Positions 1 through 32,000 of a stretch of DNA of 32,000 nucleotides are shown here, in pieces (the first letter of the stretch is position 1; each line of letters starts with the position of its first letter). The notes beneath the pieces were generated by a model. That model did no database searches, was not told the DNA's origin, and saw nothing but the letters and a program-made list of their open reading frames with translations. Origin of the DNA: Halorhodospira halophila SL1 (GTDB lineage: Bacteria; Pseudomonadota; Gammaproteobacteria; Nitrococcales; Halorhodospiraceae). Made by a program: the position numbers and the translations under genes. The stretch spans positions 1,440,001 to 1,472,000 of the forward strand of contig NC_008789.1 of NCBI RefSeq assembly GCF_000015585.1, given 5' to 3'.

Positions 1-996
1 GAACGCCATGGAGTGGAAGTCATCCACGATCGCGCCGAGGAGTTGGACCTGGCCGGGAAGCGGGTCCTCCCTCGCAACCACGATCCCATTCGCTACGATC
101 GTCTGGTGGTGGCCCCCGGGATCGACTTCGACTGGGAACGAATCGAGGGCATCGACCAGGACGATACCGAACAGATCCCGCACGCCTGGGAGGGCGGGCG
201 ACCCTTCCGGATCCTGCGGGAACAGATCAAGGCCATGGACGACGGCGGCACCGTCATTGTCTGCCCGCCAGAGGACCCCTTCCGCTGCCCGCCGGGGCCC
301 TACGAGCGCATGGCACTGATCGCCCATTACCTCAAGTCCCACAAGCCGCGCGCCAAGGTCCTGGGGCTCGACCCGAAAGACAGCTTCTCGAAGCAGAGTC
401 TGTTCAAGCAGGGCTGGGAGGAGCTCTACGGCGATATGATCGAGTGGGTCCCCGGCTCCGAGGGCGGCGCCCCGGAGCGGCTTTCGGTGTCGGATCGCAA
501 GGTCTTCACCGACGGGGGTGCCCAGGCACACCGGGGTGACGTCATCAACTTCATCCCGCCGCAGAGAGCCGGCGCGATCGCCTGGAAGGCCGATCTGGTG
601 GATGACAGTGGCTGGTGCCCGGTGGATCAGGAGACCTTCAGGTCCCAAAAGCACGACGACGTCTACGTGATCGGCGACGCGGCCATCGCCGGGGCCATGC
701 CCAAGTCGGCCCACAGCGCCAACAATCAGGGCAAACTGGTCGCCGCCACCATCGTCGGCGAACTCACCGGCGAACCAACTCCCGATTTCCCCACGGTCAA
801 CACCTGCTACAGCCTGGTCTCGCCGGAGTGGGCCTTCACCATCGCGGCGGTGTTCGAACACCGGGACGGCGAGATCCGGGAGGTTGAGGGTTCCGGTGGG
901 CTCAGCCCGGAAGACGAGGACCAGGACTTCCGACAGATCGAGGCCATCTACGCCCCTGGGTGGTACGAGTCGATCACCAAGGACATGTTCGGATAG
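1..996 (+). CDS. fccB: Flavocytochrome c sulfide dehydrogenase flavoprotein subunit (FccB), 3' portion; the 5' end is off-window
   Basis: Frame 1 is open from base 1 (ERHGVEVIHD...), so the tracked GTG at 13 is internal. The C-terminal half matches the FCSD flavin-binding domain as I recall it from Allochromatium FccB: WCPVD, VIGDAAI..MPKSAHSANNQGK, NTCYSLV, and the terminal GWYESITKDMFG. TAG stop at 994-996. Confidence 0.88.
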   Translation, partial: ERHGVEVIHDRAEELDLAGKRVLPRNHDPIRYDRLVVAPGIDFDWERIEGIDQDDTEQIPHAWEGGRPFRILREQIKAMDDGGTVIVCPPEDPFRCPPGPYERMALIAHYLKSHKPRAKVLGLDPKDSFSKQSLFKQGWEELYGDMIEWVPGSEGGAPERLSVSDRKVFTDGGAQAHRGDVINFIPPQRAGAIAWKADLVDDSGWCPVDQETFRSQKHDDVYVIGDAAIAGAMPKSAHSANNQGKLVAATIVGELTGEPTPDFPTVNTCYSLVSPEWAFTIAAVFEHRDGEIREVEGSGGLSPEDEDQDFRQIEAIYAPGWYESITKDMFG

Positions 997-1059
997 CGGA
1001 TTGGTGCCCGGCCACGCTAGAGTGGCCCGCAACCACACGCGGAAAGGACTCATTCAGCG

Positions 1060-3150
1060 ATGTTGCGCCTGCTCAAGTGGCTCCTGCTGATCCTCCTCGC
1101 CCTGATCGTGACCCTGGGCGTCGCCATCGCCGTGGTGGCTACGGTGATCGACCCCAACGACTACCGCGACGACCTGGCCGAACTCGCCGAGCGCGAGTTG
1201 GGCCGGGAGCTCGAGATCGAGGGCGAGATCGAGTGGTCGTTCTTCCCCTGGCTGGGTATCGAGATCGGACGCGTCACCCTGGCCGACGCCGAGGGCTACT
1301 ACGACGAGCCGTTTGTCGAAATCGACCGGCTGTCGGCGGCGGTACAGGTCTGGCCCCTACTGCGCGGCGAGCTGCATACCCGCGCCGTCGAGCTCGAGCG
1401 CCCGATCGTACGCCTGATGCGCGACGAGGATGGCCGGGACAACTGGGCGGACCTGGCCGAACGGTTCGCCGCCGCTGAGGACGAGCACGAAGACGACACC
1501 GCGGCGCAGGAATCCGCGGACTCCGAAAGCCCGGCGCAGGACAGCCCTGCCGATCTCGAGGCCCTCGGCGGGATCGTGATTGGCGGACTGCGGCTGCATG
1601 AAGGAGCCGTCTACTGGGAGGACCGCAGCGAAGACCGGCAGATCCAGCTGGACCCGCTGAACCTGGAGGTGGACACTCTGCGCCTGGACGAGCCGGTGGG
1701 CGTGCGCGCCGACGTGCTCGTCGGCGACGAAGAGCGCGTGGCTTTCTCCGGCGAGGCCCGCCTGAGTCAGACCGACGCCGGCCCGGAGATAGCAGCCAGC
1801 TGGACTCTGGATCCCCTCGACCCCAAGGGCCTGCTCCAGGCCCTCGGTGAGGAGCCGCCCGAGACCACGGACCCCGAGGTCATGCGCAGCCTCAGCGGCT
1901 CCGGAACCATCGATGCCACGGCGGAGCGCATCGACGTCACGCGCCTCATCCTCGACCTCGACGACAGCCGCGTCGAGGCTCAGGCGGCCATCGAGCCTGA
2001 GCAGCCAACCATCGAGTTCGCCGCACAGCTCGATCGGATCGACCTCGACGGCTATCTGCCGCCGGAGGCCGCCGAGGGAGAAGCCAATGGCAATGGCAAC
2101 GGCGAAACGGCCACTGCGAACGATAACGGCGGACCGGAGGGCCTCGGCGACCTGCGCGAGGTGGCGCTGGACTTTCCCCTGGAGCCGCTGCGGCCACTGA
2201 TCCTGGATGGCCGAGTTGGCATCGGCGAGCTCCGCGCCGCCGACCTGACAGTCACCGACTTCGAAGCCCTGCTGAGCGGTGCTGATGGGGAGCTCGGCGC
2301 CGAGTCCCTGCAAGCGCACCTCTACGAGGGCGAGCTGGCCGGTCATGCGTGGCTCGACGCCCGCGATGACGACCCCGCCTTCGATGTGGCCGCCTCGCTG
2401 GAGGGTGTGGCGTTCGCCCCGCTGCTCGAGGATCTGCTGGGCCGCGACTGGCTCCACGGCACGGGTCAGTTCCACTTCGAGGGCAGCGGCGGTGGCCCCC
2501 ACCTCCACGGGCTGATCGAGGATTTCGACGGCTCGGGGCACATCGCCGCCGAAGACGGCAATCTGCTCGGCCTCAACATTCCCCACAAGATCCGCGAGGC
2601 CGCGGCGCAACTGCGCCGGGAGGATTCCCCCGAGCCGCCCGGCGATGCGGAACGGACGGACTTCTCCGACCTGACCGCCAGCTTCACCCTCGAGGATGGC
2701 GTCGCCCGCAACGACGACCTGCTGCTCGAGTCCCCCCTGCTCGATGCCACCGGGGAGGGCTCGGCGGACATCCTCGCCGAGGAGATCGACTACCGGGTGC
2801 GGGCGACGTTCCCCGATGGGTTGTCGGAAGATGATGCGCCGCTCCTGTATCACCTTGCCGGAGCCACGGTACCGCTGGAGATCTCCGGCTTCCTGTTCGA
2901 CCCGGACATCCGACTCGACCTCGCCGCTGCACTGGGTGAAGAGCGCCTGGAACGCCTCGGCGCGGCTCGCGAAGAGTTTGACGAGCGTGTGGACGAGGAG
3001 CGCGAGCGCCTGGAACAGAAGGCTCAGCAGGAACGGGAGCGCCTCGAACAGGAGGCCAAGCAGGAACGGGAGCGGCTCGAACGAGAGGCTCAAGAGCAGC
3101 GGGACGACGCTGAACGGCGCCTCCGCGAGGAGCTGGAGAGTTTCTTCTAG
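1060..3150 (+). CDS. asmA: AsmA-family outer-membrane biogenesis protein
   Basis: ATG at 1060 with GGAAAGGA upstream. N-terminal membrane anchor MLRLLKWLLLILLALIVTLGVAIAVVA is followed by DPNDYRDDL...LEIEGEIEWSFFPWLGIEIGRVTL, the typical AsmA N-terminal signature. The long acidic beta-rich body and the DAxGEGSADIL..EIDYRV C-terminal AsmA_2-like segment also fit. High GC3 coding pattern. Confidence 0.85.
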   Translation: MLRLLKWLLLILLALIVTLGVAIAVVATVIDPNDYRDDLAELAERELGRELEIEGEIEWSFFPWLGIEIGRVTLADAEGYYDEPFVEIDRLSAAVQVWPLLRGELHTRAVELERPIVRLMRDEDGRDNWADLAERFAAAEDEHEDDTAAQESADSESPAQDSPADLEALGGIVIGGLRLHEGAVYWEDRSEDRQIQLDPLNLEVDTLRLDEPVGVRADVLVGDEERVAFSGEARLSQTDAGPEIAASWTLDPLDPKGLLQALGEEPPETTDPEVMRSLSGSGTIDATAERIDVTRLILDLDDSRVEAQAAIEPEQPTIEFAAQLDRIDLDGYLPPEAAEGEANGNGNGETATANDNGGPEGLGDLREVALDFPLEPLRPLILDGRVGIGELRAADLTVTDFEALLSGADGELGAESLQAHLYEGELAGHAWLDARDDDPAFDVAASLEGVAFAPLLEDLLGRDWLHGTGQFHFEGSGGGPHLHGLIEDFDGSGHIAAEDGNLLGLNIPHKIREAAAQLRREDSPEPPGDAERTDFSDLTASFTLEDGVARNDDLLLESPLLDATGEGSADILAEEIDYRVRATFPDGLSEDDAPLLYHLAGATVPLEISGFLFDPDIRLDLAAALGEERLERLGAAREEFDERVDEERERLEQKAQQERERLEQEAKQERERLEREAQEQRDDAERRLREELESFF
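2998..3096 (+). repeat. Three tandem 33-nt (11-codon) repeats encoding a charged coiled-coil tail of AsmA
   Basis: Units lie at 2998-3030, 3031-3063 and 3064-3096. They encode ERERLEQKAQQ / ERERLEQEAKQ / ERERLEREAQE and are in frame within the asmA ORF. Confidence 0.8.
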
Positions 3151-3164
3151 CAGGGAGCAGCTGC

Positions 3165-3557
3165 ATGGGCACACTCATCTTCGGCCGCCAGGACCTGGAA
3201 AATCGGCTCGCCGCGATGACCCCGGAGGAGATCGACGACCTCCCCTTCGGGGTCATCCAGATCGACCAGCACGGGCGCATCCTGCTCTACAACGCCACGG
3301 AGGGTGCGATCACCGGTCGTGATCCAGAGGCGATGATCGGCCGGGACTTCTTCAACGACGTCGCACCGTGCGGGCACACGGAGGCCTTTTACGGCCGGTT
3401 CCAGGAGGGTGTCCGGCACGGTGACCTCAACGAGATCTTCGACTACACCTTCGATTACCGCATGGCGCCGACGAAGGTGCGGGTGCACATGAAGCGGGCG
3501 CTCAGCGGAGATACCTACTGGATCTTCGTCAAACGGATCAGCGCCCCGGCAGCCTGA
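3165..3557 (+). CDS. pyp: Photoactive yellow protein (PYP) homologue, stand-alone, 130 aa
   Basis: ATG at 3165 with GGGAG 7 nt upstream, 14 nt after the asmA stop. It aligns end to end with Halorhodospira halophila PYP as I recall it: FG.IQ.D..G.IL.YN..EG.ITGRDP...IG..FF.DVAPC....FYG.F.EGV..G.L...F.YTFDY.M.PTKV.VHMK.ALSGD.YW.FVKR. By my count Tyr42, Glu46, Thr50, Arg52 and Cys69 (TGC 3369-3371) keep identical numbering. Confidence 0.9.
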   Translation: MGTLIFGRQDLENRLAAMTPEEIDDLPFGVIQIDQHGRILLYNATEGAITGRDPEAMIGRDFFNDVAPCGHTEAFYGRFQEGVRHGDLNEIFDYTFDYRMAPTKVRVHMKRALSGDTYWIFVKRISAPAA

Positions 3558-3604
3558 TGGCGGCGGCTACCACGGCCTTTTGCTGCTCGGCGCAGCACTG
3601 GGCG

Positions 3605-3634
3605 TGGCACATAGCAGGCGGGCTCGGGGATAAT
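3605..3634 (+). promoter_or_regulatory. Weak candidate promoter ahead of the acidic ORF
   Basis: GATAAT -10-like hexamer at 3629-3634 in one of the few AT-richer patches. A weak sigma54-like GG-N10-GC (GTGGCACATAGCAGGCG, GG 3606-3607, GC 3618-3619) overlaps it, but its -12 element is poor. Sequence inspection only. Confidence 0.25.
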
Positions 3635-3684
3635 AGGGGCTCGCCTAAGCCGATCGGGCGCACGCCCAAGCCAGAGGGAGCCGC

Positions 3685-3930
3685 ATGAGCGAAGAGACCC
3701 CCAGACTCAACACCGACCTTGCCAGACAGGTGCAGGCCCTCGGCCTCGAAGCCGTCGATCACCAGGACGACGAACCGATGGCCACGGTGGAGGCGCTGAT
3801 GCTCGGGACCCTGTCGTTCGCGCGGAACTACATGAGCGGCGCGGACCTGGCCGACTACCTCCGCTTTGTCGCCGAGCACGTCGAGCGAGCCGACGACGAA
3901 GCCGGAGATGATTGGGACGACGAGGCGTAA
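3685..3930 (+). CDS. Small highly acidic hypothetical protein (81 aa)
   Basis: ATG at 3685 preceded by AGAGGGAG. Strong G/C preference at third codon positions, unlike the overlapping Arg/Gly/Pro-rich antisense ORFs. The C-terminus ERADDEAGDDWDDEA is extremely acidic. I recognise no family. Confidence 0.6.
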   Translation: MSEETPRLNTDLARQVQALGLEAVDHQDDEPMATVEALMLGTLSFARNYMSGADLADYLRFVAEHVERADDEAGDDWDDEA

Positions 3931-3935
3931 CCACG

Positions 3936-3964
3936 CCGGCCCCGGGGACAGCACCCGGGGCCGG
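3936..3964. terminator. Perfect 11-bp GC hairpin between convergent genes (possible bidirectional terminator or RNA stabiliser)
   Basis: CCGGCCCCGGG (3936-3946), loop GACAGCA (3947-3953), CCCGGGGCCGG (3954-3964). It sits between the acidic ORF stop (3928-3930) and the minus-strand lipoprotein stop (3973-3975). There is no U-tract on either strand. Confidence 0.45.
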
Positions 3965-3972
3965 ATGCCGGA

Positions 3973-4458
3973 CTATTCGCTGGCCATGCGCTCGAGGGCA
4001 TCGAGCGCCTGTTGATCCCCCCCGACAAAAAACCGCACCTCGCCGTCCGTATCGCGGTAGAAGACGGTGGGGACGCTGCGCACGCCCAAATCCTGAGCGA
4101 GCTGCATGTTGGCCTGGACGGCATCGTAGCCATCGATGTCTTTCTCGTCCTCGATCATCGCCGCCGCATCCGCCTGGGCGCCCGAACCGAGGAAACCGAC
4201 CGGCACCCACCGCCACTCCACACTCGGCGTGGCGCCGTTCTCCACGGCATTCTTGAGGTTGGTACACGCCGGGCAGTGCGGGTCCTTGACAGCGTAGACC
4301 CGGAAGTCACTCTCCCCGTGAGTGATGTAGTGACTATCGGCCAGCTGATCGAAGACGTCCGCCTTCGCGGACTCCCCCGGCGTGCCGTCGGAACAGCCGA
4401 CCATCAACAGCGCACCGCCCAGCAGGCCCAGGATCCCCTGACGCATCGCTCGACTCAT
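3973..4458 (-). CDS. Thioredoxin-fold thiol:disulfide interchange lipoprotein (DsbC/DsbG C-terminal-domain-like)
   Basis: Lipoprotein signal MSRAMRQGILGLLGGALLMVGC with a lipobox; CxxC motif CPAC; C-terminal GVRSVPTVFYRD.DGE...GG typical of the DsbC/G thioredoxin domain. GAGGGAG lies upstream of the ATG at 4458. Confidence 0.8.
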   Translation of the reverse strand: MSRAMRQGILGLLGGALLMVGCSDGTPGESAKADVFDQLADSHYITHGESDFRVYAVKDPHCPACTNLKNAVENGATPSVEWRWVPVGFLGSGAQADAAAMIEDEKDIDGYDAVQANMQLAQDLGVRSVPTVFYRDTDGEVRFFVGGDQQALDALERMASE

Positions 4459-4540
4459 TGATCGCTCACTCCCTCATCCGCGGTGTCTATCAAACGGCTG
4501 GCCACGCCGCGTCATGGGCAGCCCACTCCTGGCACCTAGT

Positions 4541-4924
4541 TCAGTGCTCCACCCCGGGCAACACAGCGTTGAGCAATTGCCCGGCACGCTCATGACCCGC
4601 CTCCGCTGCGCGTTCCCAAAGCTCGGCGGTGCGCTCCATATCCGGATCCATGGTATGGCCCTCCAGATACATCCAGCCTAGCTGAACCTTGGCCTCGGCA
4701 TCCCCCTGATCGGCCAGATCTTGAAAGGCGTCATAGGCGGCGTCCAGATCGCCCTCCTCATGGAGTTCAAAGGCCTTGTTGAGGGCTTGATCGGCCTCGC
4801 TCAGCTCCTCGTCCTCGTCGGAGACCTCTGCCGACTCCTCGCCGAAAGCCCCTCCGGACCATCCGGCCACCCCGAGGACCAGGACAGCGGCCAGGCAGAA
4901 GCGTTGGTTGCGTTTCAGCTGCAT
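4541..4924 (-). CDS. Secreted Sel1/TPR-like repeat protein (127 aa)
   Basis: The tracked 240-aa ORF has an implausible Arg/Pro/Ser-rich N-terminus. The internal ATG at 4924 gives MQLKRNQRFCLAAVLVLGVAGWSGGAFG (signal peptide). An acidic linker and the Sel1-like GDAEAKVQLGWMYLEGHTMD...A..W..AAEAGH follow. Confidence 0.75.
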   Translation of the reverse strand: MQLKRNQRFCLAAVLVLGVAGWSGGAFGEESAEVSDEDEELSEADQALNKAFELHEEGDLDAAYDAFQDLADQGDAEAKVQLGWMYLEGHTMDPDMERTAELWERAAEAGHERAGQLLNAVLPGVEH

Positions 4925-5093
4925 GGGTCTTCTCCGGAGATCATCTGGAAAGCCGCAGCGTAACGCAGGATCGACTCGCTGTCGCACCGCGACGATGCGA
5001 TCGGCACCAAGAAGGGGCGCGCGCGTTATCATAGACGATTTGTATGACACCCTACGCACGTTCCAAAGTCGGCATGGAGGCAAGACGGCGAAC

Positions 5094-5474
5094 ATGCTTG
5101 AGATCCCGCCACGGCAGATCCTCCAGGCCCTGGGCGAGGGCGTGATCGGTGTTGATTGCCAGGGGCTACTGACCTTTCTCAATCCGGCCGCGCTGCGGCT
5201 GTTCGGGTTCCCCGACGAGGCCAGTGTCATCGGCGAGTCGGCCCACGCCCTGACCCACCACACGCACCCCGATGGCCGTCCTTACCCGGAACAGGACTGC
5301 CCCATCTACCAGGTCCTCGAGACCGGCGAGCCCCTGGAAGCGTGGCAGGACCACGTCTGGCGCAGCGACGGCAGCGGTTTCCCCGTCCAGGTCTACGCCA
5401 ACCCACTGCGGGATGACCAGGGCGCGCTCACCGGTGCTGCAGCGGGGCCTGCGCCTCAACTGGCAGCTGGATGA
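5094..5474 (+). CDS. PAS-domain-only ORF (N-terminal remnant or part of a hybrid sensor kinase)
   Basis: ATG at 5094 gives MLEIPPRQILQALGEGVIGVDCQGLLTFLNPAALRLFG...HHTHPDGRPYPEQDCPIYQVLETGEP...WRSDGSGFPVQVYANPLRDDQGALTG, a complete PAS fold. The frame then runs into non-homologous AAAGPAPQLAAG and a TGA at 5472-5474. Confidence 0.6.
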   Translation: MLEIPPRQILQALGEGVIGVDCQGLLTFLNPAALRLFGFPDEASVIGESAHALTHHTHPDGRPYPEQDCPIYQVLETGEPLEAWQDHVWRSDGSGFPVQVYANPLRDDQGALTGAAAGPAPQLAAG

Positions 5475-6294
5475 ACGCCTGCCCGAGCATGTGTACGCCG
5501 ACCCCACCCGTCTCGGACAGATCCTCGCCAATCTCGTCGGCAACGCCATCAAGTTCACAGAGCACGGATCCGTCGACGTTCACATCACGCCCCAGCACGA
5601 TCAGCGCATCTCCTTCCGGGTGGCCGACACCGGCCCGGGGATCCCTGAATCCATCCGCGCCACCATCTTCGAACCGTTCGCCCGCGGCGATCAGGGGGTG
5701 CCGCAAACCCCGGGGACCGGGCTTGGCCTGGCGATCTGCCGGGAACTCGTCGGACTCATGGGGGGTCGGATCGACGTAGAGAGCGCCGAAGGCCGCGGGA
5801 CGACCTTCAGCTTCACGGTCGAACTGCCCGCATGTGACGCCATCGTGCCAGCGGCGGTCGACACGGATCGCCCCCGGACACCGAGCCGCCCGGGAGCGCA
5901 CCACGATACGCCGCAGGCCATCCTCGCTGAGGACGAGCCAACCAACGCCCTGCTGCTCAGCACGTTGCTTGAGCGCGCGGGGTGGGCCGTAACCACCGTG
6001 ACCGACGGCGCCGAGGCCGTCGAGGCCTGGCAAGAGGCGCAACCGGAGCTGATGATCCTGGACATGCAGATGCCTCACACCAACGGCGATCAGGCGGCAG
6101 CACGAATCCGCAGCCTGGAGCAGCAGCACCGGGTACCGCGCACGCCCATCGTCATGCTCACCGCCCACGCCCTGGACGATGTCCGCGAGCGCGCGCGGCA
6201 GGCCGGCTGTGACCACTACCTGACCAAGCCGGTGGCACCGGAGGATCTGTATTCGGTACTGGACTGGGCCCAGGGCGGCGACGGGTCGCCATGA
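5434..6294 (+). CDS. HATPase_c + receiver (REC) protein with no DHp/HisKA domain (C-terminal part of a hybrid kinase; possibly a pseudogene fragment)
   Basis: Frame 1 from the GTG at 5434 reads VLQRGLRLNWQLDERLPEHVYADPTRLGQILANLVGNAIKFT (N box). G1 DTGPGI, F FEPF and G2 GTGLGLAI follow, then a REC domain (ILAEDEP, ILDMQMP, MLTAH, LTKP). The upstream part of the tracked ORF (5272-5433) is nonsense overlapping the PAS frame. The stop overlaps the next gene's ATG (ATGA at 6291-6294). Confidence 0.6.
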   Translation: MLQRGLRLNWQLDERLPEHVYADPTRLGQILANLVGNAIKFTEHGSVDVHITPQHDQRISFRVADTGPGIPESIRATIFEPFARGDQGVPQTPGTGLGLAICRELVGLMGGRIDVESAEGRGTTFSFTVELPACDAIVPAAVDTDRPRTPSRPGAHHDTPQAILAEDEPTNALLLSTLLERAGWAVTTVTDGAEAVEAWQEAQPELMILDMQMPHTNGDQAAARIRSLEQQHRVPRTPIVMLTAHALDDVRERARQAGCDHYLTKPVAPEDLYSVLDWAQGGDGSP

Positions 6295-7774
6295 GGCGCT
6301 GGCCGTCCGTCGCAGCCGGGCTGCGCAACCCGCTCGGCCCTGCCAAATCCCTGCTGCGACTGCTCCTGACCGGTTTCGCCGTGGTCGCGGCACCGCTGAT
6401 CCTGGCGCTGGCCATCGCCGCCTGGTCCGTGGACCGTCTGGCCAGCGACAGCCAGATCGCCATCTACGAGGCCGTCGGCGTCACCGAGAACAGCGCCCAC
6501 ATGGCCCGCGTGGCCATGGACATCGAGCGCGCCGCCCGCCGCTACGCCACCCATAACGACCCGACCGCGCTTCAGGAGTACCGCCACTGGCGCCGTGAAC
6601 TGGCCGCCGCCGGCGCCCCACCGGGCGCATTCGGCCCCGAGGAGGCCACCTGGCTCCATCAGGGGCTGCGGGTCATCGAGTCCACGCTACTGACCACCCT
6701 GCACCTGCTCGGGCCGGACCGTCCCGAGACCGCCATGCGGGTCCCGGAGCTGAGCCTGGCGCTACACCGTTCCGTGGCGAGCATCTCGGCGGCGGGCTAC
6801 CGGCGTATCGACGAGGAGGTTGAGCAGGTCCAGGCCTTCTCCGATCGGGCCCACCAGATCTTTGTCTGGCACCTTCTCGCCGCGGTGCCGATCACGCTGG
6901 CCTTTACCTTCTACTTCGCCGGACGCATCCACCGACCGATCCAGGCCCTCGGGGACAGCATCCGCCGCCTGGGAACAGCGGATTTCGAACGCCCCGTGGA
7001 GATCCGCGGCCCCCGGGATCTGGAGAACCTCGGCGGCGAGCTGGACGATCTGCGCCGACAACTGGCTGACCTGCAGAACCAGCGCCAGCGGCTGCTGCGC
7101 CACTTCTCCCACGAACTCAAGACCCCGTTGGCCGCCGTCCTGGAAGGCGCCGAACTCCTCCGGGACCCGGCCTTCAACGGGGACCCGCAACGGCGCGAGG
7201 AGATCGCCGACATCGTCCGCGAGAACGGCCATGAACTGCGCCGCCAGATCGACAACCTCCTGCGCTTCGCGCGCCACGGCGAGGCCCTGGCCCGCCCTGC
7301 CCGCTTCGCCCGCCTGGACCTGTCCGCACTGGTGCACGAAGTGGCCGAGCGACACCAGCTGACGGCCCAGCGCCGCGGCATCGAGATACGCACCCACCTG
7401 GAACCGGCGGAGATCGAGGGTGACCGCGAGCTGATGGCCACCGTAGTCGACAACCTGCTCTCGAACGCCCTGCGTTTCTCTCCGGAAAACCGGCCCATCG
7501 ATCTGCACCTGCGCGGTGACGACCACGGGGTGATCCTCGAAGTGCAGGACCGCGGCCAGGGCATCCCCGAGCACGAGCGTTCCCTGATCTTCGAGCCCTT
7601 CCGTCAGGGCGCGACCAGCGGCAGCGGCTCCGTAAAGGGCAGCGGGTTGGGCCTGTCCCTGGTCCACGAGTGCCTGAATGCCCACAACGGTACGATCCAC
7701 GCACAGACGCGATCCGACGGCCCCGGGGCGAACATGCGCGTGTGGCTACCCACCGATACCCAGCGAGCCAACGT

Positions 7775-7778
<4 letters not shown>
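6291..7778 (+). CDS. glrK: Sensor histidine kinase, GlrK/QseE-like (TM-periplasmic-TM-HAMP-HisKA-HATPase)
   Basis: The N-terminus MRRWP..., the ERAARRYATHNDPTAL segment, the H-box QRQRLLRHFSHELKTPLAAV and VKGSGLGLSLV all parallel E. coli GlrK as I recall it. ATGA overlaps occur at both ends (6291-6294 and 7775-7778). The symbol is assigned by similarity only. Confidence 0.82.
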
Positions 7779-9144
<1,366 letters not shown>

Positions 9145-9148
<4 letters not shown>

Positions 9149-10326
9149 ATCGCCTGGCCGACGGCCACGCCGGAGGACCACGCCCATTGGAAGTTGTGCC
9201 CGCCCAGCTGCCCGGTGACATCGACCACCTCGCCGACGAAATGCAACCCCGGCACCTCACGCGCCTCCAGGGTCCGGGACGACAGCGCGTCGGTGTCGAC
9301 CCCGCCGGCGGTCACCTCGGCCTTGGCGTAGCCCGCCGTACCGGCCGGGGTCAGCCGCCATTCCTGAAGCCGTTGCGCCACCGCCTCCAGGCCCCGGTTG
9401 CTGAACCCCTGCAATGGGCCGGACCACCCCTCCAGATCGCACAGCACCCGGGCGAGACGCCGCGGCAAGTGCGCCTCCAGGCAACGGTGCAAAGCCCGCT
9501 TGCTGCGCCTGCGCCGCGCCTCGGCAAGCTCGTCGTGCAGGGCGACACCCGGTAGCCAATCCAGGCTCAGCGGCACCTCGGGCTGCCAATAGCTAGAGGC
9601 CTGCAGTGCCGCCGGCCCACTCAGCCCGTGGTGGGTGATCAGCAGATCGTCGCTGAACTCAGCCTCGGCGCAGCGCACCCGGACCGGCACGCTGATGCCC
9701 GCCAGATCCCCGATCGGCCGGCGCAGGTGCTCCGGCAAAGTCAGCGGCACCAGCGCAGGGCGCGTGGGCTGCACCGGCAGACCGAACTGCCGGGCAATGG
9801 CGTATCCGAGGCCGCTGGCCCCCATCCGGGGGATCGACAGCCCGCCGGTAGCGACCACCAACGCCTCGGCGTGCAAGGTTCCGGTCGGGGTGGCGACGGC
9901 GAAACCCTCCGCCGTCGCCTGGACGCTGCGCACCCCGGTCCCCATGCGCAGTTCGACCCCGGCCTGGCGACCTTCGCTGAGCAGCAGGTCGAGGATGGGC
10001 CGGGCGGATTCGCGGCAGAATAGCCGTCCCGGCTCACGCTCCTCATAGGCAACGCCGTGGCGCTCCACGAGCTCCAGGAAGGCGGCCGGCGGATAACGTC
10101 GCAGCGCCGAGATGCAGAACCGCGGGTTGGCCGACAGGAAGTGCTCCGGCCCGCTGTGAAGGTGGGTGAAGTTGCACCGCCCACCTCCCGACATGAGGAT
10201 CTTGCGTCCGGGTTTGCGGGCGTGATCGAGCACCACCACCCGCCGGCCCCGCCCGGCGGCAGTGGCGGCACACATCAGCCCGGCCGCACCGGCGCCGATC
10301 ACGATCACATCGATCTGTTCCGTCAT
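9145..10326 (-). CDS. NAD(P)/FAD-dependent oxidoreductase of the HI0933/YhiN (BaiN-like) family
   Basis: True start is ATG 10326 (MTEQIDVIVIGAGAAGLMCA..., Rossmann GxGxxG), with AGGAG overlapping the helicase stop. KILMSGGGRCNFTH is the family signature, and the C-terminus has GLHFVGEVVDVTGQLGGHNFQWAWSSG. The tracked 466-aa version carries a spurious 73-aa extension. Confidence 0.85.
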
Positions 10327-10331
10327 CACTC

Positions 10332-12725
10332 CTACCGAATGTCGACAACGCGACTGGCTCGCTGGAAGCGCACCCGCCAGCCCGGCCAGGCGGGCAGTTC
10401 CCAACGCTTCGGATCCGTGCGGCGGATGCCGCCCACCTTCTCGGCCACCACCTCGCGGCGCCGCACATGGTAGTGGATGCGCAGATCGAGATCGGGGAGC
10501 TGGACCCGGCGGGGATAGCGTTCGTCGAAATCCGGCCGTTGCCACTCCGGCACCCCGGGGAAGCGCAGATCCTCGGGCTCAAGCAGTGTCAGGTCCTCGC
10601 CGCGCTCCACGCCCAGCCGCTCGAGCTGCTCCAGCAGCCACGCCCGTGCCTCGGGCACCGCCCCCTCCGCATACCCGAGGGCGACATAGAGGGACCACGC
10701 CTCCAGATCGTCCTGGAGCCGGCTACCCGCCGGCGCCAGCAGCTGGTCTTCGAGAATCAGCTCGGCCGCTGCCTCGCGCGCCGCGGCGCCCTCCGGCTCC
10801 ACCTCCTCGCTCCCGATGCAGCGCCCGGCAAACAACCACTCGCGCCGCGCCGTCAGCCGCTCCCCGGTCCATGCGGGCTCGCTGATTCCCTCGCTGCAGG
10901 CGCCGCTGGCAACGACCCATTGCAGCGGCATGGGGGCCAGGGCCGTAGCCAGGCTGATGGTCTGCCGGGTGCCCTTGCCGGGGACGCTGTGCGTGCCGAG
11001 GACCAGGGCCGCCTCGGCCTCCTCCGGAAACCAGGCGTGCTCGCCGAGCACCACCTCATCGCCGGCACCGTTGCCAAGCGCCTGCCGCCTGCGCCCGCGA
11101 CGCACATAGAGCCACGTCGGCATCGCCCGGGCGGCGGCGGTCAGGGCCCGCTCCATCCGCCCAGAGTCCAGACCCGGTACACCCTCGTTCATCGGCTCGG
11201 AAACCGGCCGGGGCCAAGCCGGTAGATCGAGGAGCTCACGCAGCTGACCCGCCAGCCGACGCCCCTCCTCCCGCACCCGCGTGTCGATCCGCACACCAGG
11301 CAGCCGCTCGCAGCGCAGCGCCGCCACGCGCAACCGGGCATCGCAGCGCTGCCCAAGCAACCCGGCCAGGGCCTCGCACTCGTCGCTATCGCCCCGAACC
11401 TGCAGCCAGCGATCCCCCGCCGCCAGCCCGGCCACCCAGTCGGCCATCAGCCCCCCCGTCTCGACATCGGGCATGGCCAGGACCAGGTGGGCCAGCTCCG
11501 GATCCACCGGCATGCGAAACAGCCGTTGGCCCCGCGTCGTGATCCGCCCGGAGGCATCCAGGGCACCCAGGCTCCGCAGCAGCCCCTCGGCCTGCTCCCG
11601 GCTCTCCTCGCGCGGCGTATCCACGAAGGGGAGCTCGGCGACCCGGTAGCCGGCACCGGCCGCAGCCAGCACCAGTTCAGTCAGATCCTCGCGCAACACT
11701 TCCGGGGGCGCGTGCTCGGGCAGCGGCGCCGCGTGCCCCCAGAGGCGGTAGCAGGTGCCGGGCTGCAGGCGGCCGGCACGCCCGGCCCGCTGCGCCGCAC
11801 TGGCTCGGGAGATGGGCTGCAGGGAAAGCACGGTCCGGCCGTTGCGGCGCAGGGTCCGGCGCTCCAGGCCACTATCCACCACGGCCGTCACCCCCGGCAC
11901 GGTCAGCGAGGTCTCGGCGATATTCGTGGCCAGCACCACACGCCGGGCCGAACCCGGCTCGAGGGCCCGGCGCTGCTCGGACAGTCGCACCCCGCCGTGG
12001 AGCCGAACCACCTCAGCCTCCACCCCGGAGAGACTGCGCCGCGCCTCCTCGATTTCAGCCTGCCCGGGCAGGAAAGCGAGGACGTCCCCGGCCGTCTCCG
12101 CCAGTGCGCGCCGCACCACTGCAGCCAATCGCTTGCCGAGGTCCTTGCGTTGCGGCATGGCCCGTGGCTGCTCGCCACAATGGCGTTCATCCACCGGGTA
12201 CCCGCGCCCCGGCGACTCCAGATACGTCCCGTCCAACGCGGCCGCGAGCCTTTCCCCCTCCAGGGTCGCCGAGGTGATCACCAGGCGCTGGCCCCCATCG
12301 GCGCGCAGCAACGCGAGGAGTAGGTCGGTGTCCCAGCGCCGCTCATGGAACTCGTCGAGGATCACCGTCTGGAACCCCGCCAATCGCCCCTCGGCCCGCC
12401 AGCGCAGGGCCACACCGGGGGTCACGAAGAGGACCCGGGTCCGCTCCGAGTAGCGGCGCTCCAGGCGGACGGCGTAACCGACCTCGTCCCCCGCTGCGGT
12501 ACCGCACTGCGCGGCCACGAAACCGGCCAGACTGGTGGCCGCCACACGGCGGGGCTGGACGACCAGCACCGGCCCGCCAGCGTCCGCCGCCCAGACCGGC
12601 AGTCGGGTAGACTTGCCGGAGCCGGTCGCGGCCGCCACCACGCAGTGGCCCTGCTCCAGCGCCCGGTGGAAGTCCGGCCGCAGTGAATCGATGGGCAGCG
12701 CTGTCCTTCCCCGTTCGTCACTCAT
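10332..12725 (-). CDS. hrpB: DEAH-box ATP-dependent helicase, HrpB-like (797 aa)
   Basis: Walker A AAATGSGKST, DEFHERR (DEAH box), SATL, TNIAETSLTVPGV and QRAGRAGR, followed by a long C-terminal region. Length and N-terminus (LPI..L.P.....L) resemble HrpB. The C-terminal domain is divergent, so the symbol is tentative. Confidence 0.8.
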   Translation of the reverse strand: MSDERGRTALPIDSLRPDFHRALEQGHCVVAAATGSGKSTRLPVWAADAGGPVLVVQPRRVAATSLAGFVAAQCGTAAGDEVGYAVRLERRYSERTRVLFVTPGVALRWRAEGRLAGFQTVILDEFHERRWDTDLLLALLRADGGQRLVITSATLEGERLAAALDGTYLESPGRGYPVDERHCGEQPRAMPQRKDLGKRLAAVVRRALAETAGDVLAFLPGQAEIEEARRSLSGVEAEVVRLHGGVRLSEQRRALEPGSARRVVLATNIAETSLTVPGVTAVVDSGLERRTLRRNGRTVLSLQPISRASAAQRAGRAGRLQPGTCYRLWGHAAPLPEHAPPEVLREDLTELVLAAAGAGYRVAELPFVDTPREESREQAEGLLRSLGALDASGRITTRGQRLFRMPVDPELAHLVLAMPDVETGGLMADWVAGLAAGDRWLQVRGDSDECEALAGLLGQRCDARLRVAALRCERLPGVRIDTRVREEGRRLAGQLRELLDLPAWPRPVSEPMNEGVPGLDSGRMERALTAAARAMPTWLYVRRGRRRQALGNGAGDEVVLGEHAWFPEEAEAALVLGTHSVPGKGTRQTISLATALAPMPLQWVVASGACSEGISEPAWTGERLTARREWLFAGRCIGSEEVEPEGAAAREAAAELILEDQLLAPAGSRLQDDLEAWSLYVALGYAEGAVPEARAWLLEQLERLGVERGEDLTLLEPEDLRFPGVPEWQRPDFDERYPRRVQLPDLDLRIHYHVRRREVVAEKVGGIRRTDPKRWELPAWPGWRVRFQRASRVVDIR

Positions 12726-12740
12726 CGCCCATCGACCGAA

Positions 12741-14195
12741 TCAGTCGCGCATGCCGCCCGTCCAGCACGGGTCGATGCTGGCCGCCGCATCGCGGTCCTC
12801 CGCCTCGCCGCGGTACCAGCCCAGGCGCGGGTGCAACTGCACCGTGGGACCGACCACCACCAGCGCCGGGCTCTCCACCCGTTCGGCGCGGACCCGTTCA
12901 GCCAGGGTCCGCAGATTGCCGAGGACCACGCGCTGCTGCGGCGTCGTCGCCTGGGCCACCACCGCAGCCGGATGCTCGGGCGGCAGCCCACACTCGCACA
13001 GTTGCTCGCACACCGCCTCGAGGTTGACCAGGCCCATGTAGATGATGAGTGTCTCGTCCTGGCGATAGGGCGCGTGGGCCTTCATCTGCGGGTGCCCGGC
13101 CCGCCGGTGACCGGTGAGCAGGCGACAGGTCTGGGCGTAATCCCGGTGGGTGAGCGGGATACCGGCATAGCTCGCCGCCCCCTGGGCGGCGCTGATGCCG
13201 GGCACCACCTGGAAGGGGATGTCCTGCTCGATCAGCCCCTCGATCTCCTCACCGCCGCGGCCGAAGAGGAATGGGTCACCGCCCTTGAGACGCAGGACCC
13301 GTTTACCGGCACGCGCCAATTCCACCAGCCGCTCGTTGATCCGCTCCTGCGGCAGTGTATGCCGACCGCGGCGCTTGCCCACGGGGATCCGCTCGGCCTC
13401 CTTGCGCACCAGATCCAGCAGGGCCGGCGCCGCCAGACGATCGTAGAGCACCACGTCAGCCCGCTGCATCAGGCGCAGCGCACGGAAGGTCAGTAGATCG
13501 GGGTCCCCGGGGCCAGCGCCGACCAGGAAGACCTCCCCCTGCGGGGCCGGCCGGGCCTGTTCCTGCTCGAGCAGGCGCAGCAGTTCGGCCTCCCCCTCGG
13601 CCTCGCGCCCTGCCAACACCGATTCCGCCGCCGCCCCATCGAAGATCTGCTCCCAGAACCGCAACCGCCAGTCCTTGTCCGGCAGCGCCACCCGCACCTG
13701 CTCCCGCATCCGTCCGGCCAGGCGTGCCAGCCGGCCGTAGGCCGCCGGCAGCAGTGTCTCTAGCCGACTGGCGATCTGCCTTGCCAGCACCGGCGCGGCG
13801 CCACCGCTGGAGACCGCCAGCTGCAGGGGCGAGCGATCCACCTGGACCGGGGTGATGTAGGTGCTCAGCGACGGCCGGCCGGCAACGTTGACGGGAATCC
13901 CCCGGGCACGACACGCCTCATAGACGGTACGGTCGGTGGCCTCATCGCCGCTGGCCCCCACCACCAGCGCCGCGCCCTCCTCCATACCCGCCGCGAACGG
14001 CTCGGCGCGGTGGTGGAGCTCGCCGGGGCTGGTATCCAGCAGTTGCTCGCAGGGCGCCGCCAGGACCGGCGCGATCAACTCCACCCGCGCGCCGGCCCGG
14101 AGCAGATCCCCGGCCCTGCGCGCAGCCGCCTCGCCGCCGCCCACAACCAGGCAGCGGCAACCGTGGAGCTTGAGGAAGATCGGGTAGTGGTGCAT
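12741..14195 (-). CDS. cysG: Siroheme synthase (precorrin-2 dehydrogenase/sirohydrochlorin ferrochelatase + uroporphyrinogen-III C-methyltransferase)
   Basis: N-terminal YPIFLKLHGCRCLVVGGGEAA (CysG-B Rossmann) and C-terminal SUMT domain VFLVGAGPGDPDLLT...RLKGGDPFLFGRGGEE...VPGISAA. 484 aa. Confidence 0.9.
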   Translation of the reverse strand: MHHYPIFLKLHGCRCLVVGGGEAAARRAGDLLRAGARVELIAPVLAAPCEQLLDTSPGELHHRAEPFAAGMEEGAALVVGASGDEATDRTVYEACRARGIPVNVAGRPSLSTYITPVQVDRSPLQLAVSSGGAAPVLARQIASRLETLLPAAYGRLARLAGRMREQVRVALPDKDWRLRFWEQIFDGAAAESVLAGREAEGEAELLRLLEQEQARPAPQGEVFLVGAGPGDPDLLTFRALRLMQRADVVLYDRLAAPALLDLVRKEAERIPVGKRRGRHTLPQERINERLVELARAGKRVLRLKGGDPFLFGRGGEEIEGLIEQDIPFQVVPGISAAQGAASYAGIPLTHRDYAQTCRLLTGHRRAGHPQMKAHAPYRQDETLIIYMGLVNLEAVCEQLCECGLPPEHPAAVVAQATTPQQRVVLGNLRTLAERVRAERVESPALVVVGPTVQLHPRLGWYRGEAEDRDAAASIDPCWTGGMRD

Positions 14196-14204
14196 GGGTT
14201 CAGT

Positions 14205-15512
14205 TCACCCCCCGGATGGGTCCATGGGTCGGTTCTTCCCCGTCACCCGCTGCAGGGACAAGAGCCCCCGGCCGCGGGCATCGACCAGCTCGAGGCTGCA
14301 GTGCTGGCAGGCGCCGGCCAGGGCCCACGCCCCGGCCACGCGCTGCCAGTGGAGTTCGACCCGGCCTCCGCCGGCGCCGAGGACCAGGGTCTCACCGTCG
14401 TAGTAGAGCCCGGCCCCCGCCACCGAGCAGACCATCCGCGTTCCGGCCGGCCCCGGCACCACGGCCCGGATTCGGGGCCACTCGCGGCACTCCTCAAGAT
14501 GGGCCGCCAGGTCCGAGACCTCAATCCGACTGGTCAGAAACGGGGTATCCGGCTCCGCTACGTCATCCGCCACGGCCGCCAGCGCCTCCGCCCAGTTGAC
14601 GTCGAAATGCGCCGCAGCGGCCTCCAGGCTCGGCGCCGGCTGTTCGCGCAACCATTGCCGCAGGACCACAGGCCATCCGTCCAGCCCCAGGCTAAGCGAT
14701 TGCCCGCGCTGCTCCCCCGACACGGGGGCACCGCCCTCGGCGTACTTGGCCGTATAACCCCGGGGGGTCACCATCAGCCCGTGCTCGCAGCGGGTCGAAC
14801 GGTTGCCGATGATCACCGTGCTGAGCATGCTCGGCTCGGCGCGATGGAGCTCCTCCAGGCACAGATGCTGGACCTGCTGCCGCTCCCGATAGGCCGACCG
14901 GACCACCGCCACTGGGGTTTGCGGGTCGCGGTAACGCAACAGGATCTCCTGCGCGCGGCCGATGTGCGCCTGCCGCCGCTTGCTCGCCGGGTTGTAGAGA
15001 ACCGTAACGAAATCCCCCCGCCCGGCGGCCTCGAGCCGGCGCACGATCACTGGCCAGGAGGTGAGCAGATCCGAGAGCGAGATGGTGCAGAAGTCGTGGG
15101 TCAGGGGCGCGCCGACCAGGGCGGCGCAGGTGGAGAGCGCCGAGGCCCCGGGGACCACCTCCACCTGCACCTCCCCGGCGCGGCCCTGCCAGCCGTGCTG
15201 AAGCAGAAACTCGTAGGTCGGCCCTGCCATGCCGTAGACCCCGGGGTCGCCCGAGGAGACCAGCGCCACAACCTGCCCGCCTCGGGCAGCCTCCCAGGCC
15301 GCCTCCACGCGATCGAGCTCTTCGGTCATGGCCTTGCCGATCACCGTCTTGCCTTCCAGCAGGTCCGGGATCAGTTTGAGGTACGTCTGGTAACCGATGA
15401 CCACCTCGGCCTCGGCGATCGCCTCGCGGGCCCGCGCCGTCATGTGCGCCGGGTCACCCGGGCCGATCCCTACCAGAAGGATCCGCCCCGGAGGGGGAAC
15501 ATCGCCTGTCAT
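14205..15512 (-). CDS. cbiH: Cobalt-factor III / precorrin-3B C17-methyltransferase (CbiH) fused to a ~175-aa C-terminal extra domain
   Basis: ATG at 15512 overlaps the upstream stop (ATGA). ILLVGIGPGDPAHMT..VVIGYQTYL...SSGDPGVYGMA...VVPGASA is a TP_methylase of CbiH type and ends near MVTPRGY (about aa 255). Residues ~260-435 are additional (see finding). Confidence 0.85.
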   Translation of the reverse strand: MTGDVPPPGRILLVGIGPGDPAHMTARAREAIAEAEVVIGYQTYLKLIPDLLEGKTVIGKAMTEELDRVEAAWEAARGGQVVALVSSGDPGVYGMAGPTYEFLLQHGWQGRAGEVQVEVVPGASALSTCAALVGAPLTHDFCTISLSDLLTSWPVIVRRLEAAGRGDFVTVLYNPASKRRQAHIGRAQEILLRYRDPQTPVAVVRSAYRERQQVQHLCLEELHRAEPSMLSTVIIGNRSTRCEHGLMVTPRGYTAKYAEGGAPVSGEQRGQSLSLGLDGWPVVLRQWLREQPAPSLEAAAAHFDVNWAEALAAVADDVAEPDTPFLTSRIEVSDLAAHLEECREWPRIRAVVPGPAGTRMVCSVAGAGLYYDGETLVLGAGGGRVELHWQRVAGAWALAGACQHCSLELVDARGRGLLSLQRVTGKNRPMDPSGG

Positions 15513-15907
15513 TCGTTCAGCCTCGCTATCGATACCGTGGCGTTGCGTCCGTCTTCGCCCCGCCAGCGGCGTTTCTCGATGATCAGATCGGCGCTGTCGG
15601 CATGGGCCCGACACAGCGCCGCCGCCTCGGCGACAGCTGGGGTCCCGGTATGGTGGCGCACGACCTCAGAGGGGTGCGGCACCGGGATCGCCGCCAGTTG
15701 CGTCGCCGGATAGAAAACCAGGGGCCAGCCATGGACCCGCGCCAGGGCGTGGAGCGCCGGCTCATCGCGCTTGAGGTCAATGCTGGCTAGCGCCACCACG
15801 TCGGCCGCACACAGCCCGGCCTCGGCCAAGGCGGCGGACACCGCGGCGGTCACAGTCTCGGTGGCCGTTCCGCGATCACAGCCGATCCCCACGACCACGC
15901 GCACCAT
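15509..15907 (-). CDS. cbiG: CbiG C-terminal domain protein (CobE-like), 132 aa
   Basis: VVVGIGCDRGT....V..AV..AL...GL....V..LASID.K.DE.AL..LA...GWPL.FY....L is the CbiG_C/CobE signature. The ATG at 15907 shares its A with the upstream TAA (TAATG). Confidence 0.75.
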   Translation of the reverse strand: MVRVVVGIGCDRGTATETVTAAVSAALAEAGLCAADVVALASIDLKRDEPALHALARVHGWPLVFYPATQLAAIPVPHPSEVVRHHTGTPAVAEAAALCRAHADSADLIIEKRRWRGEDGRNATVSIARLNE

Positions 15908-16647
15908 TACGACCCCGGATGCGCGGTTCGGTAGCGTACCAGCCGATCGCCCAGGCGCGCCTGCCAGTCCACCGAGGGCGCCTCATCCTTCACCCAGAGC
16001 ACGGCACTGTACGCCCGCGCATCCAGCGCCGCCGGGTCGTCGAGGCGGTACAGGTTGGGCGGCGGCGGTGTGGCCGGGCGCCAGGTATCGGCCTCCTCGA
16101 TCAGGGCCACCGGCTCGCCATTGAGCAGTGCTGCCGCCGCAGCCCGCAAGGCGGACGTGGACGCCACCACCTGCCAACCCTGTTCCTGGCCGAGCAGATC
16201 CACCGCTGGGAGCCCGCGGCGGTCCGAGGCCGTAGTGATGACCGGTGCGGCTCCGAGCTCCTCGGCGATCCGCTGCGTCCAGGCGTTGGCGCCACCCAGG
16301 TGACCGCCAAGCACCGCGACGACAAAACGTGCCGACTCATCCACGCTGACCACCCCGGGGTCGCGGGTCTTGTCGACCAGCAAAGGGGCCAGCAGACGCA
16401 CACACGCGCCCACCGAGCAGAAGCAGACGACCTGGCGCAGCGCCCCCGCGAAGCGCTCCGCCAGGGCGCTGCCCAGGGCCCCGGCCGCCACCGGGGTGCA
16501 ACGCCCCGAGTGATCGGCCAGCAACGGGGCAACACGCTCGGTGACCAGGATCTCGGCTTCGGGCCAGATCCCGGCCAGGCGGGCTGCGCTGGCCGCACCG
16601 CCGCGGGTCACCACCACCAGCAACACCCCTTCGCCCGTCTCCCTCAC
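15907..16647 (-). CDS. cbiG: CbiG N-terminal + middle domain protein (cobalt-precorrin-5A hydrolase part), 246 aa
   Basis: GTG at 16647 overlaps the cbiL stop (GTGA). The sequence VVVTRGGAASAARLA...LLVDKTRDPGVVSVDESARFVVAVLGGHLGGANAW...ITTASD resembles CbiG_N/CbiG_mid. It sits between cbiL and the CbiG_C ORF. Confidence 0.7.
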   Translation of the reverse strand: MRETGEGVLLVVVTRGGAASAARLAGIWPEAEILVTERVAPLLADHSGRCTPVAAGALGSALAERFAGALRQVVCFCSVGACVRLLAPLLVDKTRDPGVVSVDESARFVVAVLGGHLGGANAWTQRIAEELGAAPVITTASDRRGLPAVDLLGQEQGWQVVASTSALRAAAAALLNGEPVALIEEADTWRPATPPPPNLYRLDDPAALDARAYSAVLWVKDEAPSVDWQARLGDRLVRYRTAHPGS

Positions 16648-17396
16648 CCGGCTCCGGCTCCTTCGCTGCGCGAATCGGCGCGGCCCTTGCAAATCATCAG
16701 CAACGACAGATAGTGAACCGTCTCGCCGCGCAATCGGGCGATGTCGGTGACCACTCGCTCCTGCGGAGTCCCCACGCGCTCGACGAAGACGCTGGCGTCA
16801 CTCAACCCCTGCTCCTCGAGCAGGTCGATCACCTCTGCAAGCAGCGGTTTGACCTTGAGCAGCACCAGCGTATCGACCTCCGGCAGCAGCCGCTCCACGG
16901 TCTCCATGCCGTAGCCACCGGGCAGCACCGCCAAGGCATCGTCCTGGCTGGCCAGCGGCCAGCCGACCCGCGCCGGCGCTGCCAGAAAGGAGGCCACCCC
17001 GGGGATCGTCTCGACCTCAGCGCCGGGGGCCTCCGCGGTGACCGTGCGCGCCAAGTGGCCAAAGGTCGCGTACGTGGAGGCATCCCCCTCGACCAGGAAG
17101 GCGACGTCCTGCCCCTGGCCCAGAGTCGCCGCCACCGCCTTCGCCGCCTGCGCCCAATGCAACGCCAGGGTGGCCGGATCGCGGGTCATCGGAAAGACGA
17201 GGGGCATGGCGTCGGCCGGCGCCACCAATCCGCCCCGCTCGACAATCTCCAGGGCGTAGCTGGACTGCCCCTCGGCGCGCACCGGATAGGCCCAGCGCGC
17301 CTCCCCCTGGAGGACCTGCCAGGCCCGGCGGGTGATCCAGCCCGGGTCCCCGGGGCCGAGGGAAACCCCGATCAATCGCCCTGCCGACGTCGTCAT
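16644..17396 (-). CDS. cbiL: Cobalt-factor II / precorrin-2 C20-methyltransferase
   Basis: GRLIGVSLGPGDPGWITRRA......YP........SYAL.I, EGDASTYATFGHL and IPGVASF are typical of CbiL/CobI. ATGA overlap with cbiET at 17393-17396. Confidence 0.85.
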   Translation of the reverse strand: MTTSAGRLIGVSLGPGDPGWITRRAWQVLQGEARWAYPVRAEGQSSYALEIVERGGLVAPADAMPLVFPMTRDPATLALHWAQAAKAVAATLGQGQDVAFLVEGDASTYATFGHLARTVTAEAPGAEVETIPGVASFLAAPARVGWPLASQDDALAVLPGGYGMETVERLLPEVDTLVLLKVKPLLAEVIDLLEEQGLSDASVFVERVGTPQERVVTDIARLRGETVHYLSLLMICKGRADSRSEGAGAG

Positions 17397-18688
17397 GCGC
17401 TCTCCGTCTTGTTCGCCATGAGGATCCAGACCGGGTTCTCAGCACGGAACGTGCGCATCCCGGCCAGCTCACCGCTGCGATGGGCTTGCAGCTGGATGGC
17501 TTCCCAGTCCGCGACGCCGGCCGCCGCGGCAGCGTCGAGCCGGGCCGTGGCCTGGTGCAGATTCTCCAGGGTGACCAGGTTGATCACCAACCGCCCCGCC
17601 GGGCGCAGCCGCCGTAGGCAGAGGTCGATCAGTTCGCCCAGCGCCCCGCCCGAGCCACCGATGAAGACTGCATCCGGATCCAGCCAGGCGTCGAGCCCCT
17701 GCGGCGCCCGACCGTGGTGGAGGGTGACGTTGCCCACCCTGCGACGGCGCCGGTTCTCCTCGGCGATGGCCAGATCCTCGGCACGACGCTCCATCGCCCA
17801 GACATGCCCCCGGGGGCAGAGCCGCGCGGCCTCGAGAGCCACCGCACCGGAGCCGGTGCCGATATCCCAGACCCGGCTGTCCGGGGTCAGCGCCAGGCCG
17901 GCGAGCGTAACCGCGCGCACTTCCCGCTTGGTGATCAGACCGCGCTGGGGCCGACGCTGGGCGAACGCCTCGTCAACGCCCGCGAACGGCCAGTCCAGCG
18001 TCGCCCGTCGCCGCACCAGGGCGACATGGGGCTGCGGATAGTGGCGCGCCGCGGCGGTGCCAAGGGGGGCCGGCGGGTAGAGCGCCTCGTCCTCCCGGCC
18101 AATGCGGGCGACCGCTGCCACCTCCAGCTCGGTGTCGCGATACCCCACTGCCTGCAGCTGCCGGGCCAACCAGTCGGCACCGTTCTCGCCGGTGGTGTAG
18201 ACCGCCACCCGGTCGTGATCGGCCAGCGCGCGCAGCACGCCGCTGAGCGGATGCTCCGGCGCCGCCGTCTGCGCCGACCAGTCGCCAGCCACTGGGCCGT
18301 GGACCGAGGCGATGGCGGTCTGCGCCACGGGCCAACCGAGCCGGGCGCACGCCAACTGCACCAGGGACGGTGCCGGCAGGACCCGGCAGCGCTCGGCCCC
18401 GAGGTGGCTGGTGATCCGCTCACCGATGCCGTGGCAGAGCGGATCGCCACTGGCGAGGACCACCACGCGCTGCCCCTCGGCGGCCGCGGTCTCGATCCAG
18501 GCCGGCACCTCCGCCACGGCGCCGGTCAGGTCCCGGCGTTGTGCTCCGGGGGCCAGGGGGGCAAAGCCCTCGAGGACCCGGCGTCCGCCGATGAGCAGAT
18601 CGGCGCCGGCAATGGCCTCACGGGCCACCGGTGCCAGCCCGTCGGGACCGTCATCGAGCACACCGACGATGGTGCAGACCGGGGTCAC
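17393..18688 (-). CDS. cobL: Fused CbiE-CbiT (cobalt-precorrin-6B/7 C5,C15-methyltransferase, decarboxylating; CobL-type)
   Basis: GTG at 18688 overlaps the cbiC stop (GTGA). The N-terminal TP_methylase half has IVGVLDDGPDGL...ADLLIGGRR and LASGDPLCHGIG. The C-terminal CbiT half has ITKREVRAVTLAGL......VWDIGTGSGAVALEAA. The tracked 461-aa version has a spurious 30-aa extension. Confidence 0.85.
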   Translation of the reverse strand: MTPVCTIVGVLDDGPDGLAPVAREAIAGADLLIGGRRVLEGFAPLAPGAQRRDLTGAVAEVPAWIETAAAEGQRVVVLASGDPLCHGIGERITSHLGAERCRVLPAPSLVQLACARLGWPVAQTAIASVHGPVAGDWSAQTAAPEHPLSGVLRALADHDRVAVYTTGENGADWLARQLQAVGYRDTELEVAAVARIGREDEALYPPAPLGTAAARHYPQPHVALVRRRATLDWPFAGVDEAFAQRRPQRGLITKREVRAVTLAGLALTPDSRVWDIGTGSGAVALEAARLCPRGHVWAMERRAEDLAIAEENRRRRRVGNVTLHHGRAPQGLDAWLDPDAVFIGGSGGALGELIDLCLRRLRPAGRLVINLVTLENLHQATARLDAAAAAGVADWEAIQLQAHRSGELAGMRTFRAENPVWILMANKTESA

Positions 18689-19353
18689 CCGTCTCCCTCC
18701 TCGGCCAGGGCGAGCAGGGCGTGCAGACAGGCCACCACCGGCGGCGTCCCGCCCTTGCGCCCGGCGGTGGCGATCCACGGCACCTGCTGCTGCGCCATGG
18801 CCTCCTCGCTGGACTCTGCGGCAGCGACAAACCCGACCGGCATGGCGATCAGCAATCGCGGCGCCACCACGCCACCGTGGATCCGCTCAAGGACTGCTCG
18901 CAGCGCCGTCGGGGCATTACCCACGGCTACGATGGCGCCATCGAGCCACCCCTGCTCGGCGGCCAGGGCAACCGCCTGCTCAGCTCGGGTGGTCCCCGCC
19001 TGCTGGGCCCGCTCCGCCGCCCGCGGGTCCGCCATCAGGCAGTGCGCCTCGATCCCGAAGTGCCCCAGCCGCGCGGCGGACAGACCGACACGGATCATCT
19101 CCACGTCGACGAAGACCGGCGCCCCGGCGCGGATGGCCTCCATCCCCGCGGTCACAGCACGGGGATGGAAGCGGGTCACGCCATTGAAGTCGAAATCCGC
19201 CGTGGCGTGGATCATGCGCCGGACCACCGCCCACTGCGCCGCGTCGTAGGCACTGCGATCCCCGGCCTCGGCGTCGACGCGGGCGAAGGAGCACGCCTCG
19301 ATCTGGCGCCCGGAGGCGGTCTGCTGCTCGGTCACGGACGGCTCGCGAGACAT
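18685..19353 (-). CDS. cbiC: Cobalt-precorrin-8 methylmutase
   Basis: The motifs VVRRMIHATADFDF....RFHP.AV.AG..AI..GAP.FVDVEM...G, VGNAPTAL and GGTPPV(V)A are characteristic of CbiC/CobH. Confidence 0.9.
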   Translation of the reverse strand: MSREPSVTEQQTASGRQIEACSFARVDAEAGDRSAYDAAQWAVVRRMIHATADFDFNGVTRFHPRAVTAGMEAIRAGAPVFVDVEMIRVGLSAARLGHFGIEAHCLMADPRAAERAQQAGTTRAEQAVALAAEQGWLDGAIVAVGNAPTALRAVLERIHGGVVAPRLLIAMPVGFVAAAESSEEAMAQQQVPWIATAGRKGGTPPVVACLHALLALAEEGDG

Positions 19354-19365
19354 CCTCGCACCTCT

Positions 19366-20190
19366 TCAGTGGTGGTGGTGATGGTGGTGGTGCGCGGCCG
19401 CCGCGCGGTGCGGGCAGCCGTCGCACTCGAGCATCGCCTGTCCCGCACGCGCCTCCTCCACCCGCTGGGCGATCAGTGCGAAGACCTCCGGTTCAAAACC
19501 GAGGTAATCCGCCAGGGCGAACGCCGTCTGCGGGTACTGAACCCGCAGACGCGCCACCTGCTGCTCAATACGCTCGATCAGCCGCCCGGTGAACAGGTAA
19601 TACGGCAGGACCACCTGCTGCGTCATGCCCAACAGGGAGTGACGCCGCACCACGGCCTCCAGGCGGGGGTGGGTGACGCCGGTGAAGGCGATATCGACCA
19701 GTTCGTGCTCGCCGCCCTCGTAGAGCCAGCGGCCCAGCCGCGCCAACTCCCCGTTGGCCGTACGATCCGAGGATCCGCGACCCAGCAGGATCACCCCGGT
19801 GGTCCGCGGATCGGGCACACTCAGGGCCTGCATGGCGTCACGCAGGCGGCGCTCGACCAGGCCCAGCGTCGTTTCACTCACGCCCAGATGGCGCGCCAGA
19901 CGGAAATCGACCCCCGGGTGCCGGGCACGGGCAGCCTCGATCTGCTCGGGCACCTCGAGCTTCACGTGCCCGGCGGCGTTAAGGATCAGTGGGACCGCGA
20001 TGACCCGATCCGCCCGCGCCGCGGCCCGATCCAGCCCCTCGCCAAGCAGCGGATCCGCGAACTCGATGAAACAGGTCTCCAGCAGCCAATCCGGGTAGTG
20101 CTCGGCCAGCAGGTCGGCGAACCGGCGGATCTCCTCGTTGCCGTCCTCCTGGCGCGAGCCATGCCCAATCAACAGGATACAGTCAGTCAT
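19366..20190 (-). CDS. cbiX: Sirohydrochlorin cobaltochelatase, long form (CbiX-L) with Cys motif and His8 tail
   Basis: Duplicated CbiX fold: ILLIGHGSR....NEE...FA and ILLGRGSSD..ANGE. The C-terminus MLECDGCPHRAAAAHHHHHHHH resembles the MxCxxC + poly-His tail known from Bacillus megaterium CbiX. Confidence 0.85.
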   Translation of the reverse strand: MTDCILLIGHGSRQEDGNEEIRRFADLLAEHYPDWLLETCFIEFADPLLGEGLDRAAARADRVIAVPLILNAAGHVKLEVPEQIEAARARHPGVDFRLARHLGVSETTLGLVERRLRDAMQALSVPDPRTTGVILLGRGSSDRTANGELARLGRWLYEGGEHELVDIAFTGVTHPRLEAVVRRHSLLGMTQQVVLPYYLFTGRLIERIEQQVARLRVQYPQTAFALADYLGFEPEVFALIAQRVEEARAGQAMLECDGCPHRAAAAHHHHHHHH

Positions 20191-20202
20191 GCATGTCGTT
20201 CC

Positions 20203-20982
20203 TCAATTTTCGCGGCGGCGGAAACGGTGGCCGAAACCGGGGTCGTAAAGCCGTGAGCGCGCCGCCGGTGCCGCCTCCCGCGCCCCGAGCGTCGGACCGA
20301 CCAGGATCATGGTCTGGCTGTTGAGCCCCGCCGCGCGGCAGTCCGCGGCCAGGTCGCGGATGCAGGTACGCAGGACCTGTTCGACCCCGGGCCAGGAGGC
20401 GCGGTGGACCACCACCACCGGGGCGTCGTCGTCCCAGCCGCCACCGCGCAGGGCATCGGCCAGGCGTTCCAGGAGGGTGATCGACAGGTAGACACACAGG
20501 GTGCTGCCGTGCCGCGCCAGATCGGCAAGCTGTTCCCCCGCCGGCATCGGGGTGCGCCCCTCCACCCGGGTGAAGATCACCGTCTGCGTGCCCTCCGGCA
20601 GGGTCAGGCTCTCGCCGGCCGCCGCCGCCGCGGCCATGGCCGACGTGACCCCGGGAACCAGATGGACTGGGATCCCCGCGGCGTCCAGCGGGCGCACGAT
20701 CTCCACGAAGGCCCCGTATAGCCCCGGATCACCGGGTTGAAGGCGGACCACACAGCCCCCGGCGCGGGCGCGCTCGAGCAGCCAGTCCTGGATCTGTTCC
20801 AAGGTCATCCCTTTGGAGTCGGCGACCTCGCAGTGCGCCGGCGCCCAGTCGAGCACCTCGGCCGGCACCAGCGAACCGGCGTAGAGCACGGCGTCCGCCG
20901 CAGCCACCCGATCCCGCCCGCGAACCGTGATTAGATCGGCCGCCCCGGGACCGGCCCCCACAAACCAGACCTCCCCCTTCAT
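20203..20982 (-). CDS. cbiF: Cobalt-precorrin-4 C11-methyltransferase
   Basis: ATG at 20982 overlaps the ABC ATPase stop (ATGA). VWFVGAGPGAADLITVRG......ADAVLYAGSLVP, RLQPGDPGLYGA and VPGVTS fit CbiF/CobM. The tracked 338-aa version has a spurious Arg/Gly-rich extension. Confidence 0.9.
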   Translation of the reverse strand: MKGEVWFVGAGPGAADLITVRGRDRVAAADAVLYAGSLVPAEVLDWAPAHCEVADSKGMTLEQIQDWLLERARAGGCVVRLQPGDPGLYGAFVEIVRPLDAAGIPVHLVPGVTSAMAAAAAAGESLTLPEGTQTVIFTRVEGRTPMPAGEQLADLARHGSTLCVYLSITLLERLADALRGGGWDDDAPVVVVHRASWPGVEQVLRTCIRDLAADCRAAGLNSQTMILVGPTLGAREAAPAARSRLYDPGFGHRFRRREN

Positions 20983-21767
20983 CCGCGTCCCCTCTCTTGC
21001 AACTGGTAACCGGCCACAAACGGTGCCCGCTGATGCTCGACGACGTGAACGTCCACGTCGTAGGCGGCACGCAGAGTCGGCGTGTCGATGACGGCCTGCG
21101 GCGGGCCGTCGGCCATCACCCGGCCGTCGCGCAGGAGCACGATGCGGTCGGCCAGCTGTACGGCGATGTTGATATCGTGGAGCACCACCAGCACCCCCTG
21201 CCCCTGCTCCCGCGCACACTCGGTGAGGATCTCGATGGCGTCGCGCTTGTGCTTCATGTCCAGGTGGTTGGTCGGCTCATCGAGGAGCAGGAAGGGGGTC
21301 TGGCGAACCAGAGCCCGGGCGATGGCCGCCTTCTGCCGCTGCCCGCCGCTGATCTCGGTCAGCGGTGACTGGGCCAGGTCGGCCATGCCCAGACGCTGGA
21401 GCACCGCCTCGGCACGGGCAAGATCGGCCGGGTCGTGACGCCAACTCGCCCGGCGCAGGCCAAGCAACACGCTCTCAAGTACGGTCAGCGGGTAGACGGC
21501 ATCGGTGGTCTGCGCGACGTAGGAGAGCGAGCGGGCGATGCGGGCCTGGCGCTGCCCCTTCACGGGCTCACCGGCGATGGTGATGTGCCCGTGGCGCGGC
21601 CGCAGGATGCCGGTGATGCACTTGAGCAGGGTGCTCTTGCCGGAGCCGTTGGGCCCGATCAGGGCCACCACCTCGCCGGCGGCTACGCGGGTATCCACGC
21701 CCTGCAAGACCTCGCTGCGCCGATAGGCGTAGCGAACACCTCGTAGTTCGATGGCCGGACGGGTCAC
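20979..21767 (-). CDS. ABC importer ATP-binding protein (FepC/BtuD family)
   Basis: Walker A GPNGSGKSTLL, signature ISGGQRQKAAIARAL, Walker B LLLDEPTNHLD and H-loop VLHDIN. The GTG start at 21767 overlaps the permease stop (GTGA). Confidence 0.9.
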   Translation of the reverse strand: MTRPAIELRGVRYAYRRSEVLQGVDTRVAAGEVVALIGPNGSGKSTLLKCITGILRPRHGHITIAGEPVKGQRQARIARSLSYVAQTTDAVYPLTVLESVLLGLRRASWRHDPADLARAEAVLQRLGMADLAQSPLTEISGGQRQKAAIARALVRQTPFLLLDEPTNHLDMKHKRDAIEILTECAREQGQGVLVVLHDINIAVQLADRIVLLRDGRVMADGPPQAVIDTPTLRAAYDVDVHVVEHQRAPFVAGYQLQERGRG

Positions 21768-22855
21768 GGTCCCGACCCTCCTTCGCGGCGACGCAGGATC
21801 AGGTAGATGAACAGCGGCGAGCCGATGAAGGCCGTCACCACACCCACCGGCAGCACCACCGAAGCGAAGGCGTGCAACGACACCAAGTCGGCCAGGGCCA
21901 GCAGCAGTGCGCCGATCAGCGCTGCAGCCGGGATCAGGAAACGGTGATCCGAACCGATCAGGAGCCGGGCCAGATGGGGCGCCACCAGCCCCAGGAAGCC
22001 GATCCCACCGGTGAAGGCGACGGTCACCGCCACGAGAAGCGCCACCAGGAACATCAGTCCGATGCGCAGGCGCCCGACGGCAATCCCCAGGCTAGTGGCG
22101 GTTTCATCACCGAGCAGTAGTCGGTTCAGGTCGCCACTCTTCCACAGGAAGACCGGCAGCGTGACCGTCAACGCCACCGTGATGAACACGAAGCTCTCCC
22201 AGTCGGCACGGCTGAGGCTGCCCACGCTCCAGAACATGACCTCCCGGGTGGCATCGGCGTCGGCGAAGTAGATCAGCAGCGTCGTGGTGGCCCCGAAGAA
22301 GTACATCAGGGCGATCCCCGCGAGGATCAGGCTCATCGGCGTCGCCCCCTTCCACTGCCCGATGAGCAGGATGAGCAGCGACACCGCCATCGCAAAGAGG
22401 AAGGCATTGCCGACGATGCCGTAGACGCCGAAGGCCGAGAACCCGAAGATGATCGCCAGCGCCGCCCCCAGCGAGGCGCCGGAGGCGATCCCCAGGGTGA
22501 ACGGTGAGGCCATCGGATTGCGCAGCAGGCTCTGCAGGATCACCCCACCGAGCGCCAGCCCCATGCCGGCCACGACGGCGGTGGCCAGGCGCGGCAGGCG
22601 GATGTTCCAGACCACGTTCTCGGTCTGCGCGCTGACCCACGACGCCCCCAGCGGCCGACCCAGCACCGCCTGCACCACCTCGCTCAGCGGGATCCCCATG
22701 GGGCCGAGTCCCAGGCCAAGAACGAACGTCGCCACCAGGGCCGCAGCCAGGCCCAAAAGGATCAGGGTCTTCCACCAGATCGCCCGCGCGTAATCATCGA
22801 GCAGCCCGCCGGGAGGCGCTGGCCGGGAGGCGCTATCGGCGGTCAACTCAGTCAT
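21764..22855 (-). CDS. FecCD/BtuC-family ABC importer permease
   Basis: ATG at 22855 (MTELTADS...) overlaps the 3' end of the binding-protein gene by 8 nt. About 9-10 hydrophobic helices, with RLPR...AG..LA..G...Q...RNP.A.P...G and a C-terminal PVGVVTA.IG.P.F..L typical of FecCD. Confidence 0.85.
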   Translation of the reverse strand: MTELTADSASRPAPPGGLLDDYARAIWWKTLILLGLAAALVATFVLGLGLGPMGIPLSEVVQAVLGRPLGASWVSAQTENVVWNIRLPRLATAVVAGMGLALGGVILQSLLRNPMASPFTLGIASGASLGAALAIIFGFSAFGVYGIVGNAFLFAMAVSLLILLIGQWKGATPMSLILAGIALMYFFGATTTLLIYFADADATREVMFWSVGSLSRADWESFVFITVALTVTLPVFLWKSGDLNRLLLGDETATSLGIAVGRLRIGLMFLVALLVAVTVAFTGGIGFLGLVAPHLARLLIGSDHRFLIPAAALIGALLLALADLVSLHAFASVVLPVGVVTAFIGSPLFIYLILRRREGGSGP

Positions 22856-23963
22856 CGTCCAGGCTGCTGAGCTCCTGGAGCCGATCGTACAGCCCGGGGT
22901 CGCCGTAGAAGACCTCCAGGATCTCCTCACCGCGATCCCGGAGATCGACGTCGGCCATAGCCTCCGGGTAGAGCACCCGGGCCATGTGCACCAGGTCGAT
23001 CAGCCCGGTGGCCAGATCCCACCCCATGTAGGTGCCCTTGAAGCGGTGGATGCGTTCCGCCTCGACGGCCTTTACCCCGGAGAGCCGTTCATCATCCAGG
23101 ACCTCGTCACGGGCGACGCGGCTGGCCCGGGACGGGGTGTGGAGGAAGATGTGCGCCGGATCCCAGCTCACCAGCTCCTCGGCGCTGACCTCGCCGTCAC
23201 CACCGGGCCGACCAGCGGTCACCAGCTCGGCACCCAGCTGCTCGACGGGAAAGTAGAAGGAGACGTGGTTGTAGAGGTTGCGCCGGTGGGCCAGGTAGAT
23301 CCGTGGCGGTTCCTCGTCGGCGACCTGCTCCTGCACCTCGGAGACCGTCGCATCGTAGAAATCGAGCAGTTCTTCCGCCCGCTCTTCGCGACCGGTCACG
23401 GTGCCGAGCAGCCGATAGGCCTGCTCGATCTGCGCCTCAATGGCCTCCTCGGAGGCCCGCTCGCGGCCCAGGGTATTCACCGCGACCACGGGGACGCCGA
23501 GCTGCTGCTGGTAGCGCTCGGCCTGCTCGGCCATCGCCTCGTCGTCGTCGCCGCGGCTGAAGGCCCAGTAGATGAACAGATCCGGATCGGTGGCGAGCAC
23601 CCGCTCGGCGCTGAACTCCGACCCGGGCTGGCCGCCGCCGACCATGGCCACCTCGTCCAGGCGACCGAAGGCGCGGACTTCGATCGGCTTGGCCTCGGAA
23701 AAGCGCGAGCCGAACATGTCGCTGGGGATTCCGACCAGGCGATCCTCGACACCCAGGTGCAGCGCCATGCGGAAGGCATCGACATTGACCGTGGCGATCC
23801 GCTCCGCCGCCTCCGGAACTTCCACGCTGCGGCCGAGCATATCCTCGACCTCATGGGTATCCTGCGCGGGCCCATCGCGGCTTTCGTCGTTGGGGGTATC
23901 TCCGCACCCGCCGAGGATCAAACCGATCCCCGCGACGAGCGCGATGCACGGATGACGCTGCAT
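22848..23963 (-). CDS. Periplasmic substrate-binding lipoprotein of the iron-complex/cobalamin ABC importer class
   Basis: ATG at 23963 is preceded by GGAGGAG. Lipoprotein signal MQRHPCIALVAGIGLILGGCGD. It is the first gene after the cobalamin riboswitch and directly precedes the FecCD permease. Its body resembles class III binding proteins (PDLFIYW..., VVAVN). The ligand is inferred only from context. Confidence 0.78.
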   Translation of the reverse strand: MQRHPCIALVAGIGLILGGCGDTPNDESRDGPAQDTHEVEDMLGRSVEVPEAAERIATVNVDAFRMALHLGVEDRLVGIPSDMFGSRFSEAKPIEVRAFGRLDEVAMVGGGQPGSEFSAERVLATDPDLFIYWAFSRGDDDEAMAEQAERYQQQLGVPVVAVNTLGRERASEEAIEAQIEQAYRLLGTVTGREERAEELLDFYDATVSEVQEQVADEEPPRIYLAHRRNLYNHVSFYFPVEQLGAELVTAGRPGGDGEVSAEELVSWDPAHIFLHTPSRASRVARDEVLDDERLSGVKAVEAERIHRFKGTYMGWDLATGLIDLVHMARVLYPEAMADVDLRDRGEEILEVFYGDPGLYDRLQELSSLDDD

Positions 23964-24084
23964 GGCTCCTCCAGTCACTGGATCCGGGTACGCCATGCGG
24001 GGGGGCGGGTCGGAAACGGGCGCGCCGGGGCGCGGATGCAACGACCGTCACCGCCACGCACGGTTCCCCGCCGTGTGGCTGCGG

Positions 24085-24290
24085 CCCCCAGGCCGGTCTC
24101 CGGGCTTGCGAGCGGGGCCCCAGCCCCAAGCGCCGCGCCTTCCCGCACCGGGTGCCGGGGACACCGTGGATGCAGTGGCGATGCAGCGCCCGCACTCGCC
24201 TACCGTTGCGGGGACAGCGCCGGACTTGCCTGCGCCCGCGCAGGGCACAGTGCGCACCGACTTCCCGACCGTCCGCGGTGGCGCCGCACG
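24085..24290 (-). promoter_or_regulatory. Cobalamin (B12) riboswitch
   Basis: Read on the minus strand: GGTCGGGAAGTCGGTGCGCA (24251-24270), TCCCCGCAACGGTAGG (24199-24214), GCCACTG (24173-24179) and GGGAAGGCG (about 24135-24144). The B12 box AAGCCCGGAGACCGGCC (24091-24107) matches the consensus AGYCMGGAGACCKGCC. It lies in the 5' leader of the uptake/cbi gene string, about 127 nt before the ATG at 23963. Confidence 0.88.
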
Positions 24291-24353
24291 GGCCTTACAC
24301 CGAACGGACGGCCCCGGCATGGATCCAACTGCCGGGTCACCTGGGGAGGCTGG

Positions 24354-24383
24354 ACTCTACGGGCGGGCGCTGCCGCCTGTCAA
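24354..24383 (-). promoter_or_regulatory. Sigma70-type promoter candidate driving the riboswitch and cbi string
   Basis: The minus strand reads TTGACA (24378-24383), an 18-nt spacer, then TAGAGT (24354-24359). This is about 55-60 nt upstream of the riboswitch core. Sequence match only. Confidence 0.45.
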
Positions 24384-24498
24384 CGCGGCGGGGCGACGAG
24401 GTCAATAGCCACGGACCGCCCCCTTGTGGCAGGATTCCCAAGTGCGCGTTAAGGGTATGGACGCCCGCGACCCCTCCCGACCCCCCGCCGGAGATGTC

Positions 24499-25674
24499 AT
24501 GGGCAAAGAGGCACACCTTCCGTCCTTCTGTGGCGATGCCACCGAAACCGGGGCACTCGATGTCCTGCCGCTCAGCGACCAGGAGCCGCACCTACGGCTC
24601 AGCGAACGCTTCGAACGACTGCGCGCCCATATCAACCAGGCGCTGCCCCACGGTGCGGTCCACCGCATCGCCGTGGCCATTTACGAGCCGGACGCCGATC
24701 GGCTCAAGACCTACGGCGCCGGCGGCGATGCACCCAGCCCGTTGGATCGTTACGAGACCAACCTGGCCGATACCCCCACCCTGCGTGCCCTCGCCGAGGC
24801 ACCGGGCGTACGGATCATCGACGATTACCAGGACCACCCCAGCCCCCGCCGCCATACCGCCAGCATCCGCGAGAGCGGTCTACGTTCCGGGATGATCCTG
24901 CCGCTGCACCACGAGCAGACCTTCGTCGGCTTCCTGTTCCTCAACTCCCGCCAGCCCGGCTATTTCCAGGGCCCGATCGTCAAGCAGCTAGCGCCGTACA
25001 TCGACCTGGGTCGCCTGCTGGCAATCACCTCCATCCGCACTACGCAGACCCTCCGGGGTGCGGCACGCACGGCCATGGCTTTCGGGCGCGCGCGGGACGA
25101 CGAGACCGGGGGACACCTGTCACGAATGGCGGAGTACAGCCGCCTCATCGCCCTGGAACTGGCCCAGACCCACCCCCTCAGCGACGAATACATCGAGATG
25201 GTCTACCAGTTCGCGCCGGTCCACGACGTGGGCAAGATCGCCGTCCCGGACGGCATCCTCCTTAAGCCGGGGCGACTCGCCGAGGAGGAGTTCGCGCAGA
25301 TGCGCGAACACGTCAGCCGCGGCGTGGCCATGGTGCTGGCCATGACCGAGGAGCTGGGCCTCAGCGAGGACCGACGCGCGGCCATCATGCGTAATATCGT
25401 CGCCTACCACCACGAGCGCCTGGACGGCAGCGGTTACCCGACCGGTGCGCGCGGCGACCAGATCCCTCTGGAGGGGCGCATCGTCGCCGTAGCCGACGTC
25501 TTCGACGCCCTGACCAGCGAACGCCCCTACAAGCGCCCCTGGGGGTTTACCGAGGCCGCCGACACCCTGCACGCCGAAGCGGCGGCCGGGAAGCTGTGCG
25601 CCGAGTGCGTGGCGGCCTTTCTGCGCCGAAGCGTCGAGATCGAAGCGATCCGCGGCCGTCACGGGGTCCGCTGA
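24499..25674 (+). CDS. HD-GYP domain c-di-GMP phosphodiesterase with an N-terminal GAF-like sensor domain
   Basis: HD-GYP hallmarks are intact: GGHLSRMAEYS, PVHDVGKIAVPD, EHV..G, YHHERLDGSGYPTG and VADVFDALTSERPYKRPW. The start is uncertain. I prefer ATG 24499 (GGAGA 4 nt upstream); alternatives are ATG 24457 and TTG 24424. Confidence 0.85.
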   Translation: MGKEAHLPSFCGDATETGALDVLPLSDQEPHLRLSERFERLRAHINQALPHGAVHRIAVAIYEPDADRLKTYGAGGDAPSPLDRYETNLADTPTLRALAEAPGVRIIDDYQDHPSPRRHTASIRESGLRSGMILPLHHEQTFVGFLFLNSRQPGYFQGPIVKQLAPYIDLGRLLAITSIRTTQTLRGAARTAMAFGRARDDETGGHLSRMAEYSRLIALELAQTHPLSDEYIEMVYQFAPVHDVGKIAVPDGILLKPGRLAEEEFAQMREHVSRGVAMVLAMTEELGLSEDRRAAIMRNIVAYHHERLDGSGYPTGARGDQIPLEGRIVAVADVFDALTSERPYKRPWGFTEAADTLHAEAAAGKLCAECVAAFLRRSVEIEAIRGRHGVR

Positions 25675-25675
25675 G

Positions 25676-26239
25676 CTAGCTGCGCGCCTCGACGCGGCCG
25701 CAGTAGGCCTGCGGGATCCGGTAGACGTAGACCGGGGCGTCCAACCGCACCGGGGGCTGGTAGATCGCGCTGGGCCGCCAACCGGGTATGCGGAAGGTGT
25801 TGCTGACCACCAGCGCACCGGGCGGCAACTCCGCCCGCCATCGCGGCTCCAGCTCGCGGATGGCCTCCAGGTGCAGGTAACAGACCACCGCGGCGGCATC
25901 GCTGCAGGAGACGCGGCGCAGATCGCGGCGCCTGAATTCGACGTTGGGCACCGGCCACAGCCACTGCAGCACGCAGGCGAAGAGCCACGGCAGGGGCGAG
26001 AGCTCGTAGCCAATGACCCTGGCCCGCGGGCACCTGCGCCCGACGCTGCGGGCCAGGCCACCCCACCCCGAACCGGCCTCGACCACCGTGCCCTCCAGCT
26101 CCGCCGGCAGCGCCGCCCGAACCAGCTCATGACCCAAGCGACTGGAGGGCAGCGGCGAGATGCCGGTGACCATCGTATAGCCGACGATCAGCAGCATCCC
26201 CCCCAGCGTAACGACGAAGATCAACGCTTCCAGGAACAC
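25676..26239 (-). CDS. Small membrane-anchored class I SAM-dependent methyltransferase (187 aa)
   Basis: GTG at 26239 with GGAGG 4 nt upstream. N-terminal TM helix FLEALIFVVTLGGMLLIVGY; motif I VVEAGSGWGGL; a later acidic/aromatic strand pattern (VIGYELSP, VVCYL). Its stop is 1 nt from the convergent HD-GYP stop. Confidence 0.7.
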   Translation of the reverse strand: MFLEALIFVVTLGGMLLIVGYTMVTGISPLPSSRLGHELVRAALPAELEGTVVEAGSGWGGLARSVGRRCPRARVIGYELSPLPWLFACVLQWLWPVPNVEFRRRDLRRVSCSDAAAVVCYLHLEAIRELEPRWRAELPPGALVVSNTFRIPGWRPSAIYQPPVRLDAPVYVYRIPQAYCGRVEARS

Positions 26240-26349
26240 TGCACCTCCACGCAGCCTCGGACGACTCGGCGAGTATCACCCCTTGAACGCCGGAGTATAC
26301 CCGCGTATTCCTTGATAGAATGCCTCGACACGGTAGCGAGTCAGAGACC

Positions 26350-27519
26350 ATGAATCAGCGGGCCATCCCCACCAAGCGCGCCACCGTGCAGCCGAACGAC
26401 CTGGTGGTCGGTAAGCCCGTCCCCTATGATATTGAGGACGCCTACGGCCATCTGCTGTTGCGGCGCGGATCGATCCTGCGCTCCCGAGAGCAGCTGGAGC
26501 GGCTGCTGCAGATCGGCCGGACCCCCTACCACGTCGCTGCCGGACGCGAGGACACCGGCGGGATCTCGAGGCGTCGCGAGCTGGCCCTGGCCGCCTTCCG
26601 CAACCCCTTCGACCTGATCTATCAGATCTCCCGAGCGCTGCAAGAGACCTTCAAATGGGTCGGCGAGGACAACGAGCGCTTCCTCCGCCGCCTCGACCAC
26701 CTGGCCAGCCGCATCGGCGACCTGGTCGAGCGCGACGCCGATGCCGCCATCGGTGCCGCTCACCTCGATGAGGCGTTTGCCTACTCCATCCGCCACCCGA
26801 TCCGCCAGGCGGTCCTCTGCGACGTCGTCGGCAGCCAGCTGGGCATCCCGGACAGCGAGCGACGCTCCATCGTCCTCGCTGCCCTGTCGGCGAACATCGG
26901 CATGCTCGAGACCCAGGATCGCCTGGCCCAGCAGACTACGCCGCTCGACGCCAACCAGCGCAGGGATCTGGAAGAGCATCCGATACGTTCGGTCGAACGC
27001 CTCTCCGCCGCCGGGGTCGAGGATACAACCTGGATCCAGGTCGTCGCCCAACACCACGAACGCCTCGACGGCAGCGGCTACCCCAACGGCCTGCGCAAAG
27101 ATCAAATCTGCCGGGGAGCGCGACTGCTCTCCCTCGCCGACACCTACCTGGCGATGATCAGCAACCGTGTCTACCGACCCGCCACCGCGGTCCGGGAAGC
27201 CCTGCTGGAACTGATGGATCAGAGTGGAGAGATCTACGACCGGGATATCCTCTCGGGGCTGATCCAGACCATCGGCATCTACCCGGCCGGCAGTTTTGTC
27301 GCCTTGGACAGCGGCGAACGCGGGGTCGTCATCCACCGCGGCCATCGCGGGGCCAATCCGGTGGTGGCGGTCCTGATCAAGGCCAACGGCCAGCCCACGG
27401 CGCGCCCCCTTTACCGGGACACCAGCCAGACGGACATGCCCAGCGTCGCCTCTCTGGAGCCCACGCACCAGCTGACGCAGCGCTTCCAGCTCGCCTCGCT
27501 GTGGGGCTACGATTCCTAG
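26350..27519 (+). CDS. HD-GYP-family protein with a degenerate HD dyad and a DUF3391-like N-terminus (likely non-catalytic)
   Basis: QHHERLDGSGYPNGL and LADTYLAMISNRVYRPA are conserved. At the position of the LHDIGK motif the sequence reads LSANIGM (Ala-Asn at 26890-26895). The N-terminus VQPNDLVVGKPVPYDIEDAYGHLLLRRGSIL fits the DUF3391 pattern. I prefer ATG 26350 because a TAGAAT -10-like box (26316-26321) overlaps the alternative ATG at 26320. Confidence 0.8.
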   Translation: MNQRAIPTKRATVQPNDLVVGKPVPYDIEDAYGHLLLRRGSILRSREQLERLLQIGRTPYHVAAGREDTGGISRRRELALAAFRNPFDLIYQISRALQETFKWVGEDNERFLRRLDHLASRIGDLVERDADAAIGAAHLDEAFAYSIRHPIRQAVLCDVVGSQLGIPDSERRSIVLAALSANIGMLETQDRLAQQTTPLDANQRRDLEEHPIRSVERLSAAGVEDTTWIQVVAQHHERLDGSGYPNGLRKDQICRGARLLSLADTYLAMISNRVYRPATAVREALLELMDQSGEIYDRDILSGLIQTIGIYPAGSFVALDSGERGVVIHRGHRGANPVVAVLIKANGQPTARPLYRDTSQTDMPSVASLEPTHQLTQRFQLASLWGYDS

Positions 27520-27550
27520 GCTGCCCTGACGCTGCCGCGACGGAGACCGA

Positions 27551-28789
27551 ATGGCCGCCTTACAACGCCTGCTCAGTTCCGCCTGGCTGCTCCACCTGCT
27601 GGTGCTAGCCGCCCTGGCAGGCTGGATCCTCGTGCTCAACGCCCCGTTCCCGCGCCCCGCGGTCGCGCTGCTGGAGGCCCACCAGCTGGAGATTCTTGGC
27701 GTCGGGGGCGGCCTCGTGGCCGTGCTGGCGCTGCTCTACCGGCGCGCCAACCTGGCCCTCCAGGCGGCGGTCATCAGCCTGTCGATCGCTGGCCTGGGCG
27801 TAGCGCCCTCACCTGCCCACGGCGTCACAGCCGCTGCCATCCTCTTGCCGATCAATATCCTGATCCTGGCGCTACTCGACGAACGCGGTCTGCTAAGCCG
27901 GGATGGGCTGTGGCGCTGCGCGGCCCTGGTGCTGCAGGTCCTGCTGGTGCTGGGCCTTTTCCGCCACCAGCCGGCTTGGCTGGAGGCCCTGGCGGCGACG
28001 CATTTCCTGCCTGCGGCCGTCAGCAGCTGGAGCAGTCTACCCGACCAGGGCCTGCTGCTCGGCGTCCTGGCCGTTGCCGGCCTGCTCTCCTGGGCCCTGC
28101 TCCACCCCAACCCGCCCCATATCGGCGCCTTCAGCGCGCTGGTCACGGCAACCGTCGGCCTGGAGCTGAGCCTGATGCGCCACGGGAGCCTGGTGCTGCC
28201 TACCCTGCTGGCCGTCGTCGCCCTCCACCTGCTGCTCTTCGCCGTGTTGCAGGAGGCCCACCGCATGGCCTTCCGTGATGGGCTCACCGGCTTGCCCAAC
28301 CGGCGCGCTATGGACACCCTGACGCAGGGGCTGAGCGGCCGCTACACCATCGCCATGATGGACATCGACCACTTCAAGGCGTTTAACGATACCTACGGGC
28401 ACGAGATCGGCGACCAGGTGCTGCGCCGTGTAGCCTCAAATATCGGCCGTGTCGGCGCAGGCGGCCGGCCCTTCCGCTACGGCGGTGAGGAGTTCTCCGT
28501 GGTCTTTCCGGGCCGCAGCCCGGATGAGGCTGTCGGGGCACTGGAGGCCGTGCGCCAGGCGATCGCCGACACCCCGTTTCGCCTGCGCAGCGCCGACCGG
28601 CCGGCGGACGATAAGCGTGGCAGTCGCGAACGCTCGGGCCAGCGGGGTGAGCAGGAGACCCGGATTACCATCAGCATCGGCGTCGCCGAGCCCGAATCCA
28701 CCTCGGCGAGCGCCGACGACGTCGTCCAGGCCGCCGACCAGGCGCTTTACCGGGCCAAGAAGGGCGGACGCAACCGCCTGGCTCGGTAG
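27551..28789 (+). CDS. Diguanylate cyclase (GGDEF) with a polytopic (~7 TM) N-terminal domain
   Basis: GGAGA lies upstream of the ATG at 27551. About 240 aa of hydrophobic helices are followed by RDGLTGLPNRR, DIDHFKAFNDTYGHEIGDQVL, the active-site RYGGEEF (28481-28495) and ADQALYRAKKGGRNR. Confidence 0.9.
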   Translation: MAALQRLLSSAWLLHLLVLAALAGWILVLNAPFPRPAVALLEAHQLEILGVGGGLVAVLALLYRRANLALQAAVISLSIAGLGVAPSPAHGVTAAAILLPINILILALLDERGLLSRDGLWRCAALVLQVLLVLGLFRHQPAWLEALAATHFLPAAVSSWSSLPDQGLLLGVLAVAGLLSWALLHPNPPHIGAFSALVTATVGLELSLMRHGSLVLPTLLAVVALHLLLFAVLQEAHRMAFRDGLTGLPNRRAMDTLTQGLSGRYTIAMMDIDHFKAFNDTYGHEIGDQVLRRVASNIGRVGAGGRPFRYGGEEFSVVFPGRSPDEAVGALEAVRQAIADTPFRLRSADRPADDKRGSRERSGQRGEQETRITISIGVAEPESTSASADDVVQAADQALYRAKKGGRNRLAR

Positions 28790-28846
28790 AAACCCACCGC
28801 GAGAACCACTACGGGATTGCAGACTGCCGATAAGGAGCTTTCCGGC

Positions 28847-29590
28847 ATGAGGAGCGAGCACAACACCACCTACGCCGAGACGGTGTGGGTCATCAAGACC
28901 GGACGCACCCTGCCCCCTCTGCGCTGGCAGGGCGACTTTGAGGACTGGATCGGCGCCGGCCTGGGGGGCACGCCCTGGCGCACCGTAGACGCCACTGACG
29001 GCCCCGCCTCCCTGCCGGACCCTTTACGCTCGGCCGGAATCATCGTCACGGGCTCGCCGGCAATGGTCTCCCATCGCGAGCCGTGGAGCGAGGCGGCGGC
29101 CGAATGGCTGTCCCGGGCCGCTCACGCGGATATCCCGATTCTGGGGATCTGCTACGGCCACCAGTTGCTGGCCCACGCGCTGGGCGGACGCGCCGGACCC
29201 AACCCACGGGGCCGGGAGATCGGCACGGTCTCGGTCCAGCGCCTGGCGCCGGCCGGCGACGACCCCTTATTCGCCCACCTGCCGGAGCGCTTCCCGGCCC
29301 ACGTCACCCACGAGGAGTCCGTCCTGGAACTCCCGGAGGGGGCCGTCACGCTGGCCGCCAACGATCACGACGCCTACCAGGCCTTCCGCTGGGGAAGACA
29401 CGCCTGGGGCGTGCAGTTCCACCCGGAATTCGACACCGCCATCACCCGCGGCTACATCTTCCAGCGCCGCCCCGACCTGCGCCGGGAGGGCTTCACCCCC
29501 CTGGCCCTCTACCGCGGGGTCGAGGCGACGCCAGAGGCGACGGGGCTGCTCAAGCGCTTCGCTGGCTACGCAACTGCCTGGGCACGCTAG
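28847..29590 (+). CDS. Class I glutamine amidotransferase-like protein (GuaA-N/GATase1 family)
   Basis: AAGGAG lies 9 nt upstream of ATG 28847. The nucleophile elbow ILGICYGHQLLAHALGG and the HPE triad element (WGVQFHPEF) are present. Confidence 0.8.
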   Translation: MRSEHNTTYAETVWVIKTGRTLPPLRWQGDFEDWIGAGLGGTPWRTVDATDGPASLPDPLRSAGIIVTGSPAMVSHREPWSEAAAEWLSRAAHADIPILGICYGHQLLAHALGGRAGPNPRGREIGTVSVQRLAPAGDDPLFAHLPERFPAHVTHEESVLELPEGAVTLAANDHDAYQAFRWGRHAWGVQFHPEFDTAITRGYIFQRRPDLRREGFTPLALYRGVEATPEATGLLKRFAGYATAWAR

Positions 29591-29633
29591 CTAGCGGCCC
29601 GGGCTGCGTGGCCGCGCCCCCGGCCGCCAGCTA
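29588..29633. terminator. Imperfect GC-rich hairpin spanning both stop codons of convergent genes
   Basis: TAGCT-A-GCGGCC (29588-29599) pairs with GGCCGC-C-AGCTA (29622-29633): 11 bp with one mismatch and a 22-nt partly self-pairing loop. No U-tract. Confidence 0.3.
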
Positions 29634-30728
29634 CTCAGAGGAACCGCCGACGACGATGTTGGGGAATGCGCTGCCGGTGCTGCGCTCGCGCAGCGAGAGC
29701 TGAGCCGCCACACTGCGCGCCATGTGTCGGTAGTCGGTGGCGATCCGGCCCTCGGGGTCGGCGGCCACTGTGGGGTAGCCGCTATCCGACTGCTCGCGGA
29801 TGGTGATGTCCAGCGGCAACGAGCCGAGCAGATGCACCCCGTACTGGCTGGCCATGGCCGCCCCGCCGCCGCTGCCGAAGATGTGCTCCTCATGGCCGCA
29901 GTTCGAGCAGATGTGGGTACTCATGTTCTCGACGATGCCGAGCACCGCCACATCCACCTTCTCGAACATGCGCAGCCCCTTGCGCGCATCGAGCAGCGCG
30001 ATGTCCTGGGGGGTGGTGACGATCACACCACCGCTGACCGGCACCTTCTGGGCCAGGGTGAGCTGGATGTCGCCGGTCCCCGGAGGCATATCGACGATCA
30101 GGTAGTCGAGCGCCTCCCACGCGGTCTCGGTGAGCAGCTGCTCCAGGGCCTGGGTGACCATGGGGCCACGCCAGATCATCGGGGTCTCCTCGTCGACCAG
30201 GAAGCCGGCCGACATCACCTGGATGCCGTGCCCGAGCATCGGCTGCATGTGCTTGCCGTCTTTCGACTCGGGCTGCCCGCGAACACCGAGCATACGCGGC
30301 TGGCTCGGGCCGTAGATGTCGGCGTCGAGCACGCCGACCCGGGCGCCATCGGCCTGCAGGGCGAGCGCCAGGTTGGCCGTAACCGTCGACTTGCCCACCC
30401 CCCCCTTGCCGGAGGCAACGGCGATGATGTTCTTGATCTCGTCCCGCGCTTTCACCCCCGGCTGCACGGCGTGGGCGTGGATCCGCGTCTGGACCGACAC
30501 CTGAACATCCCGGCACCCGGTGGCTTGCTGGATCGCCCCGCGCAACTCGTCGGTGAGCGTCTCGCGGTACCCCCCGGCCGGGTAGCCGAGCGACACCTCT
30601 ACGCGGACGCTCTCACCGTCGACAGTGATTTCACCCAGGCACCCGGCGGAAATCAGATCCGTGCCCAAGTAGTAATCCTGGACCTGACTCACCCCCTGCT
30701 CCACGGCCTCGCGGGTCAGATTCGTCAT
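29631..30728 (-). CDS. apbC: Fe-S cluster carrier ATPase ApbC/Mrp
   Basis: ATG at 30728 (MTNLTREAVE...). N-terminal DUF59-like domain, deviant Walker A IIAVASGKGGVGKSTVTANLALAL and the CxxC motif ICSNCGH. The tracked 394-aa version has a spurious extension. Confidence 0.9.
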   Translation of the reverse strand: MTNLTREAVEQGVSQVQDYYLGTDLISAGCLGEITVDGESVRVEVSLGYPAGGYRETLTDELRGAIQQATGCRDVQVSVQTRIHAHAVQPGVKARDEIKNIIAVASGKGGVGKSTVTANLALALQADGARVGVLDADIYGPSQPRMLGVRGQPESKDGKHMQPMLGHGIQVMSAGFLVDEETPMIWRGPMVTQALEQLLTETAWEALDYLIVDMPPGTGDIQLTLAQKVPVSGGVIVTTPQDIALLDARKGLRMFEKVDVAVLGIVENMSTHICSNCGHEEHIFGSGGGAAMASQYGVHLLGSLPLDITIREQSDSGYPTVAADPEGRIATDYRHMARSVAAQLSLRERSTGSAFPNIVVGGSSE

Positions 30729-30765
30729 ACCGTTCCCCCGGCAGTCGTTGTCCCTACCGCGCCAG

Positions 30766-31188
30766 TCAGGGTGCCAGCGGCACACCCGATTGATACGCGC
30801 GGGTCCCGTCCTCATAATGCTCGTCCTTCCAGAATGGCGCCCGGACCTTCAGCGTGTCGATGGCGTAGCGCCCCGCCTCGAAGGCCTCGGCCCGGTGGGC
30901 TGCACGCACCACTACCACCACGCTCTCCTCGCCCACAGCCAACTCGCCAACGCGGTGCACGATTCGGCACGCCTGCACGCCGTAGCGCTCGGTCACCTCA
31001 GCCTCCAACTCGGCGAGCACACGCTCGGCCATCGGGCGATAAGCCGAGTAGGCGATGGCCGCCACACGTCGCCCCTCGTGGTGATCCCGCACCGTGCCGC
31101 CGAAGACCACCAGGGCCCCGGCCGAGGGGTCGGCGGTCTCGGTCAGCAGCGGCTCCAGCGCGATGGGGTCGTCGGTCACGCGATTCAT
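30766..31188 (-). CDS. moaE: Molybdopterin synthase catalytic subunit MoaE (140 aa)
   Basis: ATG at 31188 is preceded by GAGGAGG. GALVVFGGTVRD...G..V..I.Y.AY..MAE, VHR.GEL.VGE.SV and APFWK are MoaE hallmarks. The tracked 345-aa ORF is a read-through in another frame across the ABC gene. Confidence 0.85.
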   Translation of the reverse strand: MNRVTDDPIALEPLLTETADPSAGALVVFGGTVRDHHEGRRVAAIAYSAYRPMAERVLAELEAEVTERYGVQACRIVHRVGELAVGEESVVVVVRAAHRAEAFEAGRYAIDTLKVRAPFWKDEHYEDGTRAYQSGVPLAP

Positions 31189-31213
31189 GCCACCTCCTCG
31201 CCATTGTGCGTCA

Positions 31214-32000
31214 TTATGACACGGGCGACCCGTTTCCAGGCGTCTCGATCTCCAGAGCACCCAGCTGCAGGGCACAGAAACGCCGGTACAGCGGACTGTG
31301 CGCCTGCAGCTCTCGATGGGTCCCCTGCGCCTCGACGCGCCCCTGATCCAGTACCACGATGCGATCAGCGGCCACCACCGTAGCCAACCGGTGCGCGATG
31401 ACCAGCGTCGTCCGGCCGACCATGAGGCACTCCAGAGCCTGCTGAACGGCCTGCTCGCTTTCCGCATCCAGCGCGCTAGTGGCCTCGTCGAGCAGCAACA
31501 CGGCTGGGTCGCGCAGGATGGCCCGTGCGATGGCCACGCGCTGGCGCTGCCCCCCGGAGAGCTGGACGCCACCCGGGCCGAGCTCCGTCTCCAGCCCCTG
31601 GGGCAGCTGCTCGAGGAAGCCGAGGGCGTTGGCGTCGCGCGCCGCCGCCCGCACCTCGGTGTCACTGGCCTCGGGACGGCCGTAGCGAATGTTCTCGGCG
31701 GCCGTCCCGGTGAAGAGCACTGGCTCCTGGGCCACCAGCCCGAGGCATCGGCGCAGTTCGGCCGGATCCACCCCGCGCAGGTCGACGCCGTCGAGCCGCA
31801 CACTGCCGGCGTCCGGGTCGTAGAACCGCAGCAGCAACTGCAGCAGCGTGCTCTTGCCCGCCCCGGAAGGCCCTACCAGCGCCACCCGCTCCCCGGGGCG
31901 AGCCCTCAGGGTCACCCCACGCAGGGCCGGCTGCTCGGCCCGTGCCGGGTAGGCGAAGGTCACAGCATCGAAACGCACCTCTCCGCGAACCGGCTGGGGC
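31214..32000 (-). CDS. MsbA-like ABC exporter, C-terminal nucleotide-binding domain; the 5' part is off-window
   Basis: The frame stays open to base 32000 ([18 protein letters not shown]...). Walker [13 protein letters not shown]-loop VAQEP, signature [14 protein letters not shown], Walker [12 protein letters not shown] and H-loop IAHRL. TAA stop at 31214-31216. Confidence 0.88.

Follow-up and report, generated by a model that had tools for sequence, protein, structure and literature searches.

The 130-residue reading frame at positions 3165–3557 of the window, by which we mean the whole stretch of 32,000 nucleotides of Halorhodospira halophila SL1 analysed here (NC_008789.1, positions 1,440,001 to 1,472,000), is the known photoactive yellow protein gene pyp2 (Hhal_1333), and the order asmA-pyp2-orf81 in which it stands is old, limited to part of Halorhodospira and dispensable there. 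Since the gene, the chemistry of its protein and a predicted operon have all been published, finding the gene adds little in itself; the comparative synteny result is the new part. As a whole, we consider it highly probable that PYP2 is charged by enzymes encoded beside pyp1, stays in its signalling state for about a minute and is probably expressed by read-through from asmA. The argument rests on the following features, given in window coordinates.

1060..3150, forward strand: AsmA-family envelope protein gene, 696 aa (SL1 1441060..1443150), Pfam PF05170
3151..3164, forward strand: asmA-pyp2 spacer CAGGGAGCAGCTGC, 14 nt, with the putative Shine-Dalgarno sequence GGGAG 7 nt ahead of the ATG
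3165..3557, forward strand: pyp2 (Hhal_1333), single-domain photoactive yellow protein, 130 aa, identical to UniProt A1WWN8
3626..3634, forward strand: conserved GGGGATAAT motif within the 127-nt pyp2-orf81 spacer, 50 nt ahead of the orf81 ATG
3685..3930, forward strand: orf81, small acidic hypothetical protein, 81 aa, pI 4.05, 127 nt past pyp2
3938..3962, no strand assigned: GC-rich hairpin GGCCCCGGG-N7-CCCGGGGCC within the 42 nt that separate the convergent orf81 and dsbG-like genes
3973..4458, reverse strand: DsbG-like periplasmic thioredoxin-fold protein, 161 aa, convergent with orf81
4541..4918, reverse strand: Sel1-repeat protein, about 125 aa from the internal start MKRNQRF..., Pfam Sel1 1.2e-05

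According to the ORF listing, the reading frame opens at the first start codon past the upstream in-frame stop, and an exact-sequence look-up returned its product, over all 130 residues, as ABM62100.1, WP_011814122.1 and UniRef100_A1WWN8, encoded on a contig of 2,678,452 bp. The WP_011814122.1 sequence is also present in Data Set S3 of a recent survey of the family (PMC12826048, J Bacteriol 2025), and the published Hhal coordinates (1441060..1443150, 1443165..1443557 and 1443685..1443930) equal those of the window plus 1,440,000, one to one; it is the same gene. The first-pass annotation had presented it as an unrecognised orphan, which it is not: as cited in PMC12826048, PYP2 was first reported in 2005. 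Judged by profile and alignment, the product is a true PYP and not an ordinary PAS domain, as that annotation had proposed. TIGR02373, the equivalog model of NCBIfam for the photoactive yellow protein, matches it with 184.1 bits against a cut-off of 143.05, spanning profile positions 4–124 of 124, while generic PAS models reach merely 20–50 bits. The product aligns without gaps to the H. halophila PYP of the PDB (residues 4–125 in both, E 2.6e-50), with Tyr42, Glu46, Thr50 and Arg52 in identical numbering, and counting along the translation places the thioester site at D65-V66-A67-P68-C69 (DVAPC), with the V-A-P-C motif present; the collinearity and the five pocket residues named at the outset were thus correct. 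All nine residues of the published p-coumaric acid (pCA) pocket (Ile31, Tyr42, Glu46, Phe62, Val66, Ala67, Pro68, Cys69 and Phe96; PMC12826048) occur in the pyp2 product. Across a 17-sequence alignment, I31, E46, F62, A67, P68, C69 and F96 are invariant and Y42 is nearly so, and V66 is present in PYP2. H. halophila PYP1 (P16113; PDB 1NWZ and others) has the fold, the length register and the pocket (Y42, E46, T50, R52, C69, M100) in common with PYP2. The two proteins share 75 of 125 residues (60%) and differ at 50, with no gaps over residues 1–125, our own count agreeing with the published figures; PYP2 departs from PYP1 by T70G, D71H and P73E beside Cys69 and by a five-residue C-terminal extension, SAPAA.

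For pCA binding, spectrum and kinetics we rely on the literature, where the expectation of a functional blue-light receptor has already been borne out by chromophore binding and photocycle (440–442 nm, pB 52–77 s). A1WWN8 is entered as 'Hhal PYP2' with a λmax of 440 nm and a pB lifetime of 55 s (PMC12826048, Table 1); a re-measurement gave 442 nm and 52 s (bioRxiv 10.64898/2026.08.04.742864), and the latter work cites an earlier pB lifetime of 77 s. Compared with PYP1, PYP2 absorbs maximally at a wavelength shorter by about 5 nm and recovers about 100 times more slowly (bioRxiv 10.64898/2026.08.04.742864), the pB state being roughly 100-fold longer-lived, from which the authors propose slower responses (PMC12826048; bioRxiv 10.64898/2026.08.04.742864). 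Such a lifetime suits PYP2 to slow, integrating light responses and not to phototaxis. The point bears on the reading of PYP2 as a second phototaxis receptor, acting through MCP/Che proteins encoded elsewhere in the manner of the sensory rhodopsin I/II pair, for which there is precedent both in the negative phototaxis mediated by PYP1 in H. halophila and in known PYP-MCP fusions (PMC12826048). However, a pB state of about 1 min, 100 times slower than that of PYP1, is a poor match to taxis, and the ORFs scanned in the window include no che or mcp genes; we regard this role as very improbable.

A Pfam scan of 36 ORF translations, each 81 aa or longer and drawn from across the 32-kb window, gave no match to AMP-binding (pCL) or Lyase_aromatic (TAL/HAL), in agreement with what the first reading of the sequence had claimed. 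The other genes recognised there comprise a cluster for the biosynthesis and transport of cobalamin and genes for two histidine kinases, an NtrC-type activator, an HI0933-like flavoprotein, a helicase, CysG, two HD_5 proteins, one GGDEF protein, one GATase, one Mrp/ParA protein and MoaE. The canonical pyp-pcl-tal arrangement, with pCL and/or TAL adjoining pyp, is not found at pyp2. Whereas PYP1 is encoded in a pyp-pcl-tal operon, the PYP2 gene lies behind asmA with neither pcl nor tal adjoining. The search for a second pyp and for pcl/tal elsewhere in the genome, which had been suggested as a check, leads to that operon: by the published annotation, from which we take these positions, SL1 pyp1 (Hhal_1818) is followed by a 4-coumarate-CoA ligase and an ammonia-lyase (1,992,079–1,995,296), and the pCL/TAL genes (1,992,514–1,995,296) are about 549 kb from pyp2. 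A pyp gene without adjoining pcl or tal is nothing unusual, and on this point the earlier emphasis was misplaced. Among 113 predicted pyp operons, pCL occurs in 32% and TAL in 5% (PMC12826048), and an independent survey found pCL in at least 30% and TAL in at least 10% of cases within five genes of pyp. The called genes around the PYP2-clade loci retrieved (L001–L006, L087–L091 and L095) likewise include no pCL or TAL at any of them. The simplest reading would be that the pyp1-linked pCL and TAL charge both PYPs; with p-coumaroyl-CoA supplied in trans, no chromophore genes would be needed beside pyp2.

The surroundings of pyp2 have been published in part. Data Set S2 of PMC12826048 lists for hha:Hhal_1333 a predicted operon of a cytochrome c553-like protein (106 aa), an FCSD flavoprotein (434 aa), an AsmA-family protein (696 aa), the PYP (130 aa) and a hypothetical protein (81 aa). 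The main text of that paper does not mention AsmA, and a full-text literature search for PYP and AsmA together returned author-name matches only and no paper discussing both. For the comparison of this neighbourhood across lineages, close synteny was taken from exact-protein look-ups. In a group of Halorhodospira strains and one soda-lake contig (L087–L090), PYP2 is 90% and AsmA 79% identical to the SL1 proteins, and the order is cytochrome c, FCSD, asmA, a 14-nt spacer, pyp2 and orf81, then the convergent dsbG-like and sel1 genes, and then genes for a hybrid histidine kinase, HK495 and NtrC. Four soda-lake metagenome contigs (L001–L004; PYP2 83%, AsmA 79%) have the same gene order and a 14-nt spacer. 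A more divergent Halorhodospira sp. MAG (L095; PYP 73%, AsmA 56–60%) carries asmA, a 75-nt spacer, pyp, orf85, dsbG and sel1, and the FCSD pair is absent upstream of its asmA. The arrangement asmA-pyp2-orf81 is thus kept in three H. halophila-group lineages, each with the 14-nt spacer, and in one divergent Halorhodospira MAG.

Based on this persistence, which in the H. halophila group spans a dS of about 0.8 and leaves the spacer at exactly 14 nt and which extends beyond that group in a lineage whose AsmA is just 56–60% identical, it seemed conceivable that PYP2 is wired to its neighbours, either because light controls an envelope module of the AsmA-family, DsbG-like and Sel1 proteins or because orf81 binds the pB state directly. 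Against this reading, the block asmA-orf81-dsbG-sel1 is intact without pyp in two related lineages. One of them (L092–L094; AsmA 57–58%, 74% GC) has asmA, a 172-nt spacer, orf80, dsbG and sel1, the other (L097–L099; AsmA 45%) a hybrid histidine kinase gene, asmA, a 160-nt spacer, orf83, dsbG, sel1, HK495 and NtrC, indicating that orf81 and AsmA do not need PYP2. Conversely, PYP2-clade genes occur in unrelated contexts: P0004 (L005/L006), which by eye from the alignment is about 92% identical to the L095 copy, stands with a phosphonate ABC transporter and SelO, and P0005 (L091) with a peptidase S8 and YjbQ. A control set of 80 other pyp loci among the matches listed, from many phyla, at no more than 64% identity, exclusive of H. 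halophila and with up to 10 kb on each side, yielded no AsmA or orf81 by tblastn (E ≤ 1e-3). The further point of topology is that proteins of the AsmA family have a periplasmic body. As the upstream protein is membrane-anchored and inspection of the sequence ends of PYP2 gave no signal peptide, direct contact between the two is topologically unlikely. The expectation of an informative conserved neighbourhood thus held in one part, in that the neighbourhood is real in part of Halorhodospira, and failed in the other, in that it is dispensable, as the pyp-less L092–L094 and L097–L099 loci show, and therefore a weaker pointer to a signalling partner. Overall, a functional link of PYP2 to these neighbours appears unlikely to us.

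The last 90 nt or so ahead of orf81, including GGGGATAAT, are alignable between pyp-containing and pyp-less lineages, so that pyp2 occupies a discrete slot extending from the asmA stop codon to the orf81 upstream region. A neighbour-joining tree of AsmA, built from this single protein in six taxa, places L097 outside and joins L095 and L092 as a pair that is sister to the SL1 group. Tentatively, we infer that pyp was gained once in the slot and afterwards lost by the L092 lineage, or that an equivalent course of events took place; the order of gain and loss is tentative because it rests on this six-taxon, single-protein tree, with which the short DsbG and orf81 trees disagree. Recent horizontal acquisition was considered as well and ruled out, since the GC3 of pyp2 (0.86) equals that of the neighbouring genes. 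Within the H. halophila group, at a dS of about 0.6–0.85 (about 0.7–0.8 for pyp2), dN/dS against orthologues is 0.08–0.13 for pyp2, 0.13–0.16 for orf81, 0.14–0.16 for asmA and 0.05–0.08 for the dsbG-like gene. These ratios mark pyp2 and orf81 as real genes under purifying selection.

The gene upstream of pyp2 matches PF05170 with 162.2 bits against a gathering score of 29.8 (3.1e-47, in two stretches), but reaches only 132 bits with the NCBIfam AsmA equivalog PRK10833, whose cut-off is 412; we accordingly call it an AsmA-family member only, and not an equivalog of E. coli AsmA. Its product begins with a hydrophobic N-terminal anchor, MLRLLKWLLLILLALIVTLGVAIAVVATVI, and its charged C-terminal tail is specified by a tandem repeat of a 33-nt unit at 2995–3104, in the 3′ part of asmA. 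The stop codon occupies 3148–3150, position 3151 being the first base of the spacer, and the claim that pyp2 sits tight behind asmA proved accurate, with 14 nt that include GGGAG as the gene's own probable Shine-Dalgarno sequence. The spacer is exactly 14 nt long throughout L001–L004 and L087–L090, its sequence having diverged save for a purine-rich GAGGG/GGGAG core. Such conservation of length and core is the pattern to be expected if the spacer holds a working ribosome-binding site and the two genes are tightly coupled. The 75-nt spacer of L095 indicates that tight coupling of asmA and pyp is not universal. Terminator scanning and folding gave no credible terminator in the asmA-pyp2 or the pyp2-orf81 spacer, the nearest terminator-like pattern (3121–3138) being a weak stem of 5 bp that still lies within asmA itself. 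On these grounds, asmA and pyp2 are likely to be co-transcribed. Alternatively, a promoter internal to the 3′ end of asmA could conceivably drive pyp2; a scan of positions 1–5400 for the sigma-70 consensus found no site against 0.4 expected, which says little at 69.5% GC.

Downstream of pyp2, the GGGGATAAT motif may be the −10 element of an orf81 promoter. Five of the six lineages, among them the pyp2-less L097, share its ATAAT core, and L092 has GGATCAC instead; as there is no good −35 nearby, a consensus promoter scan misses the motif. Two other readings of this spacer were rejected. As an RNA structure, the GGGGATAAT region folds with −0.46 kcal/mol in RNAalifold, and the 156-nt stretch around the spacer is no more stable than its shuffles (z = −1.0). 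A sigma-54 −24/−12 element, read by eye from TGGCAC-N-GC, fails in that the −12 GC is not conserved in L088 and L001. At the far end, the hairpin between the convergent genes folds with −37.8 kcal/mol (z = −3.1). It lacks a T-run and is for this reason not called by the terminator scan; it is likely to be a bidirectional end of both convergent transcription units.

The tiny acidic ORF announced behind pyp2 is indeed there (3685..3930, forward strand, 81 aa, pI 4.05). Its acidity is not distinctive, since AsmA (4.14), Sel1 (4.15) and DsbG (4.42) have comparable pI values. Pfam, NCBIfam and PHROGs gave no match to orf81. Among 5.8 billion proteins, five 90%-identity clusters match it, the named ones all from Halorhodospira, and a full HMMER scan of 1.84 billion representatives gave 6 hits, the only additions being three small proteins of distant similarity and two giant, repetitive ones. 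One of these small proteins lies within an element (L096) carrying integrase, Toprim, AAA_25, terminase and capsid genes. The alignment has a highly conserved core and a variable acidic tail, and the AF2 model, of modest confidence (pLDDT 67.5), has helices at residues 10–26, 31–49 and 52–76; the predicted structure is accordingly a bundle of three helices together with this tail. Foldseek gave no match of this model in the PDB (best E-value 2.6), and profile matches to PDB entries were to designed helical-repeat proteins only and were judged compositional. From its distribution among sequenced proteins, orf81 is best described as a conserved, near genus-restricted orphan. The DsbG-like gene that faces it (Pfam Thioredoxin_2, 1e-08; NCBIfam DsbG, 2.1e-13, under its cut-off) is syntenic in all six lineages, and orthologues of the Sel1 protein are 125–133 aa long.

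A direct role of orf81 as a PYP2 partner has some analogy in its favour. Rhodobacter capsulatus PYP, also a single-domain protein with a very long-lived signalling state, binds a small soluble protein, PBP (bioRxiv 10.1101/2021.06.01.446672), and orf81, which is cytosolic-looking and selectively maintained, is by this analogy a conceivable partner of PYP2. The two small proteins are nevertheless set apart by description, PBP being a 16-kDa dimer and orf81 an 81-residue protein that is also found without pyp. Because orf81 adjoins asmA in the pyp-less lineages, it belongs first of all with the envelope block, not with PYP2. In its more elaborate form, in which PYP2 would be a slow blue-light gauge tuning envelope or lipid homeostasis through the AsmA-family, DsbG-like and Sel1 proteins, possibly by light-dependent binding of orf81, we think the idea has only a small chance of being right. 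A related case is that of the Idiomarina loihiensis-type pyp loci with adjoining GGDEF/EAL genes, where the output of a stand-alone PYP has likewise been inferred from a neighbouring gene. There, however, a signalling enzyme of the cytosol is encoded next door, and the pairing is found again in different genera (29 operons), while at pyp2 the neighbour is an envelope protein and the pairing is limited to part of one genus.

The two-component genes at 5.1–9.1 kb of the window, encoding a hybrid PAS histidine kinase and HK495 with an NtrC-type sigma-54 activator, offer PYP2 another potential output. HisKA/HATPase genes are a recurrent feature both of predicted pyp operons and of PYP fusions (PMC12826048, Table 2), and the kinases lie 1.5–4 kb from pyp2 at every H. 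halophila-group locus. However, two convergent genes separate them from pyp2 and they stand outside its operon; the pyp-less L097–L099 likewise possess HK495 and the NtrC-type regulator. Moreover, the SL1 hybrid kinase is a deletion remnant, with about 500 residues including HisKA missing and a change of reading frame, and the hybrid kinase is also split in L087. That PYP2 feeds these systems is, in our judgement, very unlikely.

On the reading that we prefer, cytosolic PYP2 apoprotein is acylated at Cys69 by p-coumaroyl-CoA, which would be made in trans by the TAL and pCL encoded directly downstream of pyp1, some 549 kb off. Tyr42 and Glu46 hydrogen-bond the phenolate chromophore, and blue light isomerises it and leads to the pB signalling state, which in PYP2 lasts for about 1 min. 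Most likely, pyp2 is transcribed together with asmA, while its translation relies on a Shine-Dalgarno sequence of its own, with orf81 perhaps expressed from a promoter of its own and the unit ending at the GC hairpin that it has in common with the convergent dsbG-like gene. In evolutionary terms, pyp2 would be a passenger that entered the asmA-orf81 slot of the envelope block in an ancestor within Halorhodospira and subsequently disappeared from it in one lineage or more.

Anyone who looks for PYP partners among neighbouring genes should take the AsmA/orf81 surroundings of PYP2 as negative evidence and not over-read them, since they are found in one part of a genus and are absent both from two sister lineages that have retained the gene block and from other PYP2-clade loci. 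If coupling of PYP2 to the envelope or to orf81 were true, it would be the first identified output of stand-alone PYPs outside Rhodobacter.

A five-gene 'pyp operon' predicted in 2025 around the PYP2 gene Hhal_1333 (Data Set S2 of PMC12826048) includes the cytochrome c/FCSD pair that precedes asmA. This pair lies ahead of asmA only in the H. halophila group, while in the pyp-bearing Halorhodospira MAG locus L095 and in the related pyp-less locus L092 a divergent adh_short gene immediately precedes asmA, and the five-gene unit is therefore not conserved. The features surrounding pyp2 in SL1 are:

13-996 and upstream, plus strand: cytochrome c/FCSD flavoprotein pair
2995-3104, plus strand: 33-nt tandem repeat, about three copies, at the asmA 3' end
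3626-3634, plus strand: GGGGATAAT motif, 50 nt 5' of orf81
5094-6276, plus strand: remnant of a PAS/HisKA/HATPase/REC hybrid sensor kinase

The asmA repeat translates to ERERLEQ(K/E)A(Q/K)Q units within a highly charged C-terminal tail of this AsmA-family protein, whose length differs between Halorhodospira lineages (678-723 aa). Ahead of orf81, the gene for a small acidic protein of 81 aa, the GGGGATAAT motif may represent a -10 element. Its ATAAT core is kept in five of six lineages, including the pyp2-less L097, and L092 carries GGATCAC at this position; no convincing -35 element was found for it upstream of orf81, nor any conserved RNA structure in the motif region.

Comparison with related strains, in which the hybrid kinase measures 899-900 aa, identifies the SL1 gene as a deletion remnant: residues 1-117 correspond to positions 5094-5444 and residues 617-895, in a different frame, to 5440-6276, so that about 500 residues, HisKA among them, are missing. 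In the H. halophila-group locus L087 the kinase is likewise split, into 189 and 530 aa. The pyp-less lineage GCA_003552625.1 (L097:1634-5840, L099:584-4790) encodes a 698-aa PAS/HisKA/HATPase/REC hybrid kinase 40 nt 5' of asmA on the same strand, whereas the kinase of the H. halophila group is located downstream of sel1.

Two further features lie at a distance from pyp2:

24094-24267, minus strand: cobalamin riboswitch (Rfam RF00174; score 49.1 bits, gathering threshold 31.5)
24424-28789, plus strand: two successive HD_5 (HD-GYP-like) domain proteins, then a GGDEF protein

The riboswitch is situated 5' of periplasmic-binding-protein/FecCD/ABC transporter genes and a cbi gene cluster; both sets are encoded on the minus strand and together fill roughly 12.7-24 kb. 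The HD_5/HD_5/GGDEF genes, which lie about 21 kb away from pyp2 and have no link to it, constitute a signalling cluster of the c-di-GMP type.

The first ~55 residues of P0003, a 125-aa PYP from a 1308-bp ENA contig, are identical to those of P0001, a PYP2-type protein of Halorhodospira, whereas the rest of the sequence is similar to PYP1-type proteins (APCTD...) and lacks the SAPAA tail. P0003 is either a natural pyp2/pyp1 recombinant or a chimera created during metagenome assembly.

A distant orf81 relative, P0060 (66 aa, L096:6001-6201; E 6.6e-9 to the orf81 profile), is encoded between AAA_25/Toprim/integrase genes and terminase/capsid genes, surroundings that constitute a phage-like or satellite-like element. 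Because P0060 resides in such an element, its setting hints that the orf81 small-protein family may have originated from mobile elements.

What the first reader, a model, noticed from the sequence alone, without database searches (positions are those of the whole stretch)
5094..6294. Hybrid sensor kinase lacking its entire DHp/HisKA domain, split into a PAS ORF and a HATPase-REC ORF
The PAS ORF (frame 3) ends its homologous part at ...NPLRDDQGALTG. Exactly there, in frame 1, a GTG (5434) opens VLQRGLRLNWQLDERLPEHVYADPTRLGQILANLVGNAIKFT. That is the segment which normally follows the phospho-accepting helix bundle. No H-box exists in any frame, and there is physically no room for one between 5433 and 5434. 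The N, G1, F and G2 boxes and all receiver residues (acidic pocket, Asp in ILDMQMP, Thr, Lys) are intact, which argues against long-term decay. The ORF stop also overlaps the start of the GlrK-like kinase (ATGA), which in turn overlaps glrR. One explanation is a very recent deletion plus frameshift, giving a pseudogene. The other is a genuine accessory module, with a catalytic domain and phosphate-sink receiver acting in trans on the neighbouring complete kinase and a free PAS sensor.
Basis: seen in the sequence. Interest (0 to 1): 0.65.

Follow-up and report, generated by a model that had tools for sequence, protein, structure and literature searches.

The report
Deletion-broken sensor kinase gene remnant
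The two small genes are the leftover ends of one large sensor-kinase gene that lost its 1.5-kb middle in Halorhodospira halophila SL1, so this is an ordinary, recently made pseudogene and not a new kind of signalling module.

Summary
Window 5094-5474 encodes a lone PAS fragment. Window 5434-6294, in another frame, encodes HATPase_c+REC with no HisKA. The second ORF overlaps the next kinase gene by ATGA.

The window is Halorhodospira halophila SL1. At the exactly syntenic position, Halorhodospira sp. 9622, genome GCA_001564315.1 and a soda-lake metagenome contig carry one uninterrupted gene of about 900 codons: PAS x4-HisKA-HATPase-REC. SL1 residues 1-115 match residues 1-115 of that protein (76%). 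SL1 CA-REC matches residues 617-895 (69%). SL1 therefore lacks 1,502 nt (3x500+2), with the junction at 5438|5439.

The deletion removes:
- the last beta-strand of PAS1
- three PAS domains
- the whole DHp, including the phospho-accepting His
- about the first 27 residues of the catalytic domain

It also shifts the frame. The sequence is identical in four other assemblies, including strain BN9630, so it is not an error.

SL1 shows no excess amino-acid change, so the deletion is recent on the scale of species divergence. The same gene carries two other independent out-of-frame deletions: 788 nt in BN9626 plus a MAG, and 40 nt in another MAG.

Verdict: an ordinary pseudogene that RefSeq annotates as two proteins. 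Low interest.

The parts
5076..5080 (+). GGAGG Shine-Dalgarno of the ancestral hybrid-kinase gene, 13 nt upstream of ATG 5094
   Evidence: Duplex energy with the anti-SD is -9.3 kcal/mol, among the strongest of 11 genes in the window. The start is conserved with the intact orthologue (MLEIPPRQIL vs MVNLPPQRIL).
5094..5438 (+). 5' remnant: codons 1-115 of the ancestral ~900-codon hybrid kinase. This is PAS1 without its last beta-strand.
   Evidence: 76% identical, without gaps, to residues 1-115 of P0129. blastn aligns window 5104-5437 with orthologue nt 11-344 at 79.6%. The Pfam PAS match stops at model position 106/113 here, against 113/113 in the orthologue. The lost 'AVVSFQD' aligns with the C-terminal segment of the solved WalK PAS construct.
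5436..5441 (+). Deletion scar: junction between bases 5438 and 5439 (…ACC GGT GCT | G CAG CGG…). 1,502 nt are missing relative to Halorhodospira sp. 9622. Microhomology is at most 1 nt.
   Evidence: Left- and right-registered alignments to L082 and L083. The offsets differ by 1502 (L082) and 1508 (L083).
5439..5474 (+). Out-of-frame tail of the PAS ORF (…AAGPAPQLAAG, stop TGA 5472-5474). It is read from what used to be catalytic-domain codons.
   Evidence: Translation. The same bases in frame 1 encode QRGLRLNWQLDE, homologous to orthologue residues 617-628.
5440..6294 (+). 3' remnant in frame 1: codons 617-899 of the ancestral gene. It comprises the catalytic (HATPase_c) domain lacking about its first 27 residues, the linker, and a complete receiver domain. 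RefSeq calls it from GTG 5434 (WP_049751504.1, 286 aa).
   Evidence: 69% identical to P0129 residues 617-895. Pfam HATPase_c plus Response_reg, no HisKA. Exact match to the NCBI protein. The candidate starts have no or weak SD: GTG5434 -3.0, ATG5413 +1.4, ATG5272 +0.7 kcal/mol.
6291..7778 (+). Downstream intact HAMP-HisKA-HATPase sensor kinase (495 aa). Its start overlaps the remnant's stop (ATGA).
   Evidence: Pfam. Same 495-aa gene with the same 4-nt overlap after the intact hybrid kinase in L082, L083 and L095. The best NCBIfam hit is CreC at 166 bits against a cutoff of 356, and there is no GlrK hit.
7775..9148 (+). Downstream REC-sigma54 AAA+-HTH response regulator (457 aa), overlapping the kinase by ATGA.
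   Evidence: Pfam. The best NCBIfam hit is GlrR at 603 bits, below the equivalog cutoff of 763.

Best explanation
The locus is the remnant of a single gene for a cytoplasmic multi-PAS hybrid histidine kinase (PAS1-PAS2-PAS3-PAS4-HisKA-HATPase-REC, about 900 aa). This gene is the first of a three-gene operon, followed by a HAMP sensor kinase and a sigma54-dependent response regulator.

Shown: in the H. halophila sensu stricto lineage (SL1 and BN9630), one illegitimate-recombination event removed 1,502 bp, codons 116-616 plus 2 nt. The phospho-accepting His and the dimerisation helices are gone, so the locus cannot encode a histidine kinase.

Inferred:
- The 5' piece keeps its native ribosome-binding site and start. 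It should be translated into a 126-aa PAS fragment that lacks the final beta-strand of the fold and ends in 11-12 junk residues.
- Ribosomes stop at 5474. The 3' piece (truncated catalytic domain plus receiver) has no ribosome-binding site of its own and is probably translated poorly or not at all.
- Translational coupling into the downstream kinase gene (ATGA overlap) is probably weakened.
- The event is recent relative to the roughly 14% genome divergence from the sister species, because the remnants show no extra amino-acid change.
For: 1. Identity of the window. It is H. halophila SL1; the proteins are ABM62104/WP_011814126 and ABM62105/WP_049751504.

2. Intact orthologues in full synteny. 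The gene order is AsmA-PYP2-81aa-Trx(-)-Sel1(-)-HK-HK-RR-flavoprotein(-)-helicase(-). It holds in Halorhodospira sp. 9622 (L082, 899 aa), GCA_001564315.1 (L083, 900 aa) and soda-lake contig L095.

3. Collinear alignments on both sides of a 1,502-nt gap, with the junction at 5438|5439 and length = 3n+2.

4. The lesion is real. The sequence is 100% identical in four other assemblies, including strain BN9630.

5. Domain truncation. The PAS model match is cut at 106/113, and the lost segment aligns with the end of the solved WalK PAS construct. The 6QRJ alignment puts the remnant's first residue about 28 residues after the end of the DHp.

6. No ribosome-binding site for the 3' ORF, against a strong GGAGG at the ancestral start.

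7. No lineage-specific decay. Unique amino-acid changes in CA-REC are SL1 29, sp. 9622 31, GCA 33. Lineage-specific N:S is 23:28 against 51:82 (Fisher p=0.41). dN/dS is 0.24-0.29 in all pairs.

8. The gene is dispensable and fragile. There are independent out-of-frame deletions of 788 nt in BN9626 plus a 99.6%-identical MAG and of 40 nt in MAG C1M08_22. The gene also evolves faster than all its neighbours in every lineage.
Against: - Both ORFs are open, and every catalytic and receiver motif is intact.
- The SL1 branch shows no relaxation of constraint. That is also what continued selection on the fragments would give.
- RefSeq annotates both pieces as ordinary proteins.
- No expression data were available.
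- Only one near-clonal lineage (SL1/BN9630, ANI 99.99%) carries the lesion, so its age cannot be bounded from below.
Confidence: 0.88

Rival explanations
1. Genuine two-protein accessory module. A free PAS sensor and a His-less catalytic-plus-receiver protein are both made. They act in trans on the neighbouring complete kinase, for example as a phosphate sink or ATP-binding modulator.
For: The ORFs are open, the N/G1/F/G2 and receiver motifs are intact, and there is no excess nonsynonymous change on the SL1 branch. The stop-start overlap with the downstream kinase is kept.
Against: - The arrangement is a fresh out-of-frame scar in a gene that is whole in syntenic relatives.
- PAS1 has lost its last strand, and the catalytic domain has lost about its first 27 residues.
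- There is no Shine-Dalgarno for the second ORF, whose start lies inside the first ORF.
- The ATGA overlap and the motifs are simply inherited from the intact gene.
- Two other short HATPase-REC proteins examined in the databases are also downstream halves of split genes.
Confidence: 0.06
2. The loss was selected rather than neutral. Inactivating this hybrid kinase is advantageous, in culture or in soda-lake or saltern habitats, so deletions recur and spread. The locus is still a pseudogene, but an adaptive one.
For: There are three independent out-of-frame deletions of the same gene among roughly a dozen related genomes. Two of them are shared by more than one genome, including environmental MAGs.
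Against: The gene has the weakest constraint of the neighbourhood in all lineages (dN/dS 0.24-0.33 against 0.06-0.17). Its four tandem PAS domains offer homeologous repeats for deletion; the BN9626 junction lies at equivalent positions of PAS1 and PAS3. Relaxed selection plus a fragile sequence is therefore enough. No fitness data exist.
Confidence: 0.15
3. Sequencing or assembly error: the real SL1 gene is intact.
For: None beyond the general frequency of frameshift errors.
Against: A missing 1.5 kb is not a homopolymer error. The identical junction occurs in the finished SL1 genome, the BN9630 draft and three Logan assemblies of separate runs, with 0 mismatches over 3.1-15.5 kb.
Confidence: 0.01
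4. The short form is ancestral, and the relatives gained the PAS2-4/HisKA segment by insertion.
For: None.
Against: - The two SL1 halves are in different frames, and both flanking domains are cut mid-fold.
- Every other syntenic lineage has the PAS-HisKA segment: L082, L083, L095, L092 in part, and L001.
Confidence: 0.01

Closest known systems
Intact orthologue: PAS domain-containing hybrid kinase of Halorhodospira sp. 9622 (WP_238642249.1, 899 aa) and its 900-aa counterpart in GCA_001564315.1
   Same: Same chromosomal position, same start codon context and same downstream kinase/regulator genes with the ATGA overlap. Identity is 76% over residues 1-115 and 69% over residues 617-895.
   Different: SL1 lacks residues 116-616 (end of PAS1, PAS2-4, HisKA, start of the catalytic domain), and the two halves are in different frames.
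HisKA-type hybrid histidine kinases (closest solved: PDB 6QRJ 'Hybrid kinase'; best NCBIfam partial hits TorS/BarA/ArcB, all far below cutoffs)
   Same: The remnant keeps a recognisable HATPase_c with N, G1, F and G2 boxes and a receiver domain with the conserved Asp/Thr/Lys.
   Different: There is no DHp and no phospho-accepting His, and the product is not a single polypeptide. It cannot autophosphorylate by the family's mechanism.
Bacterial pseudogenes made by internal deletion or frameshift (survey: PMC522871; a strain-specific truncated sensor kinase, AgrC, in MRSA HC1335: PMC5174738; both known here only from titles and abstracts listed)
   Same: A disabled copy of a gene that is intact in close relatives. 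The lesion is strain- or lineage-specific. The pieces are still called as ORFs by annotation pipelines.
   Different: Nothing essential. Here the same gene has been hit by three different deletions in related lineages.
   Same: The regulator is a REC-sigma54 AAA+-HTH protein, and its best NCBIfam hit is GlrR.
   Different: The regulator scores 603 bits against a cutoff of 763. The kinase's best hit is CreC (166 against 356), and GlrK is not among its 25 best listed NCBIfam families. Membership is not established.

Membership tests
HisKA-type hybrid histidine kinase | DHp/HisKA domain with the phospho-accepting histidine (H box) | tested here: not met
   No HisKA hit in either ORF. The DNA alignment shows that the whole HisKA region (orthologue residues 524-589) lies inside the 1,502-nt deletion.
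HisKA-type hybrid histidine kinase | Complete catalytic ATP-binding domain (N, G1, F, G2 boxes within an intact alpha/beta sandwich) | tested here: inconclusive
   Pfam HATPase_c matches model positions 2-110 of 111 and all boxes are present. However, the roughly 27 residues between the end of HisKA and the remnant's first residue are gone. From general knowledge of HK structures these form the first strand and helix of the domain. Folding was not tested.
HisKA-type hybrid histidine kinase | Receiver domain with phospho-accepting Asp fused in the same polypeptide as the kinase core | tested here: not met
   A receiver is present and complete (Response_reg, E=5.5e-26), but there is no kinase core to which it is fused.
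Pseudogene (disabled orthologue) | Intact orthologue at the syntenic position in related genomes | tested here: met
   L082, L083 and L095 carry an uninterrupted gene of about 900 codons, and L082 and L083 show the identical neighbourhood on both sides.
Pseudogene (disabled orthologue) | Disabling lesion that removes essential residues and/or breaks the frame | tested here: met
   A 1,502-nt (3n+2) deletion. Orthologue residues 116-616 are absent, including the H box.
Pseudogene (disabled orthologue) | The lesion is real, not a sequencing artefact | tested here: met
   Identical sequence in five assemblies and runs and in two named strains.
Pseudogene (disabled orthologue) | Relaxed selection or decay after the lesion | tested here: not met
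   There is no excess of amino-acid or nonsynonymous change on the SL1 branch. This fits a recent lesion: by my rough Poisson estimate, at most about the last tenth of the branch was neutral. It does not prove loss of function.
Pseudogene (disabled orthologue) | No functional product | not testable with these tools
   No expression or phenotype data. The literature search found no mention of these proteins.
GlrK/GlrR (QseE/QseF) system (downstream genes) | Scores above the NCBIfam equivalog cutoffs for GlrR and GlrK | tested here: not met
   GlrR scores 603 bits, below 763. The kinase's best hit is CreC at 166, below 356, and GlrK is not among the 25 best families listed for the kinase.

The most novel reading that the evidence does not exclude
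The fragments are not inert. In this reading the PAS piece and a reinitiated, His-less catalytic-plus-receiver protein are made in SL1. They modulate the downstream HAMP kinase / sigma54 regulator pair, for example as a phosphate sink. Alternatively, the three independent deletions reflect selection to switch this kinase off in certain Halorhodospira populations. My evidence does not exclude either, because the SL1 branch shows no relaxation of constraint and no expression data exist.
Probability: 0.06. Interest if true: 0.45.

Novelty: new member of a known kind. Interest (0 to 1): 0.12.

Why it matters
The main value is annotation hygiene. RefSeq and UniProt list WP_011814126 (PAS protein) and WP_049751504 ('ATP-binding protein') as ordinary proteins of the H. 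halophila type strain, but they are the two ends of one deleted gene. Anyone cataloguing two-component systems or domain architectures such as 'HATPase-REC without HisKA' would be misled.

There are two smaller points. SL1, the model strain for photoactive yellow protein work, lacks a multi-PAS hybrid kinase that its sister species has, 1.5 kb from the pyp2 gene. And this gene has been deleted in three different ways in related genomes, which makes it a small natural example of recurrent loss of a weakly constrained sensor.

Tried and rejected
- The first protein search, with the 286-aa remnant, showed nothing closer than 46% apart from SL1 itself. That briefly suggested an orphan. All listed hits were 501 aa or shorter, and all were 959 aa or shorter. 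The tool therefore appears to list only hits up to about 1.75 times the query length, so the 900-aa orthologues were invisible. They appeared only when I queried with the long N-terminal ORF of a MAG.
- The genome-contig scan with that MAG protein returned only the MAG itself and distant hits (Thioalkalivibrio, 39-41%). Its exact-peptide patterns missed the Halorhodospira orthologues.
- The metagenome scan with the SL1 remnant found one close relative (L095, intact). It found none closer to SL1, so the deletion could not be dated more finely.
- The H. halochloris (P0133) and H. neutriphila (P0132) homologues are not syntenic. I did not use them as orthologues.
- The promoter and terminator scan of 4400-6500 found nothing.
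- Literature searches for the accessions, and for H. halophila expression data, found nothing usable.
- A programmed +1 frameshift fusing PAS to HATPase-REC was considered and rejected by reasoning. I see no slippery site in the 5434-5474 overlap, and a fusion would still lack the DHp.
- Long direct repeats at the SL1 junction were looked for by eye in the alignments. At most 1 nt of microhomology is present.
- No structure prediction was run, because it would not distinguish the hypotheses.

Full report
**What is in the window.**
- A frame-3 ORF runs from ATG 5094 to the stop at 5472-5474. It reads MLEIPPRQILQALGEGVIGVD…NPLRDDQGALTG followed by AAAGPAPQLAAG.
- A frame-1 ORF ends at 6294. Its homologous part begins VLQRGLRLNWQLDERLPEHVYADPTRLGQILANLVGNAIKFT at GTG 5434.
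- Pfam gives only PAS models for the first ORF (PF00989, E=1.6e-12, model positions 4-106 of 113).
- Pfam gives HATPase_c (2-110 of 111) plus Response_reg for the second ORF, and no HisKA.
- The stop of the second ORF overlaps the ATG of a HAMP-HisKA-HATPase kinase (6291-7778). That kinase in turn overlaps a REC-sigma54-HTH regulator (7775-9148).

**Origin and reality of the sequence.** The 286-aa product is 100% identical to WP_049751504.1/ABM62105 of Halorhodospira halophila SL1. The 126-aa product is WP_011814126.1/ABM62104. The same DNA was recovered from GCA_016583685.1 and from three Logan assemblies of separate runs. It has 0 mismatches over 15,474, 15,474, 4,863 and 3,109 nt. According to PMC8877833, GCA_016583685.1 (NRRO01) is strain BN9630, nominally a Wadi el-Natrun isolate with ANI 99.99% to SL1. 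An assembly or homopolymer error is therefore excluded.

**Finding the intact gene.** The first protein search saw nothing closer than 46%. Its best non-self Halorhodospira hit, from a MAG, led to locus L001. There, next to the same HrpB-like helicase, a 586-aa ORF begins with a clear orthologue of the SL1 PAS fragment. It continues through two more PAS domains and a HisKA domain into the N box. Searching with that ORF revealed hybrid kinases of about 900 aa in Halorhodospira sp. 9622 (P0129, 899 aa; a 90% cluster of 14 members) and in GCA_001564315.1 (P0130, 900 aa).

Their contigs show complete synteny with the window. The gene order is:
- AsmA-family gene
- photoactive yellow protein 2
- an 81-aa ORF
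- thioredoxin-like gene (-)
- Sel1 gene (-)
- the hybrid kinase
- a 495-aa kinase starting 4 nt before the hybrid kinase's stop
- a 457-aa sigma54 regulator
- HI0933-like flavoprotein (-)
- helicase (-)

A soda-lake metagenome contig (L095) has the same uninterrupted gene followed by the 495-aa kinase. Pfam places P0129's domains as follows: PAS1 at 7-124, three PAS_3 domains, HisKA at 524-589, HATPase_c at 636-746 and REC at 777-890.

**The lesion.**
- blastn aligns window 5104-5437 with orthologue nt 11-344 (79.6%), and window 5459-6275 with nt 1868-2684 (73.9%). The two offsets differ by 1,502 nt, which is 3x500+2.
- Base-by-base registration puts the junction between 5438 and 5439 (…ACC GGT GCT | G CAG CGG GGC CTG…), with at most 1 nt of microhomology.
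- At protein level, SL1 residues 1-115 match P0129 1-115 (76%, no gaps). The frame-1 product matches 617-895 (69%).
- Residues 116-616 are therefore gone. These are the last strand of PAS1, PAS2-4, the whole DHp with the H box, and the segment between the DHp and 'QGLTLHW'. The lost PAS1 segment AVVSFQD aligns with the C-terminal segment of the solved WalK PAS construct. In the alignment to the solved hybrid kinase 6QRJ, the segment after the DHp covers about 28 residues. From general knowledge of histidine-kinase structures, those residues form the first strand and helix of the catalytic domain.
- A 3n+2 deletion moves the downstream codons from frame 3 to frame 1, exactly as observed. The PAS ORF's 11-12 residue tail is catalytic-domain DNA read out of frame.

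**Age and constraint.** SL1, sp. 9622 and GCA_001564315.1 are roughly equidistant at this locus: dS is about 0.5-0.9 for most pairs and genes (range 0.31-1.28).
- The remnants show no SL1-specific acceleration. Unique amino-acid changes in CA-REC are 29 (SL1), 31 and 33.
- dN/dS is 0.24-0.29 for all pairs.
- Lineage-specific nonsynonymous:synonymous counts in the two remnants are 23:28 for SL1 against 51:82 for the two intact lineages (Fisher p=0.41).
- With omega about 0.25, and a 95% Poisson upper bound of 40 on a count of 29, my rough estimate is that no more than about a tenth of the SL1 branch can have been neutral.
- So either the deletion is recent or the fragments are still constrained. 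These data cannot separate the two.
- In this 68% G+C genome, long open frames are common even on non-coding strands. One example is a 321-aa ORF antisense to the remnant.

**Translation signals.** The ancestral start at 5094 has a GGAGG (-9.3 kcal/mol to the anti-SD). The possible starts of the 3' ORF have none or weak ones: ATG5272 +0.7, ATG5413 +1.4, GTG5434 -3.0, GTG5491 -1.8. All but the last lie inside the PAS ORF, whose ribosomes terminate at 5474. I infer that the PAS fragment is made and that the HATPase-REC ORF is poorly translated. I also infer that coupling into the downstream kinase (ATGA overlap, inherited from the intact operon) is weakened. None of this was measured.

**The same gene is broken elsewhere.** Most members of P0129's cluster are 899 aa, or 882 aa with a later start call. 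Strain BN9626 (NHSN01, L092) instead has a 189-aa PAS ORF and a 530-aa PAS-HisKA-HATPase-REC ORF.
- Alignment to sp. 9622 shows a 788-nt (3n+2) deletion of gene nt 299-1086.
- The junction is CCCGTCCAGG|GATCCACGCC. It lies at equivalent positions of PAS1 (VQVYA) and PAS3 (WIHAR), with GG microhomology next to TCTACGCC/TCCACGCC.
- A Logan assembly (SRR15691272, L094) differs from BN9626 at 20 of 4,593 positions and carries the same junction.
- MAG C1M08_22 (L001) has a 40-nt (3n+1) deletion between the N and G1 boxes, relative to both SL1 and sp. 9622. Its gene-call fragments recur in three further records. That MAG also lacks the downstream kinase, regulator and flavoprotein.

That makes three independent out-of-frame deletions in one gene. 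The gene also has the highest dN/dS of its neighbourhood in every lineage, 0.24-0.33 (0.18 for PAS1 in the SL1-sp. 9622 pair) against 0.06-0.17. It therefore looks weakly constrained and dispensable. SL1 retains paralogues, one with a PAS domain 60% identical to PAS1 (P0138).

**Are stand-alone HATPase-REC proteins a class?** Two other short HATPase-REC proteins that sit on long contigs were examined. Both are downstream halves of split kinase genes. P0071 follows an 892-aa dCache-PAS-HisKA ORF by 10 nt. P0109 overlaps a 376-aa PAS ORF by 20 nt. This small sample gives no support for a functional His-less architecture.

**Neighbouring genes.** The regulator's best NCBIfam family is GlrR, but below the equivalog cutoff (603 against 763 bits). 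The kinase's best family is CreC (166 against 356), and GlrK is not among the 25 best families listed. 'GlrK-like' is therefore not supported as membership. The 130-aa ORF at 3165-3557 passes the PYP equivalog cutoff (184 against 143 bits). It corresponds to 'Hhal PYP2' (A1WWN8) of PMC12826048.

**Verdict.** The locus is a lineage-specific, recently formed pseudogene of a multi-PAS hybrid histidine kinase, made by one 1,502-bp out-of-frame deletion. Current annotation lists it as two proteins. The accessory-module idea has no positive support, though expression was not testable here. This is an ordinary event of a known kind. The only mildly notable aspect is the recurrent, independent deletion of the same gene in related Halorhodospira genomes.

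Noticed in passing
window 3165-3557 (+), with 1060-3150 (+) upstream: The 130-aa ORF is a photoactive yellow protein (TIGR02373, 184 bits against a cutoff of 143). It corresponds to the second PYP of H. halophila ('Hhal PYP2', A1WWN8, function unknown; PMC12826048). It starts 14 nt after an AsmA-family gene. In every syntenic genome examined it lies about 1.5 kb upstream of the hybrid-kinase operon, separated by two genes on the other strand. Any functional link to the kinase is pure speculation. Still, the model strain SL1 has lost that kinase.
   Followed up: partly
L092 3681-5593 (H. halophila BN9626, NHSN01) and L094 1181-3093 (Logan SRR15691272): A different, independent 788-nt out-of-frame deletion of the same gene (gene nt 299-1086). 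The junction is CCCGTCCAGG|GATCCACGCC, between equivalent positions of PAS1 and PAS3. It leaves a 189-aa PAS ORF and a 530-aa ORF with a complete kinase core. Two genomes that differ at 20 of 4,593 positions share it.
   Followed up: yes
L001 47-2388 (MAG Halorhodospira sp. C1M08_22, GCA_046546255.1): A third independent lesion: a 40-nt deletion between the N box and G1 box of the catalytic domain. This genome also lacks the downstream kinase, the sigma54 regulator and the flavoprotein, so the hybrid-kinase remnant abuts the helicase gene.
   Followed up: partly
window 6291-9148: The 'GlrK-like' label is not supported by NCBIfam. The kinase's best family is CreC, far below cutoff, and GlrK is not among the 25 best families listed. 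The regulator is nearest to GlrR but below the equivalog cutoff.
   Followed up: partly
window 5094-6294 versus neighbours 3973-12725; L082, L083: The hybrid-kinase gene evolves much faster than all its neighbours in every lineage. Amino-acid identity is about 68% in CA-REC and 54-76% in PAS1, against 81-96% in the neighbours. dN/dS is 0.24-0.33 (0.18 for PAS1 in the SL1-sp. 9622 pair) against 0.06-0.17. It looks weakly constrained even where it is intact.
   Followed up: yes
L084 (BN9630) versus window 1-15474: Strain BN9630 is described as a Wadi el-Natrun (Egypt) isolate. It is 100% identical to SL1 (Summer Lake, Oregon) over 15.5 kb here, and the paper reports ANI 99.99%. The two may be effectively the same clone, so the 'two strains' give almost no extra time depth for the deletion.
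   Followed up: partly
L088 313-3942 and L089 1890-3939: Other database proteins with a HATPase_c+REC-only architecture are also downstream halves of split sensor-kinase genes: a 10-nt gap after a dCache-PAS-HisKA ORF, and a 20-nt overlap with a PAS-only ORF. Whether these are errors, pseudogenes or true split kinases was not examined.
   Followed up: partly
SL1 genome outside the window (P0138, 871 aa; P0141, 657 aa): SL1 keeps intact paralogous multi-PAS hybrid kinases. One has a PAS domain 60% identical to the PAS1 fragment. This is a possible source of redundancy that would make the loss tolerable.
   Followed up: partly
window 5428-6393 (-) and many others: Very long ORFs (e.g. 321 aa) lie antisense or out of frame to real genes. 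This is typical of a 68% G+C genome, and it is a reminder that an open frame is weak evidence of function here.
   Followed up: no

Follow-up and report, generated by a model that had tools for sequence, protein, structure and literature searches.

Several bacteria carry cobalamin (B12) operons controlled by a riboswitch. In Desulfovibrio, one B12-element precedes cbiK-cbiL together with btuCDF (Rodionov et al., 2004, PMC545781), and in Geobacter a large locus containing nearly all genes of Ado-CBL synthesis is under riboswitch control (PMC545781). Bacillus megaterium possesses a 15-gene operon, cbiWHXJCDETLFGA-cysG-cbiY-btuR (PMC8123684); cloning of its cbi operon minus the cobalamin riboswitch is mentioned in a review (PMC5282855). 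The cob operon of Salmonella enterica has a B12-regulated leader (PMC5282855), and the btuB and env8 riboswitches of E. coli exert translational control by an L5-L13 kissing loop (PMC5282855, PMC4285132). Further precedents for such operons have been published (PMC4285132, PMC3766115).

In this study, a 32,000-nucleotide stretch of the Halorhodospira halophila SL1 genome (the window) was analyzed, in which a preliminary description had placed one promoter and one B12 riboswitch before 14 genes. That description considered the reach unusually long for one riboswitch and the combination of import and synthesis under one switch notable. These published cases contradict both views; the layout is ordinary and well-precedented, with counterparts in Desulfovibrio, Geobacter, B. 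megaterium, and Dehalobacter. We consider it likely (probability about 0.7) that promoter and riboswitch head an mRNA for corrinoid uptake, corrin-ring synthesis, and cysG, on which a block of btuF translation is passed on by coupling and polarity.

Promoter, riboswitch, and expression platform

The following features were located upstream of, and at, the first start codon:

24378..24383, minus strand: -35 hexamer TTGACA (promoter scan; invariant in four related leaders, with the spacer diverging)
24354..24359, minus strand: -10 hexamer TAGAGT, 18-nt spacer from the -35 (promoter scan and leader comparison)
24086..24346, minus strand: cobalamin riboswitch aptamer (Rfam RF00174 core match, bounded by helix P1)
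24053..24079, minus strand: P13-like regulatory hairpin, loop CGGGGAA (two compensatory double changes in the stem)
23973..24050, minus strand: C-rich, G-poor platform spacer, C/G = 1.59 (95th-99th percentile of 78-nt windows along the transcript)
23960..23998, minus strand: predicted hairpin GCAUGGC ... GCCAUGC (minimum-free-energy and constrained folds)

The promoter TTGACA-18-TAGAGT, found where it had been described, was the sole sigma-70-like match on either strand between 8500 and 25500. One match is not significant by itself (shuffled sequences average 0.5), and the call is supported by position and conservation, not by scan significance. Both hexamers are retained in four lineages while the sequence between them varies; among related loci, which are given L numbers here, the -10 hexamer reads TAGAGT in L007 and L015 and TAGGGT in L010. 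It ends 7 nt before helix P1, and transcription probably starts near 24347, where P1 begins, or a few bases away.

The Rfam covariance-model search, proposed earlier as a way of fixing the boundaries, bore out the B12 riboswitch: RF00174 matched at 24267-24094 on the minus strand with 49.1 bits (E = 1.5e-9; gathering score 31.5 bits), in a local alignment covering model positions 45-169 only. Helix P1, in which 24346-24339 pair with 24093-24086, widens the aptamer to 24346-24086. Thus the 3′ edge of the span first described (24085-24290) holds, while its 5′ edge fell about 55 nt short. The eight pairs of P1 are 100% paired in four sequences, with two compensatory double changes, whereas pairing shifted by 1-3 columns holds in just 17-48% of cells. 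Every pair of P1 and P13 forms in each of the four sequences, and together the two helices show four compensatory double changes. GGGAA, GGUGC, GCCACUG, CGGGAAGGC, and AGCCCGGAGACC fit the RF00174 consensus with high posterior probability, and these core motifs, the B12 box among them, do not vary across four relatives. A cobalamin scan of the gene string detected no second riboswitch at E <= 1.

The P13 loop is complementary to UCCCCGG (24163-24157), the loop that closes the long arm of the aptamer, and may form a loop-loop pairing with it. The CCCC/GGGG complementarity is present in three of four sequences; L015 instead has UCGAGGG. No hairpin followed by a U-tract, i.e., no intrinsic terminator, was detected in the expression platform by terminator scan or folding, which argues for a translation block at btuF. 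The predicted hairpin at the end of the leader would enclose both the Shine-Dalgarno sequence GGAGGAG (23972-23966) and the btuF ATG (23963-23961). Thermodynamic folds gave no ligand-dependent change in Shine-Dalgarno/AUG accessibility, and the folding stability of the leader was no different from that of shuffled sequences. The C-rich spacer is a possible Rho loading site; btuF also contains a stretch with a C/G of 2.27.

Gene content and junctions of the string

As first described, the string consists of 14 co-directional ORFs, every one of which received a family assignment (Pfam, NCBIfam). In order of transcription, these are:

22848..23963, minus strand: btuF-like substrate-binding lipoprotein, 371 aa (Pfam Peripla_BP_2)
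21764..22855, minus strand: btuC-like FecCD permease, 363 aa (8-nt overlap with btuF)
20979..21767, minus strand: btuD-like ABC ATPase, 262 aa (GTGA overlap)
20203..20982, minus strand: cbiF, precorrin-4 C11-methyltransferase, 259 aa (TIGR01465, 309 bits, over cutoff; ATGA overlap)
19366..20190, minus strand: cbiX, two-domain cobaltochelatase, 274 aa (Pfam CbiX, two matched stretches; 12-nt gap)
18685..19353, minus strand: cbiC, precorrin-8 methylmutase, 222 aa (Pfam/NCBIfam; 12-nt gap)
17393..18688, minus strand: cbiE-cbiT fusion, 431 aa (TIGR02467 and TIGR02469, both over cutoffs; GTGA overlap)
16644..17396, minus strand: cbiL, C20-methyltransferase, 250 aa (TIGR01467, 223 bits; ATGA overlap)
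15907..16647, minus strand: cbiG N-terminal and middle domains as a gene of their own, 246 aa (Pfam CbiG_N, CbiG_mid; GTGA overlap)
15509..15907, minus strand: cbiG C-terminal domain as a gene of its own, 132 aa (Pfam CbiG_C; TAATG junction)
14205..15512, minus strand: cbiH, C17-methyltransferase (ring contraction), 435 aa (TIGR01466, 309 bits; ATGA overlap)
12741..14195, minus strand: cysG, siroheme synthase, 484 aa (NF007922, 579 bits against a cutoff of 400; 9-nt gap)
10332..12725, minus strand: HrpB-like DEAH helicase, 797 aa (Pfam/NCBIfam; 15-nt gap)
9145..10326, minus strand: HI0933/aminoacetone-oxidase-family flavoprotein, 393 aa (TIGR00275, 387 bits; 5-nt gap)

The transporter genes form a BtuFCD trio by Pfam (Peripla_BP_2 binding protein, FecCD permease, and ABC ATPase). 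The permease, whose best NCBIfam match is BtuC, scored 229 bits against a curated cutoff of 334, the ATPase scored 138 bits against 281 with the BtuD model, and the BtuF-like protein, 100% identical to an H. halophila protein, matched no BtuF model in NCBIfam; corrinoid specificity is suggested by context only. The anaerobic set comprises cbiX, cbiL, cbiH, cbiG, cbiF, cbiE, cbiT, and cbiC, and the cbiF, cbiL, cbiH, cbiE, and cbiT models all exceed their curated cutoffs. The split of cbiG also occurs in L001, L003, L007, L008, and L015. CbiH carries a fused C-terminal ChuX/HemS-like domain of about 160 aa. No Pfam or NCBIfam match to CbiD or CbiJ was detected among the scanned window ORFs; judging from these, cbiD and cbiJ must be encoded at other sites in the genome or have substitutes. 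In H. halochloris, cbiJ is close to the btu genes. The position of cysG is twelfth of 14, not last. A photoactive-yellow-protein paralogue was also found.

Recomputation of the 13 junctions (-8, -4, -4, +12, +12, -4, -4, -4, -1, -4, +9, +15, and +5 nt) reproduced the earlier values exactly; none exceeds 15 nt, and eight are stop/start overlaps. An independent gene call (public contig) gave equal product lengths for the 11 complete genes covered, btuD to the flavoprotein gene. The last stop codon overlaps that of a convergent sigma-54 activator gene (7670-9148, plus strand), and the string therefore ends without a terminator of its own. Within it, the terminator-like sites were two weak ones, at 15738-15722 and 22420-22403 (shuffles expect 3.6). 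The earlier statement that no convincing internal terminator exists agrees with this count, but it carries almost no weight in a genome of 70% G+C, where promoter and terminator scans are without discriminating power. In the whole window terminator-like sites are at or under shuffle expectation and just one other promoter-like site was found, while the many further transcription units in it were largely missed by the scans; finding no internal signals of either kind is therefore uninformative. A literature search found no transcriptome study of H. halophila.

Conservation in relatives and extent of control

Gene order and tight junctions are retained in L003, L007, L008, and L015, with marker proteins 71-87% identical; the order extends from cbiF to the flavoprotein gene in L003 and L015, and from cbiF to cysG in L007 and L008. 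Presence of the btuFCD module varies between relatives. The metagenomic locus L015 provides the strongest evidence for a riboswitch-cbi unit: a homologous promoter and riboswitch (leader 79% identical over aptamer and P13) stand directly before cbiF...cysG-helicase-flavoprotein, with no btuFCD, which ties the leader to the cbi string and not to the transporter alone. In L015 the place of the btuF start codon is taken by the start of a 53-codon ORF, which overlaps cbiF by GTGA at its other end; this suggests a translational relay. Among the relatives compared, the shared promoter and riboswitch thus head the cbi string with or without btuFCD. Riboswitch and btuFCD form a self-contained module in L006, L010, L011, and L012, all with an upstream cobalamin riboswitch over the gathering score; that of L004, at 30.9 bits, is slightly under it. 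A btuB-like receptor gene lies upstream in L004, L006, L008, and L011. An Rfam cobalamin search detected no riboswitch at the cbi string of H. halochloris. Because btuFCD modules stand alone and none was detected at the H. halochloris string, riboswitch control of cbi is not universal in the group.

The single-switch gating first proposed is supported in part: its anatomy was correct, and the reading that seems most probable is a polycistronic unit headed by the riboswitch. Besides the points above on internal signals, on reach, and on import plus synthesis, a further reservation concerns the helicase and flavoprotein genes, neither of which falls in a recognizable B12 family (Pfam, NCBIfam). 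Control through a single transcript is plausible; we infer this transcript, together with the mode of its repression and its reach. Transcription from the sigma-70-type promoter would start at or near P1, and the riboswitch would form the 5′ leader of the polycistronic mRNA, which would serve corrinoid uptake, cobalt insertion and corrin-ring assembly, and, through cysG, the formation of siroheme and precorrin-2. Bound cobalamin would stabilize the aptamer and P13 hairpin, with blocked translation initiation at btuF, where the Shine-Dalgarno sequence and AUG are predicted to sit in a hairpin, as the primary effect. Downstream genes could be affected in two ways: translation would no longer be coupled across the stop/start overlaps, and the C-rich leader and btuF RNA, left untranslated, would be open to Rho-dependent polarity. 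Repression would probably fade with distance, and the helicase and flavoprotein genes would probably be transcribed via read-through.

If the aptamer were a degenerate relic without cobalamin binding, the string would be constitutively expressed from the promoter. The local match (49 bits, compared with 87-114 in Ectothiorhodospira-type loci) and the large insertions that break the consensus point in this direction, but the score is still well over the gathering threshold, the core motifs, including GCCACUG and AGCCCGGAGACC, are intact in the model alignment, compensatory changes keep P1 and P13, and in four lineages the aptamer has diverged less than the sequence on either side, so that a relic is very improbable. 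It is also distinctly unlikely that the riboswitch gates only the transporter genes, with cbi and cysG expressed mainly from promoter(s) inside btuD or later coding sequence and with little B12 effect on synthesis. Such an arrangement would fit the independent riboswitch-(btuB)-btuFCD modules, the H. halochloris string, the 68-nt btuD-cbiF gap of L008, which could be a promoter site, and the escape of most real promoters in the window from promoter scans. It sits badly with L015, where promoter and riboswitch lie right before cbiF, with the lack of intergenic space between btuD and cbiF (the ATGA overlap in H. halophila, an 11-nt overlap in L007), and with published cbi operons, for which riboswitch control is common (PMC545781, PMC3766115).

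A division of the string after cysG is possible, if somewhat doubtful. The string would then comprise two or more transcription units, in which the helicase and flavoprotein genes would have their own promoter in the 3′ end of cysG and be unresponsive to B12, and the riboswitch unit would functionally end at cysG. Besides the lack of a known B12 family for either gene, the helicase family is widespread in Gammaproteobacteria, with orthologues in unrelated surroundings in the more distant relatives H. halochloris and Alkalilimnicola (L013, L014), the helicase start has no clear Shine-Dalgarno sequence, and the 15-nt gap before it is the largest of the string. However, the cysG-helicase-flavoprotein junctions stay tight in relatives (+9/+2 nt in L003, -1/+6 nt in L015), no terminator-like site lies from cysG to the helicase gene, and a separate promoter would not prevent read-through from upstream.

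Within the single riboswitch-headed unit that we prefer, the helicase and flavoprotein genes look like passengers, probably appended in the H. halophila lineage: since they are not recognizable B12 genes and the helicase lies elsewhere in the two more distant relatives, the functional unit would comprise 12 genes plus two passengers. A sulfur-oxidizing phototroph is expected to need siroheme. As B12 repression of cysG would lower siroheme, some B12-independent cysG expression may be argued for. More tentatively, and in our view unlikely to hold in full, promoter, riboswitch, and P13 may form a conserved cassette in the H. halophila lineage, heading interchangeable cargo (btuFCD alone, btuFCD and cbi, or cbi alone behind the 53-codon ORF), with control reaching via cysG into the helicase and flavoprotein genes. 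If so, B12 status would set the level of siroheme synthase, affecting sulfur and nitrogen redox enzymes, and that of an RNA-remodelling enzyme, the helicase.

Comparison with known systems

The leader resembles those of E. coli btuB and env8 in the P13-type hairpin after the aptamer, with its loop complementary to an aptamer loop, in the lack of an intrinsic terminator, and, by prediction, in a Shine-Dalgarno sequence within nearby secondary structure. Unlike in E. coli, this sequence lies about 80 nt past P13, not in or beside it, and an extra hairpin and the C-rich spacer intervene. The Salmonella cob operon (cbiA to cobT; about 17 kb, 20 genes) also belongs to a gammaproteobacterium, has one B12-sensing leader, includes a transporter (cbiMNQO, for cobalt), and has its control point in translation of the leading gene, with effects on the genes that follow; it differs in its PocR/propanediol-dependent promoter, in cobalt rather than corrinoid uptake, and in covering late pathway steps. 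The B. megaterium operon shares the anaerobic pathway, a length of about 15 genes, a cysG-type gene, and a reported cobalamin riboswitch, whose platform is assumed to be of the transcription-terminator type; it is from a Gram-positive organism, contains cbiD, cbiJ, and cbiA, absent from the H. halophila string, and has no btuFCD. The Desulfovibrio and Geobacter loci, which like that of H. halophila are comparative-genomic predictions, differ in gene order and content (a cbiK chelatase instead of the two-domain CbiX; no cysG, helicase, or flavoprotein tail). They share with it the anaerobic (cbi) pathway and the placing of one cobalamin riboswitch before corrin synthesis and a BtuCDF-type importer, or before a large Ado-CBL locus.

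Leader, aptamer and expression platform

The promoter TTGACA-18-TAGAGT (24383-24354, minus strand) was the sole sigma-70-like match on both strands of 8500-25500. The B12 riboswitch was identified with the Rfam cobalamin model at 24267-24094 (minus strand), scoring 49.1 bits versus a gathering score of 31.5; a similar search of the string found no further riboswitch, even at E <= 1. The leader was aligned with those of Halorhodospira sp. 9622, of L015, a metagenomic relative that lacks btuFCD, and of a stand-alone btuFCD locus (L010). Both promoter hexamers are kept in all four sequences, while the spacer has been rewritten.

Elements of the leader (window coordinates)
24346-24339 with 24093-24086, minus strand: closing helix P1; 100 % of cells paired in the four-leader alignment
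24079-24053, minus strand: post-aptamer hairpin P13, loop CGGGGAA; 100 % of cells paired in the four-leader alignment
24050-23973, minus strand: C-rich, G-poor spacer; C/G 1.59, 95th-99th percentile of the transcript
23998-23960, minus strand: hairpin predicted by folding, holding the Shine-Dalgarno sequence GGAGGAG and the btuF ATG

P1 and P13 carry four compensatory double changes among the four leaders; in register-shifted controls 17-48 % of cells were paired. Based on P1 pairing and covariation, the aptamer spans 24346-24086. The 3' boundary proposed in the preliminary description (24085) was right, but its 5' boundary (24290) fell about 55 nt short. The start of transcription is expected essentially at P1. 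In three of the four leaders, the loop of P13 complements the UCCCCGG loop on the aptamer's long arm, as in kissing-loop cobalamin switches (PMC5282855). In L015 (~1395-1420; cf. window 24163-24157) the aptamer loop is UCGAGGG, not UCCCCGG, and the P13 loop CGGGGAA is the same; the presumed kissing-loop complementarity has therefore been lost in that lineage.

P13 and the start codon of btuF are about 90 nt apart. Neither the terminator scan nor folds of this platform revealed a hairpin with a U-tract. One candidate intrinsic terminator, a small G+C hairpin followed by CCCGUUUCC (~24034-24012), was rejected: the U-run lies within a longer predicted stem, with no U-tract after it. A C-rich, G-poor stretch stronger than that of the platform spacer occurs within btuF itself. 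The leader was no more stable than shuffled sequences (z = +0.8 for the full leader, +1.4 for the platform alone), and accessibility of the Shine-Dalgarno sequence and AUG was the same in constrained folds mimicking ligand-bound and ligand-free states, so the switching mechanism could not be derived from thermodynamics. Since the platform lacks a terminator and the Shine-Dalgarno sequence and ATG sit in a predicted hairpin, we infer that the primary effect would be a block of btuF translation. Such a mode is described for proteobacterial B12 leaders in PMC4285132 and in PMC5282855, which cite Nahvi 2004 and Vitreschak 2003. Downstream genes would be affected via translational coupling at the eight stop/start overlaps, with Rho-dependent polarity as a second route.

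Gene content and the single-transcript question

Halorhodospira halophila is a purple sulfur gammaproteobacterium, and the G+C content of the window is 65-74 %. The product of the first gene behind the riboswitch shows 100 % identity to an H. halophila protein. The string consists of 14 minus-strand ORFs with junctions of -8, -4, -4, +12, +12, -4, -4, -4, -1, -4, +9, +15 and +5 nt, all as listed in the preliminary description. Product lengths are equal in independent gene calls on a public contig, which covered 11 complete genes.

Genes of the string (minus strand, in string order)
1-3: Peripla_BP_2 lipoprotein, FecCD permease and ABC ATPase (BtuFCD-like)
4-8: CbiF; two-domain CbiX; CbiC; CbiE-CbiT fusion; CbiL
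9-10: CbiG in two genes, N-terminal-plus-middle, then C-terminal
11-12: CbiH with a ~160-aa C-terminal extension; CysG (579 bits, above the equivalog cutoff)
14208-14690, minus strand: ChuX/HutX/HemS-like domain of CbiH (C-terminal ~160 residues)
13-14: 797-aa DEAH helicase (HrpB-like in its N-terminal half only); flavoprotein of the HI0933 / aminoacetone-oxidase family

BtuC and BtuD scores of the transporter proteins were below the curated cutoffs and no BtuF model gave a match; the corrinoid role is assigned by context, and the importer is a putative corrinoid transporter. The ORFs scanned in the window included no cbiD or cbiJ, and a repeat search of the string returned chance-level matches only. 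The cbiG halves (15509-16647, minus strand) are joined by TAATG; the split also occurs in related loci L001, L003, L007, L008 and L015. In H. halochloris (L004 5194-7083) the C-terminal part of CbiG is instead joined to CbiH in a single CbiG_C-CbiH-ChuX-like protein of 629 aa.

Junction geometry, conserved synteny and the arrangement in L015 suggest that the string is one transcription unit. It had also been argued that no internal promoter or terminator is present. Our scans indeed found no convincing one, but the argument is weak, because they miss sites of many other transcription units that must exist: terminator-like matches across all 32 kb were at or below shuffle expectation, and one promoter-like site was found besides that of the string. 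The string end is without a terminator too. A literature search returned no paper on the transcriptome or on cobalamin regulation of H. halophila. At 9145-9148 the stop codon of the last gene overlaps that of a gene for a sigma-54 activator, which converges on it from the plus strand (7670-9148), and neither strand has space for a terminator; each unit must be transcribed antisense into the other unless stopped within coding sequence.

With 7769 matches in a protein search, the helicase family is a large one in Gammaproteobacteria. HrpB/HrpA models cover only residues ~10-435 of the gene product (10332-12725, minus strand), the C-terminal ~360 residues having no family match; full-length relatives with 47-60 % identity are widespread in Gammaproteobacteria and annotated only as 'helicase-related protein'. 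The context of the orthologue is unrelated in H. halochloris and Alkalilimnicola ehrlichii, where in the latter it directly follows tex, and the cysG-helicase-flavoprotein order was found only in the H. halophila clade. The tail junctions stay tight in this clade: L003, an Ectothiorhodospiraceae MAG, has +9 and +2 nt, and L015 has -1 and +6 nt. The helicase and flavoprotein genes are best regarded as passengers, which may be expressed by read-through from upstream.

The most interesting by-product of the study is the CbiH extension. It had no direct sequence match in Pfam or PDB, and a word-indexed protein search with the domain found nothing. When 1.84 billion representatives were searched exhaustively, only 11 relatives were recovered, among them fusions with CbiH or CbiG_C as well as stand-alone ChuX/HutX/HemS-family proteins; a profile built from the relatives matches HemS and ChuS in PDB. 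The AlphaFold model (pLDDT 88) gave TM-scores of 0.63-0.70 to ChuX, HutX and HemS. The model and profile point to a rare tetrapyrrole-binding fold on a ring-contraction methyltransferase, which may hold or pass on cobalt-precorrin intermediates. No paper tying CbiH to HemS or ChuX was found in a literature search.

Elsewhere in the window, an ORF at 3165-3557 (plus strand, 130 aa) encodes a photoactive-yellow-protein paralogue (173 bits, E = 3e-50 versus PDB PYP entries). It differs from classical PYP in sequence, and its neighbours on the two sides are an AsmA-family gene and a gene for a thioredoxin-like lipoprotein. The stretch 24424-28789 (plus strand), which diverges from the riboswitch promoter, holds GAF-HD-GYP, second HD-GYP and GGDEF genes of cyclic-di-GMP signalling, a neighbourhood also kept in Halorhodospira sp. 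9622.

What the leader heads in relatives

In Halorhodospira sp. 9622 the riboswitch-btuFCD-cbi-cysG order is as in the window. The Ectothiorhodospiraceae MAG keeps the btuD-to-flavoprotein order and the same convergent neighbour, and in another MAG locus (L008) btuB-btuFCD is followed, after a 68-nt gap, by cbiF...cysG. The most informative relative on what the switch controls is L015 (stretch 1210-1791). Its promoter TTGACA-17-TAGAGT and homologous riboswitch (49.1 bits; 79 % identity to the window over aptamer and P13) directly adjoin cbiF...cysG-helicase-flavoprotein; btuFCD is absent, and blastn and blastx of the riboswitch-to-cbiF stretch for its remnants gave noise only. A 53-codon ORF without detectable homology starts where the btuF Shine-Dalgarno sequence and ATG would be and has a GTGA overlap with cbiF; it looks like a translational relay.

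More distant relatives (L006, L010, L011, L012) have independent riboswitch-(btuB)-btuFCD units. In H. halochloris (L004 1520-1832 and 7145-7330) no cobalamin riboswitch was detectable upstream of the cbiF-X-L-G-(G_C-H) string; one precedes btuB-btuFCD, downstream of the cbi string, at 30.9 bits, and standard annotation would miss it given the Rfam gathering score of 31.5. This comparison ties the leader to the cbi string in the H. halophila clade, with the transporter module variable.

Implications and known B12 operons

If confirmed, plentiful corrinoid would shut both uptake and costly ring synthesis through one RNA sensor. Joint shutdown is a textbook rule elsewhere, and the value here is mostly annotation. 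The relatives form a natural series (leader with btuFCD, without btuFCD, and with btuB upstream), which could serve to ask how a translational riboswitch passes control down a long operon, whether via coupling or via Rho-dependent polarity. With cysG plus a pair of unrelated genes downstream of the switch, cross-talk of B12 with siroheme or RNA metabolism is predicted.

The reach of the riboswitch had been considered unusually long; the length of the string is matched by known B12 operons. The Salmonella cob operon comprises 20 genes in ~17 kb. Known B12-riboswitch operons routinely hold genes for synthesis as well as transporters for B12 and for cobalt (PMC3766115). The Bacillus megaterium operon is cbiWHXJCDETLFGA-cysG-cbiY-btuR (PMC8123684); its cloning without the riboswitch is mentioned in a review (PMC5282855). 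In Dehalobacter restrictus, each of the five corrinoid operons has a riboswitch at its head and responds to corrinoid (PMC4285132). Import and de novo synthesis under one switch, also put forward as notable, is a combination already published: in Desulfovibrio a single B12-element precedes cbiK-cbiL plus btuCDF, and in Geobacter riboswitches regulate a large locus that contains nearly all genes for Ado-CBL synthesis (PMC545781). The H. halophila string, itself undescribed, is an ordinary layout both in length and in joining import to synthesis.

What the first reader, a model, noticed from the sequence alone, without database searches (positions are those of the whole stretch)
26350..27519. 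Second HD-GYP protein has lost the HD metal-binding dyad (LHDIGK replaced by LSANIGM) but keeps the GYP loop
The neighbouring paralogue (24499-25674) retains PVHDVGK. This one reads AALSANIGMLE at the equivalent position (Ala-Asn codons at 26890-26895) yet conserves HHERLDGSGYPNGL and the distal D....A.....R.YR. It is therefore probably catalytically dead. It may act as a c-di-GMP (or GGDEF-protein) binding receptor or adaptor, analogous to degenerate GGDEF/EAL receptors. Such roles are far less documented for HD-GYP domains.
Basis: partly seen in the sequence, partly recalled or inferred. Interest (0 to 1): 0.55.

Follow-up and report, generated by a model that had tools for sequence, protein, structure and literature searches.

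The report
HD-GYP protein lacking its catalytic dyad
This Halorhodospira gene encodes a well-conserved relative of a cyclic-di-GMP-degrading enzyme that has lost key catalytic residues and probably senses the signal instead of destroying it, a kind of protein already known from other bacteria.

Summary
ORF 26350-27519 (+), 389 aa, is an HD-GYP protein of Halorhodospira halophila. Ala181-Asn182 (codons 26890-26895) sit exactly where HD should be. HHERLDGSGYP, the distal Asp and R-x-Y-R are intact.

Three more residues that are essential in the model enzyme PmGH are also replaced: Lys to Met185, Asp308 to Leu267 and Asp183 to Phe143. There is no HD dipeptide anywhere in the protein.

This is not local decay of a paralogue:
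- The neighbouring GAF-HD-GYP is only distantly related.
- dN/dS is 0.11.
- The protein belongs to a large old clade. Of 252 sampled members, 89% lack the dyad His, 65% have Asn for Asp and none has the Lys. His210/His235/His236/Asp264 and GYP are essentially invariant.

Eight of nine c-di-GMP contact residues of the crystallised degenerate receptor DvhD are kept or conservatively replaced.

The most likely role is a non-hydrolysing c-di-GMP sensor or adaptor. In most Halorhodospira orthologs it is probably co-transcribed with a membrane GGDEF cyclase, but that linkage is lineage-specific.

Degenerate HD-GYPs are already documented (PA2572, HnoD, VC1087, VCA0895, ECA3548, DvhD). This is a new member of a known kind and of modest interest. 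The invariant His triad leaves a residual or altered metal-dependent activity open.

The parts
26350..27519 (+). Gene for the 389-aa degenerate HD-GYP protein (AN-GYP)
   Evidence: ORF. 100% identical to the NCBI H. halophila protein P0001. Pfam HD_5 at 90 bits. AF2 model pLDDT 90.3, pTM 0.89. dN/dS 0.11 against the 90% ortholog in L090.
26380..26520 (+). N-terminal small beta-rich domain (about residues 11-57), followed by a helical linker up to about residue 120
   Evidence: Secondary structure and pLDDT. Gly40 is invariant and L35/L36/L52/G56 are nearly invariant. No Pfam match, and DUF3391 was not hit in any of 97 relatives. Foldseek aligns 318-334 columns to the 309-residue Bd1817 structure 3TM8, which covers its N-terminal domain.
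26707..27279 (+). HD-GYP domain (about residues 120-310)
   Evidence: phmmer alignments to V-cGAP3, DvhD, PmGH, PA4781 and Bd1817. Foldseek matches 9RBZ at E 2.5e-9, 3TM8 at 5.7e-9, 4R8Z and 4MCW.
26890..26895 (+). Codons GCG AAC, giving Ala181-Asn182 in place of the HD dyad
   Evidence: for the sequence. Column equivalence. All Halorhodospira orthologs P0001-P0010 read [ST]-A-N.
26902..26904 (+). Met185 in place of the HDxGK lysine (PmGH K225)
   Evidence: Lys is never found at this column in 252 family members, where it is M/L/I. The K225A substitution abolishes PmGH activity (PMC4159591).
27052..27084 (+). HHERLDGSGYP motif (residues 235-245), intact
   Evidence: In 252 family members H235 is 252/252, H236 251/252, E237 250/252 and Y244 251/252.
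27139..27177 (+). D264-T-Y-L267-A-M269-I-S-N-R273-V-Y275-R276. The distal metal-ligand Asp is kept, the PmGH D308 position is Leu, and R-x-Y-R is the nucleotide-phosphate/base clamp.
   Evidence: alignments to PmGH and DvhD. Contact residues M646, R650, Y652 and R653 of DvhD are listed in PMC13090378 section 10. Family conservation.
27274..27459 (+). C-terminal five-stranded SH3/KOW/Tudor-like beta-barrel (about residues 309-370)
   Evidence: Strands 316-319, 324-329, 338-343, 349-357 and 366-368. G314 is invariant and P312, V317, L319, E323 and R356 are nearly invariant. No Pfam match. The isolated-domain model has pLDDT 76. Its best Foldseek hits are the NusG-CTD/KOW, KapB and Tudor domains, all non-significant with E at least 0.04, and none is a PilZ domain.
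27551..28789 (+). Downstream membrane GGDEF diguanylate cyclase, probably co-transcribed (31-bp gap, GGAG ribosome-binding site, no terminator)
   Evidence: Pfam GGDEF 1e-31. TIGR00254. GGEEF at residue 311, DID at 271, about 7-8 hydrophobic segments in residues 1-238. Gap sequence. No terminator-like site. The same gene lies downstream in L001, L084 and L090.
24499..25674 (+). Neighbouring intact GAF-HD-GYP phosphodiesterase (PmGH-type), a distant paralogue
   Evidence: Pfam HD_5, HD and a weak GAF match. All ligand columns are intact, including HDVGK, HHE, ADVFDA and RPYK. Only 55 residues are alignable to the target by BLASTP.
25676..26239 (-). Conserved 187-aa ORF between the two HD-GYP genes, divergent from the target gene. 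Function unknown; it is context only and may not belong to the module.
   Evidence: Weak Methyltransf_25 match at E 0.0013, below the cut-off. Counterparts of 185-188 aa occupy the same position in L084, L085 and L090.

Best explanation
The gene encodes a soluble three-part protein. It has a small N-terminal beta domain with a helical stalk, an HD-GYP fold, and a C-terminal SH3-like barrel.

The HD-GYP domain can no longer carry out the canonical metal-hydroxide hydrolysis of c-di-GMP. It has lost the HD dyad (Ala-Asn), the adjacent Lys, and the equivalents of PmGH D308 and D183. It still forms the nucleotide pocket: the GYP Tyr, the R-x-Y-R clamp, and Tyr145, Leu199, Arg204 and Met269.

It most likely acts as a non-degrading c-di-GMP sensor or adaptor. 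By analogy with DvhD, ligand binding would change the stalk/dimer geometry and be passed on through the N- or C-terminal domains or the exposed GYP loop to a partner. In Halorhodospira it forms a local module with the membrane GGDEF cyclase encoded immediately downstream and the intact GAF-HD-GYP phosphodiesterase next door.

- **Shown here:** the residue replacements, the fold, clade-wide conservation, purifying selection and the gene order.
- **Inferred:** catalytic inactivity, c-di-GMP binding, and the identity of any partner.
For: **Catalytic residues replaced.**
- The dyad and further catalytic residues are replaced at verified columns.
- In PmGH the substitutions H221A, D222A, K225A, D308A and D183A each essentially abolish activity (PMC4159591).

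**HD-less relatives are inactive.**
- VC1087 and VCA0895 (PMC4212101).
- PA2572, the YN-GYP protein (PMC3749722).
- DvhD, which nevertheless binds c-di-GMP with a Kd of about 99 nM (PMC13090378).

**Binding pocket retained.** The DvhD contact residues map onto the query as follows (alignment).

| DvhD contact | Query residue |
|---|---|
| Y523 | Y145 |
| L577 | L199 |
| K582 | R204 |
| Y621 | Y244 |
| M646 | M269 |
| R650 | R273 |
| Y652 | Y275 |
| R653 | R276 |
| E668 | S292 (differs) |

The best structural match of the AF2 model is the DvhD HD-GYP domain.

**Functional constraint.**
- dN/dS is 0.11, against 0.17 and 0.25 for the two neighbouring signalling genes.
- Orthologs at 60-90% identity all keep [ST]AN[IVL]GM.
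- The clade is large, and the xN state arose once at the base of 170 of 253 sampled sequences.

**Link to the GGDEF gene.** It lies 31-46 bp downstream on the same strand in the window, L090, L001 and L084. No terminator is predicted between the two genes in the window.
Against: - No biochemical data exist for any member of this clade.
- His149, His210, His235, His236 and Asp264 are retained, and the last four are essentially invariant in 252 relatives. The characterised receptor or adaptor HD-GYPs (DvhD, HnoD, ECA3548) lost the HH pair. This pattern suggests a metal site is still needed, which fits an enzyme at least as well as a receptor.
- The HDxGK lysine is kept in DvhD (K563 by my count of the alignment) but is Met here.
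- E668, the base-specificity contact of DvhD, is not conserved.
- The GGDEF partner is absent in the 71% ortholog (L085) and from most distant family members. A GGDEF-specific adaptor role therefore cannot be the family's general function.
Confidence: 0.6

Rival explanations
1. The protein is still an enzyme. The invariant His210/His235/His236/Asp264 (with His149 and Asn182) hold one metal, or a differently built centre. The protein would then hydrolyse c-di-GMP slowly, or act on another substrate such as pGpG or 3'3'-cGAMP.
For: - H210, H235, H236, E237 and D264 are 99-100% conserved across 252 diverse relatives, even though the dyad varies. Selection of this kind on metal ligands is not expected in a purely metal-free receptor. 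DvhD, HnoD and ECA3548 lost HH.
- His149 co-varies with residue 182: H149 pairs with N182 in 146 sequences, while R or Q at 149 mostly pairs with D182. This hints at a tuned site rather than a decaying one.
- The best PDB sequence match is the cGAMP-specific V-cGAP3, which shares the R-x-Y-R variant of the RxxK motif.
- VCA0681 is active despite lacking D308 (PMC4212101).
Against: - H221A, D222A and K225A each abolish PmGH activity.
- Every HD-less HD-GYP assayed so far is inactive.
- The residue replacing His (A, M, Q, S, C, Y, F or R across the clade) is not a consistent metal ligand.
- The HH pair and Glu could be conserved for folding of the GYP loop or for phosphate contacts.
Confidence: 0.2
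2. The protein is a nucleotide-independent protein-protein adaptor. It would use the exposed GYP loop to bind and regulate the adjacent GGDEF cyclase or other GGDEF proteins, as RpfG does in Xanthomonas.
For: - The GYP motif is required for the RpfG::GGDEF interaction, together with a DxD motif in the GGDEF partner (PMC3749722).
- GYP is invariant in the clade.
- The downstream GGDEF has a D-I-D at residues 271-273. I could not confirm that this is the same DxD as in the RpfG partners.
- A GGDEF gene lies downstream on the same strand in 4 of 7 Halorhodospira-type loci, and a divergent dCache-PAS-GGDEF gene is present in 2 more.
Against: - A GGDEF neighbour is absent in L085 and in most distant family members.
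- The D-x-D in DIDHFK is nearly universal in active GGDEF domains (my own knowledge), so it does not discriminate.
- Conservation of the R-x-Y-R clamp and of Tyr145 and Leu199 argues that nucleotide binding matters.
Confidence: 0.12
3. The gene is a decaying, non-functional duplicate of the neighbouring HD-GYP gene.
For: Only the loss of the dyad itself and the proximity of another HD-GYP gene.
Against: - dN/dS is 0.11 at dS 0.52, lower than for both neighbouring signalling genes.
- Full-length orthologs are intact across Halorhodospira.
- The replacement is clade-wide and ancient.
- The neighbour is alignable over only 55 residues and has a different architecture.
Confidence: 0.01

Closest known systems
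DvhD of Desulfovibrio vulgaris (degenerate HD-GYP c-di-GMP receptor, PDB 9RBZ/9RC0; PMC13090378, 2026)
   Same: - An HD-GYP fold without the HD dyad (SQ there, AN here).
- It is the best Foldseek match of the model (E 2.5e-9) and the second-best PDB sequence match.
- 8 of 9 canonical-site c-di-GMP contacts are identical or conservative.
- It shares the R-x-Y-R variant of the RxxK motif.
- DvhD is shown to bind but not hydrolyse c-di-GMP.
   Different: - DvhD is a dCache-TM-PAS-HD-GYP membrane receptor in a Lap-like adhesin operon. The query is soluble, with a small N-terminal beta domain and a C-terminal SH3-like barrel.
- DvhD also lost HH (to MN) and the distal Asp (to N), but keeps the HDxGK lysine. 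The query keeps HH and Asp and lost the Lys.
- The bridging-site residues P567 and K520 are not conserved (Gln189 and Ala142 here).
PA2572 of Pseudomonas aeruginosa (REC-YN-GYP; PMC3411652, PMC3749722)
   Same: A variant dyad with Asn in place of Asp (YN there, AN here). GYP is retained. The protein is enzymatically inactive yet has regulatory phenotypes, and an uncharacterised C-terminal region has been reported for it (from my recollection of Ryan et al. 2009; not verified here).
   Different: PA2572 is a response regulator with an N-terminal REC domain that binds the chemoreceptor PA2573. The query has no REC domain. I could not obtain the PA2572 sequence, so the relationship was not tested.
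Bd1817 of Bdellovibrio bacteriovorus (DUF3391-HD-GYP, PDB 3TM8)
   Same: The overall N-terminal domain, stalk and HD-GYP layout. Foldseek aligns 318-334 columns (E 5.7e-9, TM 0.59 normalised to Bd1817). Bd1817 is also an unconventional HD-GYP.
   Different: - Bd1817 keeps HD and the metal centre but lacks the GYP tyrosine.
- It has no C-terminal barrel.
- Neither the query nor any of 97 relatives matches Pfam DUF3391.
HnoD (Shewanella/Vibrio VC1087), VCA0895 and ECA3548: other HD-less HD-GYPs
   Same: They have lost the HD dyad. They show no PDE activity in vitro or in vivo and act through protein-protein interaction or c-di-GMP binding.
   Different: Their architectures differ (REC-, PilZN-PilZ- or large membrane proteins). 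HnoD and ECA3548 have also lost HHE (to QLE and ANE), which the query retains.
RpfG::GGDEF complexes of Xanthomonas campestris
   Same: An HD-GYP protein that signals through GYP-loop contacts with GGDEF proteins, independently of catalysis.
   Different: RpfG has an intact HD dyad and a REC domain. Its GGDEF partners are not encoded next to it. No interaction was tested here.

Membership tests
HD-GYP domain (Pfam HD_5 PF13487 / ProSite PS51832) | Significant match to the domain profile and an HD-GYP fold | tested here: met
   HD_5 at 90 bits against a cut-off of 27.2. Foldseek matches 9RBZ, 3TM8, 4R8Z and 4MCW with E from 2.5e-9 to 5e-7.
HD-GYP domain (catalytically competent c-di-GMP phosphodiesterase) | HD dyad within HDxGK (PmGH H221, D222, K225) | tested here: not met
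   Ala181, Asn182 and Met185 occupy these columns.
HD-GYP domain (catalytically competent c-di-GMP phosphodiesterase) | Remaining metal ligands (PmGH H189, H250, H276, H277, D305) | tested here: met
   H149, H210, H235, H236 and D264.
HD-GYP domain (catalytically competent c-di-GMP phosphodiesterase) | HHExxDGxGYP motif | tested here: met
   HHERLDGSGYP at residues 235-245.
HD-GYP domain (catalytically competent c-di-GMP phosphodiesterase) | Structural or catalytic Asp residues D183 and D308 of PmGH | tested here: not met
   Phe143 and Leu267 occupy these positions (alignment). The D308 column is never Asp in 252 relatives.
HD-GYP domain (catalytically competent c-di-GMP phosphodiesterase) | Hydrolysis of c-di-GMP | not testable with these tools
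   This needs an enzyme assay.
Degenerate HD-GYP c-di-GMP receptors (DvhD type) | Loss of metal ligands together with retention of the canonical c-di-GMP contact residues | tested here: inconclusive
   The dyad is lost and 8 of 9 contacts are kept or conservatively replaced. However, HH and the distal Asp are retained here, unlike in DvhD.
Degenerate HD-GYP c-di-GMP receptors (DvhD type) | dCache-TM-PAS-HD-GYP architecture and a Lap-like operon | tested here: not met
   No transmembrane segment (maximum 19-residue hydropathy 1.38). No PAS or Cache domain. The neighbours are GGDEF and GAF-HD-GYP genes.
Degenerate HD-GYP c-di-GMP receptors (DvhD type) | High-affinity c-di-GMP binding without turnover | not testable with these tools
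   This needs ITC, DRaCALA or nanoDSF.
Bd1817 family (DUF3391-HD-GYP) | N-terminal DUF3391 (PF11871) domain | tested here: not met
   No Pfam hit even at E up to 10 for residues 1-139. None of 97 relatives hits PF11871.
Bd1817 family (DUF3391-HD-GYP) | Structural similarity across the N-terminal domain, stalk and HD-GYP domain | tested here: inconclusive
   Foldseek aligns 318-334 columns to 3TM8 with TM 0.48/0.59 but an rmsd of about 12 A.
RpfG family / PA2572 / HnoD (REC-HD-GYP response regulators) | N-terminal receiver (REC) domain | tested here: not met
   No Response_reg match. The NosR-family model matches only the HD-GYP part, at 93.6 bits against a cut-off of 400.
PilZ-type c-di-GMP receptor (considered for the C-terminal barrel) | PilZ fold or profile match | tested here: not met
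   No Pfam match. The Foldseek hits of the isolated domain are KOW, Tudor or SH3-like, none is a PilZ domain, and all have E of at least 0.04.

The most novel reading that the evidence does not exclude
The query may represent a large, uncharacterised proteobacterial clade: N-terminal beta domain, then xN/xD-GYP domain, then SH3-like barrel. At least 150 clusters at 50% identity score E of 1e-111 or better.

In this clade the HD dyad, its Lys and the D308 position were replaced long ago, yet the His triad, the distal Asp and GYP stayed invariant. The clade would be a distinct functional class of HD-GYP protein, in one of two forms:
- a metal-assisted but non-hydrolysing cyclic-dinucleotide receptor with its own output domain; or
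- a phosphodiesterase with a re-engineered (mononuclear or Asn-ligated) metal centre and possibly a different substrate.
Probability: 0.3. Interest if true: 0.55.

Novelty: new member of a known kind. Interest (0 to 1): 0.3.

Why it matters
- Degenerate GGDEF and EAL domains are textbook c-di-GMP receptors. For HD-GYP there are only a few studied cases and one liganded structure (DvhD, 2026).
- This protein shows that a whole soluble clade has kept an HD-less HD-GYP under strong selection. It is present in Halorhodospira, in other Gammaproteobacteria and in many Burkholderiales.
- The pattern of retained residues (His triad, Asp, GYP and R-x-Y-R) differs from the receptors studied so far.
- Genome inventories that count this protein as a 'class II phosphodiesterase' probably overestimate c-di-GMP-degrading capacity.
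- The H. halophila trio of an intact GAF-HD-GYP, the AN-GYP protein and a membrane GGDEF is a compact candidate for a local c-di-GMP signalling module.
- The general idea is already established, so the gain is incremental unless biochemistry reveals a retained metal site with a new role.

Tried and rejected
- **Displaced dyad.** Rejected. There is no HD dipeptide anywhere in the 389 residues, and four alignment methods agree on the column.
- **Pseudogene or recent decaying duplicate.** Rejected by dN/dS of 0.11 and clade-wide conservation. BLASTP also shows that the neighbour is only a distant paralogue.
- **C-terminal barrel as a PilZ domain.** Rejected. There is no Pfam hit, and the Foldseek neighbours are KOW, Tudor or SH3-like and non-significant.
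- **N-terminal domain as DUF3391 by sequence.** Not supported, with 0 of 97 relatives matching.
- **Family-wide operon partner.** None was found. The neighbourhoods of distant members differ from one another.
- **Genome-collection scan.** Only about 10 of the 80 loci were true family members, and no Halorhodospira genome was returned. Orthologous loci were obtained instead through exact-protein look-ups.
- **Literature search for variant names.** The terms MN-GYP, AN-GYP, YD-GYP, FD-GYP, RD-GYP and QN-GYP returned nothing.
- **PA2572.** I could not obtain its sequence, so its relationship to this clade is untested.
- **Model geometry.** The geometry of the remaining ligands and any docking of the C-terminal barrel on the active site could not be measured.
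- **First hmmalign run.** The first run with --trim gave a wrong column map. It was redone without trimming.
Full report
**1. What is in the sequence**

The ORF 26350-27519 (+) encodes 389 residues. It is 100% identical to an NCBI 'HD-GYP domain-containing protein' of Halorhodospira halophila, so the window comes from that organism. Bases 26875-26910 translate to LAALSANIGMLE. Pfam HD_5 matches residues 152-300 at 90 bits, against a gathering score of 27.2.

**2. Is AN really the HD column?**

Four independent routes say yes.
- phmmer against PDB sequences aligns the protein to V-cGAP3, DvhD, PmGH, PA4781 and Bd1817.
- Counting along the PmGH alignment reproduces the published ligand numbers. 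It gives H189→H149, H221→A181, D222→N182, K225→M185, H250→H210, H276/H277→H235/H236 and D305→D264. It also gives D308→L267, E185→Y145 and D183→F143.
- MAFFT with 120 homologs plus the neighbouring paralogue puts AALSANIGML in the same columns as the paralogue's FAPVHDVGKI. hmmalign of 263 sequences agrees.
- An AlphaFold2 model built on 97 relatives is confident (pLDDT 90.3, pTM 0.89). Its best PDB matches are HD-GYP structures.

The protein has no HD dipeptide anywhere (translation).

**3. More than the dyad is gone**

In PmGH the substitutions H221A, D222A, K225A, D308A and D183A each essentially abolish c-di-GMP hydrolysis (PMC4159591). The query carries Ala, Asn, Met, Leu and Phe at those five positions. 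The rest of the ligand set is intact: H149, H210, H235, H236 and D264. So are HHERLDGSGYP and the R273-x-Y275-R276 clamp.

**4. Not a decaying copy**

- The adjacent GAF-HD-GYP gene (24499-25674) keeps every catalytic residue. It is alignable to the target by BLASTP only over 55 residues around the GYP motif. The two are ancient paralogues with different architectures.
- Against the 90%-identical ortholog (L090) the target has dN 0.056 and dS 0.518, so dN/dS is 0.11. The intact GAF-HD-GYP gives 0.17 and the GGDEF gene 0.25.
- All ten Halorhodospira-type orthologs at 60-100% identity read [ST]-A-N-[IVL]-G-M.

**5. A clade-wide trait**

A profile search of 1.84 billion cluster representatives returned 150 full-length representatives, all with E of 1e-111 or better. 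I combined these with the first search and examined 252 full-length family members.

| Dyad | Count |
|---|---|
| MN | 77 |
| AN | 56 |
| HD | 28 |
| RD | 20 |
| YD | 18 |
| FD | 12 |
| QN | 11 |
| SN | 10 |
| CD | 7 |
| CN | 7 |

- 89% lack the His and 65% have Asn for Asp.
- The Lys column is never Lys, and the D308 column is never Asp.
- Only 21 of 252 combine H149 with HD.
- By contrast, H210 and H235 are 252/252, H236 is 251, E237 is 250, Y244 is 251, D264 is 249 (plus 3 Glu), R273 is 240 and R276 is 241.
- In a rough neighbour-joining tree rooted on the paralogue, the xN state arises once, at the base of a group of 170 of 253 sequences that includes the query.
- His-less dyads with an intact HH pair are also common outside this clade: 16 of 66 other HD-GYP ORFs from the genome scan have them. 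This agrees with the remark by Galperin and Chou that many HD-GYP domains carry active-site substitutions (bioRxiv 10.1101/2021.11.05.467447).

**6. Anatomy**

The model shows four parts.
- A small beta-rich N-terminal domain (about residues 11-57) and helical linkers.
- The HD-GYP helical domain (about 120-310).
- A five-stranded C-terminal barrel (316-368).

Neither terminal domain has a Pfam match, and none of 97 relatives hits DUF3391. Foldseek nevertheless aligns 318-334 columns to Bd1817, which includes its N-terminal domain. The isolated C-terminal domain (pLDDT 76) resembles KOW, Tudor and SH3-like barrels, but only non-significantly (E at least 0.04). It is not PilZ-like. No transmembrane segment is predicted.

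**7. Can it still bind c-di-GMP?**

The degenerate HD-GYP of DvhD (dyad SQ, HH→MN) was crystallised with c-di-GMP. It binds with a Kd of about 99 nM and does not hydrolyse the ligand (PMC13090378). I transferred its canonical-site contacts through the alignment. My residue count reproduces the paper's K520, Y523, P567, R569, L577, K582, Y621, M646, R650, Y652 and R653.

| DvhD contact | Query residue |
|---|---|
| Y523 | Y145 |
| L577 | L199 |
| K582 | R204 |
| Y621 | Y244 |
| M646 | M269 |
| R650 | R273 |
| Y652 | Y275 |
| R653 | R276 |
| E668 | S292 |

Eight of nine are identical or conservative, and most are well conserved in the clade. The DvhD HD-GYP domain is also the top structural match. 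This supports retained nucleotide binding, although active enzymes share the same residues. The R-x-x-R form of the RxxK motif is shared with DvhD and with the cGAMP-specific V-cGAP3. A cGAMP ligand therefore cannot be excluded. The adjacent cyclase has the canonical N...D guanine-recognition residues (FNDTYGHEIGD) typical of c-di-GMP synthases; that assessment rests on my own knowledge.

**8. Genomic context**

The membrane GGDEF gene (27551-28789) starts 31 bp downstream behind a GGAG. It has GGEEF, DID, about 7-8 hydrophobic segments and no RxxD I-site. No terminator-like site lies between the two genes.

| Locus (identity to query, where given) | GGDEF context |
|---|---|
| L090 (90%), L001 (66%), L084 (64%) | Same downstream GGDEF gene |
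| L082/L086 (about 60%) | Divergent dCache-PAS-GGDEF gene instead |
| L085 (71%) | No GGDEF neighbour |
| L002-L011, L083, L087, L088 (distant members) | None within the flanks |
| L089 (Lysobacter) | dCache-GGDEF gene 700 bp downstream |

The GGDEF linkage is a lineage-specific arrangement, not a family signature. A conserved 185-188-aa ORF of unknown function lies divergently upstream in four loci.

**9. Mechanism**

The best reading (confidence about 0.6) is a non-hydrolysing c-di-GMP sensor or adaptor. The pocket binds the nucleotide. By analogy with DvhD, binding would change the stalk/dimer geometry, and the signal would pass through the terminal domains or the GYP loop to a partner. In Halorhodospira the protein forms a local module with the co-transcribed cyclase and the nearby intact phosphodiesterase.

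The residue replacements, fold, selection and gene order are shown here. Inactivity, ligand binding and partner identity are inferred.

The main rival (about 0.2) is a retained or re-engineered metal-dependent activity. It is suggested by the invariance of the His triad and distal Asp, which the known receptor and adaptor HD-GYPs (DvhD, HnoD, ECA3548) lost. A GYP-mediated, nucleotide-independent GGDEF adaptor of the RpfG type is a further possibility (about 0.12). The pseudogene reading is refuted.

**10. Comparison with known systems and novelty**

HD-less HD-GYP proteins are already documented:
- PA2572, with YN-GYP (PMC3411652, PMC3749722);
- VC1087/HnoD and VCA0895 (PMC4212101);
- ECA3548 and HnoD;
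- Bordetella PdeE, with QD-GYP (PMC12805831);
- DvhD, the structurally proven receptor.

The present protein differs in architecture and in which residues it retains. No member of its clade appears to have been studied; a search for the variant motif names found nothing. It is a new member of a known kind. It overstates how undocumented the phenomenon is. It also treats an ancient clade trait as a local loss next to a 'paralogue'.

Interest is modest (0.3). It would rise if biochemistry showed that the invariant His triad holds a metal with a new role.

Noticed in passing
window 24094-24267 (-): A cobalamin riboswitch (Rfam RF00174, 49.1 bits, E 1.5e-9). It lies upstream of a btuF-like periplasmic binding-protein gene (22848-24041, -), which is followed by a FecCD permease (21764-22930, -) and an ABC ATPase (20979-21767, -). 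The same three transporter genes flank the HD-GYP cluster in L085 and L090. The riboswitch sits in the divergent intergenic region shared with the GAF-HD-GYP gene.
   Followed up: partly
window 19366-20190 (-): A 274-aa ORF that ends in eight consecutive histidines (...AAAAHHHHHHHH). By eye it looks like a CbiX-type cobaltochelatase with a His-rich tail. Its family was not checked with any tool.
   Followed up: no
window 25676-26239 (-): A 187-aa ORF between the two HD-GYP genes, divergent from the target gene. Counterparts of 185-188 aa without Pfam hits occupy the same place in L084, L085 and L090, but not in L001. The only hit is a weak Methyltransf_25 match (E 0.0013, 19.8 bits against a cut-off of 27).
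   Followed up: partly
window 27551-28789 (+): The GGDEF protein has a highly charged insert (about RSADRPADDKRGSRERSGQRGEQETR) inside the GGDEF domain that splits the Pfam match in two. It has no RxxD inhibitory site upstream of GGEEF. Its N-terminal half, with about 7-8 hydrophobic segments, matches no Pfam family.
   Followed up: partly
loci L012-L081 (genome scan): Among 66 HD-GYP ORFs outside the query's clade that carry HHExxDGxGY, 16 also lack the dyad His (LD, AD, QD, FD, CD, SD, MD, HT, MN) while keeping HH. His-less dyads therefore seem common across HD-GYP proteins in general. The sample is biased towards relatives of the query.
   Followed up: partly
family alignment: The first ligand His (query H149) co-varies with dyad position 2. 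H149 pairs with Asn182 in 146 sequences. Arg or Gln at position 149 mostly pairs with Asp182 (45 sequences against 15). YD and FD members almost always have Arg at position 149. This is unexplained and might reflect two different rebuilt sites.
   Followed up: no
proteins P0187, P0195, P0216, P0255: Four family representatives are about 500 aa long. They match the profile over residues 1-380 and carry an additional C-terminal extension of about 120 residues, which was not examined.
   Followed up: no
window 28817-29590 (+) and 29631-30815 (-): A class-I glutamine amidotransferase gene follows the GGDEF gene, in the window and in L090. Next comes a convergent Mrp/ApbC-like ATPase gene. In L085 the GGDEF and GATase pair is missing, and the Mrp-like gene directly follows the degenerate HD-GYP gene. 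This suggests the pair was gained or lost as a unit.
   Followed up: partly
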